Positions 1-64,000 of a stretch of DNA of 64,000 nucleotides are shown piece after piece. This DNA is from Eledone cirrhosa (taxonomy: Eukaryota): positions 162,254,001 to 162,318,000 of the forward strand of contig OZ024742.1 in NCBI GenBank assembly GCA_964016885.1, read 5' to 3'. The position numbers and the translations under genes are program-made. The notes below the pieces were generated by a model that was given only the letters and a program-made list of their open reading frames with translations, made no database searches and was not told where the DNA came from. Each line of letters begins with the position of its first letter. Position 1 is the first letter of the stretch.

Positions 1-66
1 ATGAGTTCCAAGTGAGGAATCTATAACCAGAGGGTGGAACCCACATTAATGTTACACTGTGATATG

Positions 67-258
67 ACAGAATCGATAGAGCGTCGGACATAGAGTTTAC
101 GGCTCTTTACATTCTAAGTTCAAATCCCGTTGAAGTTAGTTTTGCCTTTCATCCTTACGGGGTCGATAAAATAATGTACTAGGCACACGTTGGGGTTGAT
201 TTAATTGACTTTACCCTTCCCCAAAATTGCTGGGCTTGTGCCTATATCAGAAACCATT
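67..258 (+). mobile_element. tRNA-headed SINE, family A (degenerate copy)
   Basis: B-box-like aagttcaaatccc followed by the central block gcctttcatccttacggggtcgataaaata and the 3' gcttgtgcc...agaaac end. The same blocks recur at least 12 times in the window. Confidence 0.75.
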
Positions 259-442
259 AATGTTCCACTGTGATTGCTTTCACTTCACTAGTCATCATCA
301 TCATCGTTTAAAGTCAATTTTTCATACTAGCATGGGTAGGACGGGCTCTCCCATCATGAGAGATTCAGGTTGGAGGACCATGTTTTGCTCACATAGAACT
401 GATTTTGGCTTGGTTTGCCTTTCTAATGCCAACAACATTTAC

Positions 443-710
443 AGTTCTAATATTATTTGGAAAGGCATGAATGCCCCAAAATCATTACTTTCACTTTACT
501 AATAGTTCTAATATTACTTGGAAAGGCATGAATGCCATAAAATCATTACTTTCACTCCACTGATAGTTCTAATACTACTTGGAAAGACGTGAATATTTCA
601 AAATCATTGCTTTCGCTTCAGTAATAGTTCTAACACTACTTGGAAAGGCATGAATGTTATAAAATCATTATTTTCACTTCACAAATAGTTCTAATACTAC
701 TTGGAAAGGC
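443..710. repeat. ~59-62 bp minisatellite, ~4.5 copies
   Basis: Recurring agttctaata(t/c)tacttggaaaggcatgaatg...aaatcattactttcact. Confidence 0.9.
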
Positions 711-1106
711 AATGGCTGTCACAAATTGATATTCTCTCACTGTTGGATAAATCTGAGGCATTGTCAATTATTAGCTGAAATCAATATATAAGAATTATTG
801 GCTGAAATCAATACATGGAAATTATTATCAAATGGACCACAAGTTTGGTGGACAGTGTTAAATCAATCACAATATTTGACTAATATATATTCTATCAACA
901 GAAGGAGGAAATATAAAATTGACCTCAGCACATTTTGAACTCTTAATGTAAAGAGACATAACTAGGAGCTACGTTTAGGGTAGGTGTGGATATGTGTGTG
1001 TGAGTGTATACAACGGTGCCATGCTGATTCTTTATATACCAGAGATGACAAAATGCTTGTCATTTCCTATATCCCTCTCTCACTCCCCCCTCTCTCTCTC
1101 TCTTAT

Positions 1107-1213
<107 letters not shown>

Positions 1214-1565
1214 CATGTCCATCTCAAAGACTGAAGACCATGGAGTTCTGTGTATTTCGTTTGTAAATTTATTTTCCAAAAATATTTTTAAAAAAATGTA
1301 AACTGAGTTTTTCGAATAGTAATAATAATATTTGATTCGTTTGCAATTATGCAAACAACCGCTAAGCTATGTCAGTAGAATGACTCTGTCATTCTTGCTC
1401 TTGTGTTGGCATATAAACAGAACTCCGATTTACATTTCTTGTATTCAGCCATTAGAGCGATAAAACTATTAGTTAGTTAATTTTTTAAAGCTTTCCCCTT
1501 TGTTTTGCTTTGTTTTCATTCATTGTCTTGTCTTCTCTTTGTTAATTTTCTTAAGTTTATATATA

Positions 1566-1716
1566 TAGATAATCTTCTATGTTTTATTGTATCAGTTATA
1601 TTCTAGGATGAGTGACAGGCTATAATCACGATGTCTTTGCTACCTGTGATGTTGGGTGTGTGCACATATATATATATGTGTGTGTATATATATATATACA
1701 GACACACAGACACACA

Positions 1717-1769
<53 letters not shown>

Positions 1770-1929
1770 GCAAAAGTTCTATTTAAATTGTTGGGATACA
1801 ACAAGCAAATATTTTTATAACTGATATATGTACACACACCCAACATCACAGGTAGCAAAGACATCGGGATTATAGCCTGTCACTCATCCCAGAATATAAC
1901 TGATACAATAAAACATAGAAGATTATCTA
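1566..1929. repeat. ~105-bp inverted repeat pair (1566-1670 / 1825-1929) around a CA/TA spacer
   Basis: tagataatcttctatg...gggtgtgtgcacatata is the reverse complement of tatatgtacacacaccc...catagaagattatcta, with about 3 mismatches. Confidence 0.92.
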
Positions 1930-2235
1930 ATAATGCATCAAAGTATTGCATAGTTGCACTGTGCAACTTGCACTCACTAATTATCTTAAAGTATAATTAT
2001 TGTGCAAATAATAATGAAAATTATTGCGTATTGTGCTCAGGTGAACTACGAGACAGTAATTATGTATTTTACCAATTTAAATATAATTACCTACTTATAT
2101 ACCTTGAAAGATAAGTATCACAATAATGTCCATGATGGGTCAGGTGTAATTTATGTTTGGTCAAGTGTGAAACAATTCATATCCTATTGTCATCTACTGA
2201 GCTGTGGAATCATAACCATAATATCATGTGAAAGT

Positions 2236-3565
2236 ACATGGCTCAGTAGTTAGGGTGTTAGACTCACAATATAAGGCCATAGGTTCGATTCCAAGACATG
2301 GCTCAGTAGTTAGGGTGTTAGACTCACAATATAAGGCCATAGGTTCGATTCCAAGACATGGCTCAGTAGTTAGGGTGTTAGACTCACAATATAAGGCCAT
2401 AGGTTCGATTCCAAGACATGGCTCAGTAGTTAGGGTGTTAGACTCACAATATAAGGCCATAGGTTCGATTCCAAGACATGGCTCAGTAGTTAGGGTGTTA
2501 GACTCACAATATAAGGCCATATGTTCGATTCCAAGACATGGCTCAGTGGTTAGGGTGTTAGACTCACAATATAAGGCCATAGGTTCGATTCCAAGACATG
2601 GCTCAGTAGTTAGGGTGTTAAATTCACAATATAAGGCCATAGGTTCGATTCCAAGACATGGCTCAGTGGTTAGGGTGTTAGACTCACAATATAATGTCAT
2701 AGGTTCGATTCCAAGACATGGCCCAGTAGTTAGGGTGTTAGATTCACAATATAAGGCCATAGGTTCGATTCCAAGACATGGCTCAGTGGTTAGGGTGTTA
2801 GACTCACAATATAAGGCCATAGGTTCGATTCCAAGACATGGCCCAGTAGTTAGGGTGTTAGACTCACAATATAAGGTCATGGGTTCCATTCCAAGACATG
2901 GCCCAGTAGTTAGGGTGTTAGACTCACAATATAAGGCCATAGGTTCGATTCCAAGACATGGCTCAGTAGTTAGGGTGTTAGACTCACAATATAAGGCCAT
3001 AGGTTCGATTCCAAGACATGGCTCAGTAGTTAGGGTGTTACACTCACAATATAAGGCCATATGTTCCATTCCAAGACATGACCCAGTGGTTAGGGTGTTA
3101 GACTCACAATATAAGGTCATGGGTTCCATTCCAAGACATGGCCCAGTAGTTAGGGTGTTAGACTCACAATATAAGGCCATAGGTTCGATTCCAAGACATG
3201 GCTCAGTAGTTAGGGTGTTAGACTCACAATATAAGGCCATAGGTTCGATTCCAAGACATGGCTCAGTAGTTAGGGTGTTACACTCACAATATAAGGCCAT
3301 ATGTTCCATTCCAAGACATGACCCAGTGGTTAGGGTGTTAGGCTCACAATATAAGGCCATAGGTTCGATTCCAAGACATGGCCCAGTGGTTAGGGTATTA
3401 GGCTCACAATATAAGGTCATAGGTTTGATTCCAAGACATGGCCCAGTGGTTAGGGTATTAGACTCACAATATAAGGTCATATGTTCGATTCCAAGACATG
3501 GCCCAGTGGTTAGGGTGTTAGGCTCATAATATAAGGTCATAGGTTCTATTCCAAGACATGGCCCA
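2236..3565 (+). repeat. 60-bp tandem array (22 units plus a partial) of a tRNA-like SINE head
   Basis: Unit acatggctcagtagttagggtgttagactcacaatataaggccataggttcgattccaag carries A-box-like tggctcagtagttag and B-box ggttcgattcc. It aligns with the SINE-B heads at 28116 and 35026, and the array runs into a SINE-B body (tcttgagtaagtcgcttcatttcaca, ~3604-3628). Confidence 0.93.
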
Positions 3566-3809
3566 ATATAAGGGCCCTGGATTTGATTCCAAAACTTCCA
3601 AGTCTTGAGTAAGTCGCTTCATTTCACATAGCTTTTCATGACAGGAAAGGGGTCCCTATTATTAAAACTTCCAAAAAGCCTCCTATAAGATACAACCTTG
3701 TAAGAGATCAGTTAAAACTACACTGAAGCCCCTATCATTAAAACATACATATCTCCACTCCTGCTTGTGCAGTCTTTTCTGGTGCCACACCTGAATAGTG
3801 GAGTTTCTA

Positions 3810-3960
3810 TCTTCCATTCAAATCTACAGAACCAGAGCGACGGAATTTTATTGAGGATACCCTGACTATATCTAGCTGATAGTATCTGGTCTCCTCCACT
3901 AGTCCATGTTCTTTGCCTGTAATGGTTGTAACATTCCAGTTACAAATTGTCAAGGTTTGC
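3810..3960 (-). pseudogene. LINE (probably RTE) apurinic-endonuclease N-terminal fragment
   Basis: LTICNWNVTTI...ETRYYQLDIVRVS matches the APE motif I/II pattern (WNV...DIV.xSE). Confidence 0.65.
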
Positions 3961-4025
3961 TCCCTTCTAGACCCTTTATGGGGTCTTGGGATATGTAACT
4001 TTTGTGCTTCCATCCCACACCTCCC

Positions 4026-4165
4026 AGGAGGAGGAGGAGGAGAAGAAGAAGAAGAAGAAGAAGAAGAAGAAGAAGAAGAAGAAGAAGAAGAAGAAGAAGA
4101 AGAAGAAGAAGAAGAAGAAGAAGAAGAAGAAGAAGAAGAAGAAGAAGAAGAAGAAGAAGAAGAAG

Positions 4166-4197
<32 letters not shown>

Positions 4198-4211
4198 GGC
4201 GGAGGAGGAGG
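4026..4211. repeat. (GGA)n/(GAA)n microsatellite
   Basis: Direct reading. It explains the poly-E/K/R/S/L ORFs. Confidence 0.98.
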
Positions 4212-4732
4212 ACTAGGATCCCTATCATTACAACAGCTAAGAAACCTTGTTGTAGAACAACTAAACCTACATAGGTTAAAGTTCATTTTTCATATTTCTT
4301 CTATGACATCTCCCTTATCTTCCATCACTGTAATCACAGATTATATAAGAACTGGAAAATGGCAGACCACAATGTCTCTGCATTCCAAAAATCTTAAGGG
4401 AAATGGAATATCTTTAACAAGAAATAAAAACTTAATTGTTTTCATATTATTCCACATTATTGCCTCTCTTTACAGTAATGAAGAACTCAGAATTAATTAC
4501 TTTCAACTAATTAAAATCATGCCTGAATTGTCTTGGAAATACTAAATAGTGTTGATAAGTCTGCCCAATGTTGATAAGACTTCAGTGAGCAAATATCTTC
4601 TATTTTCTTTACATTTTCATTTTCTGTTTTCAGTGGAGTACAATAATGTTTTTGTTAATTTTATTTAATTACATTGTCTATTTATTTATTTTAAAAAGTG
4701 AGGATTCCCTGCTGTTATTTAGGAACCGTCCA

Positions 4733-4765
<33 letters not shown>

Positions 4766-5099
4766 TAGATATTTCTTGTGCTGAGTTTGACAATAAATAG
4801 ACTGTTCAGAGGTGGAGTAAACCTGCATGGTGCTTAAATTAATCTGGGCTGAAAATTTAACCAAGACTCTTGTGTATTATTTATGGTATCAAAATTATAA
4901 ATTTGGGACCATTTAAATATTGTGGGAACTCCTGTCTACTGTCCAGTCCAGTTCTCCCCTCCCAGTCAACCACTGAGACTGTTATATATGACTGATACAC
5001 AAAACCAGAGATCAAATACCATGACATAACAAATGATGAGGCTGGTCTAGGTTTCAATACTGCAAGAGTCTGACTTTATGAAACTTTCAGTCACTACAG

Positions 5100-5198
5100 T
5101 TATCATCATCATTATCATCATTGCCACCACCACCACCACCATCATCATCATGATCATCACCACCATTGTCATCGTCGTCGTCGTCGTCGTCGTCATCG

Positions 5199-5268
<70 letters not shown>
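5100..5268. repeat. (CAT)n/(CAC)n/(CGT)n compound microsatellite
   Basis: Direct reading. Confidence 0.97.
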
Positions 5269-5553
5269 TTAATGTCTGTCCTTCCATACTGGCAAGTTAG
5301 TTCCTAATTAGAGCCACTGATCTCTGAGATGAGCCAGAGGGCTAACATCTCACATACATTCCAACACTATATAGAGTGTACTGGTTGCCTTTTATCATGG
5401 TATCATCACTAGAGAAGTTGTCATGTAGTAGTCCAGTGGTGGTGGTGGTTGTGATTGTGTTGGTGGTCAGGTGGTGGTGGTTGTGGTGATAGTGTTGTTG
5501 GAACCAAATCAGATATCATAAACGATCTAAGATCAAAGGATCAATACATATCC

Positions 5554-5587
<34 letters not shown>

Positions 5588-5869
5588 TATCATCATCATT
5601 GTCTAATGTCTATTTTCCATGGTAGCATGGGTTAGATGGTATTCCTTAGATATTATGATGTGTTCAACTTACATAGTTTTTGACACTAAGTATTCCAGTT
5701 GTTTGATCATTGAAACAGCCTGCTAGTGAAATTAATGTGTAAGTGGCATTCCACATACAGTTTACCCTTAACATAATTCTCAGGGAATAATCACGCAGTA
5801 ATACAGAAGACCCGATTTCCCACAGGTACAAGCCGAAGCTGAAGCATATAGACAATATGCCCCCACCCC

Positions 5870-6155
5870 CTCCCACTGCAAAGTGGTCGTGGAGGTGCCA
5901 GGGCAAAAAAAGCACCCAGCCCACCTGTAAAGTGGTCATGTAGGCGCCACAGAAAAAAAAGCACCCAGCACTCACAGTAAATGAGGTTGGTGTTAGGAAG
6001 GGCATCTAGCTGTAGAAATGAAGCCAGAATCAGTTCCCGTATGAGCAAGACAAGGTCAGCCAACTGGACACTGCCCACAACAGGACAACCCGTCTAACCC
6101 ATGCTAGCGTGGAAGAATTGACGTGGAAGAATTGACGTAAACGGTGATGATGATG
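5870..6155 (+). mobile_element. RTE 3'-UTR-derived repeat with (GAT)n tail
   Basis: gttggtgttaggaagggcatc...cccatgctagcgtgga...gatgatgatg matches the RTE 3' UTR at 24960-25112. Confidence 0.75.
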
Positions 6156-6351
6156 AGGATTGAAGTGACAAAGCTTGACTATCATAGTTACAACTCATCT
6201 CATCTTTTTCAACTGAGTGGACTGGAGTAACGTGAAATAAAGTGTCTTGCTCAAGGATACTATGTATGTATGTGCATATGTCTGTGTATGTATGTATATG
6301 TGTGTGTGTGTGTGTGCATGTATGCATGTATGTATGTACGTATGTATGTAT

Positions 6352-6760
6352 GAGATGACCCCTTAGCCTTTGTCAAGGCAGAATTCTAGGAGAAGGAAAA
6401 CTTTGATATAACACCTGCAACCCTGATGGTATCCAATGATGTTGACTTGTTCTTCTTTTTGGTAAATATCATCTTGGTTAAGAGAGTGGGACTGGCTTTG
6501 TGCAGTGCCTTTGCTCACTATAAAAGCTTCACGGCACAGGCATTGCTTTATATCTGGAGATCTCTCTGCACTTGTCGTCACATGGTACCATGGGCCCAGC
6601 ACTATGTGTCAATAATTGTCACAAGTGTAGTGTTTGTACCAGAGTTTTCATGTCGCAGGCTGGACTAAAAAGTCACACTTGTTCAGCGCATCGGTAGGGG
6701 TTCTCCTACATGGATATAAAGTAGTGGCTGTACTCGAAAACGAGTTGGCAGCCACCATAT
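6352..6760 (+). mobile_element. Non-autonomous RTE-like derivative, 5'-truncated copy
   Basis: Near-identical to 8439-8840, with a remnant C2H2 zinc-finger coding block and an ATGT-rich tail. Confidence 0.75.
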
Positions 6761-7094
6761 GTCTATGTATGTGTGTAGAAAGGCATCTATTTGTCTGTGT
6801 ATATGTATGTGTATGGATATGTGTGTGTGTGTATATTCTTAGGTATATACTAAGGTACTTATGTATACAGACATATACACCTGTATGTATATACTTCAGT
6901 ACATATATATATGCAGATCTATATAATGTATGTATGCAGACATGTGTGCTCATGTATATGTATATGATGTATATACTTATGTACGTATGTGTGCAGGCAT
7001 GTATGCCTCTATGTATATATAATGTATGAATGCGTGTATAACTGAGTGAATGAGTGTATATACATATATATATATATCAGTTCTGTATCAGCGA

Positions 7095-7190
7095 GACATG
7101 GTCACCTGACCTGGCATTGCTCACAATGGGATAACCTGTCTAGCCTGTGCCGGTGTGGAGGAGTGGACGTTGGGCAGAAGTGATGATGTA
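7095..7190 (+). mobile_element. RTE-tail repeat copy with clustered A-to-G changes
   Basis: Homologous to 26921-27018 and to other RTE tails, but reads gaggagt for gaaaaat and ttgggc for ttaaac. Confidence 0.7.
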
Positions 7191-7229
7191 TATGTATATA
7201 TGTATGTGTGTATATGTATATATATATAT

Positions 7230-7356
7230 AGTTTTGGTATAGATGAGATTCTGCAGGACTGGGGCTGTTTCATTCTTGGGGGGTCGTCAGGAATCCTGAT
7301 GATTTCTCGGGAGTGAAGCAGTTCTGGTCCTGTGGGGTCTCGTCTATGTTGGAACT
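7230..7356 (+). other. 62-bp hairpin, fully paired when G-U is allowed (23 wobbles, no mismatches, 3-nt loop)
   Basis: Position i pairs with 14586-i for i=7230..7291; checked base by base. Confidence 0.9.
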
Positions 7357-7971
7357 TTTATACTCTGTTATGTATTGAGTACCTTACATACTGTGCTTAC
7401 CTCCGATTCAACCTGGAATAACTTACCTATATATATATAGGAGGTGAGTTTTATTGTAGCACAATAAAGCAATGCAAATATTGTAAAAGTAGCACTCAAC
7501 AGTTTATAGGACTGGAGTATAAATACTATAAGATCGGGGGATGGTTGGAGGAGTTCCATGTGTTTTGTTGTGTGCATTTCGGGAACAAATGTCATCTCAG
7601 TATTAAAGGCTCTCTCTCTCTCACTCATTTCTCCTCCTACCTTCTTATACTTCTCCTTTATTTCATCCTTTATTTTCTTTCTTCCTCTTCCTTACCTCTC
7701 CTTCCCCCTACCTTCTTTTTTTCCCAATCTCATATATCCATCTTATTTTATTTTTTCATATGTTGATTTAACACTTCACTGCTCGCAAGTGTTTTTTAAA
7801 CTTCATATCATGTCTCCCTATTTTATCTGATGAGAACGCAAGTATCGTCCCATGATGATATTTGTTTTTGGAATGCACATAGTGGGGTGCATGGAGCTCT
7901 TTTGGCCATCTTTTGATCTTGTATTATATGTATGTATGTAAGTATGTATGTATATGTGTGTGTATGTATCT

Positions 7972-8158
7972 TCATCATCATCGCTTGGTGTCTATCTTCG
8001 ACGCTGGCATGGGTTTGGACGGGAATTGTCCAACTTGAGGCAAGATTGGTTGTCTTGCTCGTATAGGACTGTCTGGCGGGTTTTCTATGGCGGGATGCTC
8101 TTCCTAACACCAATCACGTTCACAGTGTGGACTGGGAGGTTTTTACCGTGTTACCTAC
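7972..8158 (-). mobile_element. RTE 3'-end fragment
   Basis: Reverse complement of 24912-25095 and 60755-60940. Confidence 0.85.
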
Positions 8159-8217
8159 ATATATATATATGTATGTGCGTGTGTGTGTGTGTGTATATAT
8201 ATATGTATATATATATG

Positions 8218-8845
8218 TCAGGTCACCAGTTGGTGCTACTGGTAACATGTATCCCAGTACAACCCGTCTCATGGTCGGGTCGTTGGCGACTAAACTGGCA
8301 ACCCCACCAAAGTCACCCTCCTCACCAAGAAACCTTGGTGAGGAGGGTGACTTTGGACATCCTGCAGGACTAAAAACAAAACCTGTCAAAGGGCAAAGGA
8401 GCTCTTAAGAGTCAATGGCCATCCAAAATCACCAGGAGAGATGACCCCTTAGCCTTTGTCAAGGCAGAATTCTAGGAGAAGGAAAACTCTGATATAACAC
8501 CTGCAACTCTGATGGTATCCAATGATGTTGACTTGTTCTTCTTTTTGGTAAATATCATCTTGGTTAAGAGAGTGGGACTGGCTTTGTGCAGTGCCTTTGC
8601 TCACTATAAAAGCTTCACGGCACAGGCATTGCTTTGTATCTGGAGATCTCTCTGCACTTGTCATCACATGGTACAATGAGCCCAGCACTATGTGTCAATA
8701 ATTGTCACAAGTGTAGTGTTTGTACCAGAGTTTTCAAGTTGCTGGCTGGACTAAAAAGTCACACTTGTTCAGCGCATCGGTAGGGGTTCTACATGGATAT
8801 AAAGTAGTGGCCGTACTCGAAAACGAGTTGGCAGCCACCATGTGT
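8218..8845 (+). mobile_element. ~620-bp non-autonomous RTE-like element (5'-UTR-like part fused to ORF C-terminus and ATGT tail)
   Basis: Contains a 23-bp perfect hairpin (8307-8356), the UTR-like motif ctaggagaaggaaaactctga and the C-terminal CxxC..F...GL.SH zinc finger. Three copies occur in the window. Confidence 0.65.
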
Positions 8846-9499
8846 GAATGTATGTAAATATATATGTATGTATGTAAATATGTATGTATGTATGTATGTA
8901 TGTAAATATATATGTGAGCATGTATGTATGTAAATATGTATGTATGTGAGCATGTATGTATGCATGCATACATGCTTGTATGTATGTATGTGAGCATGTA
9001 TGTAAGTATGCATGTGTTTCATATATATATAATTTAGTTTAAAAAATAAACATTGGACATGTGTATATAGAAACTGCCTCCTCCTATACAATAGGAAAGT
9101 GTTTAAGCTGCCTGAAAGGCAAATATTTTAGTAAAATTGTGAAAATATTTGTAGTGAAAGATACGATTGCACACTGAGTGCAGTTATTCTGTTGTGATTT
9201 ATGGGTGGAGGTTGTGTAACAGTAGTTCGAGACATTCTTTAGAAGCTTTGTCTAAGTCAATCACATCTTCAGGGCATTTAAAAAATATAACCAGCTTGCA
9301 GTAAATTATATAGCATTTCAAATGTTTTTTCTATGTCAGTTGTTAGGAAAAACTGTTCTATAGTTATTTCCAGGCAGACATCTCTGTACTAAACAATGGA
9401 TTTCATTGTTCTGGTTTCTAGTCCTGTCAAAGCCGATTAAATAATTCAGCACTAAAAAGATGATGAAATTAAAATCCAAGAAAGAATGAGATACAAATG

Positions 9500-10288
9500 G
9501 CTGATGTCTACCTGTTGATAGTTGAAGTTGACACAGATGTCTAACTGTCAGTAGCTGGGGTAGACACACATGTCAACCAGTCAATAGCTGAGGTAGACAC
9601 AGATGTCAACCTATTGATAGCTGAGGTAGACACAAATATTAACCAGTCAATAACTGGGGTAGACACAGATGTTAACCTATCAATAGCTGAGGTAGACACA
9701 GATGTCAACCTATCAATAGCTGAGGTAGACACAGATGTCAATATGTCAATACCTGAAGTAGACACAGATGTCAACCAGTCAATAGCTGAGGTAGACACAG
9801 ATGCCAACCAGTTGATAGCTGAGGCAGATCCAGATGTGAACCTATCAATAACTGGGGGTAGACACAGATGTCAATATGTCACTGGCTGGGGTAGACACAG
9901 ATATCAACCTATCAATAGCTGAGGTAGACACAGATGTCAACCTATCAATAGCTGAGGTTGACACAGATGTCAATATGTCAACACCCGAAGTAGACACAGA
10001 TGTCAACCTGTTGATAATGAGGTAGACAGAGATGTCAACCAGTTGATAGCTGAGGCAGATCCAAATGTGAACCTATCAATAGCAGGGGTAGACACAGATG
10101 TCAATATGTCACTGGCTGGGGTAGACACAGGTGTCAACCTATCAATAGCTGAGGTGGACACAGATGTCAATATGTCACTAGCTGAGGTAGACACAGAGGT
10201 CAATATGTCAATACCTGAAATAGACACAGATGTCAACCTGTTGATAGCTGAGGTAGACACAGATGTCAACCAGTCAATAGCTGAGGTA
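9500..10288. repeat. 33-bp minisatellite, ~24 copies
   Basis: Unit gctgaggtagacacagatgtcaacctatcaata. Confidence 0.95.
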
Positions 10289-10492
10289 CTTAATTCCTTT
10301 ACAAATCACAAACATCACTCCATAGAGCCTCTACTTCACTCCAGTTTTGAAAGTGCTGACCAGATGACAGAAATCTCTCATTCTCTCTCCCACCCGCTCT
10401 CTCTCACACAATTTCTTTCTCTCTCTCCCCTCTCTCCTCTTATCTCCTCCTCTTTTCTTCACCCTCTCTCCCCTCCTCTCTCTATTTCCCAA

Positions 10493-10773
10493 GAATCTTA
10501 GACCAGTTCCCTAGAATTGTGGTCCAGCTCCCCAGAATTTTTTTACTGTCTCCCTAGAATCCTGGACAAGTTCCTTAGAATCTTGGACAGATTCCCTATA
10601 ATCTTGGATCAGTTATCTAGAGTTCAGGATCAGCTCCCTAGATCTTGGACAAAATCCCTATAATTGTCGACCAGCTCCTTAGAATCTTTGACTGGCTCCC
10701 TAGAATCCTGGACAAATTCTCTTGATCTTGGACCAGATTCCTAGAATCCTGGACTAGCTCCCGAGAATCTTGG
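10493..10773. repeat. ~22-bp degenerate minisatellite
   Basis: Recurring cctagaatc(t/c)tggaccagctc. Confidence 0.85.
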
Positions 10774-10896
10774 TAGGTCCAGCTACAAAATATGATAAAA
10801 TCTCAATAAAAAGGTTCTCAGAATAGGCAAAAAAAGCAACAAAGTTAAGGGGATTGATGTGAAGCATGTCTTATTCAAACCAAACAAATAATAATA

Positions 10897-11080
10897 ATTG
10901 TTTCTACTTTTGGCACAAGGCCAGCAATTACCCAGTACATTACTGGTACTTTATTTTATCGACCCCGTAAGGATGAAAGGCAAAGTTAACCTCGGCGGGA
11001 TTTGAACACAGTCCATAAAGAGATGTAACTATGCTGGAAAGTGTAGCGTCCGACCCTCTACTGATACTACCAATCCACCG
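10897..11080 (-). mobile_element. SINE family A
   Basis: Reverse-complement central block ttttatcgaccccgtaaggatgaaaggc, B box gggatttgaac and A-box end ccaatccaccgc. Confidence 0.85.
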
Positions 11081-11790
11081 CAAATAATAATAATAACAAT
11101 AATTCTTTCTAATATTGGGACATGTCCAACAATAGCGGGTGGAGGTGGGGGGGAGAAAGTAGTTTATATCGACACCAGTACTTAACTGGTACAGGGTAGA
11201 GAAGAACCTTAAGTTCTGTCTCTCAATTTCTCTAGTGTTTGTGGCCCAATAAAATGTACCCAGATCATACTGTAAAGTGGTTGGTGATAGAAAAAGCACC
11301 CAGCCAGAAAAACCCTGCCAAAAATTACTATCATCATCATCATGTCCATCCCATGTAAACATGGAAAAAATGTTTTTACCATGACCCTACTATTCAATGA
11401 TGGTAGAGTCAAATGATCCAATCATAGTTCTTATGAAAGAATGAAAGGTTTGAACTGGTGACATAATGGAATATAACTAAATACTGCTATAAAAGACAGA
11501 CAGCTTTAGAAATTTCTATTTCCTCACTTACTTGCTGTATAAATGTGAGATACAGCCATTTTGCAATAAATCAATTTTGGCAACCTGTATTATTAACGGC
11601 CATTCTAAAGGTGTTTCATGAGTATATCTGTGTATTTGTGTATGTGTGTATGTGTTTGTGTGTGTATGTGTGTGTGTGTGTGCGCGTGTGTGTATGTGTG
11701 TCTGCTGGAGTACATGCATTAATCTTATTCATATGTATATATATACATACAAACATACATACATACAAGCATACATACATGCATACATAC

Positions 11791-12012
11791 ATGGTGGCTG
11801 CCAACTCGTTTTCGAGTACGGCCACTACTTTATATCCATGTAGGAGAACCCCCTACTGATACGCTGAACGAGTGTGACTTTTTAGTCCAGCCAGCGACTT
11901 GAAAACTCTGGTACAAACACTACACTTGTGACAATTATTGACACATAGTGCTGGGCTCTTGGTACCATGTGACGACAAGTGCAGAGAGATCTCCAGATAT
12001 AAAGCAATGCCT
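11791..12012 (-). mobile_element. 3' fragment of the non-autonomous RTE-like element (zinc-finger end)
   Basis: Translates CSVCTRVFKSLAGLKSHTRS; inverted copy of 8625-8845. Confidence 0.8.
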
Positions 12013-12059
12013 ACATACATACATACATATATACATACATTCATACATACATAAGCCCC

Positions 12060-12300
12060 TTTAACTCATGAATGACCATGGTTTTGCACCTGGAAAGTTC
12101 CCATGCATGCCAGTCTCCCCATTCCATGCTACTGATGATGTCCAAGGCAATGGCTGGTATAGCTTGGCACCAGTGATGATACCACTCATTTCTACAGCTG
12201 AACTGGAGCAATGGGAAATAAAGTGTTTTGCTCAAAAACACAACGTACCACCCATTCTGGGATTTGAACTCAATGCTCTAAAAACAAAGCCATGTGCCTT
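12060..12300 (-). mobile_element. SINE family B-related copy (degenerate)
   Basis: ctggagcaatg.gaaat.aagtgttttgctcaa and gatttgaactc on the minus strand match 28190-28225. Confidence 0.6.
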
Positions 12301-12567
12301 CACATATAAACATACATGCATACATACATAATAGATACATACATAATACATAATACATATATATATATATAACCCTTGCTAGCAGGGAAAACAGGCACTA
12401 GATGATGATGATAACAATGATGATGATGATGATGATGATGATATATAAGGAAGAAATGTAAAAATTGATTCAAGTTTTGGATGTTATTGAAAGGAAACGG
12501 AATAACTTATTCAAAGAACGAAAGAAAGGGAATAGAAAAAAGAAAAGGAAAAAAAGTAGAGAATGTT

Positions 12568-12684
12568 GTAATAATAATAATAATAATAATAAGAAGAAGA
12601 ACAACAACAAGGAGAAGAAGAAGAAGAAGAAGAAGAAGAAGAAGAAGAAGAAGAAGAAGAAGAAGAAGAAGAAGAAGAAGAAGA
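12568..12684. repeat. (TAA)n/(GAA)n microsatellite
   Basis: Direct reading. Confidence 0.97.
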
Positions 12685-12974
12685 GGGAATGAGGATGGGG
12701 GAATGAGGATGGAGGAATGGAAAGAAATTGAGTAACTGATAGATACCATTCTTCAACAACAGACATGCCAATAAACTACATTTCTTGCAGATATTTTTAG
12801 ACTCATCTCAACATATCAAAGAAATATCGGAGCACCTCACCCCCTTCACATAATTTTTTCTTCCTTCTCAATTATACGATTTACATGTAAACCCCTCCAC
12901 ACACTTTCTCCTTCCTCTAGAGCACTTGTGGCAAATAAATGTAATCATCATCATCATTATTTTTTGTTATTGAT

Positions 12975-13620
12975 TGGCAGCATCAGTAGAAGATCGGATG
13001 ACATGTTTTGCTGTGTAGAGTTACGGCCCTTTATGATCTGGATTCGAATCCTGCCAAAGTTAACTTTGCCTTTCATCCTTCCGGGATCAATAAAATAAAG
13101 TACCACTAATGCACTGGGATAATTGCTGGCCTTGTGCTAAATATAGAAACAATTATTATTATTATTATTATTATTATTATTGGGTGGTGGATTAGTGGTA
13201 TTTTTAGAACATCAAATATGCTTTGCTGCATATAGTTATGGTCCTTTACGTTCTGAGTTCAAATCACGCCAAGGTTAGCTTTGTTTTTCATCCTGATGGA
13301 GTCGATAAATAAAGCATCAGTAATGCACTGGGGTCGATTTAACCGTTTAATCCATGCTAGGTTGGAAAGAGGATGTTAAATGATGATGATGATGATTATT
13401 AGGAGGGCAGTGGATTGTCAGTATCGGTAAAGCATCGAGTAGCATGCTTTGTGGCATAGAGTTACAACCCTTTATGTTCTGTGTTCAAATCCTGCCAAGA
13501 TTAGCCTTGCTTTTCACCTTTATGGGATCGATAAAATAAAGAACCAGTAATGCACTGGGGTCAATTTCATCGACTTCCCTCACCCCAAATTATTGGCCTT
13601 GTGCCTAAACCAGAAATTAT
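12975..13620 (+). mobile_element. Three tandem SINE family A copies (~12975-13155, 13182-13345, 13405-13620)
   Basis: Each has an A-box-like ggcag.atc.gtaga, a B box (g/a)ttc(a/g)aatc and the central gcctttcatcc...gataaaat block. Confidence 0.85.
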
Positions 13621-14844
13621 TATAATTATTTTGTTTGTTTGTCTACACATGTTACTGATCACTCTTGTAAGTTTCTTGTTACTACCATTGTTATATATTT
13701 TATTAACATTTGTTATTGTTTTATGGTTAAATTAATCAAGATCGTTGTATGCTGGTTGTTTTTTCTCTGCCTGTAACTCTTAGAGCTAAACTTGTGTTTA
13801 TTTTTCAAATACGCCCGTCAATTTTTAGAAGAAAAAAAAGGATACAACGAATTTTCGTTCTCAAAAGAGAACAGCTGAAATTCAATCAGTTCAGAAAGCA
13901 GTGGCAACAACAGCAGTTGCTAGGTGACTATCATGTGGTTGAGCCAAAACAAAAAAAAAAAATGATTGCCACTATCTCATTTGACTCAAAATAGAGGCAT
14001 CATGGTAAATTTCTGTCGGAAATGTTGAATGCTAAATGTGATGCAAATACACCATAGTTTCATACAACAAAAAATTCACCAAAACATGATTTCACTCCAA
14101 GATGAAAGCTATCTAAGGCAGAAGTTCCATTCATTTTGGGTTCTCTGGCAGCATTTTACTGCTATTTCATTTGATATTATTGCTTATTATTTTGATTCTA
14201 TAATGTTTCTATTAGGGGATTAGTTTCATGTCCCTGACAGAGCAGTGGGTTCTTGAGTAAGAGACTTCATTTCATGTTGCGTTTCATAGACTAGGGCTGG
14301 GCCCCTAACAATAAAACACACAAGATACCTCCCATGAGATTCAATCTTGAAGGAGACCAGCTATGCCTGCATACCTGCCCTAAATTTTTTTTCATTTTTC
14401 AATGTTTTTGCCTTACTGTGGAGAACCTAATTTTAAACAACATTCTACTCTTTGTATCAATTTCAGATTAAAACAAAAACAAGCTTTATTACAAATAGTT
14501 TGCAACAGACAAATAGTTTGTCTACTTCTACAACAGTCTCCGCTCTTCCGATCTGCTGGTCTTGTGTCACATTCACTCTGGCACTCTCTACTCACACATC
14601 TCTCCTCCAATTACCTATGTTGTGTCTAACCCTTCTCTCCCACCCCACCCTACCAGGACTCACACTAACTCCTACACTCAGTTCTTCTTCTTTGGAATGT
14701 TAGGTTGCTGGAATGCCCTCAATTTTATTTTTCATTTCTCCAAGGTTGATAAACTAATGTACCAGAAATGTACTGAGGTCAATATAATGAATTACCTCTT
14801 CAATTTCTGGCCTTGTTAATAAATTAGAAGCCATAATAATAATA

Positions 14845-15185
14845 ATTGTTTCTGTTTTTGGCACAAGGCCAGCAATTTGAAAGGAAGGGGAAAGTCAATT
14901 GAATTGACCACAGTGTATTACTGGTACTTTATTTAATCAACTCTGTAGAGATGAAAGGTAAAGCTAACCTCAGTAGGATTTGAACTCGTAATGTAATGAG
15001 TTCAAGTAATAATAATAAGGGTGGTGGTTTGGAAGAATTAATAGAGTGTCACACAAACTACTTTTCAGCATTTGTTCTGGCACTTTATGTTCTGAGTTCA
15101 AATCCTCCTGAGGTCAGCTTTGCCTTTCATCATTGTAGGGTAAAATAAAGTACCAGTGAAGTACTGGGGTCGTATAATTGACTGG
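14845..15185. mobile_element. Divergent pair of SINE family A copies (minus 14845-15000, plus 15019-15185)
   Basis: Same diagnostic blocks in opposite orientations. Confidence 0.75.
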
Positions 15186-15689
15186 TGGCCGTCAATGCAC
15201 TGGGGCATGACAGGTGGATTTCTTCAGGTGTCTGGAAGCCTTTCTTGGAATGTCTCACCTTTTACTGTTAGCATAATGGGAGCAAGAATAATAAAGAGTG
15301 GAAGTAAGCAAAGTGTGCCTTTCATTATTTCAGGGTTGATAAAATAAAGTACCTGTTAAATTGCTGACCTTGTGCATAAATTAAAAACCACTATATAATA
15401 CCTGGCACCAGGATATATATCACATGAGGGGAAATATTTTAAAATGCTGCCCATTAATTAACATAGTTTGAAAACAATATTAGTTAAAAAATGTTTTGTC
15501 ATCAACCAGGCCTTATGTCTGTTCAGCCAACCATATCCATACCACTTACATTTCTTCTACATCATATAACACAGTTACATGACCAGATAATGGTGATGAT
15601 GGAGCCTATATATGGTAACTTGATATGCTATAAATAGATGCCAAATCGCCATCAGACCACATTTTACCCTGGGTTGTATTAACTCATCA

Positions 15690-16095
15690 CCAGGCCCCTA
15701 GGTATTTCAGGCTTCTTCTAATATTTCAGTCTTTCACTCTACTGTAGCTGACAGCCAGGGACAAATTAATTCATTGCCAGATCCCTAAATATTTCAGGCT
15801 TTCTCTAATATTTCAGTCTTTCACCCTACTTCAGCTGACAGCCAGGGACATATTAACCCTTGGCCCCTAGATATTTAAGGCTTCCTCTGATATTTCAGTC
15901 TTTCCCCCTATTGTAGCTGACAGCCAGGGACATATTAACCCATTGCCAGGCCCCTAGGTATTTCAGGCTTCCTCTAACATTTCAGTCTTTTACCCTACTG
16001 TAGCAGACAGTCAAGGTCATATTAACCACTAGCCCCTAGATATTTCAGGTATTTCAGGCACTAAATGGCACTTCAGTCTTTCACACCACTACAGG
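15690..16095. repeat. ~85-90 bp minisatellite, ~4.5 copies
   Basis: Recurring gcccctag(g/a)tatttcaggcttc...atttcagtctttc...tagctgacagccagggac. Confidence 0.9.
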
Positions 16096-16726
16096 TTTCA
16101 GCCCTGGTCTTACCATCTTGTTCAATTGGAATATGTACCTTTGATCATAGCTTTGTTGATCAGAGTTGACCTGGGGTTAAAAACAACAATGATAGTTACA
16201 ACAACACAAGCAGCAACAACATCAACAACCACAAAACGAGCAACAACAACATAAGTTACAGCAACCACAGTATAAGTTGTGGTGGTGGTGGTGGTGGTGG
16301 TGATGGTGGTGGTGGCAGTGGTGATGGTAGTAGTAGTGGTGGCGGCGGCAGCGGTGGTGGTGTGTGGTATTGTTGTTTATGTGCTTTAACACTGTTTAAT
16401 AAGTGAGTTTGTGTTATTATTTATTGAAGGTAATTTATAGCTGTTCTCGTTAGTGTCGTTAGTTGCAGCGTAACTAGTATTTAATAGTAGACTCAGAAGA
16501 ATAACTTCTAATTTTCATGTTAAATTTCGATAAAAGTTTGAGCTTGGCTTGTCTCACTTGGAGATCCAGCTGGATCAGTTGGAAACAGTTGCTTCTGACA
16601 GGATCCACTGGAAGGAGTGTTTGAGGACTCTGCCCCCACAACCCGCTCAGGAATAAATGGGTGAAAAAGAAGAAGAATTTCGTCTCTTGTAGGATTTGGG
16701 CTTAAACACTGGTTTCGATAAAATAA

Positions 16727-17028
16727 GTACTCTCAGGTCTCGAATAATCGTCCACCCACCCCCGCTTATTAATTTTTCAGATTTTTTCCAACTAACCCAC
16801 TTATTAAATTTGCTAATCTCTCTCCAGTGAAATTTTATTTTAAGTGGTAGCATTCCTGCGATAATTAATTTTCTTTACACAGCTTTTACCTGACAAAAAA
16901 AAAAGAACAATACAAGAAATCCCATATGTTATAAAATAAATAGGATGGGTTGGGGTCTCAATATGTAAACTAAACGACTAATTCTGAGTTTTAAAAAAAT
17001 TAATGGAGGCAACCTAGAAAAATTAACA
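16727..17028 (+). mobile_element. MITE copy (one end), same family as 18016-18401
   Basis: Starts tactctcaggtc; internal ggatgggttggggtctcaatatgtaaactaaac is shared with the other copies. Confidence 0.7.
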
Positions 17029-17651
17029 ATTGGACCAGGGAAACAATGTTTCCATTGCATGTCAGTCACAACTCCTAGCAGAGGAAAGGAGCTAATCAAC
17101 AGAAACAATGTTTCCATTGCTCTTTCCATTGCTGATACTATCTGCAGAAGACGCAGTGTGAAATAAATTATCTTGCTCAAGAACACACACAACACCCAAT
17201 TCAGGAATTGAAACTATGACCTTACAGTCACAAGTCAAACACTCTAACCCCAATGTCATGTGTCTTCACTATGAAAATAAATCAATAATAGTGAGATATG
17301 TGATAATCGATTTATTCAAATACAGTTGGAGTCTGTATCGGTAGTTTTCTCTGTATTTAGAATGGTTCTACAGGAATAGCGAGATTTTTATTTACTCAGA
17401 GTGACTTCTTCACTAATTTAGATGAGAAAATTATTTGTATCTTTAATGTGATTCATGTGAATCTTACAGATTATAGGAGGATTTATATTCAAATGTTCAT
17501 GAAAGAAATTACATATGGAATTATAGTTAACGGTATATCTACAATACATTAAGTGATGCAATAAAAACACACTATTGCAGAACTGGCTTTCAGTTTTATG
17601 GAATATGAAAGAAATATATACAGTGACTTCTAGATGGAAATATTCTGAAAT

Positions 17652-17860
17652 AATTGTTTCTACATTTGGTACAAGGCCAGCAATTTGAAGGGAAGGAGAA
17701 GGTCAATTAAATCGATGCATTACTGGTACTTTATTTTACCAACCCTGTAAGGATGAAAGATAAAGTTAACCTCGGTGGGATTTGGACTCCAAATGTAAAT
17801 GGAGGTAACTATATGCCACAAAGCATGCTAACCACCACTCTACCAAGACTGCCAATCTAC
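17652..17860 (-). mobile_element. SINE family A
   Basis: Diagnostic central block on the minus strand. Confidence 0.75.
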
Positions 17861-18015
17861 ATTTCTTATTCTGTAAGTAATTATAACCTGCCCCATTCAG
17901 AGATATCTTAGATAATGGTTTGATTGGTTGTGACATATTTCAATGGCAATCTTTCTGTATAAAATGTACCGATGGTCATTAAAATATGGTTAATAACTGA
18001 CCATAGCTGACTGCT

Positions 18016-18401
18016 TACTCTCGGGTCCCAAATTGTAGGGAGTGTTGGAATAAGTGGGGCTTTGGAAAATCAGTAATTTTTCTAGGTTGTCTCCGTTGAT
18101 TTTTTTTAAAAGAACCAAAATGAGTTGTTTAGTTTACATATTGAGACCCCCAACCCATCTTATTTATTTTATAATGTATGGTATTTTTAGTAATGTACAT
18201 GTATAATGTTTTTTAATGTATAAAGAAAATTAATTATTGCAGGATTGCTACAACTTAAACTAAAATTTCACCGGAGATAGATTAGCAAACTTTAATAAGC
18301 GAGTCGGGGGGGGGGGGGGGGAATAAGAGTGAGGTGTTGGAAAAAATCTGAAAAATTGATAAGCAGAGTGGAGGTGGGTATTTATTCAAGACCTGAGAGT
18401 A
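18016..18401 (-). mobile_element. TA-flanked MITE (Tc1/mariner-pogo-type ends), complete copy
   Basis: Terminal inverted repeats ta|ctctcgggtc ... gacctgagag|ta. Further pieces lie at 16727, 27790-27844, 28027-29339 and 51975-52070. Confidence 0.75.
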
Positions 18402-19204
18402 CAATAAGAGTTGGGAACATTTTTATACTGGAAGGCCCATTTTGAAATTAATTGATATCTAATGAGATCACATTAACCTTTAACACGCTCTAGGCGACAT
18501 AAGGCGCCAATAGAGTAATCTCCCCTTAATACATAATGTAGTGTCAAGTGAAGCAATTCATAAAAACTTATCGTGTGCTAAAGATTAAAAAAATATTGTC
18601 TCACTAAAGCTCAGTTATTTTATAAAATATAATTACAAATTATAAAAGCCTTCATCACATCAATTCTCCAACACCACATGCCTATCATCTCCACATCATA
18701 TCACCACATTAATATCAAATATCAGCTTTTATGTTTTAACTGAATGATTAGAAGAAGCCCTACTGAAGTGATGAAGTTTAGTCTTGATCACATATAGATG
18801 AGACAAGCAAGAGTTAACTCCTCTTTGTTCCTGCCTACAAAATATGTTAAACACATTATTGCAAACGAAAGGAACATCCATTAATTTCTACACAGAGTGG
18901 TAAACTGTATTAAACAGTGATTACACTATTAGTCTATTATGTGTTCCAGCTGAGGGGCTGGAGCACCGCCATTGCAGACCTGTCAACTCTCCCCATCAGA
19001 CAGGGAGATCTCCCACCCACTGTGGGGTCAGTGAGATAGGTCTCCTCTTGTGAAAATGGGTATAGCTTTCATTCTGTAAAATCTCCCTATTTTGCCTTAT
19101 TTTCCCCCGTTTTGGAGCACTTTCTTCATGGTATTCCCTGTTTGGGTTTTTAGAGGTTGGCAGGTTTTAGTCATTGTGATATCTATTTACAGATTGTGGC
19201 AGGG

Positions 19205-19355
19205 TGGAAGTTAATATTAAACACCTGTAGCTTTAGAATTTTTCAGGTGAGGGTTAACATTAAACACCTGGGACTTTAGGATTTTTCAGGTGAGGGTTAA
19301 TGATAAACACCTGTGATATTAGAATTTATTTGTCAGGTGAAGGTTAACATTAAAC
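19205..19355. repeat. ~43-48 bp tandem repeat, 3 copies
   Basis: aaacacctg...ttag.atttttcaggtgagggttaa. Confidence 0.8.
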
Positions 19356-20740
19356 AACTTTGACTTTACAGCTGTTTGTTCTAAAGTGTTTACTAAAACT
19401 CTGTGATTGTGTACTTGTCTGTAATTTAATACAGCCAAAACGGCGCATAATGGGAAAATACTTTGAAAGTAAGTTGCCCCTGAAATGGGAATACAAATAG
19501 AATAAATCAAGTTTTGCGTAAATTGGAGCACGGGTTCCCGAGATATGGGGTTTTTCCGGGTACCTTCATAAATAGAGAGAAAGAAAGATAGAGAAAGAGA
19601 TAGTGGTTGTGAGAGAGTAGATTGAGAGTGTAGCGAACATTTCCTGCTAAATAGGAAGGGTTCCTAAGTGTGTGTGTGTGTGTCTGTGACCAGTGAATAC
19701 AGGTCACAGACACCCATATATATATGTATAGACATGTACACACACACATACACGCACACACACATACATATATATATATGGGCCTTCCAATTTCATTTTA
19801 CATTATATACATGTTTGAGTATATTTCAATTATTTAAAAATTATTTTTAAGTGAACATGATCTTAAAGTGAACGTGACCCAATGGGTCACAGGTGGTCTA
19901 GTATTTATCTAAAAACCTTCCATTATAATTTTATGTAGGAACCTTTGTTAAGTTATGTTCCAAACCATAACTTAATAATTAGAAAGTAACTTATATTACT
20001 AAATCTCTAAATTCTTGATTATTTTCAGTAATATTTAAAACTTATAGGGGTCAATGTCTTTCATTAGAAATATAGTAATAAAAGTTATTTTGGAATCTGT
20101 GTTGAAACAAAAGAAATTCCTAATGAAGAATGTCTGAAATGCTCCACATAAAAACCAATTTAACAGTTAAGATGATAACAATAGCATTGTTTGTTGAAAC
20201 AAATAGTTATGATTGCAATGATAGCTGTATAGCAGTAGACCAATTCCTGTGGCATTGATAAAAAGATATTTGCAGAGTAAATGGTAAAACTTTATAACAA
20301 TGTTTGTTGAAATGAAGACATGACTTTTATTAGTTCTGACAAAACAAATAAACTATTTGATTAGATGTTAACATAGGGGTAATCATATTTCTAACAATAC
20401 TTTCAATATTAGCGGCATTATTTTCTCATTTTACAGACAACAAAACTTCTGTAATTATCTCATGTTTGGTATATGAAACAGATCAGATAGAAGACACTAC
20501 ACACTAACAATTTTGATATATGCTGATATTCAAATTTATTTTACCATATAATCTTTTTATAGAATTATGTTATGTCCTCCTCATTCATCTCCTTGAGGCA
20601 AATTGAAGAAATTATTATTATTATCATCATCATCGCCGAGGTTAACTTTGCCTTTCATCCTTACGGGGGCAATAAAATAAAGTACCAGTAATGTACTGAT
20701 AATTGCTGGCCTTGTGCCTAGAGTAGAAACAATTATTGTT

Positions 20741-21348
20741 ATATATATATTTTTTTCCTCTATTTTCGAACGTGACAAAACTTATCTCTTGAGGTCATTG
20801 GTTGTGACTTGGTGATAACTTATATGAATATAAAGCAAAATAACATGATAATGAAAATAATAATTGTTTCTACTTCAAGCACAAGGCCAACAATTTGGAG
20901 GGGAAGAGAAAATTGATCAAATCGACCCCAGTACTTACTGGTACTTTATTTTATCGACCCTGTAAGGATGAAAGGAAAAGTTAACCTCAGTGGGATTTGA
21001 TAATAATAAGGGCGGTGGATTGGCAGTATCAGTAGAGAGTCGGATACCATGCTTTGCAGTATAGAGTTATGGCCCTTTACTTTCTGAGTTCAAATCCCAC
21101 TGAGGTTAGCTTTTCCTTTCATCCTTACAGGGTTGATAAAATAAAGTACCAGTAAGTACTGGGGTCGATTTGATCAATTTTCTCTTCCCCTTCAAATTGT
21201 TGGCCTTGTGCTTGAAGTAGAAACAATTGTTATTTTTATTATCATGTTATTTTGCTTTATATTCATATAAGTTATCACCAAGTCACAACCAATGACCTCA
21301 AGAGACAAATTTTGTCACGTTCGAAAATAGAAGAAAAAAATATATATA
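20741..21348. repeat. ~260-bp inverted duplication (20741-21000 / 21091-21348) made of a SINE-A body plus ~120 bp of flank
   Basis: Arms are reverse complements with few mismatches. The spacer holds the head of the SINE-A copy at 21009-21232. Confidence 0.92.
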
Positions 21349-21451
21349 TACATATATTTAGATATTTACAATTGTGAAATGAACTTATAACAACAACATT
21401 TTCCTTAGTATATGGACAGTTCCATTAGTATTATCTTTTGTATTTCTTCTA

Positions 21452-23884
21452 TTGATTCTAGGCCATGCTTCCATGTTTGGAATTTCTTCTCTAGTTCGGC
21501 CATTAAACTCCACTGTTATAGCCTGAAGGGTGATAATAAATAGTAGGGGGCTAAGAACGGAGCCCTGATGAACACCAACTTTTACGCTAAACTCTTCACT
21601 ATATTCGTTGTTAATTCTAACCTTGCTGACTGTTTCTTTATACATAGCTTGTATAGCTCTCACAAGCCATTCATCAACACCTAGTTTTCTAAGAGCCCAC
21701 CAGATAATGGAACGGGGGACTCTGTCGAAGGCTTTCTCCAAGTCGACAAAAGCTAAGTATAGGGGTTTACTTTTAGCTAGGTACTTCTCCTGTAGTTGTC
21801 ATAATACAAAAGAGCGTCTGTGGTACTTTTGCCTGACACAAACCCGAACTGCATTTCATCTAGATCAATTCTCTCTCTGATTAGTTGCGCTATTACTTTT
21901 TCTGTGACCTTCATGACCTGGTCGATTAATTTAATGCCTCTATAGTTACTCCTATATAGGGCATCTCCTTTACCCTTGTAGCAGTTAATGATGATGCTGC
22001 TACGCCAGTCCTTCAGAACAACCCCATTCTGTATGACTTGGTTTACTATCGGGGTGACCATGGTGTGTCTCACCATTCCAGAAGCTTTCAGCATTTCAGC
22101 AACTATTTCCGAAGGCCCAGCCACCTTACCCGTCTTCATATCTTTGATTGCCTTACTTATTATACTACCTTCGACTAACACTGCTGGTCCCTCTATTGGG
22201 TCGATGTGGGGAAGACTGTCTTTCTCCCATTTATTCTCCTCATTTAGTAGCCTTTCGTAGTGACACTTCCAAGCTACCTTCTTATCAGCGTCAGTGATGG
22301 CAAGTACACCATCATCATTAAGGACACACTTCTCCCCGACAATATCACGGTTTTCCTTGACACATTGCCTAGCAATCCTGAACACCTCGCGTTTTTGGTC
22401 GTCGCGTTGTAGAACATGCTTGAACTTTCTTTCCTCTGCTTCCCTTCTTGCGAAGTACACTTGTCTCCTAGCTTCCCTCCTGGCCACTTGATAGTCTTCT
22501 CTACTTCCCCCATCCCGCCATACTTTCCAAGCCTGCTTTTTGGCCTTGATTGACCTCTCCACCTTACTGTTCCACCACCAAGTTACTCTCCTCCTGTCTA
22601 TAGGCCTGCTCCACCCACAGGTTTCATCTGTCGCCTTCAGCAGGTTAGCTTTCAGGAATTCCAAATTATGAGTCTATGTTGAGAGGTGCATTCTTCATGG
22701 GGGAGGGATTTAGTGTTTACAACAGACACTCTGTCACGTCTCCTGGTAAGGATATAATCTACCTGGCTTGTGTGTTCCCCCGATCTATAGGTGATCAAGT
22801 GATTGTCTCGTTTTTTGAAGTTAGTGTTACAGATAGTTAGGTTATTTGCGTCACAGAATTCCAGGATTCTGGAGCCTTCCTCATTTCTAGTACCAAACCC
22901 ATAGCCTCCATGGATTCCGTCATAGCCGTCACAATGTTGTCCAACGTGACCATTTAGGTCACCAGCAATAATTATATAGTCACTGTCGGTTATTAGCTTA
23001 TCTGCCCACTTCGCTGCTACCATGATTTCTACTCCACCCAGCCCATTGTCATTTCCCACCCAGAAAAGCTTATAGCATCGTTCTTTACCCACGATGAATC
23101 TAGCAGGCCCACCCCTCCACCTGGTCTCTTGAATACAACAAACATCGACCTCCTTACGTTCAAGCATTTCTACAACCTCGTTAGAGCGACCCTTTAAGGT
23201 GCCTACGTTCATGGTACCAACTCTGAAGTTTGGGATTGCGTTTGTAGGGTGGGAGCGGTGGGGCGCAGGGGAGGGGGGGGGGGGGGGGGGGAGATGGGGT
23301 TATGTTAGCCATCCGCGGCCGAAACAAAGAGGAGGATTCCTTGCATTCTCGTCCATGAGGTGAATTTGTCTTTATCTTTGGCATTGTCACTGAGTGTCCA
23401 GATTTTTTTTCTTTTCAAACTCTCCAGAATTCCGTAGTCCATCCATCATATCGAAAGGCAACCAGGTAAGCGATAGCATAGGCCGCTGACTTATGATTGG
23501 CCCACGTAATAATGGTGATGCGTGAGGGAGGGATATTGGGTAGTTAGCGAGAAGGTTAAGGTTTAAATAAGATCCCCGTATTTTGGGCATAATTTAACAA
23601 GCATAAAACAATAATACAAGATTTGTTTTGAAAAATACGCTAGAATTATCGAATGGAAAAGCAAAGATTGGATTCGGGGAGAAATGATACAGATTGATGA
23701 ATGGACTAGCGAATTAAAATGGTGAGAAGAGTGCAGAAATATTTGTACGTTACATTACACCGTGATAGCAGCCTAGCCTGTCTAGGGTTGGCGATTTTTG
23801 AGGTTCGTATTTGCAGGATTTATTTTATATTTGGAGAGAGAGGAAGGGATTGGTGGCGAACCAGCATGATATAGAGGGGGGTGG
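21452..23884 (-). mobile_element. RTE-clade LINE: 5' UTR, endonuclease and RT up to the WKHGLES region, with internal deletions
   Basis: ORFs give NVGTLKGR..DVCCIQETRW, AGDLNGHVG, QVDYIL, NYRGIKL, QFGF, LEKAFDRV and GVHQGSVLSPLLF. Confidence 0.95.
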
Positions 23885-23898
23885 TATATATATATATT

Positions 23899-25112
23899 TG
23901 AAAATAGGGCACCGGTCCCATCCGGGAAATGGCCATTCTCAGTGTGTAGGAAAGGAGTAGGCAGAAATTCCATTTTATGTCCCAAATGCAAAGTATGGGT
24001 GCATAAAAGATGTAGTGGGATCACAGGTAAGCTAACTAAGAATATAGATTTTATATGTGGCCGGTGCTCTGGTGCAATAAGTAGCAGCAAGTGCCCACAG
24101 AATACTAGCTCATTCCATTGCACAGAAGGTTCTATAAAAATAGTGGACACCTTCCGTTACTTGGGTGACAAAATCAGCAGTGGGGGAGGGTGCTCTGAAA
24201 GTACAGTAGCTAGAGTCAGAACTGGATGGAAAAAGTTCAGAGAGCTTATACCACTATTAGCCGCTAAAGGGTTCTCTCTAAAAATGAAAGGCAGGTTGTA
24301 TGATGCCTGCATACGAACAGCAATGTTACATGGCAGTGAGACCTGGGTATTGTGTGCAGAGGATATACGCAGACTGGAGAGAAACGAAGCTTGCATGCTC
24401 CGCTGGATGTGTAATAGTAATATACGTGAACGGCAAAGCATAAACGAACTAAGGGAAAAATTAGAAATAAGAGGAATCAGATGTTGTTTACTTGAGAGAA
24501 GACTACGTTGGTACGGTCACGTGATGCGCATGAAAGACGACAGCTGTATAAAAAAGTGCAGGGCAATAAAAATAGACGGTAGCCACGGAGTAAGCAGACC
24601 CAGAAAAACCTGGGACGACTTAATAAATTCCGACCTCACACACTTACACCTCTCCAAGACAATGTCACTGGACCGAGACCTTTGGCGGTACACAGTAATA
24701 CAGAAGGCCCGCCTTACCTAAGTACAAAGTGAACCCTACTACAGTCAGTAGGCACCTCTAACAAAAATATACCCCCGTCCCACTACCCCCACCCCATCCA
24801 CACCACCCCTTTCAATGTAAAGTTATGTTGGTACCACAACATCCAGTCCGAAATAAATGAGGTCGTGTAGGTGTCACGACAAAAAAACACACAGTCCACG
24901 CTGTAATGTGGCCGTGTAGGTAACACGGTAAAAACCTCCCAGCCTACACTGTAAACGTGGTTGGTGTTAGGAAGGGCATCCAGCCGTAGAAAACCCGCCA
25001 GACAGTCCTATACGAGCAAGACAACCAATCTTGCCTCAAGTGGGAAAACACCCGTCTAAACCCATGCAAGCGTGGAATATGGACGTTAAACGATGATGAT
25101 GATGATGATGAT
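23899..25112 (+). mobile_element. RTE-clade LINE 3' fragment (PHD-like insert, RT thumb, 3' UTR, (GAT)n tail), fused head-to-head to the preceding element
   Basis: ORF 23942-24721 gives FRYLG, KGRLYDAC..MLHGSETW, RLRWYGHVMR and RPRKTW; ends ttaaacgatgatgatg. Confidence 0.95.
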
Positions 25113-25689
25113 GTGGGTTTCCTGGAATTTGGGAATAGTAATCATTAGACCTGTTAGGTTCCTAGAGTGTCTACAACCATTGGTATTGTTTTAGCTCTCA
25201 ACCTCCACATTTTTCCAATCTCTATTTCCAGGTCTTATTAATCATATTCATTTTCACAGTGATGATCTTATAACATTGGATCACTTAATAGACTCCCTAT
25301 CAAGTTATGTAACCTCACAAAGACTACAAATTCCACTGAGGTTAACTTTGGCTTTCATCCTTCCGGGGTTGATAAAGTAATTACTCGGTTACTATATAAT
25401 TGATTTTCTCCTCCTCCCTTTCTTTCAAATTTCTGGCTTTGTGCAAAAAGCAGAAATAATTATTATTGAGGTAGCAGAACAGTTAGAGCATTGGATGAAA
25501 TGCATTTGTTCTGGCTCTTTATGTTCTAAATTCAAATCACACTGCAGCAAACTTTGACTTTTATCCTTTGACATACATTTTTCCACACTTGCATGGATTG
25601 GACAGGTCCTTCTCAACACAGCATCTCTTCACTCATTACGTTCCTTCGTCATCTCTTCTGCCAGTCACAATGATTTGAGGTCAGCTCTC

Positions 25690-26040
25690 ATAACCTCTGC
25701 CTAGCTCTTTCTTGGTCTTCCTTTACTGTGATCTTCCTTCCACTGGGATTTCCAGGCATTTCTTCACCCAACAATCACTGTCCATCTACATCACATGTCC
25801 ATACCAACACAGTCTTCTCCCCTGCACACCATCTTGGATTCCTCTAAAACCCAGCTTCTCACTCAACTCGTCCCATCTCTGCGTTTCTCTCACACACACA
25901 TTGAACATCCAACGGAGCATTATTGCTTCATTTCTCTCCAGTCTACACATGTTTCATTACCATGTTTCATTACCATGCAACGGTCTTCGTTTTGTACGTA
26001 GGGAGAAACCTTTTGTTGTCACCAGTGGGAGTAGCTCATG
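25690..26040 (-). mobile_element. Old RTE 3' fragment
   Basis: Similar to 55862-56400 (catccaacggagcat...tttctctccag). Confidence 0.7.
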
Positions 26041-26181
26041 AAAGAAAAAACTCTGGTATGAAAAACTGTGTGTGAATTATCTATTTAGGCTTGCTCTGAA
26101 TATGAAATCTACAGCACAGACATATACACATATACACTTATACACATGCATACACACACATGCACTTATACATGCACATAT

Positions 26182-26835
26182 CTTCTTCTTAGTCTTAGGT
26201 TCATCCGTGCCTTTTGGAGCATCGAGCAGTAAGTAGATGCCAACAATCACAATCAACTGCAGCTTTTTCGTGTCTCTGCCAAGTGATGTTGACTGCCATA
26301 AGATCTTTTTGGAATGTTCATCGCCAGGTGATCTGGGGCAACCCCACTTCCATTTTCTGCCAGGTGAAGTTCAGTTCATCACCGTTTTCGATTATTGTTA
26401 GTTGGGCAGGTGGAGAATATGGCCAGCCAGGTGGCACCAGGTCCGTGACCACCCACTGCAGTGTCAACGACTTGGCTCTCCACCGGATTTCGTTGTTCCG
26501 CTCCAGGACACACAACAGATCATCCGCAAACACCACTGGTGGAATGTGTTCAGCTGTCTCTCTATCTTTGCCGTGCTCTTCCAGGTTTCGCTCATGTAAA
26601 ACACCATCGGCAGCACGATGCTCTTGTACAGGTGCAGCTTGATCCTGGTGCCGATGCATGAAGACAACCAGACTGGGAACATCCGCTGGAAAACTGCAGA
26701 TCCTTTGCTGATCGAACAGTTGATGTTGAGCTCTACATCACCATTGTTTGCCAGGCTGCTGCCCTGATAGGTGAAGTGATCGACTTCTTCCAGGTCTTGA
26801 TGGTTGACTCTGACCGCTGGACCTGTTGTTGGCTA
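26182..26835 (-). mobile_element. RTE-like LINE 3' fragment of a different family, with (GAA)n tail
   Basis: IKLHLYKSIVLP...SETW...LNTFHQWCLR plus an FTY.GS motif; tail gaagaaga. Confidence 0.8.
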
Positions 26836-27016
26836 TCCTCATAACATATACACAAACATATACACACATACACACATGCACATATACACACACACACATA
26901 TGTACACACACATACACATAAGCAAGACATGGTCATCTGACCTGGTTTGTCTCACAATGGGATAGCTTGTCTAGCTCATACTTGCATGGAAAAATGGATG
27001 TTAAACGGTGATGATG

Positions 27017-27243
27017 ATATACATGCATGTACACACACATGCACATATGCACATATACACACATATATATACACATACACACACACACATCCACATGCAC
27101 ATACACACATACACATGCACACACACATACAAACACACACATACATAATAATATATACAGCATATGAATACACACACATACGCACATACACACACACGTA
27201 CAGACACGCATGCACGCATACATGCATGCATACATACGCACAT

Positions 27244-27278
<35 letters not shown>

Positions 27279-27600
27279 GCCATACAAACTTTATTGATAT
27301 TTGGTCAGCTAAGATTGTGTAGTTGATGTTGCCATATCTGGAGAGGCATTTGATATGGCGGGAAAGTGGTATTCGTAGTGAGGGAGGGGTGATGGAGAGA
27401 GAGGGGAGTAGGGAAAGAGAGAGAGAGAGTGATATATATATATAGAGAGAGGGAGAGCGATAGGGAGAGCAAGAGGGAGAGTGAGATGGTGAGTGTGAGA
27501 GGAAACACAAGAGAGAGATGGAGAGAGAGATGGGGGTGAGAGGAAATGAGAGAGTAAGAGGGAGAGAAAGAGAGATACAGAAAGATAGAAAGTAAGAACA
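27017..27600. repeat. (CA/TA)n and GA-rich low-complexity tract
   Basis: Direct reading. Confidence 0.9.
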
Positions 27601-28104
27601 CTGTTAGGGAAGGAAACAAAAATTAAAAAAGATGGAAAATGCAAGCAGAAAAAAGGGAAAGAAATAAGAGTTGGTGATGATCTATTGTAGATATTGTAGG
27701 GGTGGTGAAGAGGGGGAATCATCATCATCATCATAATGTTCATAATTGTCCTGTGCCATGGACTCTTAACTCATGAAAACCTAGGGATCTGAAAAATCAA
27801 TAAGCCGGATGGGTAAGGGGATGATTATTTGAAACCCAAGAGTAACCCATCATGATAGTTAAAACAGGTGTGTAATCCATCCCTAATAACTCCTCAAATA
27901 CCAGAAAGTTCAACAAGTCCAATACCACCATCCTCCATAGGAAGTACAACACATATGTTCTCCTTTCTTATTCTATGTCAGTCTATCATATCTGATAAAT
28001 TCCAGATCAACTTTGTCAAGTACTGCTCTTGGGTCTCTAATAATGCCCCTCCCACTTCCCTGCTCTTATCCCCCCACCACTTATTAAAGTTTGCTAATCT
28101 ATCT

Positions 28105-28464
28105 TCAGTGGAAGCACATGGCCTAGTGGTAAGGGTGTTGAACTTATGATCATAATGCTGTGGGTTCGATTCCTGGGTTGCGTGTTGTGTTCTTGAGCAA
28201 AACACTTCATTTCACATTGCTCCAGTATACTCAGCTGAAAATGAGTACTAGCAATAACTAGGAGTTTAACCCTGCGATAGACTGGTGTCCTGTCCAGGGG
28301 GATGTCTTGTATTCTCAGTCGCTTCACACCATGAAACCGGGATAAGCTCCGGCCAAATGAGCCTTCTGGGTTAAGACAGACTTTAGACTTTTCGATATAT
28401 ATATAATATGTATTACATATATATGTAATACATATTATATATATATACAGACTTTAGACTTTAG
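28105..28464 (+). mobile_element. tRNA-headed SINE family B, full length, with 9-bp TSD, inserted in a MITE
   Basis: A box tggcctagtggtaag, B box ggttcgattcc, (agacttt)n tail; TSD aatctatct at 28096-28104 and 28465-28473. Confidence 0.88.
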
Positions 28465-29432
28465 AATCTATCTCAAGTAAAATGTTATTTTAAGCAGTAG
28501 CATTCCTGTGACAATTAAATTTTCTTTATACATTAAAAAACATTATACATGACAAAAAAAGTACATTACTAGTTTAATAGAATTAGTATTATTACATATA
28601 TTTATTACTACTGTTTTAGAAATAACATGAAAGGCTGATTTACTTTGTAGAATGTTCATACAATTTAGAAGTATTTAAATAATAGTCACCAATTTAGCAG
28701 ATGGATATAAGAGTAGATGTATCACCACGAAGAATTATCATGATGTTGTATTTGTTGTAACTGGAAAGGTGTGTTTATAACATCACAAGACTTTACAATG
28801 TTTTATGTAATTTATTTACATAAATTGAGCTGAGTAGAGCTGGCATGCTAAAACAAATGAAACAAACGAATTAAGATTTCAGAAGGCACGGTCTACTGGC
28901 TGAAGTATTGGCCAGGCCATGGTTATATTGTTGTGTTACATATTGGCTAGTGATTTCATGGCGAAAGAAAAATAGTTGTTTACCTTTCCACGGTCAAAGC
29001 TGCAAGATTTTTTGAGTTGACACAGGAAGTTTTCCTGCAGGGCGTGTAGAGATACATTCTCCTCCGCTGGCAGCGATTGGCTGAGCTGAGCCAAATAACG
29101 CACGGAGAATATATCATTGCACCCGAGGAACGTAGATCACTACACTAGAAATAAAATAGATAGGATGGGTTGGGGTCTCAATATGTAAACTAAACGATTA
29201 ATTTAAAAAAACAATCAATGGAGACAACCTAGAAAAATTACCAATGTTTTCCCATCTCCCTCAGCTTATTACAACTCACCCACTTATTCCAATCTCCCCG
29301 CTTATTCCAACTACCCCTATTATTTGTGACCTGAAAGTACATGCTGTTGAGGAACAAAATACTTACATGAGGCTATCTTTTTCTTTGAAGACCTTCTGCT
29401 GTCCAGCTCTTCCTAGAGTTTCTTCCTACCAT

Positions 29433-29605
29433 TCAGTATCAGTAGAGCATTGGACACCATGCTTTGCAGCATAGAATTATGGCCTTTTACGGTCTGAGTT
29501 CAAATCCTGCCAAGATTAGTTTTGCTTTTCATCCTTACGGGGTCGATAAATTCACTGGAATCGATTTAATCAATTTTCTCCTCACCCAAATTATCAGAAA
29601 CTATT
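29433..29605 (+). mobile_element. SINE family A
   Basis: cagtatcagtagag...gagttcaaatcc...catccttacggggtcgataaa. Confidence 0.8.
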
Positions 29606-30795
29606 ATTTAGAGAAATTACTGGAATTGTTTCGGTTAGTAAAACAACCCCAACAGTCAGCAGCCAGCAAAATAATATAAGAAATATTACTGGTTTTACAC
29701 ATTAAGGTATCTACTTTTAACAGAATTACAAATTAAGCAGTACCCAACTTGGGGCTCCACAAAGGCTGTACTGGGGGCCGATGAGCTAAGTTCAATATTT
29801 TCAAGTACTTTGTTAAAAACAAAATATACACATACTATTGTGAATCTATTCTTCTCTAAGTATAAATTTCCTTTTATTATTATTATTTTTTTTTTTTTTT
29901 GTTATTCTCACTGCATAACAATATAAGAGAGGAGTAATTCTAGTGAAGAATCCCTGGGAAAATTCATTTAAATAAAAGGGGTCTTTGATAGTGAAAATGT
30001 TGGCAGCCACTAATTTATTTTCCCACTATAACATTTCTCATTATAAAAAACTGTCAGAACACAGCATCCTTCGAAACTTCCATGCTTCCCGAAATTCGCC
30101 AACACTACACCTGATATTCCACCTCGATACGCATGCACGCATGTATCTGTGTGTATATTATGACTCGTACACTGTTCACTTTCCTGACATTTATACATTA
30201 TTCTATGTACTATACATGCACCTTTGATGTGTTGTAGTGCACCTGAGCACTGTAAACAATAATTTTCATTATTATTATTATCGTTATAAAATGGTCACCA
30301 ATGTTATTTGTGTTTGTAAAAGAGAAGGAAAGATTGTAATCTGTTGACTTCCAACAAAATGGTAAAAGTAAAAGAAATAAACAAATATTCACCACCACTA
30401 TACCATATAGATAAAGATTATCTTATAATTAAACACCTTGAATGTATGGTTAATCAGCTGAATAAAATCTGTGGAAAGAAAACATTTAAATTCAATGAAA
30501 ACAGCTGTAGGATTAATGGAAGAGGAAATTGGCTGGAACTGAAGGGGAGGAGGACCTTAGAAGGGTTTTAGAAAGGGAGGGGAGTTGAAGAAAAAAGGAA
30601 ATTAAGAGAACATTTGGAACTAGGGTTTGTTAGATAAAATATTTGAATAGGAAAATAGAAAAGGCTATGGAGTGTAAGATGGTTGTGGGTTAGAGGAAAG
30701 AGAGATAGAAAGAATTAGTGATAGATGGATAGATGGAGAGATGAATGGATGAATGAACAGGCATACAGACGGACAGATTGATAGACAAATAGATA

Positions 30796-33700
30796 AATTT
30801 CTTTATTAGCCAAAAGAAGGGGACAAATACAAATGGGGAGTTTACATACAGGTATATGAAAATAAAACTATTAATAAAATAACAAATAACAATTGATATC
30901 CCCAATAGGGGGGAGGTGTTACACAGGGGTTGTACATACCCCGAAAAAATGTACAACCCTCATCTCCAGGAGCACCAAGAGTGAGTACTCCCTTCCTCTC
31001 TTCCTCTTTTTCCTCAACCTACAGGCTTATAAAGAGAGAAGGCCCAACCACTCGGGCCAGCTTTGCCACATTCACCCACCTTTTATAAAATTTGCTGGGG
31101 TACAGCACCTCTCTCTCTATTCTGATTCTTCTTCCAAAATGATATTTGAAAAAACGAATCAGTTGCTCGCCAGAGAGAAAGGTGTCTGACCTCAGCCCTT
31201 TTAACCTCGTCCACCATATAACCTCTTTCACCATAGCCATAACATATAGGAAAACCGCCTCTCCCTCGTTTTTGAAGGAGGGTGGCAGTTTGATCATGAC
31301 AATGGACTCGGTGGTCAACTGGATTGGTCCCACTCGCGACAATAGTCGTTCTACATAGCCCCACAGGTCGGTAACGCCTGGGCAGTGTACAAATGCGTGC
31401 GCGACGGTTTCCTCGTCGCGCACGCATCTCGGACAGATCTTTTTCGAAGGGTCCCTACCCGGGCACCCGTGTCTGTAGAGCTTGTCTCTAACTGGTAGAG
31501 CTCCTCGGTAGCACTGCCAGGCCAGGGACTTTTGGAAGTTGTCCATTGGTCCCGGGCGGAAGGTCCTACCGAACAGATTGGCCAGTTCGTCCTCCTCTAT
31601 GCCTAGAGCATGTCGTCGCACTTGCTGCGGACCAACCCTCTATAGACTGTCAAAGTGGAGTCTCCACTGATCGCCGGGTCCGTTTGCCAGAGGACTGTGA
31701 GCACCTGAGCACATTCGATGTGCCAGTCGCCCATTTCCTCGGTCTTTGCTTGACCCAGGACTGCAGCTCGGTCAGCGAGACGAGTCGTGGGAAGGCTCGC
31801 CTCACGATCGGGGCTCACACCGGTTGTCTGGTGAGGAATACGTGGAGGTGTCACAGCCTGAGCGCGTGTTTGCGCATCGTCAGCCACGGCATCCCCAGCC
31901 CTCTGTTTGAAGGGTGTTGGCAGCAGATAGATTTTCTCACCAAAGGAGCCCGTTTCTTTCATTTCGGGCATTTTGGTGAGCGTTTTGGCTGGACAAGGCA
32001 CGACAGTCAAGCGGTAGTAGATGATGAACGCTATAAAAGTGTTCGCCACCTCCGCTCGACCTTTCAAGGATAGTTTGCACTCAGCCCACTTCTGGGTGAG
32101 CGCAACACCTTGGCCATCACCTCGTTCCAGTTCTTCTCCACCTGGAGGTTCGGACCAAACCAGACCCCGAGCAGCTTTACCGGTCCTTCCATCCAGCGTC
32201 CGACGACGCCATCGGAAAGCATCGGTTTGCCTCTCCACGTTCCGAGTTGCAAACCGACGGATTTGTCCCGGTTCAGCTTCGCTCCTGTGAACCTTTCGTA
32301 TTCCTCCAGTAAGGTGCCGATCTCCCCGATTTGCGAGGTGCTCGACACTATTACTGTCACGTCGTCGGCGTAGGCCGACGCCACTTTTCGCAGTCCCTGT
32401 TCCAAAGGGATGCCCTGCAATAGCTCCAACTTCCGCAGTAGTGGCTCAAGAGTCAGTACGTACAGAAGGGAGGAGAGAGGGCATCTCTGTCGGATGGATC
32501 GCGTGATATGGAATGGCTCCGAGAGGTAGCCGTTCACCTCGACCCTTGAGCAGATGTTGCTGCTGTGCATTGCAGCAATCCAGTCCCTGAATACGGGTTC
32601 GAAGCCTGCCGCCTCGAGCACCGCATCCAGGTAACGATGGTCAACCTTATCGAAAGCCTTAGACTGATCCAAGTTGATCAGGGCCCCACCGAAGCCGGGT
32701 TTACACCCTACCCTCTCTATGATGTATCGCATGAGGTGGAGGTTGTCGTGTATGGACTTGGTCGGGATTGCGCATGTCTGCGCTTCTCCCACCAGGTTTT
32801 CGACGACAAGCGCCAGCCTCTTTGCCAACACCTTGGCCAAATTCTGTGTTGAACAGAGTTATGGGCCGGAAGTTGCCTATCTCATCCCCCTTGTTCTCGT
32901 CCTTCCTGACTAACGTGATTACGCCCTTGGTCACAGAACTGAGAATTCTCCCGTTCTGCTGCCAGTTGCAGTAGACCGCTTCCAGGAGACCGGACAACAA
33001 GTCCGGCATTGCTACGTAAAATTCATAGGGTAGACCGTCGAGACCTGGAGATTTGCGTTTGCCGCATTGGCTCAGCGCGTCCCCTATCTCAGCGGCCGAA
33101 ATCTGCCTTTTGCAGAACTTCGCCTCACTGTCTGAGAGTCGCGGTAGGCCGTCGAGGTATGAACCGAAATCCATAGCCCCTCCCGGCGCGCCGCCCCTCC
33201 CGAACAGTTGAGCAAAGTGCCGCTGAAAGGCCGCACACATTTGCTTTGGCTCACGTATCACGCGTCCGTCTTGGTCCTTCAAAGACAGAATCGTGGACTT
33301 GTTGTCACTTTTCGCCTCCGTCACTCGGGCCCAGCTAACAGCTTTGGCTCCCTCGTTTCCCCGAGCACGTATTTTGCTTCTGACAACGCAGCCTTCATAC
33401 TTTGCGTCGAAGAATTGGTCCAAGGCCGTTCTCATCGCTAGCACGCTGGCTACGTTGCCACTCCTAAGTGCCTCTTGTACTTTATCTACCAGTTCCTTTT
33501 TGGTCTTATTTCTATCTAACACTAATTCTTTACTAAAACCTATCGAGTCTAATCTAACTGCCCTCTTGAGAGAGTACCACCATCTGTTGTTGACAATGGC
33601 CCCCGTCAAGTGTTGCTTAACTAAAGTGCTAATCCGTCTACTGTAGGCTTTGCATGTCGGTAACGACAAGTTCAGCTTCCAGTAGCCGTGTCCCTGTCTA

Positions 33701-33923
33701 TGGGTTTTGTCAAGGTTGACTAAGCAGGTCACTAATTTGTGATCTGAATAGGCAACCATGAACATTTGTGGACAGCTTAACATGTCCCTATCCTTCTTTC
33801 TAACTAGAACCCTATCTAGGTACGATCTAGATGTTCCGCTGCGATTAGTACACGTCCACAGTGGCACAGTCGGAAAATCTAGTCGATATCTATCGGCCAG
33901 GTCAAATTAGCCGATTAACTGTT
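30796..33923 (-). mobile_element. Tx1/L1-clade LINE, 5'-truncated (EN C-terminus, RT, C-terminal Cys domain), frameshifted
   Basis: SYLDR..SDHKLV, GYWKLN, KSPGLDGLPYEFY, NFRPITL, LDQSKAFDKV, AYADDV and CPRC..ETVAHAFVHC; aataaagaaa tail; 11-bp TSD acaaatagata at 30785-30795 and 33924-33934. Confidence 0.95.
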
Positions 33924-34016
33924 ACAAATAGATAGATAGATATATAGGTAGATAGATAGCTAGATAGATAAATAGATAGTTAGTTAGATAGATAGAAAGA
34001 TAGGTAGATAGATATC

Positions 34017-34548
34017 TTTCTTTATTTGCCACAAGGGCGTACAAAAATGGGACGTTACAAGATGTGACGGTGGGGGTTTTACATAAAAATCTTTAACATT
34101 AATCAATAACAATAAATTATATATAAAATAAAACAATCGAAATCCCCAATAGGGGGAACGTTACTGTGACATTGTTTTACACCCCGTAGCTAGGAAAACC
34201 CTCAACACCAGGAGCACGTTTTGTAGGTGTTCCTGTCTTCTCTCTGTTTGTCTTCCCCAACCTACAGGTTTATATACAGAGAAGGCCCATTCACTTGGGC
34301 CATTTTCGCCCCATTCACCCAACTTTCAGCGAATTTACTGGGGTGTAGCACCTCTTTCTCCACTCTCACCTTCCTTCTGAAGTGGTATTTAAAGAAGGGG
34401 ATGAGTTGTTGTCCGGAGAGGAAGGTGTTTGCACTCAGTCCTTTTAACCGCATCCACCATATTACCTCTTTCGCCATAGCCACCAGACAGAGGAAAACCG
34501 CCTCTTCTTCATTCTTAAATGAAGTCGGTGGAGTGATCCTCACAATGG
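34017..34548 (-). mobile_element. Tx1-like LINE 3' fragment inside (GATA)n
   Basis: ORF 34262-34543 is homologous to the C-terminus of 31019-31621; (GATA)n on both sides. Confidence 0.9.
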
Positions 34549-34980
34549 ATAGCTAGATAGATAGATAGGGAGATAGACAAATAGATAGATAGATAGATTA
34601 GTAGATAGATAGATAGATATATCGACAGATAAATAGAAAGATAGATAGATAGAGAGTGAGAGGGGGTAGGCAGGTAGGTAGGTAAGTATGTAGGTAAGTA
34701 GCTAGGTAGGTAGGTAGGTAGGTAAGTAGGTAGATAGGTAAGTAGGTAAGTATGTAAGTTGGACAGAAATGTATATATATGAAGCTACAATAAAAGTATA
34801 CTAACAAAGCCCTGGGCAGAGGTGGTGAAAGCTGATCTGAAATTGCTGGGGACTCACAGAGGAGATGACGAAGGAACATGGCAAGTGGAGAGATGCTCAA
34901 AAGGACCCATCCAACCCCTGCAAGGATGGATCAAAGACATAAAAATGATGATGATGAGGATGATGATATATATTATGTAT

Positions 34981-35016
<36 letters not shown>

Positions 35017-35018
35017 AG

Positions 35019-35302
35019 GTGGAGGCACGTGGCCTAGTGATAAGGGTGTTGGACTTACGATCATAATGTTGTGGGTTCGATTCCTGGGTTGTGTGTTGTG
35101 TTCTTGAGCAAAACACTTCATTTCAAGTTGCTCCAGTATACTCAGCTGAAAATGAGTACCAGCAATAGCTGAAGGTTTAACCCTGCGAAGGACTGGCATC
35201 CTGTCCAGGGGGGAGTCTTGTACTCTCAGTCGCTTCACACCATGAAACCGGGATAAGCACCAGCCAAATGAGCCTTCTGGCTTAAGACAGACTTTAAACT
35301 TT
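35019..35302 (+). mobile_element. SINE family B, full length
   Basis: Close paralogue of 28105-28395. Confidence 0.88.
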
Positions 35303-35691
35303 TCGATATATATATATAATATGTATTACATATATATAAATATATATGTAAGCATGATCTGTACTTAGGAAGGGCATCCTAAAAAAACACCCAAAACATG
35401 ACCTTACTATATGCAAGGTACAGTGCAGCCAGCTGGCTAGACATCCCCCATAACGGGACCACCCAGTCCCACACTGTAAATGTAGTTGGTGTTATGAAGG
35501 GCATCTAGCAGCTGTAAAAAGCCGGATAAAACACAGGTCCTGCTATGAGCAAGGTTTGACAAGGTCAACTGGCCAGACCTTCCTCATAATGTTGACAACT
35601 CATCTAACCCATACAAGTGTGGAAAACAAGACGTTAAATGGTGCTGATGACGATAATATATATACATATATTGTATATGTATACACACACA

Positions 35692-35731
<40 letters not shown>

Positions 35732-36254
35732 TGTGTGTGTACATATTATGTGTGTGTGTATGTATATGTATATATTTGTATGTATTATGCGTGTATATAT
35801 ATTAGTTATATAATCTGTTGCAATGAGATGTTAAAGAGCTCATTTGATATTTCTCTATTTCAGAAGGAAGTGGGTGATTTTAAAGGATATTGTGATAGGA
35901 AATGTTTGTGTGTTCAATGAAGATCAAAGACTAAAGAGAAACCAAGAATGATTCCACTTCTTTGAAATGGTATCTATTCAGCTGTGGGCAGAATTCTTTA
36001 AAGATGTAAACCTCTACCATGGTTTTTGTCCCTCACTTTATCGATCTAAGTTGCCATTTGATGAGGTTTTTCATGTCAGTTTCACTTATGAACCAGAAGG
36101 GAAGAGAAATAGTTAATTGGTTAGATACAGTACAAGATGCTCTCTTCTACTGCATGTTATTTTATGTTATTCTCTCCCTCTCTCTCTCGCTCTCTCTTCC
36201 TCTCTCTCTCCCCCTCTCTCTGTTTGTCTATCTAACTATCTATCTATCTAAACC

Positions 36255-36312
36255 CCCGCCGTCACGTCTTGTAATGTCCCATTTTTGTACGCCCCTGTGA
36301 CAAATAAAGAAA
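36255..36312 (+). mobile_element. Very short Tx1 3'-UTR insertion in (TCTA)n
   Basis: Reverse complement of 34017-34075, flanked on both sides by tctatctatc. Confidence 0.75.
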
Positions 36313-36708
36313 GATATCTATCTATCCATTAATCCATCCTAACATCTATCTATCTACCTATCAATTTTTAACTCTTTCTCTGATCTGTGACTGACATGCT
36401 CATACATGTGTGTTTGAAAAAGAAAGACAGAAAGAGAACACACAGACACACACACACACACACACATGTGTGTGTCTTTGTATGCTTATGTATATATATG
36501 TGTCAGTGTGTATATATATACGTATATATATATATGTGTATATATATATATGTGAATACATATATGTATGTTTATATGTATACTAGCTAGCCCGTCCGGC
36601 TGGCGCCCGGCTAGGTATACCTGCCCCCACCACTCCACTGCAAAGATATCACACACCCTCCGGTGTCACATTGTCCTTCCGACTCTTCCGACTCTTCAAG
36701 AAATAATT

Positions 36709-36868
36709 GAAGTTCATAGGCTGAAAGGTTCATAGGCAGAAAAGTTCATAGGCAGAAAAGGTCATAGGCTGAATAATTCATAGGATGAAAAGTTCATAGG
36801 CTGAATAGTTCACAGGATGAAAAGTTCATAAGCTGAATAGTTCATAAGCTGAAAAGTTCATAGGCAGA
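36709..36868. repeat. ~16-17 bp tandem repeat (aagttcataggctgaa)
   Basis: About 9 copies, direct reading. Confidence 0.9.
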
Positions 36869-37015
36869 TATTTTGGCTATTGAGTGGAGGTCCCAAATAT
36901 ATATCACAGCTGTTTTGGATAAAGGAATATGTCTATCTTATCCATGGCCAATGTAGTCCAGGTTTGTAGACATTAGTTATCTGTTTAGTTTTCTGTTTTA
37001 TTATTAATGGCACAT

Positions 37016-37228
37016 GGGTGGTGGATTGGCAGTATCGGTAGAGCATGACAACATGCTTTGTGGTATAGTATTACAGCCCTTTACCTTCTGAGTTCTCATC
37101 CTGCTACGGTTAACTTTGCCTTTCATCCTTACAGGGTCGATAAAATAAAGCACCAGTAATGCACTGGAGTAAATTTAATCAACTTCTCTTTCTCCCAAAT
37201 TGGTGGCTGTGTGCCTAAATCAGAAACA
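37016..37228 (+). mobile_element. SINE family A
   Basis: ggtggattggcagtatcggtagag head plus central block. Confidence 0.85.
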
Positions 37229-37389
37229 TCAGATTTTCCAAAGATGTCCTGAACAGGTTGGGCAAGGACGAGACAATGTGTAAGAATGTGGTAATATTTG
37301 AAGTTTATTTAGAAATCAAACAAGAAATATGAAAAAGTATGTGTCTGTATGCCTGCATGCCTATGTGCACACACACATACTCACACACG

Positions 37390-37461
<72 letters not shown>

Positions 37462-39009
37462 AGGTTGGGAAAGGGAGAGCTTACCATCAATCACCTCCTC
37501 TTCATGGACGATCTTAAGCTCTTCGGGAAGAGTGAGAAGGAGTTGGATGTGCTTGTTGACACTGTCCGTATTTTCAGCAATGATATATGTATGCAATTTG
37601 GTATTAGTAAGTGTGGAGTCCTTGTGATGAAGAGGGGTAGATTGAGCAGAAGTAACGGAATGCAGGTGCCAACAGGTGAGATGATAAAGGAAATTGACAC
37701 TGAAGAAGGATACAAGTGTTTGGGTGTTCTGGAGGCTGATGACATCGGGAACAAAAAAATGAAGGAATTGATAAGAACTGAATACATTCGGAGAGTGGAG
37801 AGCGTATTGGGGTCACATCAGAACAGTAGGAATGCCATAAGTGCAGTAAATTCCCGAGCTGTGTCTATTATTAGATACAGTGCGGGAATTCTGAGATGGA
37901 ATGTTGCTGAACAAAAAGAAATGGATAGAAAGACTAGGAAGCTAATGACTATCTACAACATCTTCCACAGGAGGAATGATGTCGATAGACTCTACTTAAG
38001 GAGATCTGAAGGTGGAAGAGGTCTTATCAGCATAGAGGACTGTGTTCAGATGGAGAAAAACAACCTACACAAATACGTGACTGCTCGGAACTGTACTGAA
38101 GGAGAGGACAATGGACCAGGGGATGTCCAGGGGGGAAATAACAACAAGGAGAAAGAGCAGCCTTCATGAAAAATCCCTTCATAGTACCTTCTTTGAGAAA
38201 ACTGAATTCAGAGATCCACAGACATGGAACTGGTTGAAAGGAGGAGACCTTAAAAAGGCTGCAGAGGGGGTGTTAATGGCTGCGCAGGAGCAGGCCCTCA
38301 AAACGAAGTGGTTGAAACACCATATTTACAAGGAGGAGGCTAGCCCACTGTGCAGGATCTTTGGAGAGAGAGAGAGGAGACTGTGGCTCACATTGTATCC
38401 GAGTGTAAACACCTAGCCCAGACTCACTATAAGAGCTGGAGACATGATGTGATGGGCGATGGAGACATGATGTGATCCACTGGCACCTATGTGGAGTGGG
38501 CAATTTACCACATTCTGAGAAGTGGTATGAGCATAAGCCAGAGTCGGTGATAGAAAACGATCAGGTGAAGGTGCTGTGGGATTTTAGGATACAGACGGAC
38601 AAGAAACTGGAACACAATAGACCTGACCTGGTGGTTTTGGACAAAGAAAAAAGATCGTGCCTGATTATGGATGTGGCCTGCCCATTCGAAACGAGAGTGC
38701 AAGAGAAGGAGAGGGAGAAAATTAACCGATACCAGGACTTAAAGTGGGAGGTAAGGAGGATTTGGAACTGCCATGAGGTCAAAGTGGTACCGATTGTCAT
38801 AGGCGCACTAGGGACTATCTCAAAAAGTTTCCAGGGATGGTTAAAGAAAATTGGCCCCTTCACGCTTTTTGGAACGCTTCAAAAGGCATGCTTGCTGGGA
38901 ACAGCAAGAACCCTCCGATACGTCCTGAATATCTGAGGCTGCAAGTAGTGGCTTGATATTCATTTCAACAAACTTTCCAGTTAACTAACATCAACGACAG
39001 AGACTCAAA

Positions 39010-39046
<37 letters not shown>
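37462..39046 (+). mobile_element. R4/Dong-like RLE LINE, 5'-truncated, embedded in (AAT)n
   Basis: HLLFMDDLKLF, RLYL.R..GGRGL, RHD..IHWHL, RPDLVV..DVACP, KINRYQDL, VVPIVIGALG and LQKACLLGTA; (AAT)n on both sides. Confidence 0.92.
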
Positions 39047-39047
<1 letters not shown>

Positions 39048-40440
39048 CTTTCTTTATTAACCACAAGGGTTTACATAAAGTAGACATTAAGGACAGTACA
39101 GGACAACACAGGACGGTACAAATGGGCATTTCTGCGTGTAAAAAAAAACAGAAGATGTAATAAAAAAATAACAATGAAAAATTCCCCAATAGGGGGGAGA
39201 CTTCCGAGGGACATTTGTGGAGAAAGCCCACTAAAAGGCCACAGTGACCCGGACCACCAGGGCAAGTGCCCTCTCCCAGTTTTCCACCTTTAATTTACAG
39301 ACACATACTCAGAGTAGGCCCATTCACTCGGGCCATACTTGCTTCTCTCACCAATCTTTCAACAAAATGCTGGGAAGAGAGCACTTCCCTCTCTACCCTG
39401 ATTTTCCTTTTCAAATGAAATTTGAAAAAGTTAATCAGGGCATCACCGAAGAGGTAAGTGCTCGTCTTCAGCCCTTTCAAACGTGTCCACCATACTATCT
39501 CTTTCGCCATGGCCACCAGACAGATAAAAACTGCCTGCTCTTCCCGGCTAAAGGAAGAGGGCGGGGCACCTCCATGCCTGTAGAGTTTATCCCGAACTGG
39601 CAAAGCTCCTCGGTAGCACTGCCAGGCCAGGGATTTCTGGAAGTTGTCCATAGGCCCCGGCCCGAAAGTCCTTCCTAAGAGATTGGCTAGTTGATTTTCG
39701 TCGACGCCTAGAGTTTCTCCAAGTACGTCGTCGATCTTCCCCTCCACTAATCCTCTATAGAACGCCGAGGTGGAGTTTCCACCGATCACATTGCCCGATT
39801 GGTCGAGGGCTGTGAGCGCCTGAAGACATTCCAGTCTCCAAGCGCTCCCTCTCGGTCTTCGCTTGACCCAGGACTGCAGCTCCATCAAGGAGACGAGCTG
39901 GGGAAAGACGTGTCTAGCAAACGGCGACCACACCTGATCACCGTCGAGGAAGAGGTGGAGATGTCGTAGCCTGAGCGCGTGTCTGCGCATCATCAGCCAC
40001 GGCATGCCCAGTCCTCCACGTAGCGGGTGTTAACAGCAGATAGATCGCCTGACCATCGGAGCGCGTCCCTTCCACAAAAAGCGAAAGAGCAAACGCTCCA
40101 GCGCAGTCAGGCGGGGCTTAGGACAAGGTACGACGGTCAGGCGGTAGTAGATGACGGACGCGATGTACGCGTTAGCCACCTCCGCTCGACCTTTCAGGGA
40201 TAGCTTCCTCTCCGCCCATTTCTGGGTGAGAGAAGCCACCCTGCTCGTCACCTCGTCCCAGTTTTAGTCCGTCTGGAGGTCCGGACCGAACCAGACCCCT
40301 AACAATTTAACTGGTCCGTCCGTCCAGCGCCCGACGACGCTGTTGGACGGCATGGACCTGCCTCTCCAGGTGCCGAGCTGCAGGCCCACTGACTTTTCCT
40401 GTCACCGCTTCGTATTCTCTTAGTGTAGTGCCGATCGCCT
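39047..40440 (-). mobile_element. Tx1-like LINE 3' fragment, tail abutting (AAT)n
   Basis: LSLKGRAEVAN, SLAWQCYRGALPVRDKL; aataaagaaa tail. Confidence 0.9.
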
Positions 40441-40835
40441 CGAGAAAACGCACATGGTGGATATATATCGTTATGGAATCGGTCCCGTAAGTTTTTGATT
40501 TTTACTTCTTTAAAACAACTGTGATAGAATAATTCTTATTACAAATGAACAATAAGATTACAGTTTTCACGTTCAGCAAGCCATAACGCATCACTTTACG
40601 GCATAGGGCCCCAATATTTAATATTTAATTTTGGATCAGAAATGTTATAGTCGAAAATGAGGAAAATGGCAAAATGGCTAAATAGCTAAATAGTTAAATG
40701 GTTAAGTGGACAGGCAGAAAATTAATTTCACCACCAACACCACAACCACTACCACGCTAAAAACTCTAGTCAAGTTACCTCAACTTCTATTTCTACTTCA
40801 ACTTCAACACCATCACTACAGTACTACGATCACAT

Positions 40836-40982
40836 CACCACCACCACTGCCTCATTATCGCTACCGCCGGTATTCTCTCCCACTACCTCCTGCTAAGTAC
40901 TACTAGCACAGCACCACCACCACCACCACCACTGCTTCATTATCACTACCGCCGCTATTCTCTCCCACTACCTCCTGCTAAG
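40836..40982. repeat. ~60-bp direct duplication (offset ~85 bp)
   Basis: caccaccaccactgc.tcattatc.ctaccgcc..tattctctcccactacctcctgctaag occurs twice. Confidence 0.85.
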
Positions 40983-41282
40983 ACATGCATCGTAGTCCCC
41001 ACTAAAAGAGGAAGGCATCAATATATATAAATAGACTGATTTGATGACCCGGTCAAAAAATAAAAATAAAACAAAAATCAAAATCAAAGCAGCACAGCAA
41101 CAACGAAAAACGTAAAGAAAAGAAAAATGAAAAGAAAAACAAACAGACAGACAGAGAAGGGAAGGGAAAAACTAAGTCAGACATTCAAACATTACATTAC
41201 AATGAAACTTATGCTTATGCTTATTCTTTTTTTTTTTTTTTTTTTTTTACCTATTTGTTTGTTTGTTTATTTATGTTCGTCT

Positions 41283-44200
41283 AAAATCACCGGGAGTGAT
41301 GAAATCACCGGTGGTTATGTAACCATACATTCACCAATCCTCGATAAGAGTGTTTAAATGTCAAACCTAAACAGTTCGAATAACGGTGAAGTGGAGACTA
41401 GAATGTCATGTGACAGACTCTCACCCAGCAGGTGCTCCCTGGCTCAGCAACGGGGACCTGGCTGTCAACCAAATACTGCTGGTGTCGGAGGAAGAAGAAG
41501 AAGGAAAGGGACCAGAACCAACTGGACGAAAGACTTGAATGTTACCTGAAGAGTAACCCCAAGGAGAAAGGCTATAGGAAACGGATGCATAACATCTGGA
41601 ACGAGATTGGTCTATTTAAATTAGATGAACAAAAATTGGCCGGGCAGGCTCGGGTAATAAGAACTAATGGGTGGATAAGCGAGCTGGAACTGGAGGAACT
41701 GAGCAGAGAGATTAGGTTGGAAATGGAGAGTGGAGTATGCCAGGCAAACGAGCCAGTGGGAAATGAAGGTGAAGAGGTTGAGAGAACGGAGGAACCATCC
41801 GAAGCAGATAATGATCTGAATGCTGAAATAAATAATACCTGGAACAAAGATACGGCCATTGAGGAGGTGAATGCTGACGGGCTAGGACAAGATTTGGTTG
41901 ATATCCTAAACTTAGTGGTAGATGAATCGAACAATAATAGTGGGAGACCTATGAACCTAAGATTTGTAGACAGGAAAAAGTTAAAAGAAACAACAGCTAA
42001 GGTAAACAAAGTCATCCCATACCTTGAGGCGAGGAGCCTTCACCAGTGCAACAATATCGTCAAAGCAACAGCAAATGCGGTGAGGAAATTACTTGGTATA
42101 AAAGCGAGAGGAAACAACAAACAAGAAAGATCAGAGCCTTGGTGGAAGAAACGACTGAATGGTCAAATCAGGGAAATGAGAAATGACATTGGAAAGCTTG
42201 AGTCCCTACTGAATGGGACACTAAAAAACATAGACACTAAAAATAGACTGGAAATAAAGTACAAAACTAGGAGGAAAAAGATAAATATTATCATAGAGGA
42301 ACTGAAGCAGCGCATTGTAGCAAAGAGTGCAAAAATTAGGCGATACGAGAGCAGAGTCAGTCAGTATAGACATAACCGCATGTGTGACAACAACCAGAAG
42401 ATGCTGTTTAGACAGCTTGAAGGGAAACAAAGAGGCAACGACTTGATCCCTGAGGCGGAAAAAACTAAGACATTCTGGAGAGGAATATGGGAGCAGGATG
42501 TTAAACATAATGACCAGGCAGTGTGGATTGAGACAGTACAAAAGGAGATTAGTGAACAGGCACACCAACAAACTGATTTGAGTATCACAGTTGAAACTCT
42601 TAAGGGACAGGCCAAAAAACTAACCAACTGGAAATCACCAGGCCCAGATGGTGTGCAGGAGTATTGGATTAAAAATATAACATCCCTCCACCCGAAACTG
42701 ACAACCATGTTCAATGACTGGTTGATGTCAGGTGAGGTACAAGAGTGGTTGACAAAAGGTACCACAGTTCTGGTAATGAAAGGCCGAATCAAGGGTAATG
42801 ATGTTACCAACTATAGACCTATCACATGTCTGTCCGTAATGTGGAAACTGTTGACAAGCATTATGTCTGAGGAAATCTACCATCACCTCCACACAAACAA
42901 CTTGTTACCGGACGAACAGAAAGGATGCCGAAAGAAGTCCCGTGGTACAAAGGACCAGTTACTTATTGATAAGATGGTAATGTGGAATTGCAAGAGGAGA
43001 CACACTGGTCTTGCCATGGGATGGATAGACTACAAAAAGGCATTTGACATGGTGCCTCATTCTTGGATCACCAAAAGCCTAGAGATCTTCAAGGTGGCAG
43101 ATAACATCAGACAGATGTTGGGCAAAAGTATGAAGTCCTGGAAAACAGAGTTAACATCAGCTGGAGAATCCTTGGATGGCGTGAAGATCAAGAGAGGTAT
43201 CTTCCAGGGAGATAGTCTGTCCCCTCTATTGTTTGTCCTTGCCCTGATGCGCCTGACCATTATACTGCACAAAGTGAGAGCAGGATACAAATTGGGAAAC
43301 GGAGAGCTTACCATCAATCACCTCCTCTTCATGGACGATCTTAAGCTCTTCGGAAAGAGTGAGAAGGAGTTGGATGTGCTTGTTGACACTGTCCGTATTT
43401 TCAGCAATGATATATGTATGCAATTTGGTATTAGTAAGTGTGATGAAGAGGGGTAAATTGAGCAGAAGCAACGGAATCCAGGTACCAACAGGTGAGATGA
43501 TAAAGGAAATTGAGACTGAAGAAGGATACAAGTATTTGGGTGTTCTGGAGGCTGATGACATCAAGAACAAAAAAATGAAGGAATTGATAAGATCTGAATA
43601 CATTTGGAGAGTAAGGAGCGTATTAAAGTCACATCTGAACAGTAGGAATGCCATAAGTGCAGTAAATTCCCGAGCTGTGTCTATTATTAGGTACAGTGCG
43701 GGAATTCTGAGATGGAATGTTGCCGAACAAAAAGAAATGAATAGGAAGACTAGGAAGCTATTGACTATCTACAACATGTTCCACAAGAGGAGTGATGTCG
43801 ATAGACTCTACTTAAGGAGATCTGAAGGTGGAAGAAGTTTTATCAGCATAGAGGACTGCGTTCAGATGGAGAAAAACAACCTACACAAATACGTGACTGA
43901 TAGTAAGGAGCCAATGCTCAGAACTGTACTGAAGGAGAGGGCAATAGACCACGGGGATGTCCAAGGAGGAAATAACAACAAGGAGAAAGAGCAGCCTTCA
44001 TGAAAAATCCCTTCATAGTACCTTCTTTGAGAAAACTGAATTCAGAGATCCACAGACATGGAACTGGTTGAAAAGAGGAGACCTTAAAAAGGCTACAGAA
44101 GGAATGTTAATGGTTGCGCAAGAGCTGGCCCTCAAAACGAAGTGGTTGAAACACCATATTTACAAGGAGGAGGCTAGCCCACTGTGCAGGATCTGTGGAG

Positions 44201-44860
44201 AGAGAGAGGAGACTGTGGCTCACATTGTATCCGAGTGTAAACACCTAGCCCAGACCCACTATAAGGGCTGGAGACATGATGTGATGGGCAGGGTGATCCA
44301 CTGGCACCTATGAAAAGTAAACAATTTACCACATTCTGAGAAGTGGTATGAGCATAAGCCAGAGGCGGTGATAGAAAACGATCAGGTGAAGGTGCTGTGG
44401 GATTTTAGGATACAGACGGACAAGAAACTGGAACACAGACCTGACCTGGTGGTTTTGGACAAAGAAAAAAGATCGTGCCTGGTTGTGGATGAGGCCCTCC
44501 CATTCGACACGAGAGTGCAAGAGAAAGAGATGGAGAAAATTAACCGATACCAGGACTTAAAGTGGGAGGTAAAAAGGATTTGGAACTGCCATGAAGTCAA
44601 AGTGGTCCCGATTGTCATAGGCGCACTAGGTACTATCTCAAAAAGTTTCCAGGGATGGTTAAAGAAAATTGGCCCTTCACGCTTTTTGGAACGCTTCAAA
44701 AGGCATGCTTGCTGGGAACAGCAAGAACCCTCCGATACATCCTGAATATCTGAGGCTGCAGGTAGTGGCTTGATATTCATTTCAACAAACTTTCCAGTTA
44801 ACTAACATCAATGACTGAGACTCAAAGTACAATAACAATAATAATAATAATAATAATAAT
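41283..44860 (+). mobile_element. R4/Dong-like RLE LINE, near full length, several frameshifts
   Basis: ATG at 41358, NWTKDLN/ECY..S.P..GYRKRM N-terminus, RT motifs (NYRPITCL, EQKGC, IDYKKAFD, GIFQGDSLSPLLF, FMDD), CCHC (CRIC..ETVAHIVSEC), PD..D nuclease and (AAT)n tail. The 5' boundary is approximate. Confidence 0.93.
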
Positions 44861-47800
44861 GGTTTCTTTATTGGCCACAAGGGCTAACATGATACAATAG
44901 AAATGTGTAGAAACAAATTAAAAAATTCAAACAAAAATTCCCTAATAGGGGGGAAACTTCCGAGGGTCACTTGTTGCGAAAACCACACAAAAGACCATGG
45001 CCACCCTGACCACAAGGGCAAGCGCTCTCTCTCAATTCTCCCACTCATCAGTCTACAGGCGCATACTCAGAATGGGCCTGTTCACTCGAACCAGACTCGC
45101 CACTTTCACCCACCTTTCAACAAACTTACTAGAAGACACTTGCCTCTCCACCCTGATTTTCCTCTTCAAGTGAAACTTGAAAAAGTTAATCAGGGATTGG
45201 CCAGAGAGGAAAGTGTCCGTCTTCAATCCTATCAACCTTGTCCACAACACAGTCTCTTTTGCCATGGCCACTAGGCAAATGAAAACTGCCTGCCCTTCCT
45301 CCTCCTTAAATGTGGACGCCAGGGACTCAGTCGATAACGGGATCTGTCCGACAGCAACTGTTCGACATAGCCCCACAAGTCACCAATACTTGGGCACTGA
45401 ACAAGTGTGTGCATGACAGTTTCGTCGCTCTGCGTGCATCTCGGACAGGCTCGGCTGACAGCACTTCCGTGCCTGTAGAGTTTATCTCGAACCGGCAACA
45501 CTCCTCACTAGCACTGCCAGGCCAGGGTTTCTGGAAGTTGTCCATAGGCCCCAGACTGAAAGTTCTCTCAAAGAGAGCGAACAGCTGATTGTCTTCGACA
45601 CCCAAGATCTCCCTGAGAATGTCGTCGCTCTTCGCCTCCACTAGTCCTCCATAGAACGCCGAGGTGGATGTTCCACTGATACTAATGCCCAGCTGGTAGA
45701 GTGCAATGAGCGCTTGGAGACATACCAGCTTCCAAGTGCTATCCCTCAGTCTTTTCCCGATCCAGGACTGCAGCTCTGTCAAGGAGACGAACTGGGGAAA
45801 AACGCGTCTGGCAAACGACGACCGCAACTATTCACCACCAAGGAAGCACCAGAGATGTCGCAGCCTTAGCGCATGTTTGCGCATTATCAGCCATGGTATG
45901 CCCGTCCTCCACGCAATGGGTGCTGACAGCAGATGGATCGTCTGACCATGGGAGCACATCCCTTCCACAATAAGTGGAAGAGGAGGTGCTCCATTTTGGT
46001 CAGACTTGGGCAGGGGCAAAACATGACAGTCAGGCGGCTTCGCAGATCACAAATTTGTGGTCTGTGTAGTCGACTGCTTTAAATTATGGACAACCCTCAC
46101 TAGCCTTATCTATTTCCCTACAGAATATCCTATCTAGATACGATCTGGATGACCTGATGCGGTTTGCCGATGTCCACATTGGCACATTCGGATAATCCAG
46201 TTGATACCTGTCAGACAGTTCAAAACATCTGAGCAGGTTGGTGAGGCTTCTACACCCTCTTACCCTATCTACTAGCCCCACATAATCCCAGCATGCATCT
46301 AAGATATCGTTCCAGTTGCCCATTAACACTAAAGAGTGGGACGTTCCCAGAAAGGTTTCTTGATGTCTGAAGAAAGTTGTTGGGGCGTAGATGGCTACTA
46401 GCCTAAAAGCATTACCTTCGCTGCCAGTCATGTCCAGCACCACTGACTTACCTTCTGGGTCCAGGAAGATGGCCCGTATGGCAAGATCCAAGCCTCTCCG
46501 AAAAAGCACAGCAACTCCGCACCTCCGCTCCCGGACGGCTGGGAGATGCATATACATCGTAGCCGCTGAAGATCAGTACAAAGGCTCGTGCTTCGGAAAT
46601 TCTGGTCTCACTGATGACCACCATATCTATGTTTAGTGACCTGAGGTCGTTGAGCAGGTGACCCTGCTTCCAAGATGACCCCAAGCCACGTACATTTACA
46701 CTGCCTATTCTAAGTACGGCCATTTGGGTGAGGAAAGGGGTAAGTGAGAAAGGATCACTTACCTTGATCGTGTGGGAAAGGGACAGTCGAACCGTCCCTT
46801 CAGTTGGTCATGGGTGTCAAGATAATATCCATGTATATTCTCTTGGTAAGCGACCCTCTGAAGTCCCCAACGGCGACTGTTTGTATTGTTCCAGTTGGAT
46901 CTCAACAATTTTTATGTCTTTTAGTAATGTTCTTGGTGGGGTGTAGTAAGTTTTGTCTGTAATCTCTGTGTTGCTTTATATGTTCTATAGGTTCTTTATT
47001 TGCAAAGTTTATAACTGTGTACTTTTTTGTTGCTGTTGGGTGTGTGTGCCTTGTTGTGATTGCGATGTTGGTGTTTGTGATGATGCTAGCGGTGGTGTGG
47101 TTGTTGTTGGTGGTGATGCTTGTGGAGGTGATGGTGTTGCTGCAAGTTGCCTTGCCACCTTTACCCCTCTTTGTTTGCCTTCGCTTTTGGAGCGTGGAGC
47201 TAAGGGTTATTTTTTTTTTCTTTTTGTGGCAGACCTTTTGCCACTTCACTCGCGCCTCACACTCTATGTCAGATTCTGTGGGATCTGGGGGGAGCATGAG
47301 CTCCATGGCTATTGGGGGTGGTGGTGAAGCCCGCTCTAGTGATTTTGTCACAGGTGTAGCTACTGCAACTGTCGCTGTTTCAGTTGTCTGTGGCCTTGGT
47401 ATGGGTGCCACAGACGTTGCCCTCCTACTCACCGCAGAAGGGCCTGATGCCTCTGTTGCCTGCCCTGCTCCTGGTAGCAGCGAACCAGGCATCGGAAGGA
47501 GTGGGACCATCTTCTTCGGTGTCTTCTGCGTGCAAAAGGCGCTGAGGTGACCCTTTGACCTACAGAGATAGAACTTTGGGCGCCTTCCTTCCACGCTTAT
47601 GGGGAGTAAAACCCCTTCTTGGAGGTCTATGATGTCCGGGATAGCCTCGATACACTCTTGGTCAGTTTGGATTAGCATTTGCATTCCAGTACCTGAGCAG
47701 TTCTCCCTCTCTATCCTCTGCACTTGCAGCATGGTCATCCTGTTCTTGACTCCAGTGAGTACAGACGCGGCCAGCCAAGATATGGGCACATTGGGTGGGA

Positions 47801-48480
47801 CGTGGGTCACTTTGACCCTCACAATCTTCTGCCTGCAGTAGGAGAGCACCAAAACTACCCCGTCACTCTTTATGGTTACCAAAGAGTGAGAGTTCACCTC
47901 TTGTTGGGTGGAAAAAAGTACGTCCGCGGTGGCATACTTTTTGCCTTGGGTGATGTGGGTTTTGTGTGCCCACACGCACCCCAAGGCTTTTTGAATTCAA
48001 GCCTCTGTGGCTCTCTCCATCTAATGTGATCTTTTGCTTACAGTGCGGTAAGTCACCGCCCGCAAGTGTTAGTCCTTGAAAAAATTGGGTGGAGGTTTCA
48101 GGGAGACTCGATTGGCTTTGCTAGCCACCATGGCCCTTGCGATCGCCATCTCCTCCTCCGTGACTATCACTGTCTCTACATTTATGGTCACCCCTCGCAA
48201 AAGAAATGGTCTCTCTTTTTAGTGGCACCATTGTTGCTGCCGCTACTGCTGCTACTGGTCTTGTTGTTGGTGCTGTTGCTGCTGCAACTGCTATACTGGT
48301 GTGGTTGTTGCTTCTGCCGCTGCTGCTACTTTCCTTGTTGCCGTTAGTGCTGGTTTTGGTAGCAGTATCTCCACAGTCATGTGCTGCTATAGCAAGGGCA
48401 CTGGCACTGCCAGTGCCAGTCTCATAAACACCTTCCTTCTTGCCAAATGTATCTCCAGCAGCCGCTTCTCGACCACCACT
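44861..48480 (-). mobile_element. Tx1-like LINE with ORF1 (zinc-knuckle-like), EN domain, RT deleted, C-terminus and 3' tail
   Basis: ORF1 46902-47984 (VEGRRPKFYLCRSKGHLSAFC); EN SVNVRGL..ISETR, AIYAP, SYLDRI; C-terminal CPRC..ETVMHTLVQC. The 5' boundary is uncertain. Confidence 0.85.
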
Positions 48481-49316
48481 TGATGAAGAAGAAGAAGGTG
48501 AAAAGGCTTTTGCGTGACTGTCACTACATGAAGATGAAGGAGAAGATGAAAAAGCCTGATGATAATTTATATTATCATCATCATCACCATCATCAATTTT
48601 ACGTCCGTTTTTCCATGATTGCATGGGTTGGACAATATATATATACATATATATATAGAATTCACATGAATCAAAGTTCTGTTCAAACCATTTATTAGCT
48701 TACAATTGTTTCGTCCAAACCGAGGTTTGGATCCTTCGGAGCAATTTTTCAAAGATTGTTTACATACATGACCTCCTTTCCAACACAAGAGACATACAGA
48801 TACATATGTGTATATTGATGCACAGTGGGGTGACATCCATTATAATATTTTTGCATGGCAATTTAAATTCAAAAATTAAAATCATATTAGAACAAAATTA
48901 AAGTTAAAATACAACATCGGCAGTTTACGAAGATAATGCAAGAGGATAGTTTGTTAGTCAGTTGAAGTAGTTAGTGCATGCAATAGTTACACGTGGGGCA
49001 TGCACGTGTGTCTTATTTATATAAGATTATTGTGCGGCAAGGTGTTATATGCAATACAAGCACTTTAAGCGGGTAATCAAGAGTATTATGGAAGTTGTAG
49101 TGGTAAAGTATTTGTGTGCATAGAAATATTATAAATGAGAAGCAAAATAATGTTATGGTTTTTGTATACACCACCATTTTCACAATCCAGGAAACGTAAT
49201 ATATACTTTATATGTCCTTCACATAATTAACGATGATTCAGTATTGGATGTTTGATGTATTAAGTTAAATTATAACAGGTTGTTGCGGCTCAGTGTTCTT
49301 TAATCCAATTTTATAG

Positions 49317-49694
49317 AGCAGCACCGTCACAACTAGCACCGTTACAACTAGCAACTCTTCTGAAACCTATATAGGCTCTACTTCAAACTGCTTCAAAACC
49401 AGATACAATTCGCACATCCATTCTTTAAAAAAACACAGTCTAGCCAACTCCACTTCACTATCTAGCTACATACACTATTTAAAAACTAAAAATAGATCTT
49501 ATACACTTAAATGGGAAGTGATAGGTAAGGCGACATCGTACAAACCACCTAATAAATGTTGTAACCTCTGTCTACTAGAGACCCATACTATTATCTTCTC
49601 AAACCATAACCTCCTTAATAAAAAATCAGAAGTGTTCGCGTCATGCCAGCACCGCTTCCAACACTCCTTCCAAAACTTTAAACCCAATATATAG
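49317..49694 (+). pseudogene. Penelope-type GIY-YIG endonuclease C-terminal half (no start codon, absent from ORF track)
   Basis: My translation: ETYIGSTSNCFKTRYNSH...STSLSSYIHYLK...LKWEVIGKATSY..PNKCCNLCLLETHTI...LLNKKSEVFASCQHR...NI*. Confidence 0.9.
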
Positions 49695-51293
49695 CAATGT
49701 CAGACTTGAACCCACCACCACTTCTAGCAACACTCCTCAAGGCACACCTTACACCGCAACTCCACACTCAATGATCCACCCTATCTTAACACAATTCGTG
49801 ACATCTATCTAAAACCTTTTACCCTAGAAATATCCCTATGTACACCTACTTTTAGTATAATTACCTTCAATTACTTAGACTACATTATATCACTATATAA
49901 TTATATGTAAACTTTAAACACTGAATTATTTGTGCAAATGTTGTTGTATGTATGGAGTGCTATCATTAGATAAATAGAAGATTAATTTATTAACATATAA
50001 AAGCTGTATAACCTATATGTTGAGTACAATGAATTATGTACAAATGGTATATGAGTTATACATACATGTATAACTTGATAGACAGATTAATGACATTGTA
50101 AGTGAGAATTGCTCTTTGGTCTACCCTAGAGATATTTAACTTTGCCATGAAATCAGCCATGCGCTGACCCATAGCTTACCAGGGGTTATATATAGACGTG
50201 GTTCTAATAAGACCCTGTCAGGTTCTGTCAGTAGACTACATTTACAAAGAACATTGATATGGAGATCTGACTCTTCGTATGGAATATTCAGTTGTAGCAC
50301 TCTATGATAGGGAGTAATCATCCTAATATAGATACCTTTAGTACTTCTTGATAGAGTAGACTGTAATTTAAAGATAGGATACTTAAATTTGGAAACTGTA
50401 TATAACCATATATATAAGGGACTCAATTGAGACACCTTTTAATGTACATTGGAATAATAAATTTTTATATTTAAAAAATCTGGCGGGAGATAATGTAGCA
50501 GGAGTTGCCTCCCTTGTTGTGACACTCACATCACCAATAGATTAACGCTCTCTAGATAGGAAGTAGAACCCTTTCTGTAACTTCCGTTCCAACCCTATAA
50601 AAGGAATAACTTTAAGCTCCCTATCTCTCATTTGCCCTTTCGGCTCCTTCCCTTCGGCCAGGCGCGTTCGCCTGGCAACCAAACGGTAGCTAATAACTTC
50701 GCTTCATTCTCTCATCTATTCATTGACATGTCAACTATACTGTTCTATATTTCCACAAATTGTTAATTAAATATTATACACACAAACCACGTCTCTTGTT
50801 ATACTTATACAACCCAATAAAATGCTATAAAGTATATATTACGTTTCCTGGATTGTGAAAATGGTGGTGTATACAAAAACCATAACATTATTTTGCTTCT
50901 CATTTATAATATTTCTATGCACACAAATACTTTACCACTGCAACTTCCATAATACTCTTGATTACCCGCTTAAAGTGCTTGTATTGCATATAACACCTTG
51001 CCGCACAATAATCTTATATAAATAAGACACACGTGCATGCCCCACGTGTAACTATTGCATGCACTAACTACTTCAACTGACTAACAAACTATCCTCTTGC
51101 ATTATCTTCGTAAACTGCCGATGTTGTATTTTAACTTTAATTTTGTTCTAATATGATTTTAATTTTTGAATTTAAATTGCCATGCAAAAATATTATAATG
51201 GATGTCACCCCACTGTGCATCAATATACACATATGTATCTGTATGTCTCTTGTGTTGGAAAGGAGGTCATGTATGTAAACAATCTTTGAAAAA

Positions 51294-51343
51294 TTGCTCC
51301 GAAGGATCCAAACCTCGGTTTGGACGAAACAATTGTAAGCTAA
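51294..51343 (+). ncRNA. Atypical minimal hammerhead-ribozyme-like motif (mirror copy on the minus strand at ~48695-48744)
   Basis: gct-CCGAAGGA-tccaaac ctcg gtttgga-CGAAAC-aatt-GTA-agc: 7-bp stem II, palindromic stem III loop, short stem I. The core deviates from CUGANGA. Confidence 0.55.
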
Positions 51344-51558
51344 TAAATGGTTTGAACAGAACTTTGATTCATGTGAATTCTATATAACTGCTCTGTAGAA
51401 CAACTGATGTTATTACATTGAACTATTTATCTTACTGGTAATAAGGTAGTAATAAATTACTGTCTTTCACTGTTTAGGGTTTAAAATATATATAACTATA
51501 ACAAGTTTTAGTATATACATAACCCTAAATAGTATCCTTAATACTACATCTATATATA

Positions 51559-51731
51559 TACCGTATTTCCCACTGTCGAAGGCGATTCGTCCTCGACGAT
51601 GCACCCTAATTTTGACAATCAAAAATTTGAAAAAGAAATAATAAACAACCTTTGGCCTCCAGGACGCATTGTAGATTTTTGAGACTTATTTTAGGAAAAA
51701 AGTAGTGTCTTCGGCGCCGAGAAATACGGTA
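51559..51731. mobile_element. Short pogo/Tigger-type MITE inside (TA)n
   Basis: TIRs ta|ccgtatttc ... gaaatacgg|ta. Confidence 0.8.
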
Positions 51732-51754
51732 TATATATATATTTAGATGTCACA

Positions 51755-51962
51755 AAATAAAAAAGCGCCCAACCGACACTGTAAAGTGGTCTTGTAGGTG
51801 TCATAACAGATAGCACCCAGTCCACACAGTAAATGTGGTTGGCATTAAGAAGGATAGAAACCAAGTCAGAAACAGGTCTATATGAGCAAACCATGATCAT
51901 CTGACCAGACAACTCGTCTAATACATGCTAGCAGAGAAAAATGGACGTTAAAAAGTAATGAT
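51755..51962 (+). mobile_element. RTE 3'-UTR-derived repeat
   Basis: cagtccacac.gtaaa.gtggttggcattaagaagg...catgctagc...ggacgttaa. Confidence 0.7.
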
Positions 51963-52427
51963 AATGCTTTTTAAAAAATATCAAGGGAGACAACCTAGAA
52001 AAATTATCGATTCTCCTCCAACCCACCGCGCGCTTATCCCCCCCCCCCCATTATTTGAGACCCGTGAGTATTTCCAATAATATAAATTTGCCTTAAATTG
52101 CCTTAAATTCATAGCAATTTTGTAACTGTTATTTCTACGTACATTCTGTGGCTCTTTTGAGCTTGCGCATTTTTCAGGTCTCGTTATAATTCTGCTTGTG
52201 ATTCGTCCATTCGTAACGTACGTTACGCTTTAGTTACTTACACACCCATCTACTGAGTTCCATGGTTTAAGAATTTTAGCAGAGTAAAATATTTTTGAAA
52301 TTAAGAATTTTAGCAGAAAGTCAAATATTTTCGAAATTAAGAATTTTAGCAGAAAGTCACGAACTGGGTTAAAGATATTAATCACTATCTGGGCTCTAAA
52401 ACATTATTTATTATTTAGCAGTAAAAT

Positions 52428-52648
52428 AGGGCGGTGGATTGGCAGTATCGGTAGAGGGTGGTCGGACGGCATGCTTTGCAGCATAGAATTACGGCTCCTT
52501 ATGATCTGAGTTCAAATCTCGCCGAGGTTAACTTTGCTTTCATCGTTATGGGGTCGATAAAATAAAGTACCAGTCACGCACTGGTGTCGATTTAATCGAA
52601 TTCCCCCTCCCCCCAAATTGCTGGCCTTGTGCCTTTCTAAGAAACCAT
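52428..52648 (+). mobile_element. SINE family A, well-preserved copy
   Basis: gggcggtggattggcagtatcggtagag...gagttcaaatc...ggggtcgataaaataaagtacc...ggccttgtgcc. Confidence 0.88.
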
Positions 52649-53414
52649 AAGCAGTAAAATAAGCTTCTGGGACCCCGGCTAGAGTTGCGTCCCTTTAGGG
52701 TTTACCGGTAAAATAAGCTTTAAAATCATGTTTGTCTATTTTGCCGGGACCGGCTCCGTAGCCTATTCCAAATAAAATAGACAATAAAGACTAGTGATAG
52801 CACTCCATACATACAACTAGAAACCTGTTTATATGCAAGTTGTCTTTTGTATTATTTTACTTTAATTTCTTATACAAATGTCAGCTTTTTGTCTGAAAGT
52901 TCAATCAACCCCTCAGGGTAGTACTATCGACCACTGAGGTCAATATCGATCACTTTGGTGAACCTTACTGTAGATTAAACCAAAAATAATAGTTTCTTAT
53001 AAAATTAAACTAAAAATAATACAACAAACAATACTAATCTATCGTCGGTTTGATTTATAAGGGGAATAACTCAATTAGCGCGTTTTAAATTTAACTTGAT
53101 TATCTCCCTTGAATTTAATAAGGCCATTTTACTTTTAATTTTTGACATATTCTTTTATTTTTTAATGGTTCTATCATTTGACTGTGACCATGCTGGGACA
53201 CTGCCACATACAGAATACTCTTCTTTTTACTGGTTTTAGTCATTAAACGGTGGCCATGTTAGAGCACCACCTTGATATTAGTCCATCGTTATCGATCTCA
53301 ATACTTATTTTTTGAAAGTCTGTAAATTATTTTATTGATCTTTTTTTGTACAACTGCTAAGTTACAGAACATAAACATAGATAAACAGACGCAAACACAC
53401 ACATACATACATAG

Positions 53415-54230
53415 GTCCTTTTCAGCACAGCACCCCTTCAGTCGTTGCGTTTCTTCATCATCTCCTCTGTGAGATTCAGTGATTTATCACCTCCACCCAG
53501 GTTTTCCTTGATCTTTCTCTACTATAGCTTCATTTCACTAGGATTTCCTGGCACTTTTCACCCACTGATCAGCATTCATGCTCATCATATGTCCATACCA
53601 GCACATGTTCCTCTCTTGCACACTACATCTGATTTCTCTTAGACCCACTTTTTTCTCTCAGTTCATCCATGCTTTGCCTTTCACACACATTAATATATCA
53701 CATCCATTAGATCATACTTGCTTCAATTCACTCTCTTTACTGACAGCTCCACTGTACATGGCTTTCACTGCTCTCACCTAGTTTCGTTAGGGACCATCAA
53801 ATCAACAAAAGTCAGATATAGTGGCCTACACTTAGCTAGAAAATTATCTTGTAATATATTTGTAATATTCCTTCTGGGCACAAAACCAAGCAGTATTTTA
53901 TATAATTTGATTCTTTCTCTAATTACACTAAAACTATTTCTGTCACTCTCATTACCCGATCCATTAGTTAAATGCCCTTGTAGTTACTCCTTTCTAGTGC
54001 ATCACCATTTCCCTTGTAGCAATTAATGTGTATACTACTACATCAGTCATTGGGTGTGACCCATCATGTATTACATGATTGATTATGCAGGTGACTAATT
54101 TGACTCATGCTTCTCAAGAAAATTTAACATTCTCAACATTTATTGGTAATGGACCAATAGCCTTACCATTTTTCATCTTCTTGATTGCTTCTTTGACCCT
54201 ATAACTGTCAATTTCGATAGCTATCCCCTT
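53415..54230 (-). mobile_element. Highly decayed RTE fragment
   Basis: Patchy similarity to 21730-22200 and 25600-25930. Confidence 0.55.
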
Positions 54231-54239
54231 TCTCTTTCT

Positions 54240-54945
54240 TCATTATCATTTATGTATATTCATTATCAGCTCTATATCTTCATTATCCATTCTATATCCC
54301 CATTATCAGATTTATATCCTCCTTATCAGCTCTATTTCTTCCTTATCAGCTCTATATCTTTATTATTAACTTTATATCCTCATTATCAGTTCTATATCCT
54401 CATTATCAGTTCTATATCTTCATTATCAGCTCTATATCTTTATTTTTGGCTCTATATCATCATTATCAGTTCTATATCATCATTATCAGTTCTATATCTT
54501 CATTATCAACTCCATATCTTCATTATTAGCTTTGTGAATTGGCAGTATCGGTAGAATATTGGACGCCATGCTTTCTAGCATAGTTACGTCCCTTTACGGT
54601 CTGAGTTCAAATCCCGTCGAGGTTAACTTTACCTTTCATCCTTACGGGGTCGATAAAATAAAGTACCAGTAATGTACTGAGTAATTGCTGGCCTTGTGCC
54701 AAAAGTAGAAACAATTATTAACTCTATTTCTTCACTATATCTTCATTTTCAACTCTATATCCTCATTATCAGCTCTATATCTTCATTATTAGCTTTATAT
54801 CCTCATTATCAGCTCTATATCTTCATTATTGGCTCTATTTCTTCATTATCAGCTCTATATTTTCATTATCAGATCTATATCTTCATTACTGGCTCCACAT
54901 CTTCATTATCAGTTTTAGAGCCTCATTATCAGATCTATATCCTTC
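54240..54945. repeat. 21-bp minisatellite (cattatcagctctatatctt-like) interrupted by a SINE-A at 54539-54720
   Basis: Direct reading. Confidence 0.92.
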
Positions 54946-54954
54946 TTTCAATTC

Positions 54955-55860
54955 TGTCTGAACAACGGTGCTACTCCAGAGCAGTGGAAAACTGCCAGTG
55001 TCATTTCTCTGTTCAAAAAGGGTGACCACACATCACCTGTCAACTATCATCCAGTTAGTCTTACTAGCTGAATTGCCAAACTGATGGAATCCTGTGTCAG
55101 AGAAACACTTTGGAACTTCTGGAACTCTCACAGTTTTATTTGGCCCTTGCAATTTGGATTTATCTCTAACTACAGCTGCTGTGATCAACTTATCGAGTTT
55201 CTTGAAGACATCACCCGGATCACTGATGGCGGCTCATGGGTGGATGTTGTTTACCTTGACTTTGCTTATGCTTTCAATTCTGTGCCACACAAAAGACTTA
55301 TGGCAAAACTCTCTGCAACTCAAGTTGGCTGTGGACAAGTGTACCACCATGCATTTTGGGAGTAAAAACCTAGCATCCACATATTAATATCAAGAAGTCT
55401 TCTTGTGAATGTGACCTGGCATTATTGTCATCAGCGATTTACGTTGGACAAAGCACATCACTAAAATTGTCAAGAAGGCCTTTGTCAGCCACTCTCCAGC
55501 TATCGATTTAAAGCTATATATAGCTATGGTATGGCCACACTTAGAATTTGCATCACCAGTCTGGAACCCCTGTCTTGCTCAGAACATTGACTTCCTGGAA
55601 ACTGTTCAGAGACGTGCAACCAAGCAAATACCCTCCATCAGGCATCTACCATACTCTGAACGCCTTACTTCCCTGGGCATGGATACATTGAAGCTCTGAC
55701 GTCTGGCAACTGACTTGGTAAACACCCACAACATTATTAACCATTTTGCCGACAACAACCCTGAGCACCTTTTTGATTTACATGTGTCTAATACATGTGG
55801 GCATGCCTACAAAGTCAGAAAACAGCACAGCTACCATGACTTTCGGAAACAATTTTTTTC
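54955..55860 (+). mobile_element. CR1-like LINE RT/3' fragment, decayed
   Basis: WK.A....FKKGD...NY.PVSL, QFGF, VDVVYLDFA.AF.SVPHKRL, P.LEFASPVWNP, VQRRATK, T.GH.YK..K...RKQFFS. Confidence 0.85.
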
Positions 55861-55861
55861 G

Positions 55862-56403
55862 TGGTCTACCTCTAACACGTCTTCCTTCAACTGGCATTTC
55901 CTGGCACTTCTTCACCCATCAGTCATCCTCCATGCGCATCACATCTCCATACCATCGCAGTCTCCTCTCTCGCACACTACAATCTATCCCTCTCAGACAC
56001 AGTTTCTCTCTCAACACATTCATGCTCGGTCGTTCACGCACATTGACATTGTACATCCAACGGAGCATGCTTGCCTCATTTCTCTCCAGCCGTCGCATAT
56101 CCTCTGCAGTTACTGCCGATGTCTCACTGCCATGCAGTATCGCGCTCCTCACACAGGCATCATATAACCAGCCTTTCGTACGCAGGGAGAAACCCTTCTT
56201 CGTCAGCAGAGGAAGCAGCTCCCTATATTTCTTCCAACCTGTCCTCATTCTAGATACTATGGCCTTGGAACACCACCCTCCCATGCTAATCTGATCTCCT
56301 AGGTACCGGAAGCTATCAACCACTTCTATAGCACCCACCTGCATTTGAAAAATGTGTCTATCAATGCGACTTCTACTGTCTAATTTCCCTGTACATCTAC
56401 TGC
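55862..56403 (-). mobile_element. RTE 3'-ORF fragment, older subfamily
   Basis: VVDSFRYLGD..MRTGWKK..LYDACVRSAILHGSET..RLRWYG. Confidence 0.9.
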
Positions 56404-56408
56404 ATACG

Positions 56409-56437
<29 letters not shown>

Positions 56438-56477
<40 letters not shown>

Positions 56478-57652
56478 GTTTAACATCCATCTTCCACGCT
56501 TGCATGGGGTTGGACGGGAGTTTTCCCACTTCAGGCAAGAGTGGTTGTCTTGCTCGTATAGGACTGTCTGGCGGGTTTTCTACGGCTGGATGCCCTTCCT
56601 AACACCAACCACGTTTACAGTGTGGGCTGGGAGGTTTTTACCGTGTTACCTACACGGCCACATTACAGCGTGGACTGTGTGTTTTTTTGTCGTGACACCT
56701 ACACGACCTCATTTGTTTCGGACTGGATGTTGTGGTACCAACATAACTTTACATTGAAAGGGGTGGTGTGGATGGGGTGGGGGTAGTGGGACGGGGTATA
56801 TTTTTGTTAGAGGTGCCTACTGACTGTAGTAGGGTTCACTTTGTACTTCTGTATTACTGTGTAGCGCCAAAGATCTCGGTCCAGTGACATTGTCTTGGAG
56901 AGGTGTAAGTGTTTGAGGTCGGAATTTATTAAGTCGTCCCAGGTTTTTCTGGGTCTGCTTACTCCGTGGCTACCGTCTATTTTTATTGCCCTGCACTTTT
57001 TTATACAGCTGTCGTCTTTCATGTGCATCACGTGACCGTACCAACGTAGTCTTCTCTCAAGTAAACAACATCTGATTCCTCTTATTTCTAATTTTTCCCT
57101 TAGTTCGTTTATGCTTTGCCGTTCACGTATATTACTATTACACATCCAGCGGAGCATGCAAGCTTCGTTCCTCTCCAGTCTGCGTATATCCTCTGCACAC
57201 AATACCCAGGTCTCACTGCCATGTAACATTGCTGTTCGTATGCAGGCATCATACAACCTGCCTTTCATTTTTAGAGAGAACCCTTTAGCGGCTAATAGTG
57301 GTATAAGCTCTCTGAACTTTTTCCATCCAGTTCTGACTCTAGCTACTGTACTTTCAGAGCACCCTCCCCCACTGCTAATTTTGTCACCCAAGTAACGGAA
57401 GGTGTCCACTATTTTTATAGAACCTTCTGTGCAATGGAATGAGCTAGTATTCTGTGGGCACTTGCTGCTACTTATTGCACCAGAGCACCGGCCACATATA
57501 AAATCTATATTCTTAGTTAGCTTACCTGTGATCCCACTACATCTTTTATGCACCCATACTTTGCATTTGGGACATAAAATGGAATTTCTGCCTACTCCTT
57601 TCCTACACACTGAGCATGGCCATTTCCCGGATGGGACCGGTGCCCTATTTCC
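56438..57652 (-). mobile_element. RTE 3' fragment fused head-to-head to the following element
   Basis: ORF 56807-57610 is almost identical to 23942-24721; (CAT)n tail. Confidence 0.95.
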
Positions 57653-57665
57653 AAATATATATATA

Positions 57666-60600
57666 CCCCCCCCCCCCCCTCTATATCATGCTGGTTCGCC
57701 ACCAATCCCTTCCTCTCTCTCCAAATATAAAATAAATCCTGCAAATACGAACCTCAAAAATCGCCAACCCTAGACAGGCTAGGCTGCTATCACGGTGTAA
57801 TGTAACGTACAAATATTTCTTCACTCTTCTCACCATTTTAATTCGCTAGCCCATTCATCAATCTGTATCATTTCTCCCCGAATCCAATCTTTGCTTTTCT
57901 ATTCGATAATTCTAGCGTATTTTTCAAAACAAATCTTGTATTATTGTTTTATGCTTGTTAAATTATGCCCAAAATACGGGGATCTTATTTAAACCTTAAC
58001 CTTCTCACTAACTACCCAATATCCCTCCCCCACGCATCACCATTATTACGTGGGCCAATCATAAGTCAGCGGCCTATGCTATCGCTTACCTGGTTGCCTT
58101 TCGATATGATGGATGGACTACGGAATTCTGGAGAGTTTGAAAAGAAAAAAAATCTGGACACTCAGTGACAATGCCAAAGATAAAGACAAATTCACCTCAT
58201 GGACGAGAATGTAAGGAATCCTCCTCTTTGTTTCGGCCGCGGATGGCTAACATAACCCCCCCCCCTGCGCCCCACCGCTCCCACCCTACAAACGCAATCC
58301 CAAACTTCAGAGTTTGTACCATGAACGTAGGCACCTTAAAGGGTCGCTCTAACGAGGTTGTAGAAATGCTTGAACGTAAGGAGGTCGATGTTTGTTGTAT
58401 TCAAGAGACCAGGTGGAGGGGTGGGTCTGCTAGATTCATCGTGGGTAAAGAACGATGCTATAAGCTTTTCTGGGTGGGAAATGACAATGGGCTGGGTGGA
58501 GTAGGAATCATTAAGATAATAGAAGTAAATAGAGTGAACGACAGAATAATTAAAATAAGACTTGTCCTCAATAGAACTACTGTGACAGTAATATCTGCGT
58601 ACGCACCCCAATCCGGACTGCCCGGCACTATAAAAGACAGATTCTATGAGACACTAATGCTCACTACCTCCCAAATAACCGACAGGAACTATATAATTAT
58701 TGCTGGCGACCTAAATGGTCAGGTTGGACAACATTGTGACGGCTATGACGGAATCCATGGAGGCTATGGGTTTGGTACTAGAAATGAGGAAGGCTCCAGA
58801 ATCCTGGAATTCTGTGACGCAAATAACCTAACTATCTGTAACACTAACTTCAAAAAACGAGACAATCACTTGATCACCTATAGATCGGGGGAACACACAA
58901 GCCAGGTAGATTATATCCTTACCAGGAGACGTGACAGAGTGTCTGTTGTAAACACTAAATCCCTCCCCCATGAAGAATGCTCATAATTAGCGACCTCATA
59001 GTCAGGAAGAGACGTACTCCACAACAGAAGAGGACTATCCTCAGGAGAAAAATATGGAAGCTAAAGGACCCCACAGCCAGTAATAAATTTAAAAGCATAT
59101 TACTTGATGCTTTGATAGTAAGGAAGAGCAATTAGAGTCGTACAATATAGAGGAACAGTGGGAATTCCTGAAAGCTAACCTGCTGAAGGCGACAGATGAA
59201 ACCTGTGGGTGGAGCAGGCCTATAGACATGAGGAGAGTAACTTGGTGGTGGAACAGAAAGGTGGAGAGGTCAATCAAGGCCAAAAAGCAGGCTTGGAAAG
59301 TATGGCGGGATGGGGGAAGTAGAGAAGACTATCAAGTGGCCAGGAGGGAAGCTAGGAGACAAGTGTACTTCGCAAGAAGGGAAGCAGAGGAAAGAAAGTT
59401 CAAGCATGTTCTACAACGCAACGACCAAAAACGTGTTGATGAATGGCTTGTGAGAGCTATACAAGCCATGTATAAAGAAACAGTCAGCAAGGTTAGAATT
59501 AACAACGAATATAGTGAAGAGTTTAGCGTAAAAGTTGGTGTTCATCAGGGCTCCGTCCTTAGCCCCCTACTATTTATTAATGCCCTACAGAGGAGTTCAA
59601 GACCGGCTGCCCATGGGATCTCCTATATGCAGATGATCTAACGCTCATAGCTGAATCAATGGCTGAACTAGAGAAGAAATTCCAAACATGGAAGCATGGC
59701 CTAGAATCAAAAGGCCTTAAAGTTAACTTGTCTAAGACTAAAGTTCTAGTTTGTAGGAAGGAAAATAGGGCACCGGTTCCATCTGGGAAATGGCCATGCT
59801 CAGTGTGTAGGAAAGGAGTAGGCAGAAATCCATTTTATGTCCTAAATGCAAAGTATGGGTACATAAAAGATGTAGTGGGATCACAGGTAAGCTAACTAAG
59901 AATATAGATTTTATATGTGGCCGGTGTTCTGGTGCAATAAGTAGCAGCAAGTGCCCACAGAATACTAACTCATTCCATTGCACAGATAGTTCTATAGAAA
60001 TAGTGGACAGCTTCCGTTTCCTGGGTGACAAAATCAGCAGTGGGGGAGGGTGCTCTGAAAGTACAGTAGCTAGAGTCAGAACGGGATGGAAAAAGTTCAG
60101 AGAGCTTATACCACTATTGGCCGCTAAATGGTTCTCTCTAAAAATGAAAGGCAGGCTGTATGATGCCTGCATACGAACAGCAATGTTACATGGCAGTGAG
60201 ACCTGGGCATTGTGTGCAGAGGATATACGCAGACTGGAGAGAAACGAAGCTTGCATGCTCCGCTGGATGTGTAATAGTAATATACGTGAACGGCAAAGCA
60301 TAAACGAACTAAGGGAGAAATTAGGAATAAGAGGAATCAGATGTTGTTTACTCGAGAGAAGACTACGTTGGTACGGTCACGTGATGCGCATGAAAGACGA
60401 CAGCTGTATAAAAAAGTGCAGGGCGATAAAAATAGACGGTAGCCACAGAGTAGGCAGACCCAGAAAAACCTGGGACGACTTGATAAATTCCGACCTCACA
60501 CACTTACACCTCTCCAAGACAATGTCACTGGACCGAGAGCTTTGGCGCTACACAGTTATACAGAAGAACCGCCTTGCCTAAGTACAAAGCGAAACCTACA

Positions 60601-60943
60601 GTCAGTATGCACCTCTAACGAAATACACCCCCCCCCCCCTAAATGTAAAGTTATGTTGGTACCACAGTATCCAGTCCGAAACAAATGAGGTCGTGTAGGT
60701 GTCACGACAAAAAAACAAAACAAAAAAAAATACAGTCCACGCTGTAATGTGGCCGTGTAGGTAACATGGTAAAACCTCCCAGTCCACACTGTAAACGTGG
60801 TTGGTGTTAGGAAGGGCATCCAGCCGTAGAAAACCCGCCAGACAGTCCTATACGAGCAGGACAACCAATCTTGCTTCAGGTGGGAAAACTCCCGTCCAAA
60901 CCCATGCAAGCGTGGAAGATGGACTTTAAACGATGATGATGAT
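57666..60943 (+). mobile_element. RTE-clade LINE from 5' UTR to (GAT)n tail, internally deleted (much of RT N-terminal half missing)
   Basis: ATG at 58171; EN motifs NVGTL, QETRW, SAYAPQ, GDLNG, VDYIL; QGSVLSP, LYADDL (59622-59640), PHD-like insert and thumb; 3' UTR. Confidence 0.95.
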
Positions 60944-61125
60944 ATATATTTATTTATTACTAGCATGGATTAAAAGTTTTAGCAAACAATTTCTTTAGGG
61001 TAAAAGTAAAAATTGTTTGCTTAAACTTTTAATTTTTGCTAATAATAAATATTTGTTCTATGGGTTTATTTATACTTATATATATACAATCCTTATCGAG
61101 TCCTCTCTGTATATTGCTATTTGTA

Positions 61126-61380
61126 TTGGCAGAATTATTAGAGCGTCAGACACCATGCTTTGCAGCATAGGGTTATGGCCCTTTACGTTCTGAGTTCAAA
61201 TCCCGCCGAGATTAACTTTGCCTTTCATCCTTACGGGGTCGATAACATAATGCACCAGTAATGTACTGTCGATTTAATCGATTTTCCCCTCCCTCCAAAT
61301 TACTGGCCTTGTGCCCATACTAGAAATCATTATTACCTGGGATAATTGCTGGCCTTGTGCCTAAAGTAGAAACAATTATT
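61126..61380 (+). mobile_element. SINE family A with duplicated 3' end
   Basis: Diagnostic blocks; ggccttgtgcc...tagaaa occurs twice. Confidence 0.85.
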
Positions 61381-61726
61381 ACTACTATATATATATATGT
61401 ATGTATTGTCCCACCCTTGCAAGCAGGGAAAAGCGGACGTAAAATGATGATGATGATGATGATGATGTATATGTATATATCTCTATATATAAAAATGTCA
61501 CTCTGTCTGTTCCCATGCATTCTCAAACAGCTGGACCAAATCAAATCAAATTTTACAAGGTAATAGTATTAGACCCCGAGTGTCAACATGTAATATTTAT
61601 TTTCATTTGGATTAAAACAATAGAACACAACAACGTCACATTTTATATATGAATATGTATGTGTCTGTGAGTATGTATGTGTGCATTCATTAGGTACGTT
61701 ATTAAATACACACACATATCTACATA

Positions 61727-61766
<40 letters not shown>

Positions 61767-61802
61767 TATATAATATTTATATATAATATATATAAATTTT
61801 TT

Positions 61803-62895
61803 TCTCCATTTTTCCATGTTCGTTCAACTAATCAAACCTCCAAGATGCTCGCAGTCAACTATGCTTTTAGCATATTAACAACAAATATGACTTCCACTGC
61901 AATAAAAAATGACTAGCTTTGTGAATGGTATTCCCACCTATTTCTGCCCTCTTTTTTATACAGAGCTAGTCATTTTGGACAGGTTTCCATTGATAATATG
62001 TGCAATCATTATCAGGTAATCATTGATAATATGTGCAAAAGATAGTCATTTGTGAGCACCGTTAATGTCAGATTGGGAGGTAAACACACAAGAAAAAAAC
62101 AAAAGAAAACAGTAAGAAAATTTTTCACACTGAGATCAATAGCATAAGGTGATGTAGTATGTTGTAGCTTGGTATGGTATGGTTTGCCTTGGTGTAGTTT
62201 GGTGAAGTTATGACATGGAAACCAATCGTAAATGGTAGATTTCCATGTCATATACATTGATAATGTGTGAAAAAATAGTTAATTGCAAGCACCTTTAATG
62301 TCAGATTGGGTGGTAAGCACACAAACAAAAAACAAAAACAAAGAAGCGTAAAAAAGTTGTCACACTGAGATCAAGGAGTGGGTGTTCTTCAATAAATTTA
62401 CCATGATATGATATAGTATGGTGTAGTTTAGGGCAGTTTAATGCGGTGTGGTTTGCTTTGTTATAATGTGTTTCCCTATTAAGTAAGGGCTTTAATTTCC
62501 CCTTTGATTTAAGTGAGAAAAACATTTTTTTCCTTCATTTTTCCATGTGCTATCAACTAATCCAACCTCCAAGATGCTCGCAGTTGACAAATTTTTTGCA
62601 TATTAACAACAAATATGATTTTCACTGCAATCAAAAATGACTAGCTTTGTGAATAGTCTTTCCGCCCTCTTTTTTCTACAAATCTAGTCATTTTTGATAG
62701 GTTTCAAAGTGATATTCATTGATAATATGTGAAAAAAATAGTCAATTGGGAGCACCTTTAATGTCAAAGAAACAAAAAAAAAAAAATACGAAGAAAATTT
62801 TTCACATAGATCAATACCATGGTGTTATTTAGTATGGTGTAGTTTGGTATGGTGTGGTTTGGTGTAGTTTAATGTGGTGTGGTCTGCTTTGTTAT
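61803..62895. repeat. Degenerate tandem duplication (offset ~730 bp) with a three-copy ~200-235 bp subunit
   Basis: caactaatc.aacctccaagatgctcgcag at ~61824 and ~62554; attgataat.tgtg...gcacc.ttaatgtca at ~62022, 62257 and 62718. Confidence 0.8.
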
Positions 62896-63079
62896 ATGTC
62901 TGCTTTGTTATAATTAAATGTCTCTATGGTTTGAGGGAGATTTCATTGCTACTACTAGCATTGCTTAAGACACCAAAAAAAATTATTTTACTGGTGTTCC
63001 CATAATTTTACAAAACTGTGTGGTATGATGGAGATTTGATGTTATTTGTAATAGATTTTATGTCATATTTATATATATT

Positions 63080-63203
63080 TAGGAAAAAGTATGACCCCGA
63101 CGCAGAGCTCAAGCCGTTTCGACGGCTATTTCTGGACTATTTCTGTCCAGAAATAGCCGTCGAAACGGCTTGAGCTCTGCCGTCGGGGCCATACTTTTTC
63201 CTA
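63080..63203. repeat. GC-rich near-perfect palindrome, 58-bp arms, 7-nt loop
   Basis: Arms differ by one substitution and one indel; each arm has an internal agccgt-ttcg-acggct hairpin. Confidence 0.95.
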
Positions 63204-63281
63204 TTACCCACTCTACTACCCTAAGTATTGAGTACTCTGGTGCGTTATGGTCCATCTGGTTCGTTATCACAATTCCTTCGT

Positions 63282-63312
<31 letters not shown>

Positions 63313-64000
63313 TTTGTGAAATGGGTGTTGGTTGAAATTCAGATTAAATGGTAGTAGACATGGTGGGACGGACATGAAAATTTACACACCTATGTAAAAA
63401 GTGCCAAGGAAGCAAATAGATGCGGTTTCAAATCTCTAACTTGAAAAATGTGGTCCCTAGGGCCCCCAAACGGTCTATTTACTATCGCGTTCGGTGAGTT
63501 ATTTCCCCCTGTTCTAATACTTGGATGAGTTATTTACAATTTCATACAAATTTTTAAACTCATCAACGTTCTTTCGCTGTTAACATACAGTACCAATAAT
63601 TTGAAAAATATTATTGAAAGTTTATTATAAAGAAGCAGTTCCAGGAAAAAGTGTAAACTATCATACAAACCTTCATAATATGCATTTTTAAACTTGCATA
63701 TAATCGACATTGCTATTTCGATGTTAATAAACTATCATCCTTCTACATTTAACGATCATACAGTACCGTTTTATGAAATCGATTCTGCAGTACGGTCACT
63801 GTTTTCCACCAAAAGAAATAAAACCCTTAAATTGCGAAGAAGGCACGCGTGTTTTTATTTTAATTCTAATACATGTTAACCACCACTAACAGTAAGTAGT
63901 ATTTTTCAAATTGCATATCATCGACATTGCTATTTCGCTGTTAATAAACAACGCTTTTCACGTCGCTCCACTTCTCATTGTACGGCGTCCAGCCCCAAGT

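Follow-up and report, generated by a model that had tools for sequence, protein, structure and literature searches.

A probable DNA copy of an ADAR-hyper-edited fold-back retroelement RNA in the genome of Eledone cirrhosa

ADAR edits that have become part of DNA are known from retroviruses. They have been described in proviruses for an inverted repeat of avian leukosis virus (Hajjar and Linial, 1995), with "nearly 50%" of its adenosines edited, and for the U3 region of Rous-associated virus (Felder, 1994), both reviewed in PMC12925331, and short clusters of such edits occur in the proviral DNA of the bovine leukemia virus 3' LTR (PMC8025556). Another host deaminase, APOBEC, edits the DNA of LTR retrotransposons (Knisbacher and Levanon, PMC4866542; Zaranek et al., PMC2873906); its footprint was reported absent from 19 invertebrates, in a screen that selected for G-to-A changes and whose main text does not use the word ADAR (PMC4866542). 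At the RNA level, hyper-editing of metazoan repeats is strongest in Octopus bimaculoides, and has been seen also in Penelope elements of a lizard and in a palindromic Harbinger element of a frog (Porath et al., PMC5625713). In all the metazoa tested there, G was depleted 5' of the edited sites, and the invertebrates showed a trend to A on the 3' side (PMC5625713). It is debated whether the A-to-G excess found at edited sites reflects selection, tolerance or a direct mechanism (PMC10209271). Regarding the possible carriers, Penelope-like elements are described with partial tandems and an adjacent inverted truncated copy, and target microsatellites (PMC8557442); they carry type I hammerheads in their pseudo-LTRs, and the G10.1–C11.1 pair that closes helix II is conserved in hammerheads (PMC4209133). 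Non-LTR retrozymes have been proposed as non-autonomous derivatives of these elements (bioRxiv 10.64898/2026.07.22.740005).

The window analyzed in this work is a stretch of 64,000 nucleotides from Eledone cirrhosa, and it contains a 694-nt insert (7230–7923) placed between TA/TG microsatellites. We consider it very probable that this insert is a DNA copy of a fold-back retroelement RNA that had been hyper-edited by ADAR. It begins with a hairpin (stem 1) of 62 consecutive pairs, running from 7230/7356 to 7291/7295 with no mismatch and no bulge, of which 39 are Watson-Crick and 23 are G-U; our recount is identical to that of an earlier first-pass annotation, made from the sequence alone. The left arm (7230–7291, + strand, with 11 wobble G and 10 unchanged A) is an inverted copy of a hammerhead-bearing segment, while the right arm (7295–7356, + strand, with 12 wobble G and 9 unchanged A) is this segment in the element's sense. 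Between them there is a loop of 3 nt, AAT (7292–7294, + strand), a small self-complementary site that was probably the fold-back (snap-back) point. The + strand folds at -90.8 kcal/mol (z -15.4, a value reached in 0 of 200 shuffles), the - strand at only -34.2 kcal/mol, and Markov resamples never exceeded a gapless stem of 18 bp, the longest value in 1000 resamples of the hairpin, with 300 of the whole insert also tried. As controls we took 16 of the 25 inverted repeats listed in the window, whose non-Watson-Crick pairs were 87 G-T, 91 A-C, and 102 of transversion type. The all-G-U pattern of stem 1 is far outside neutral decay, because mismatches in the controls split among G-T, A-C, and others, and the chance of obtaining 23 G-T out of 23 from this split is ~2e-12. 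The extreme asymmetry that the first-pass annotation had pointed out is borne out by these figures.

That annotation had described stem 1 correctly and overlooked both the Penelope-type layout of the same insert (see below) and a second stem, located on the same strand 170 nt downstream. Stem 2 pairs 7527–7596 with 7923–7854 over 70 bp, 45 Watson-Crick and 25 G-U, and closes a loop of 257 nt. Its left arm (7527–7596, + strand, 14 wobble G and 15 unchanged A) terminates at an inversion breakpoint, and its right arm (7854–7923, + strand, 11 wobble G and 13 unchanged A) is the inverted duplicate of the left one. The loop (7597–7853, - strand) is an inverted continuation of the same family, bridged by contigs over 7786–7881, 7758–7870, and 7822–7927. 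Just inside this loop, two positions (7842 and 7847, both CpG) are G>A relative to the family, either near-stem edits or ordinary variants. Strand polarity is identical for both hairpins, and the insert is bounded on each side by the outer end of one of them. When the window was masked for low complexity and scanned with scoring, allowing arms up to 12 kb apart, 87 stems were found on the + strand and 71 on the - strand, and a G-U share of 0.36–0.37 was seen only in stems 1 and 2, all the others having 0.19 or less.

The direction of the changes was assessed with other copies of the family. Within the 64-kb window no close copy of the hairpin arms was found, either by blastn or by an alignment with A and G collapsed. 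Of eight public sequencing runs listed, five contain part of the stretch and none is on record as RNA, a fact without bearing on expression; the comparison used four of them (X1, X2, X4, and X5) at 80% likeness, X1 and X2 coming from one sample and X4 from another. The contigs that fit the stretch numbered 4267 in X1, 4636 in X2, 343 in X4, and 53 in X5, and in X1 and X2 the summed depth, which is not a copy number, went up to about a million. These contigs show that the repeat family to which the insert belongs is very abundant. In X5 (with another organism label, share 0.04) the family is present, with 7537–7608 left without cover, a gap that we do not read as absence. Among the 40 listed of 133 difference rows, 18 of the 19 inside the stems are G>A (G in the insert, A in the other copies), each of them at a wobble G, vs 2 of 21 outside (p = 6e-8). 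On the right arms these rows fall at 7326, 7334, 7336, 7348, 7351, and 7352 (stem 1) and at 7871, 7882, 7884–7887, 7889, and 7896 (stem 2). Counting the difference rows together with loose ends and inter-joint letters, which were compared by eye, the other copies have the A-T state at 43 of the 48 wobble pairs (20 of 23 for stem 1, 23 of 25 for stem 2) and G-C at 0 of 48, a call having been made for 43; the five pairs outside are 7244/7342, 7261/7325, 7286/7300, 7550/7900, and 7591/7859. For ten of the stem 1 calls the main basis is one X2 contig, which has a depth of 13.7 and is confirmed in part by two others.

Since the other copies read A-T, and never G-C, at the called wobble pairs, the wobbles arose by A-to-G on the + strand, the four arms having 11, 12, 14, and 11 such sites. 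In the comparison with paralogues proposed in the first-pass annotation, the copies carry A where the insert has a wobble G, and T opposite it, at these called pairs. In the runs X1, X2, and X4 there are also 16–21 T>C places per run, mostly with no assigned position, which we count against an edited retrocopy. The opposite direction, a strand-specific C-to-T change of a DNA palindrome (APOBEC-like, by methyl-CpG decay, or RIP-like), was another of the options in that annotation. Read as C-to-T, the changed sites are weakly enriched before G, that is at CpG (17/22, p = 0.026), but at all of the 43 called pairs the other copies have A opposite T where the insert has its wobble, with no G-C, and this refutes the option as it was first stated and leaves it extremely improbable in any of these forms.

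With the A-to-G direction, 23 of 42 original A-T pairs changed in stem 1 and 25 of 53 in stem 2, that is 51% of the paired adenosines overall. The changes are confined to the duplex, in both arms of both stems, and they show a neighbor preference. Adenosines after U or A were changed in 38 of 58 cases vs 10 of 37 after C or G (p = 0.0003), only 5 of 20 adenosines after G were changed (p = 0.012), and of those followed by A the fraction was 21 of 33 (p = 0.085). The depletion of 5' G, for which the first-pass annotation had suggested looking, is therefore present, together with a preference for U and A. Direction, strand, confinement to the duplex and neighbor bias all point to ADAR as the probable enzyme. 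Apart from the wobbles the arms lack any difference at 264 sites, which means a later divergence below ~1.1%. This suggests that the editing took place in a single, recent burst, and that the insertion is young, because the arms show no non-wobble difference at these 264 sites.

One alternative keeps the deamination and moves it to DNA, either in place or during copying, through ADAR acting on a DNA:RNA hybrid or through a different adenosine deaminase that attacked a DNA hairpin in its extruded form. ADARs do edit the DNA strand of DNA:RNA hybrids in model substrates (PMC12925331). However, a hybrid would expose the whole element, and the G>A rows are concentrated in the stems as described above; moreover, both arms were changed on one strand only, as expected of an intramolecular RNA duplex. 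We regard this alternative as very unlikely. About equally small is the probability that we assign to a selected hairpin RNA of the siRNA-precursor type, also among the options of the first-pass annotation, in which the G-U pairs would have gathered slowly under selection for pairing. The + strand fold is indeed still strong (-89.5 kcal/mol as it is vs -103.3 with all pairs Watson-Crick), and a later use of the hairpin as a silencing RNA against the family may be conceived. Nevertheless, slow drift predicts C-to-T wobbles, bulges, and compensatory changes, while 0 of 43 called wobbles come from G-C, every one derives from a single substitution type, the arms are otherwise identical, and the ADAR neighbor bias is not predicted. 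Diversity-generating-retroelement mutagenesis does not restrict A to G as outcome, and this type of mechanism was rejected because here A changes only to G. Of the explanations given in the first-pass annotation, the one that gains from the A-T state of the copies (43/48) and from the neighbor depletion is ADAR hyper-editing followed by retro-copying.

It is also necessary to consider whether the G state exists in DNA reads. A single X1 contig of depth 4.27 is an exact match over 97 nt (7543–7639), spanning ten wobble G and the breakpoint 7596/7597. The size of X1 and X2, whose kind is not on record, and the depth profile of X1 suggest whole-genome DNA, and their sample may be the one that was assembled. 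At other sites the support is thin or absent: for 7334, 7885, and 7886 there is no listed depth without A in X1 or X2, all the X1 and X2 contigs compared reading A at the last two, and at 7348 the depth without A is 3.8, in X2 only. Read confirmation of the kind called for in the first-pass annotation is therefore partial, with an exact match over 7543–7639 and thin or absent support at 7334, 7348, 7885, and 7886. A contig of depth 3.2–3.6 in X1 and X2 has non-A at 7882, 7884, 7887, and 7889 and A at 7885 and 7886, and the joint from 7596 to 7851 is listed at the same depth as this 7851–7889 contig with its different A/G pattern (X1, X2); it may come from another edited copy or from an allele, or be an effect of the alignment. 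The picture in X4 is different. Where the left arm of stem 2 is edited, its depth is 0.32–0.37 of the neighboring depth, vs 0.0009 or less in X1/X2, and A and non-A are mixed at many wobble sites of 7527–7596 and 7871–7896, for instance with 61% non-A at 7896 vs 0.3% in X1/X2. This is a hint that X4, the kind of which is not on record either, could be an RNA library with live editing of the family.

These observations bear on an assembly artefact, in which the hairpins of the genome would be perfect and the G bases would have been introduced when reads of edited RNA served to polish the assembly or to close gaps. In X4 the arms of stem 2 occur in many versions with G at part of the sites, which means that RNA-like sequence of this sort exists, and the lack of supporting depth in X1/X2 for the wobble G at 7334, 7885, and 7886, in runs whose kinds are not on record, would be in line with it. 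On the other hand, the exact X1 contig joins its ten wobble G to a locus-specific breakpoint at a low depth, like that of a single locus, and gaps in support are expected at a depth of ~4. Overall, we find an artefact unlikely to a marked degree, and favor an edited RNA that was copied into the genome.

The layout of the insert is that of a Penelope-type repeat. Its left flank is a TA/TG microsatellite (7187–7229), the likely target site, and the right flank is again microsatellite sequence (TA/TATG, 7924–7969). Behind the inverted piece that forms the left arm of stem 1, the blocks follow each other as unit 3' end, (TA)6, 5' part of the next unit and inverted continuation. The unpaired 3' tail of the repeat unit (7357–7427, + strand), which other copies leave into (CA)n/(TA)n behind ~7413, holds at 7372 an 11-mer in common with a fold-back at 63080–63285. 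The internal (TA)6 (7428–7439), with loose ends at 7428 and 7439, separates one unit's 3' end from the 5' part of the unit that follows, as in a partial tandem, and other copies join the insert sequence at 7428–7439 from (TA)n. Next is the unpaired 5' part of the following unit (7440–7526, + strand), covered by family contigs, where GTGAGT at 7444 is what we take to be a splice-donor-like word, a candidate by motif; no splice joint was found among the joints shown in the run contigs. In the insert we found no open reading frame for a reverse transcriptase or a GIY-YIG endonuclease, the latter defining Penelope-like elements together with the former. The open frames at 7440–7598 on the + strand and 7768–7923 on the - strand (53 and 51 aa) belong to no Pfam family, and the first of them had no homolog among longer proteins. 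The insert would be at most a non-coding Penelope-type end piece or a non-autonomous derivative, and we hold the Penelope nature of the carrier somewhat less firmly than the copying of an edited RNA. As for the TA/TG microsatellites of the window, the idea that they are themselves editing fossils was not supported, 11 of 16 mixed tracts having TG and CA on one strand.

Within the right arm of stem 1 there is a type I hammerhead-like motif (7296–7339, + strand), with a CUGAUGA box (7296–7302) and a GAA box (7315–7317). Helix III has 4 bp (7318–7321/7330–7333) and a loop of 8 nt, the cleavage position is 7334, and the 3' strand of helix I is 7335–7339. The complement of the left arm keeps a helix I of 5 bp (GAUUC/GAAUC), and the loose-end letters of other copies suggest a compensated helix I, with low agreement (0.44–0.52). 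The insert has G at hammerhead positions 15.1 (7318) and 17 (7334), where both the partner base and the other copies give A; once these two are read as A, the core boxes CUGAnGA and GAAA and the NUH triplet are present. The first-pass annotation had recognized the boxes and had argued that a hammerhead core favors A-to-G at 7318, which agrees with these data, while its triplet GTC (7327–7329) gives way to a better one at 7332–7334. We call the motif only hammerhead-like because the pair 10.1–11.1 is U.U (7303/7314, with three pairs inside it) and Rfam had no hammerhead match: nothing in the window reached the gathering score, and at E ≤ 10 the edited sequence gave 10 weak below-threshold miRNA/RUF21 matches. 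By the general rules for hammerheads, G at 15.1 and 17 would abolish cleavage, so this copy should not self-cleave. A metagenome pattern scan gave two matches of 21 nt with dissimilar flanks, which were taken as chance.

Putting this together, the parent would have been a copy of an abundant, hammerhead-bearing, microsatellite-targeting Penelope-type repeat, with a partial tandem and two inverted duplications, a layout that is seen directly in the insert, and with two hairpins of 62 and 70 bp that were presumably perfect. Its transcription on the element-sense (+) strand would have exposed both hairpins to ADAR; about one in two paired adenosines, on all four arms, would have become inosine, with the unpaired parts almost untouched. 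The edited RNA would then have been reverse-transcribed in one piece, each inosine being taken for G, and the product would have entered a TA microsatellite, probably with the help in trans of a reverse transcriptase of Penelope type (the insert has no enzyme gene), and the copy would have passed through the germline. Most likely, the locus is now a dead copy without function.

Several other features were found in the window. The segment 63080–63285 contains a fold-back of 59 bp, in which 58 pairs are Watson-Crick and the register shifts once; behind it lie a GAAA box, the 11-mer and a (TA)n end. The fold-back (63080–63203) and the insert have this exact 11-mer in common (2 matches vs 0.01 expected), and a helix III-like pairing was seen by eye at the GAAA box. 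Its sequence suggests a related family of Penelope type, of which this would be the 3' end, probably truncated before the CUGA box. With 58 Watson-Crick pairs, one A-C and no G-U it is unedited, and by analogy it would illustrate the starting state of the hairpins of the insert. An inverted repeat of 106 nt (103 Watson-Crick) at 1566–1929 adjoins a TA/CA microsatellite, possibly another unedited fold-back insertion. At 20731–21359, the common SINE-like repeat of the window forms an inverted repeat of 270 nt, 96% complementary with a spacer of 89 nt, whose mismatches (5 G-T, 3 A-C, and 4 others) show no G-U excess in DNA, and which is likely an ADAR substrate if transcribed. There is also a tandem array of ~22 copies of a 60-nt unit (2236–3555), with one frame open on each strand and a unit that we take to be tRNA-derived from its looks, and a near-perfect inverted repeat of 561 nt with a spacer of 1613 nt (48652–51386), which is a young element, either a fold-back or similar to a DNA transposon. 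Several reverse-transcriptase frames of LINE type, decayed and from different families, occupy 21500–25100, 31000–34500, 37400–47900, and 55900–60900, and some of them are mutually inverted. A LINE-type frame in the neighborhood gave 95 hits, among which the only one assigned to a named animal was from Octopus vulgaris (58% identity), a weak sign, along with the style of the repeats, of an octopus host. The insert itself is flanked by a near-identical direct duplication of ~400 nt (6360–6780 and 8440–8840), a dispersed repeat with an inverted copy near 11730–12012.

If the insert was formed in this way, the change of half of the paired adenosines at once, with the bias of ADAR, would be a footprint left directly by the route through reverse transcription, and the hairpins would show that ADAR was active in cells whose DNA is passed on. 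APOBEC-edited retroelements would also gain a counterpart made by ADAR, in animals that were reported to lack genomic footprints of editing. A broader idea, to which we lean rather less than halfway, is that ADAR-edited retrocopies are a recurring and overlooked inherited class in octopus-like genomes, in which Penelope-type elements make their own fold-backs, these are hyper-edited in the germline, loosened and deprived of their hammerhead activity, and the RNA consequently stays whole and is copied, in bursts of edits. The hints that we count for it are the low-depth X1/X2 contig with another G pattern over 7882–7889 and the mixed-G contigs of X4. If true, A-to-I edits would enter the genome in bursts, and standard repeat annotation would miss the edited copies because their identity to the family is below ~80%. 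A cheap genome-wide test follows, by scanning for stems with G-U as the only deviation, or by aligning repeats with A and G collapsed. In open-licence PubMed Central and bioRxiv we found no report of germline, non-viral ADAR-edited retrocopies, a point for which the supplementary text about invertebrates of PMC4866542 may be relevant.

Compared with the known systems, the insert is similar to Penelope-like elements in having a partial tandem and an adjacent inverted truncated piece, flanked by two inversions, and in its bias for microsatellites, evident in both flanks and in the loose ends into (CA)n/(TA)n (PMC8557442). Its motif resembles the hammerheads described for these elements and for retrozymes in being of type I and near the 3' end of the unit (PMC4209133, PMC8557442, bioRxiv 10.64898/2026.07.22.740005), and differs from them in its helix III of 4 bp with an 8-nt loop, neither minimal nor palindromic, and in the U.U at 10.1–11.1. 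Unlike non-LTR retrozymes, it has one hammerhead-like motif and an inverted copy of it, with no tandem complete units. With APOBEC-edited retroelements it has in common a burst of a single substitution type caused by a host deaminase in a copy that stays in the genome (PMC4866542, PMC2873906), although APOBEC acts through the cDNA, gives G-to-A on the sense strand and needs no duplex (PMC4866542), whereas the changes here are A-to-G, confined to the duplex and apparently made at the RNA level. The hyper-edited metazoan repeats of Porath et al. belong to the same class of fold-back substrates, with the same 5' G depletion and a 3' A trend toward which the insert leans only at p = 0.085, but their edits were seen in RNA against unedited DNA, while here they are in the DNA sequence itself (PMC5625713). 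There is also a likeness to the proviruses of avian leukosis virus, Rous-associated virus, and bovine leukemia virus, with A-to-G clusters in a fold-back, about half of the A changed and fixation in DNA by reverse transcription; the changed fractions (23/42 and 25/53) are close to the value given for the avian leukosis virus inverted repeat (PMC12925331). Those proviruses are vertebrate viruses and their cases somatic or from cell culture, while the insert would be a non-viral and non-coding retroelement of an invertebrate, presumably in the germline, in which a single RNA had both of its hairpins edited. The chemistry as such has precedents in retroviruses.

Follow-up and report, generated by a model that had tools for sequence, protein, structure and literature searches.

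Within the window, the whole 64,000-nucleotide stretch of Eledone cirrhosa DNA that we analysed, two composite loci built from an RTE-type LINE lie 33 kb apart. Copy 1 consists of an inverted RTE 5' part containing the 5' UTR, the endonuclease and most of the reverse transcriptase (RT) (21452..23881, minus strand), a junction formed by a G run, (TA)6 and TTT (23876..23899), and a sense 3' part with a PHD finger, the RT C-terminal region, the 3' UTR and a (GAT)7 tail (23900..25113, plus strand). Its left flank holds the last codons of a decayed ORF of a REL-type LINE (21330..21451, minus strand; identified by terminal-motif ranking), and its right flank the upstream part of the same ORF (25114..25320, minus strand; identified by HMM and tblastn). 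Copy 2 begins with an inverted 3' piece with a (GAT)14 tail (56437..57652, minus strand), of which about 56437-56541 is probably the end of an older element. This is followed by the junction (AAA, (TA)5 and a C run; 57653..57680), by the 5' part common to copy 1 (57681..59710, plus strand, with a 710-nt deletion at 59432/59433), and by an RT continuation and ordinary 3' end of a different element lineage (59711..60943, plus strand, the 3' end starting at 59761). The outer end of the inverted part of copy 1 corresponds to copy-2 position 59710, and the first 50 nt of the RT continuation from 59711 are absent from copy 1. On the left of copy 2, (TA)14 (56409..56436) links the inverted tail with a 5'-truncated RTE fragment of another family, whose 5' end adjoins it (55855..56408, minus strand); on the right, TA-rich flank follows 60943. 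A short 5'-truncated copy of the composites' own RTE family, its 5' end adjoining (TA)5, lies at 7968..8159 (minus strand).

An earlier note on this DNA had reported one head-to-head junction common to both loci, and we find it at 23876-23899 and, inverted, at 57653-57680, as a G/C run, (TA)6 or (TA)5, TTT and the 3' piece. The two inverted 3' pieces are, as also described there, closer to each other (17 of 1,143 columns differ) than to the ordinary end at 59761-60943 (50/1,143 and 52/1,143), and have a C-rich block and ETWVL in common. The inverted arms of about 1.2 kb ascribed to copy 2 are likewise present, but they come from two different elements and are 4.5% apart. A TIR DNA transposon or foldback element was rejected as an account of copy 2: the arms differ at 52 of 1,143 columns, are LINE 3' ends and decay separately, with 5 and 5 derived amino-acid changes.

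The element has a single ORF with an AP endonuclease and RT, no ORF1, and Pfam matches to Exo_endo_phos, RVT_1 and PHD; from this structure it is putatively assigned to the RTE clade. The ORF starts about 490 nt from the element's 5' end, is colinear with relatives of 1,040-1,090 aa and sums to about 1,063 aa, and the one named homologue, from Octopus bimaculoides, is 56% identical to the RTE protein. RTE 3' ends carry (GAT)n tails, and 5' truncation is frequent in the family. Octopus RTE-2_OV, with a single ORF of 1,109 aa (PMC9115989; octopus RTE LINEs also in PMC13282606), is alike by description: both have one ORF (about 1,060 aa here), an endonuclease, an RT, a zinc-binding motif, a 5' UTR of several hundred nt and a microsatellite 3' end. 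Unlike RTE-2_OV as portrayed there, the finger here scores as PHD, and both copies are dead.

An older REL-type (restriction-like endonuclease) LINE, presumably R4/Dong/Hero-like, is split by the clean insertion of copy 1, whose two flanks are consecutive parts of one ORF. On the left, site 21423 (minus strand) ranks third of 127,840 positions for the REL-type terminal motif, behind two known window copies; this flank is significant only in the position-specific scan, not alone in the HMM scan. The right flank matches HMM model positions 205-233 (E 0.006, the top match beyond the two known copies) and is also found by tblastn (E 4e-7). When the right-flank peptide was put through a full profile search, only an unrelated repetitive protein came back; a word-based search gave no match, and the empty site gave no significant match when blasted against the window's own REL-type ORFs. 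Given the 28-residue spacing in 52 of 54 REL-type homologues, the target loss at copy 1 is, by arithmetic, 0-3 nt.

The geometry of copy 1 is that of twin priming, as the earlier note had suggested: the inverted part stops at the equivalent of 59710 and the sense part begins at the equivalent of 59761, leaving the halves consecutive with 50 nt missing. Ordinary family members run straight across the inversion breakpoint, as shown by the opposite-strand joint 21452-23900 in 1 contig in X1 and in 396 reads from 9 starts in X19. The RT end and the tail each show 4 nt of microhomology, a length that chance or end joining could also yield. A 10-20 bp target-site duplication was not found at copy 1, where at most 4 nt are repeated; copy 1 therefore works like twin priming, but not as a standard L1-type case. 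On whether both parts came from one RNA, 17 of the 29 checked difference rows are common to both copies, of which 10 fall in the 5' part and 7, at a similar density, in the 3' piece, the 29 being taken from 40 of 490 rows with 6 flank rows and 5 indel rows left out.

Twin priming, which yields 5'-inverted L1 insertions, was reportedly described by Ostertag and Kazazian in 2001. In later sources, about 70% of 5'-inverted L1 copies show 2-5 bp microhomology (PMC2912911), L1 inversions usually have a 10-20 bp target duplication, and 5' inversion in culture is almost only seen with L1 (PMC4245944). Like these insertions as described there, copy 1 has an inverted 5' part head to head with a tailed sense 3' part, and its parts are consecutive, with a short loss, outer microhomology and an otherwise intact target. 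Unlike them, it is RTE-type, has no 10-20 bp target duplication, carries (TA)n at the inversion junction and has an inverted part that reaches the 5' end, and its structure was duplicated afterwards. Among the papers on twin priming and non-LTR inversions covered by our search, no RTE inversion was found.

The reused junction demands a second event, a point on which we agree with the earlier note. Divergence between the copies is about 1% in the interior of the shared block and 6-10% at both its ends. At the outer RT end (21452..21560, minus strand) 6 of 97 positions differ compared to 17 of 1,524 inside (p 0.002; 0.03 counting three neighbouring changes once), and in the 5' interior the difference is even, with 11 transitions and 6 transversions. 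At the other end, in the final 73 nt ahead of the copy 1 tail (25021..25093, plus strand), the closeness of the inverted pieces ends: 7 of 73 positions differ compared to 10 of 1,070 inside the 3' piece (p 4e-5 by Fisher's test and 0.003 by a scan permutation), and copy 1 has no derived letter in common with copy 2 there when set against two other copies. Variability rises towards the tip in each of the four tails compared, and some of this terminal excess may therefore reflect a higher local mutation rate. No duplication of unique flank was found, the 2-kb flanks having in common only dispersed repeats at 71-93%, and a segmental duplication with unique flanks was rejected for that reason. The inverted segmental duplication proposed earlier thus stands as a local, DNA-level duplication, but not as one with a common unique flank, and at copy 2 the block ends inside RTE homology. 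Given the diverged block ends, the close interior and the lack of a common unique flank, the reading of copy 2 that fits best is a recombination of copy 1 between two older RTE ends. Ectopic gene conversion or gap repair between dispersed repeats transfers sequence non-reciprocally, with ends in homology, a near-identical interior and unchanged flanks, and the proposed copy 2 tract has all of these features. Unlike ordinary ectopic conversion, the tract contains an inversion junction and bridges oppositely oriented elements, resulting in the 1.2-kb inverted arms.

In addition, we compared the deletions in the two copies. Copy 1 has three large deletions and a 1-nt frameshift, and copy 2 has deletions of 16, 22, 21, 16, 710, 10 and 1 nt. 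The mid-endonuclease sequence missing from copy 1 (156 nt) and the 710 nt missing from copy 2, first part of the RT included, agree with the earlier account; the GTGTT microhomology claimed for the 710-nt deletion does not, the exact microhomology being 1 nt and GTGTT sitting 5 nt inside the left break. Nor are the deletions independent, as had been thought, for in three pairs the positions are coupled between the copies. At 22991..23021 (minus strand), 21 nt are lost from copy 2, 4-10 nt are kept and 156 nt are lost from copy 1 (copy 2 about 58522-58677); at 22664..22688 (minus strand) the corresponding lengths are 16, 7-11 and 171 nt (copy 2 about 58989-59159), and at 21506..21526 (minus strand) they are 10, 10-14 and 59 nt (copy 2 about 59598-59656). 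All three large copy-1 deletions (3/3) therefore begin 4-14 nt past the end of a small copy-2 deletion (p about 2e-4, post hoc, the pattern having been picked after sight), and four other copy-2 deletions are without a copy-1 partner. The bases absent from copy 2 exist in copy 1 and carry the ORF on. This positional coupling is a new observation, made as a post hoc pattern. The paired deletions may record how the copy was made, and common deletion hot spots may be another source of the coupling.

Our preferred reading, evenly poised between right and wrong, is that copy 1 is a twin-primed RTE insertion that was later copied once by local recombination into the copy 2 site. In a first step, whose mechanism we infer from the geometry of copy 1, twin priming would have brought a full-length RTE RNA into the old REL-type LINE: priming on the (GAT)n tail at one target end would have given a cDNA of 1.2 kb, priming inside the RT on 4 nt of microhomology at the other would have given a cDNA reaching the 5' end, and the two cDNAs would have been joined head to head with the loss of 50 nt. 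Copy 1 would then have decayed as a single dead locus, as is seen for the 3' piece: of the 11 non-synonymous differences from the ordinary end, 5 are amino-acid changes at conserved sites that both inverted pieces have in common. The rarity within the family of letters common to the two copies, detailed below, fits this as well. Subsequently, non-crossover homologous recombination, in the form of gap repair or ectopic gene conversion, could have copied about 3.5 kb of copy 1, including the junction, into a place 33 kb away where a minus-strand RTE tail and a longer plus-strand RTE were already present. Copy 1 is homologous to both recipient ends, and copy 2 would consequently retain the old tail tip on its left side and, on its right, the RT and 3' end of the older element; the 1.2-kb inverted arms would be a by-product. 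Finally, the three adjacent deletion pairs, a pattern observed directly, may have arisen in paired copies, or else on either strand of a single duplex that had been damaged.

The main rival, possible though doubtful, reverses the order of events and would place copy 2 first, as a full-length RTE and a 1.2-kb 5'-truncated RTE head to head in (TA)n beside a third RTE fragment, with copy 1 a partial copy of it. Copy 1 would have been laid into a DNA break 33 kb off via microhomology at both ends, or retrotransposed from antisense read-through RNA; copying would have stopped 50 nt before the second arm, with fold-back beyond, and later conversion would have kept the interiors alike. In support of this order, (TA)n is found at the junction, at both copy 2 ends and at two other RTE 5' ends, whereas the copy 1 flanks are not TA-rich and show no clear target duplication. 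TA-rich sequence follows 5 of the 14 RTE-like tails in the window, kept by eye from 24 (GAT)n tracts, compared to a background of 3.3% (p 7e-5); once the composite's own tails are set aside, the count is 3 of 11 (p 0.005). The (TA)5-6 of the junction resembles the remnant of a target site, in which case twin priming would have to borrow the (TA)n from the source element's flank. This, the lack of a 10-20 bp target duplication at copy 1 and the near restriction of 5' inversion in culture to L1 count against our preferred reading. Microsatellite stacking is documented for the SaTar arrays of plant Mutator-like DNA transposons (PMC5907723); like these, 55855-60943 is a non-nested chain of elements separated by microsatellites, although the elements here are RTE LINEs. 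However, out of about 2.9 kb available, the end point must then happen to lie no more than 50 nt from where the 3' piece begins, an extra homogenising event is needed for divergence at the ends only, and the outer ends of copy 1 lie in non-RTE sequence and so cannot be older element ends. Decay at conserved sites, with 5 derived changes per side, does not discriminate between copy 1 first and copy 2 first.

Returning to copy 1 as the twin-primed insertion, we also considered how its duplication could have left coupled deletions. A bolder and likewise doubtful proposal is that a single damaged duplex gave rise to both copies, one from each of its strands or sisters, or that the donor was repeatedly cut behind a collapsing D-loop, copy 1 being a natural twin-primed non-L1 RTE. 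Breakage-replication/fusion, which PMC12807874 reports for cancers, for congenital disease and for human cells in culture, is similar in its reciprocal breakpoints with small overlap, split over two segment copies. Unlike the cases presented there, we see three pairs in 1.5 kb, with order and orientation kept and overlaps of 4-14 nt, and an old germline event would be deduced here from two paralogues.

An improbable alternative is a third, low-copy composite as the source, whose antisense, RTE-tailed read-through RNA was mobilised in trans as a non-autonomous unit. Each copy does finish at an RTE tail with different flanks, and a non-autonomous master could also collect amino-acid changes. The shared letters are nevertheless nearly absent from family depth, compared over four of 21 runs for the copy 1 sequence only. 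Summed depth is about 600 at the 5' tip and about 1,000,000 in the RT, relative to 15 for a contig of unique flank sequence. Shared letters had depths of 0/143 and 0/109 at 23810, of 15/302,092 at 22597 and 70/1,151,000 at 24622 in X1, and of 0/255 reads at 23232 in X19, and in the 3' piece the ordinary end has the family-majority letter at 10/10 sites listed. The test is weak: it draws on 40 of 490 difference rows, rare variants are lost from contigs, depth is zero even for the letters of copy 1 itself at 23655 and 23734, and tens of copies could still hide in 1% of raw reads, such that raw-read shares of about 1% are compatible with a small family. X19 reads depart from the X1/X2 majority letter in 128/137 cases at 23245 and in 12/28 at 23337. 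Two retrocopies within 33 kb are also unlikely, with the 5' tip depth near 600 giving a crude bound of about 40 copies, and the tail tips differ at 7/73 positions, which led us to reject a propagating composite that is alike up to its tail. The composite master propagated as a unit, one of two origins offered by the earlier note, is disfavoured by the near absence of the shared letters from a very abundant family, weak as that test is, by block ends whose divergence exceeds that of the interior 5-9 times, unlike in a retrocopy, and by the 33-kb spacing. The composite is probably not a new mobile element.

Mixed reads are very unlikely to have produced copy 2, or the coupled deletions, as an artefact of assembly or polishing. 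Misaligned reads could in principle yield small deletions beside another copy's gaps, and among the 24 listed out of 133,829 contig pieces no independent one spans the junction, nor does any listed read. However, the copies differ evenly by about 1%, exact runs reach at most 258 bp when the copies are compared and 75 bp when the copy 2 arms are, unlike in a fold-back chimera, the bases missing from copy 2 sit in copy 1 and continue its ORF, and an X1 contig matches 354 nt of the copy 1 right flank without difference. Metagenome contig scans for the junction and the 5' tip gave 0 matches, which is uninformative for an animal repeat.

Cephalopods are thought to edit RNA heavily, and the inverted arms are a possible source of double-stranded RNA. 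The double-stranded stem anticipated by the earlier note is correctly predicted from arm complementarity and would form if copy 2 were read through, with duplex energies of -487 to -559 kcal/mol per 300 nt for the copy 2 arms. The kinds of change in the runs on copy 1 are symmetric and uninformative on editing.

Taken together, these results carry modest weight, coming from one pair of dead loci. If our reading is right, copy 1 is a rare natural twin-priming-like inversion in a non-L1 LINE, inverted arms of 1.2 kb can result from local recombination among dead LINEs where these are abundant, and the coupled deletions offer a signature by which the formation of such duplications can be tested. 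If the damaged-duplex proposal is true, the locus would preserve adjacent overlapping breakpoints as a germline fossil, in which each copy lost its own side of three 4-14-nt overlaps. A process of the breakage-replication type would then duplicate repeats and build kilobase inverted arms in an invertebrate genome, and its adjacent-breakpoint signature would be countable genome-wide.

Copy 1 (21452-25113) and copy 2 (56437-60943) lie in repeat-rich animal DNA and belong to an element with AP endonuclease, reverse transcriptase (RT) and PHD finger domains and a (GAT)n 3' tail. Its ORF sums to ~1,063 aa and is colinear with relatives in which a single ORF encodes 1,040-1,090 aa; one named homologue, from Octopus bimaculoides, is 56% identical, which would suit a cephalopod host. 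On structure we provisionally call the element an RTE, and its layout resembles that of octopus RTEs in the available excerpts of PMC9115989 and PMC13282606. When reverse-complemented, copy 1 aligns with copy 2 over the tail, the junction and the stretch on to 59710, and the junction common to both copies is present as described in the earlier note, as are the C-rich block and ETWVL in both inverted 3' pieces (the ~1.2-kb parts beyond the junction). These pieces differ from each other at 17/1,143 columns and from the ordinary 3' end of copy 2 (59761-60943) at 50/1,143 and 52/1,143, in line with their reported mutual closeness. They have five derived amino-acid changes in common at conserved sites, one at a residue conserved in 64/75 homologues, and the ordinary end has five of its own; the shared changes indicate that the junction-bearing ancestor was already decaying ahead of duplication. 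The arms of copy 2 are complementary, and read-through RNA is predicted to pair.

Copy 1 has inserted cleanly and has the geometry of twin priming, which bears out an earlier likeness. Its inverted part stops at the equivalent of 59710 and its sense part begins at that of 59761, with 50 nt between; ordinary family members are continuous over this point, the joint (21452-23900, opposite strands) being seen in one contig of set X1 and in 396 reads with 9 starts in read set X19. Both flanks come from one decayed minus-strand LINE with a restriction-like endonuclease (REL-type). The window contains an ORF of this kind, and a profile of 120 homologues of it matched the right flank with positions 205-233 of the model (E 0.006, the top match besides the two known copies; tblastn E 4e-7) and the left flank at 259-271, which alone is non-significant, and a position-specific scan ranked the left-flank site 3 of 127,840. 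From the homologue spacing, 28 residues in 52/54, we calculated a target loss of 0-3 nt, allowing for a flank frameshift. Microhomology of 4 nt is present at either end, and reading of the sequence at the ends of copy 1 revealed no target duplication longer than 4 nt. In excerpts of the L1 literature, 5'-inverted copies have 2-5 bp microhomology in ~70% (PMC2912911) and 10-20 bp target duplications (PMC4245944), the latter feature being absent at copy 1. The PMC4245944 excerpt also places the peak of RTE target duplications at 10-12 bp and describes inversion in culture as almost exclusive to L1, apart from a single Nimb-2 case; no RTE inversion appears in the available portions of PMC6007223 or PMC5389967.

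Copy 2 looks like the recipient. Divergence in the interior of the shared block is even at ~1% (10/1,070 in the 3' piece, 17/1,524 in the part between junction and 59710). Before the tail the copies differ at 7/73 positions (Fisher p 4e-5; scan permutation p 0.003), and at the RT end at 6/97 (p 0.002; 0.03 with three neighbours counted once). The three ends are equidistant at the tail tip (7, 6 and 7 of 73), with no derived letter common to copies 1 and 2 among the 73 columns compared. A fourth tail is likewise more variable near its tip, so a raised local rate accounts for part of the terminal excess. Both ends of copy 1 lie in non-RTE sequence, so it is copy 2 that should carry the ends of older elements, namely the tail tip (~56437-56541) and the RT and 3' end from ~59550. 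Such a transfer, 33 kb from the donor, with both ends in homology and donor flanks unchanged, would be a product of gap repair or ectopic conversion. Twin priming would have made copy 1, followed by local transfer to the copy 2 site, a sequence of events to which we give an even chance. Taken together with the stacked-insertion rival below, this makes local DNA-level duplication, in either direction, probable. That part of an earlier suggestion of segmental duplication is therefore favoured; a segmental duplication with unique flanks failed the flank test, the 2-kb flanks having dispersed repeats alone in common.

The strongest competitor, which we consider unlikely, is that insertions stacked at one (TA)n, with copy 2 first. 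Stacking accounts directly for the junction, and (TA)n is found there and at each end of copy 2, as well as at the 5' ends of an other-family RTE fragment (56409-56436) and a short same-family copy (8160-8169). TA-rich sequence follows 5/14 hand-picked tails against a 3.3% background (p 7e-5), or 3/11 without the composite's (p 0.005). Stacking requires, besides homogenisation at a later stage, that the 50-nt gap be a coincidence or the result of a block by fold-back. The copy 2 junction would then resemble the stacked microsatellite insertions of SaTar arrays, although these are DNA transposons (PMC5907723, in excerpt).

The earlier proposal that a master propagated the composite fares worse, and we regard a small master as improbable. 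Copy 1 was compared with 4 of the 21 runs listed, one of RAD reads and three of contigs. The family has very high copy number and a rare 5' tip (summed depth ~600 vs ~1,000,000, and 15 for a unique flank contig; these are depths, not copy numbers). The 29 difference rows checked, from 40 listed of 490, comprised 17 letters common to both copies, 6 in copy 1 only and 6 in copy 2 gaps. The majority letter was the ordinary end's at 10/10 rows checked in the 3' piece, making ETWVL, where 96-100% of depth has the other letter, a rare letter and no subfamily mark. Depth remaining for shared letters was 0 at 23810, 15 (X1) and 583 (contig set X2) at 22597, 70-76 at 24622 and 0/255 X19 reads at 23232. 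This rarity is weak but consistent evidence against a master: contigs lose rare variants (at 23655 and 23734 even the letters of copy 1 itself have no depth), positions 23245 and 23337 are non-private in X19, and raw reads at ~1% share could conceal tens of copies. No independent junction-spanning record occurred among the 24 contig pieces listed (of 133,829). An assembly or polishing artefact is very improbable, as longest exact runs of 258 bp (copy 1 vs copy 2) and 75 bp (arm vs arm) and 11 transitions to 6 transversions in the 5' interior speak against fold-back or duplication artefacts.

The mid-endonuclease loss in copy 1 and the 710-nt RT loss in copy 2 are as described, but exact microhomology at the 710-nt join is 1 nt, the reported GTGTT lying 5 nt inside the left break. 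Nor are the deletions independent in position, as had been claimed: three copy-1 deletions are each coupled to an adjacent copy-2 deletion, a new observation of a post hoc pattern. In element order, each site runs from the left side through segment a, a short spacer and segment b to the right side, with a missing from copy 2, b from copy 1 and the spacer retained in both (a/spacer/b: 21/4-10/156, 16/7-11/171 and 10/10-14/59 nt at sites 1, 2 and 3). Spacer-free fits score only 3-6 points lower, so the spacers, though likely, are short. If deletions were placed at random, the probability that all three have a partner no more than 15 nt away is 2e-4 when either side counts and 6.5e-5 when the side must be the same, values for a pattern picked post hoc with n=3, four more copy-2 deletions being unpartnered. 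The pattern matches the outcome expected on opposite strands if a staggered overlap is resected, and also that of a D-loop that collapses, with donor sequence lost behind it and the new strand skipping a short distance. Large-loop repair of heteroduplex is another candidate. Shared hot spots are the plain rival: a G-quadruplex-like motif lies directly upstream of site 1, and another family deletion (joint 22522-23029) ends near it. The pairs resemble adjacent overlapping breakpoints of breakage-replication/fusion in the excerpt of PMC12807874; L1-induced rearrangements (bioRxiv 10.1101/2024.12.14.628481, in part) are related.

We also recorded other features. An inverted pair (48652-49212/50826-51386; 561 bp, 99.8% identical, 1,613 nt between) encloses part of an ORF that weakly matches GIY-YIG (49317-49694, E 7e-4, below the Pfam cut-off); this is presumably a young element of Penelope-like type whose terminal copies are inverted. 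A SINE-like fold-back (20615-21350, ~620 bp, 89% identity) ends 100 nt left of copy 1, and a smaller one lies at 14833-15183. At 2236-3568, ~22 tandem copies of a 60-bp unit (90-95% identity) leave both strands open; Pfam matches there are probably repeat artefacts. Two REL-type LINE copies (37458-39544 and 41414-45299, 87% identical) each have a piece of a different LINE after them, and an RT frame in the second is open over 680 aa. Decayed minus-strand LINE pieces (46084-47996 and 31019-33906) we take to be L1/Tx1-like; one contains an ORF1-like frame of 364 aa without a Pfam match. Copy 2 was also considered as a TIR element and fails the TIR test.

Within the family, depth is 180,000 where the ORF starts and 600 at the 5' tip, a drop of ~300-fold across the 5' UTR (23270-23849); the UTR itself may be confined to one small subfamily. 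The variant with the 22522-23029 joint, internally deleted and seen as one contig of depth ~200 in each of X1 and X2, is possibly a multi-copy non-autonomous derivative. Frequent (TA)n beside RTE 5' truncation points and tails (55855-56436, 8160-8169) suggests TA targeting or microsatellite birth at insertion. Together, copies 1 and 2, one dead pair of loci, work as a 5'-inverted L1 would if ectopic conversion came after it.
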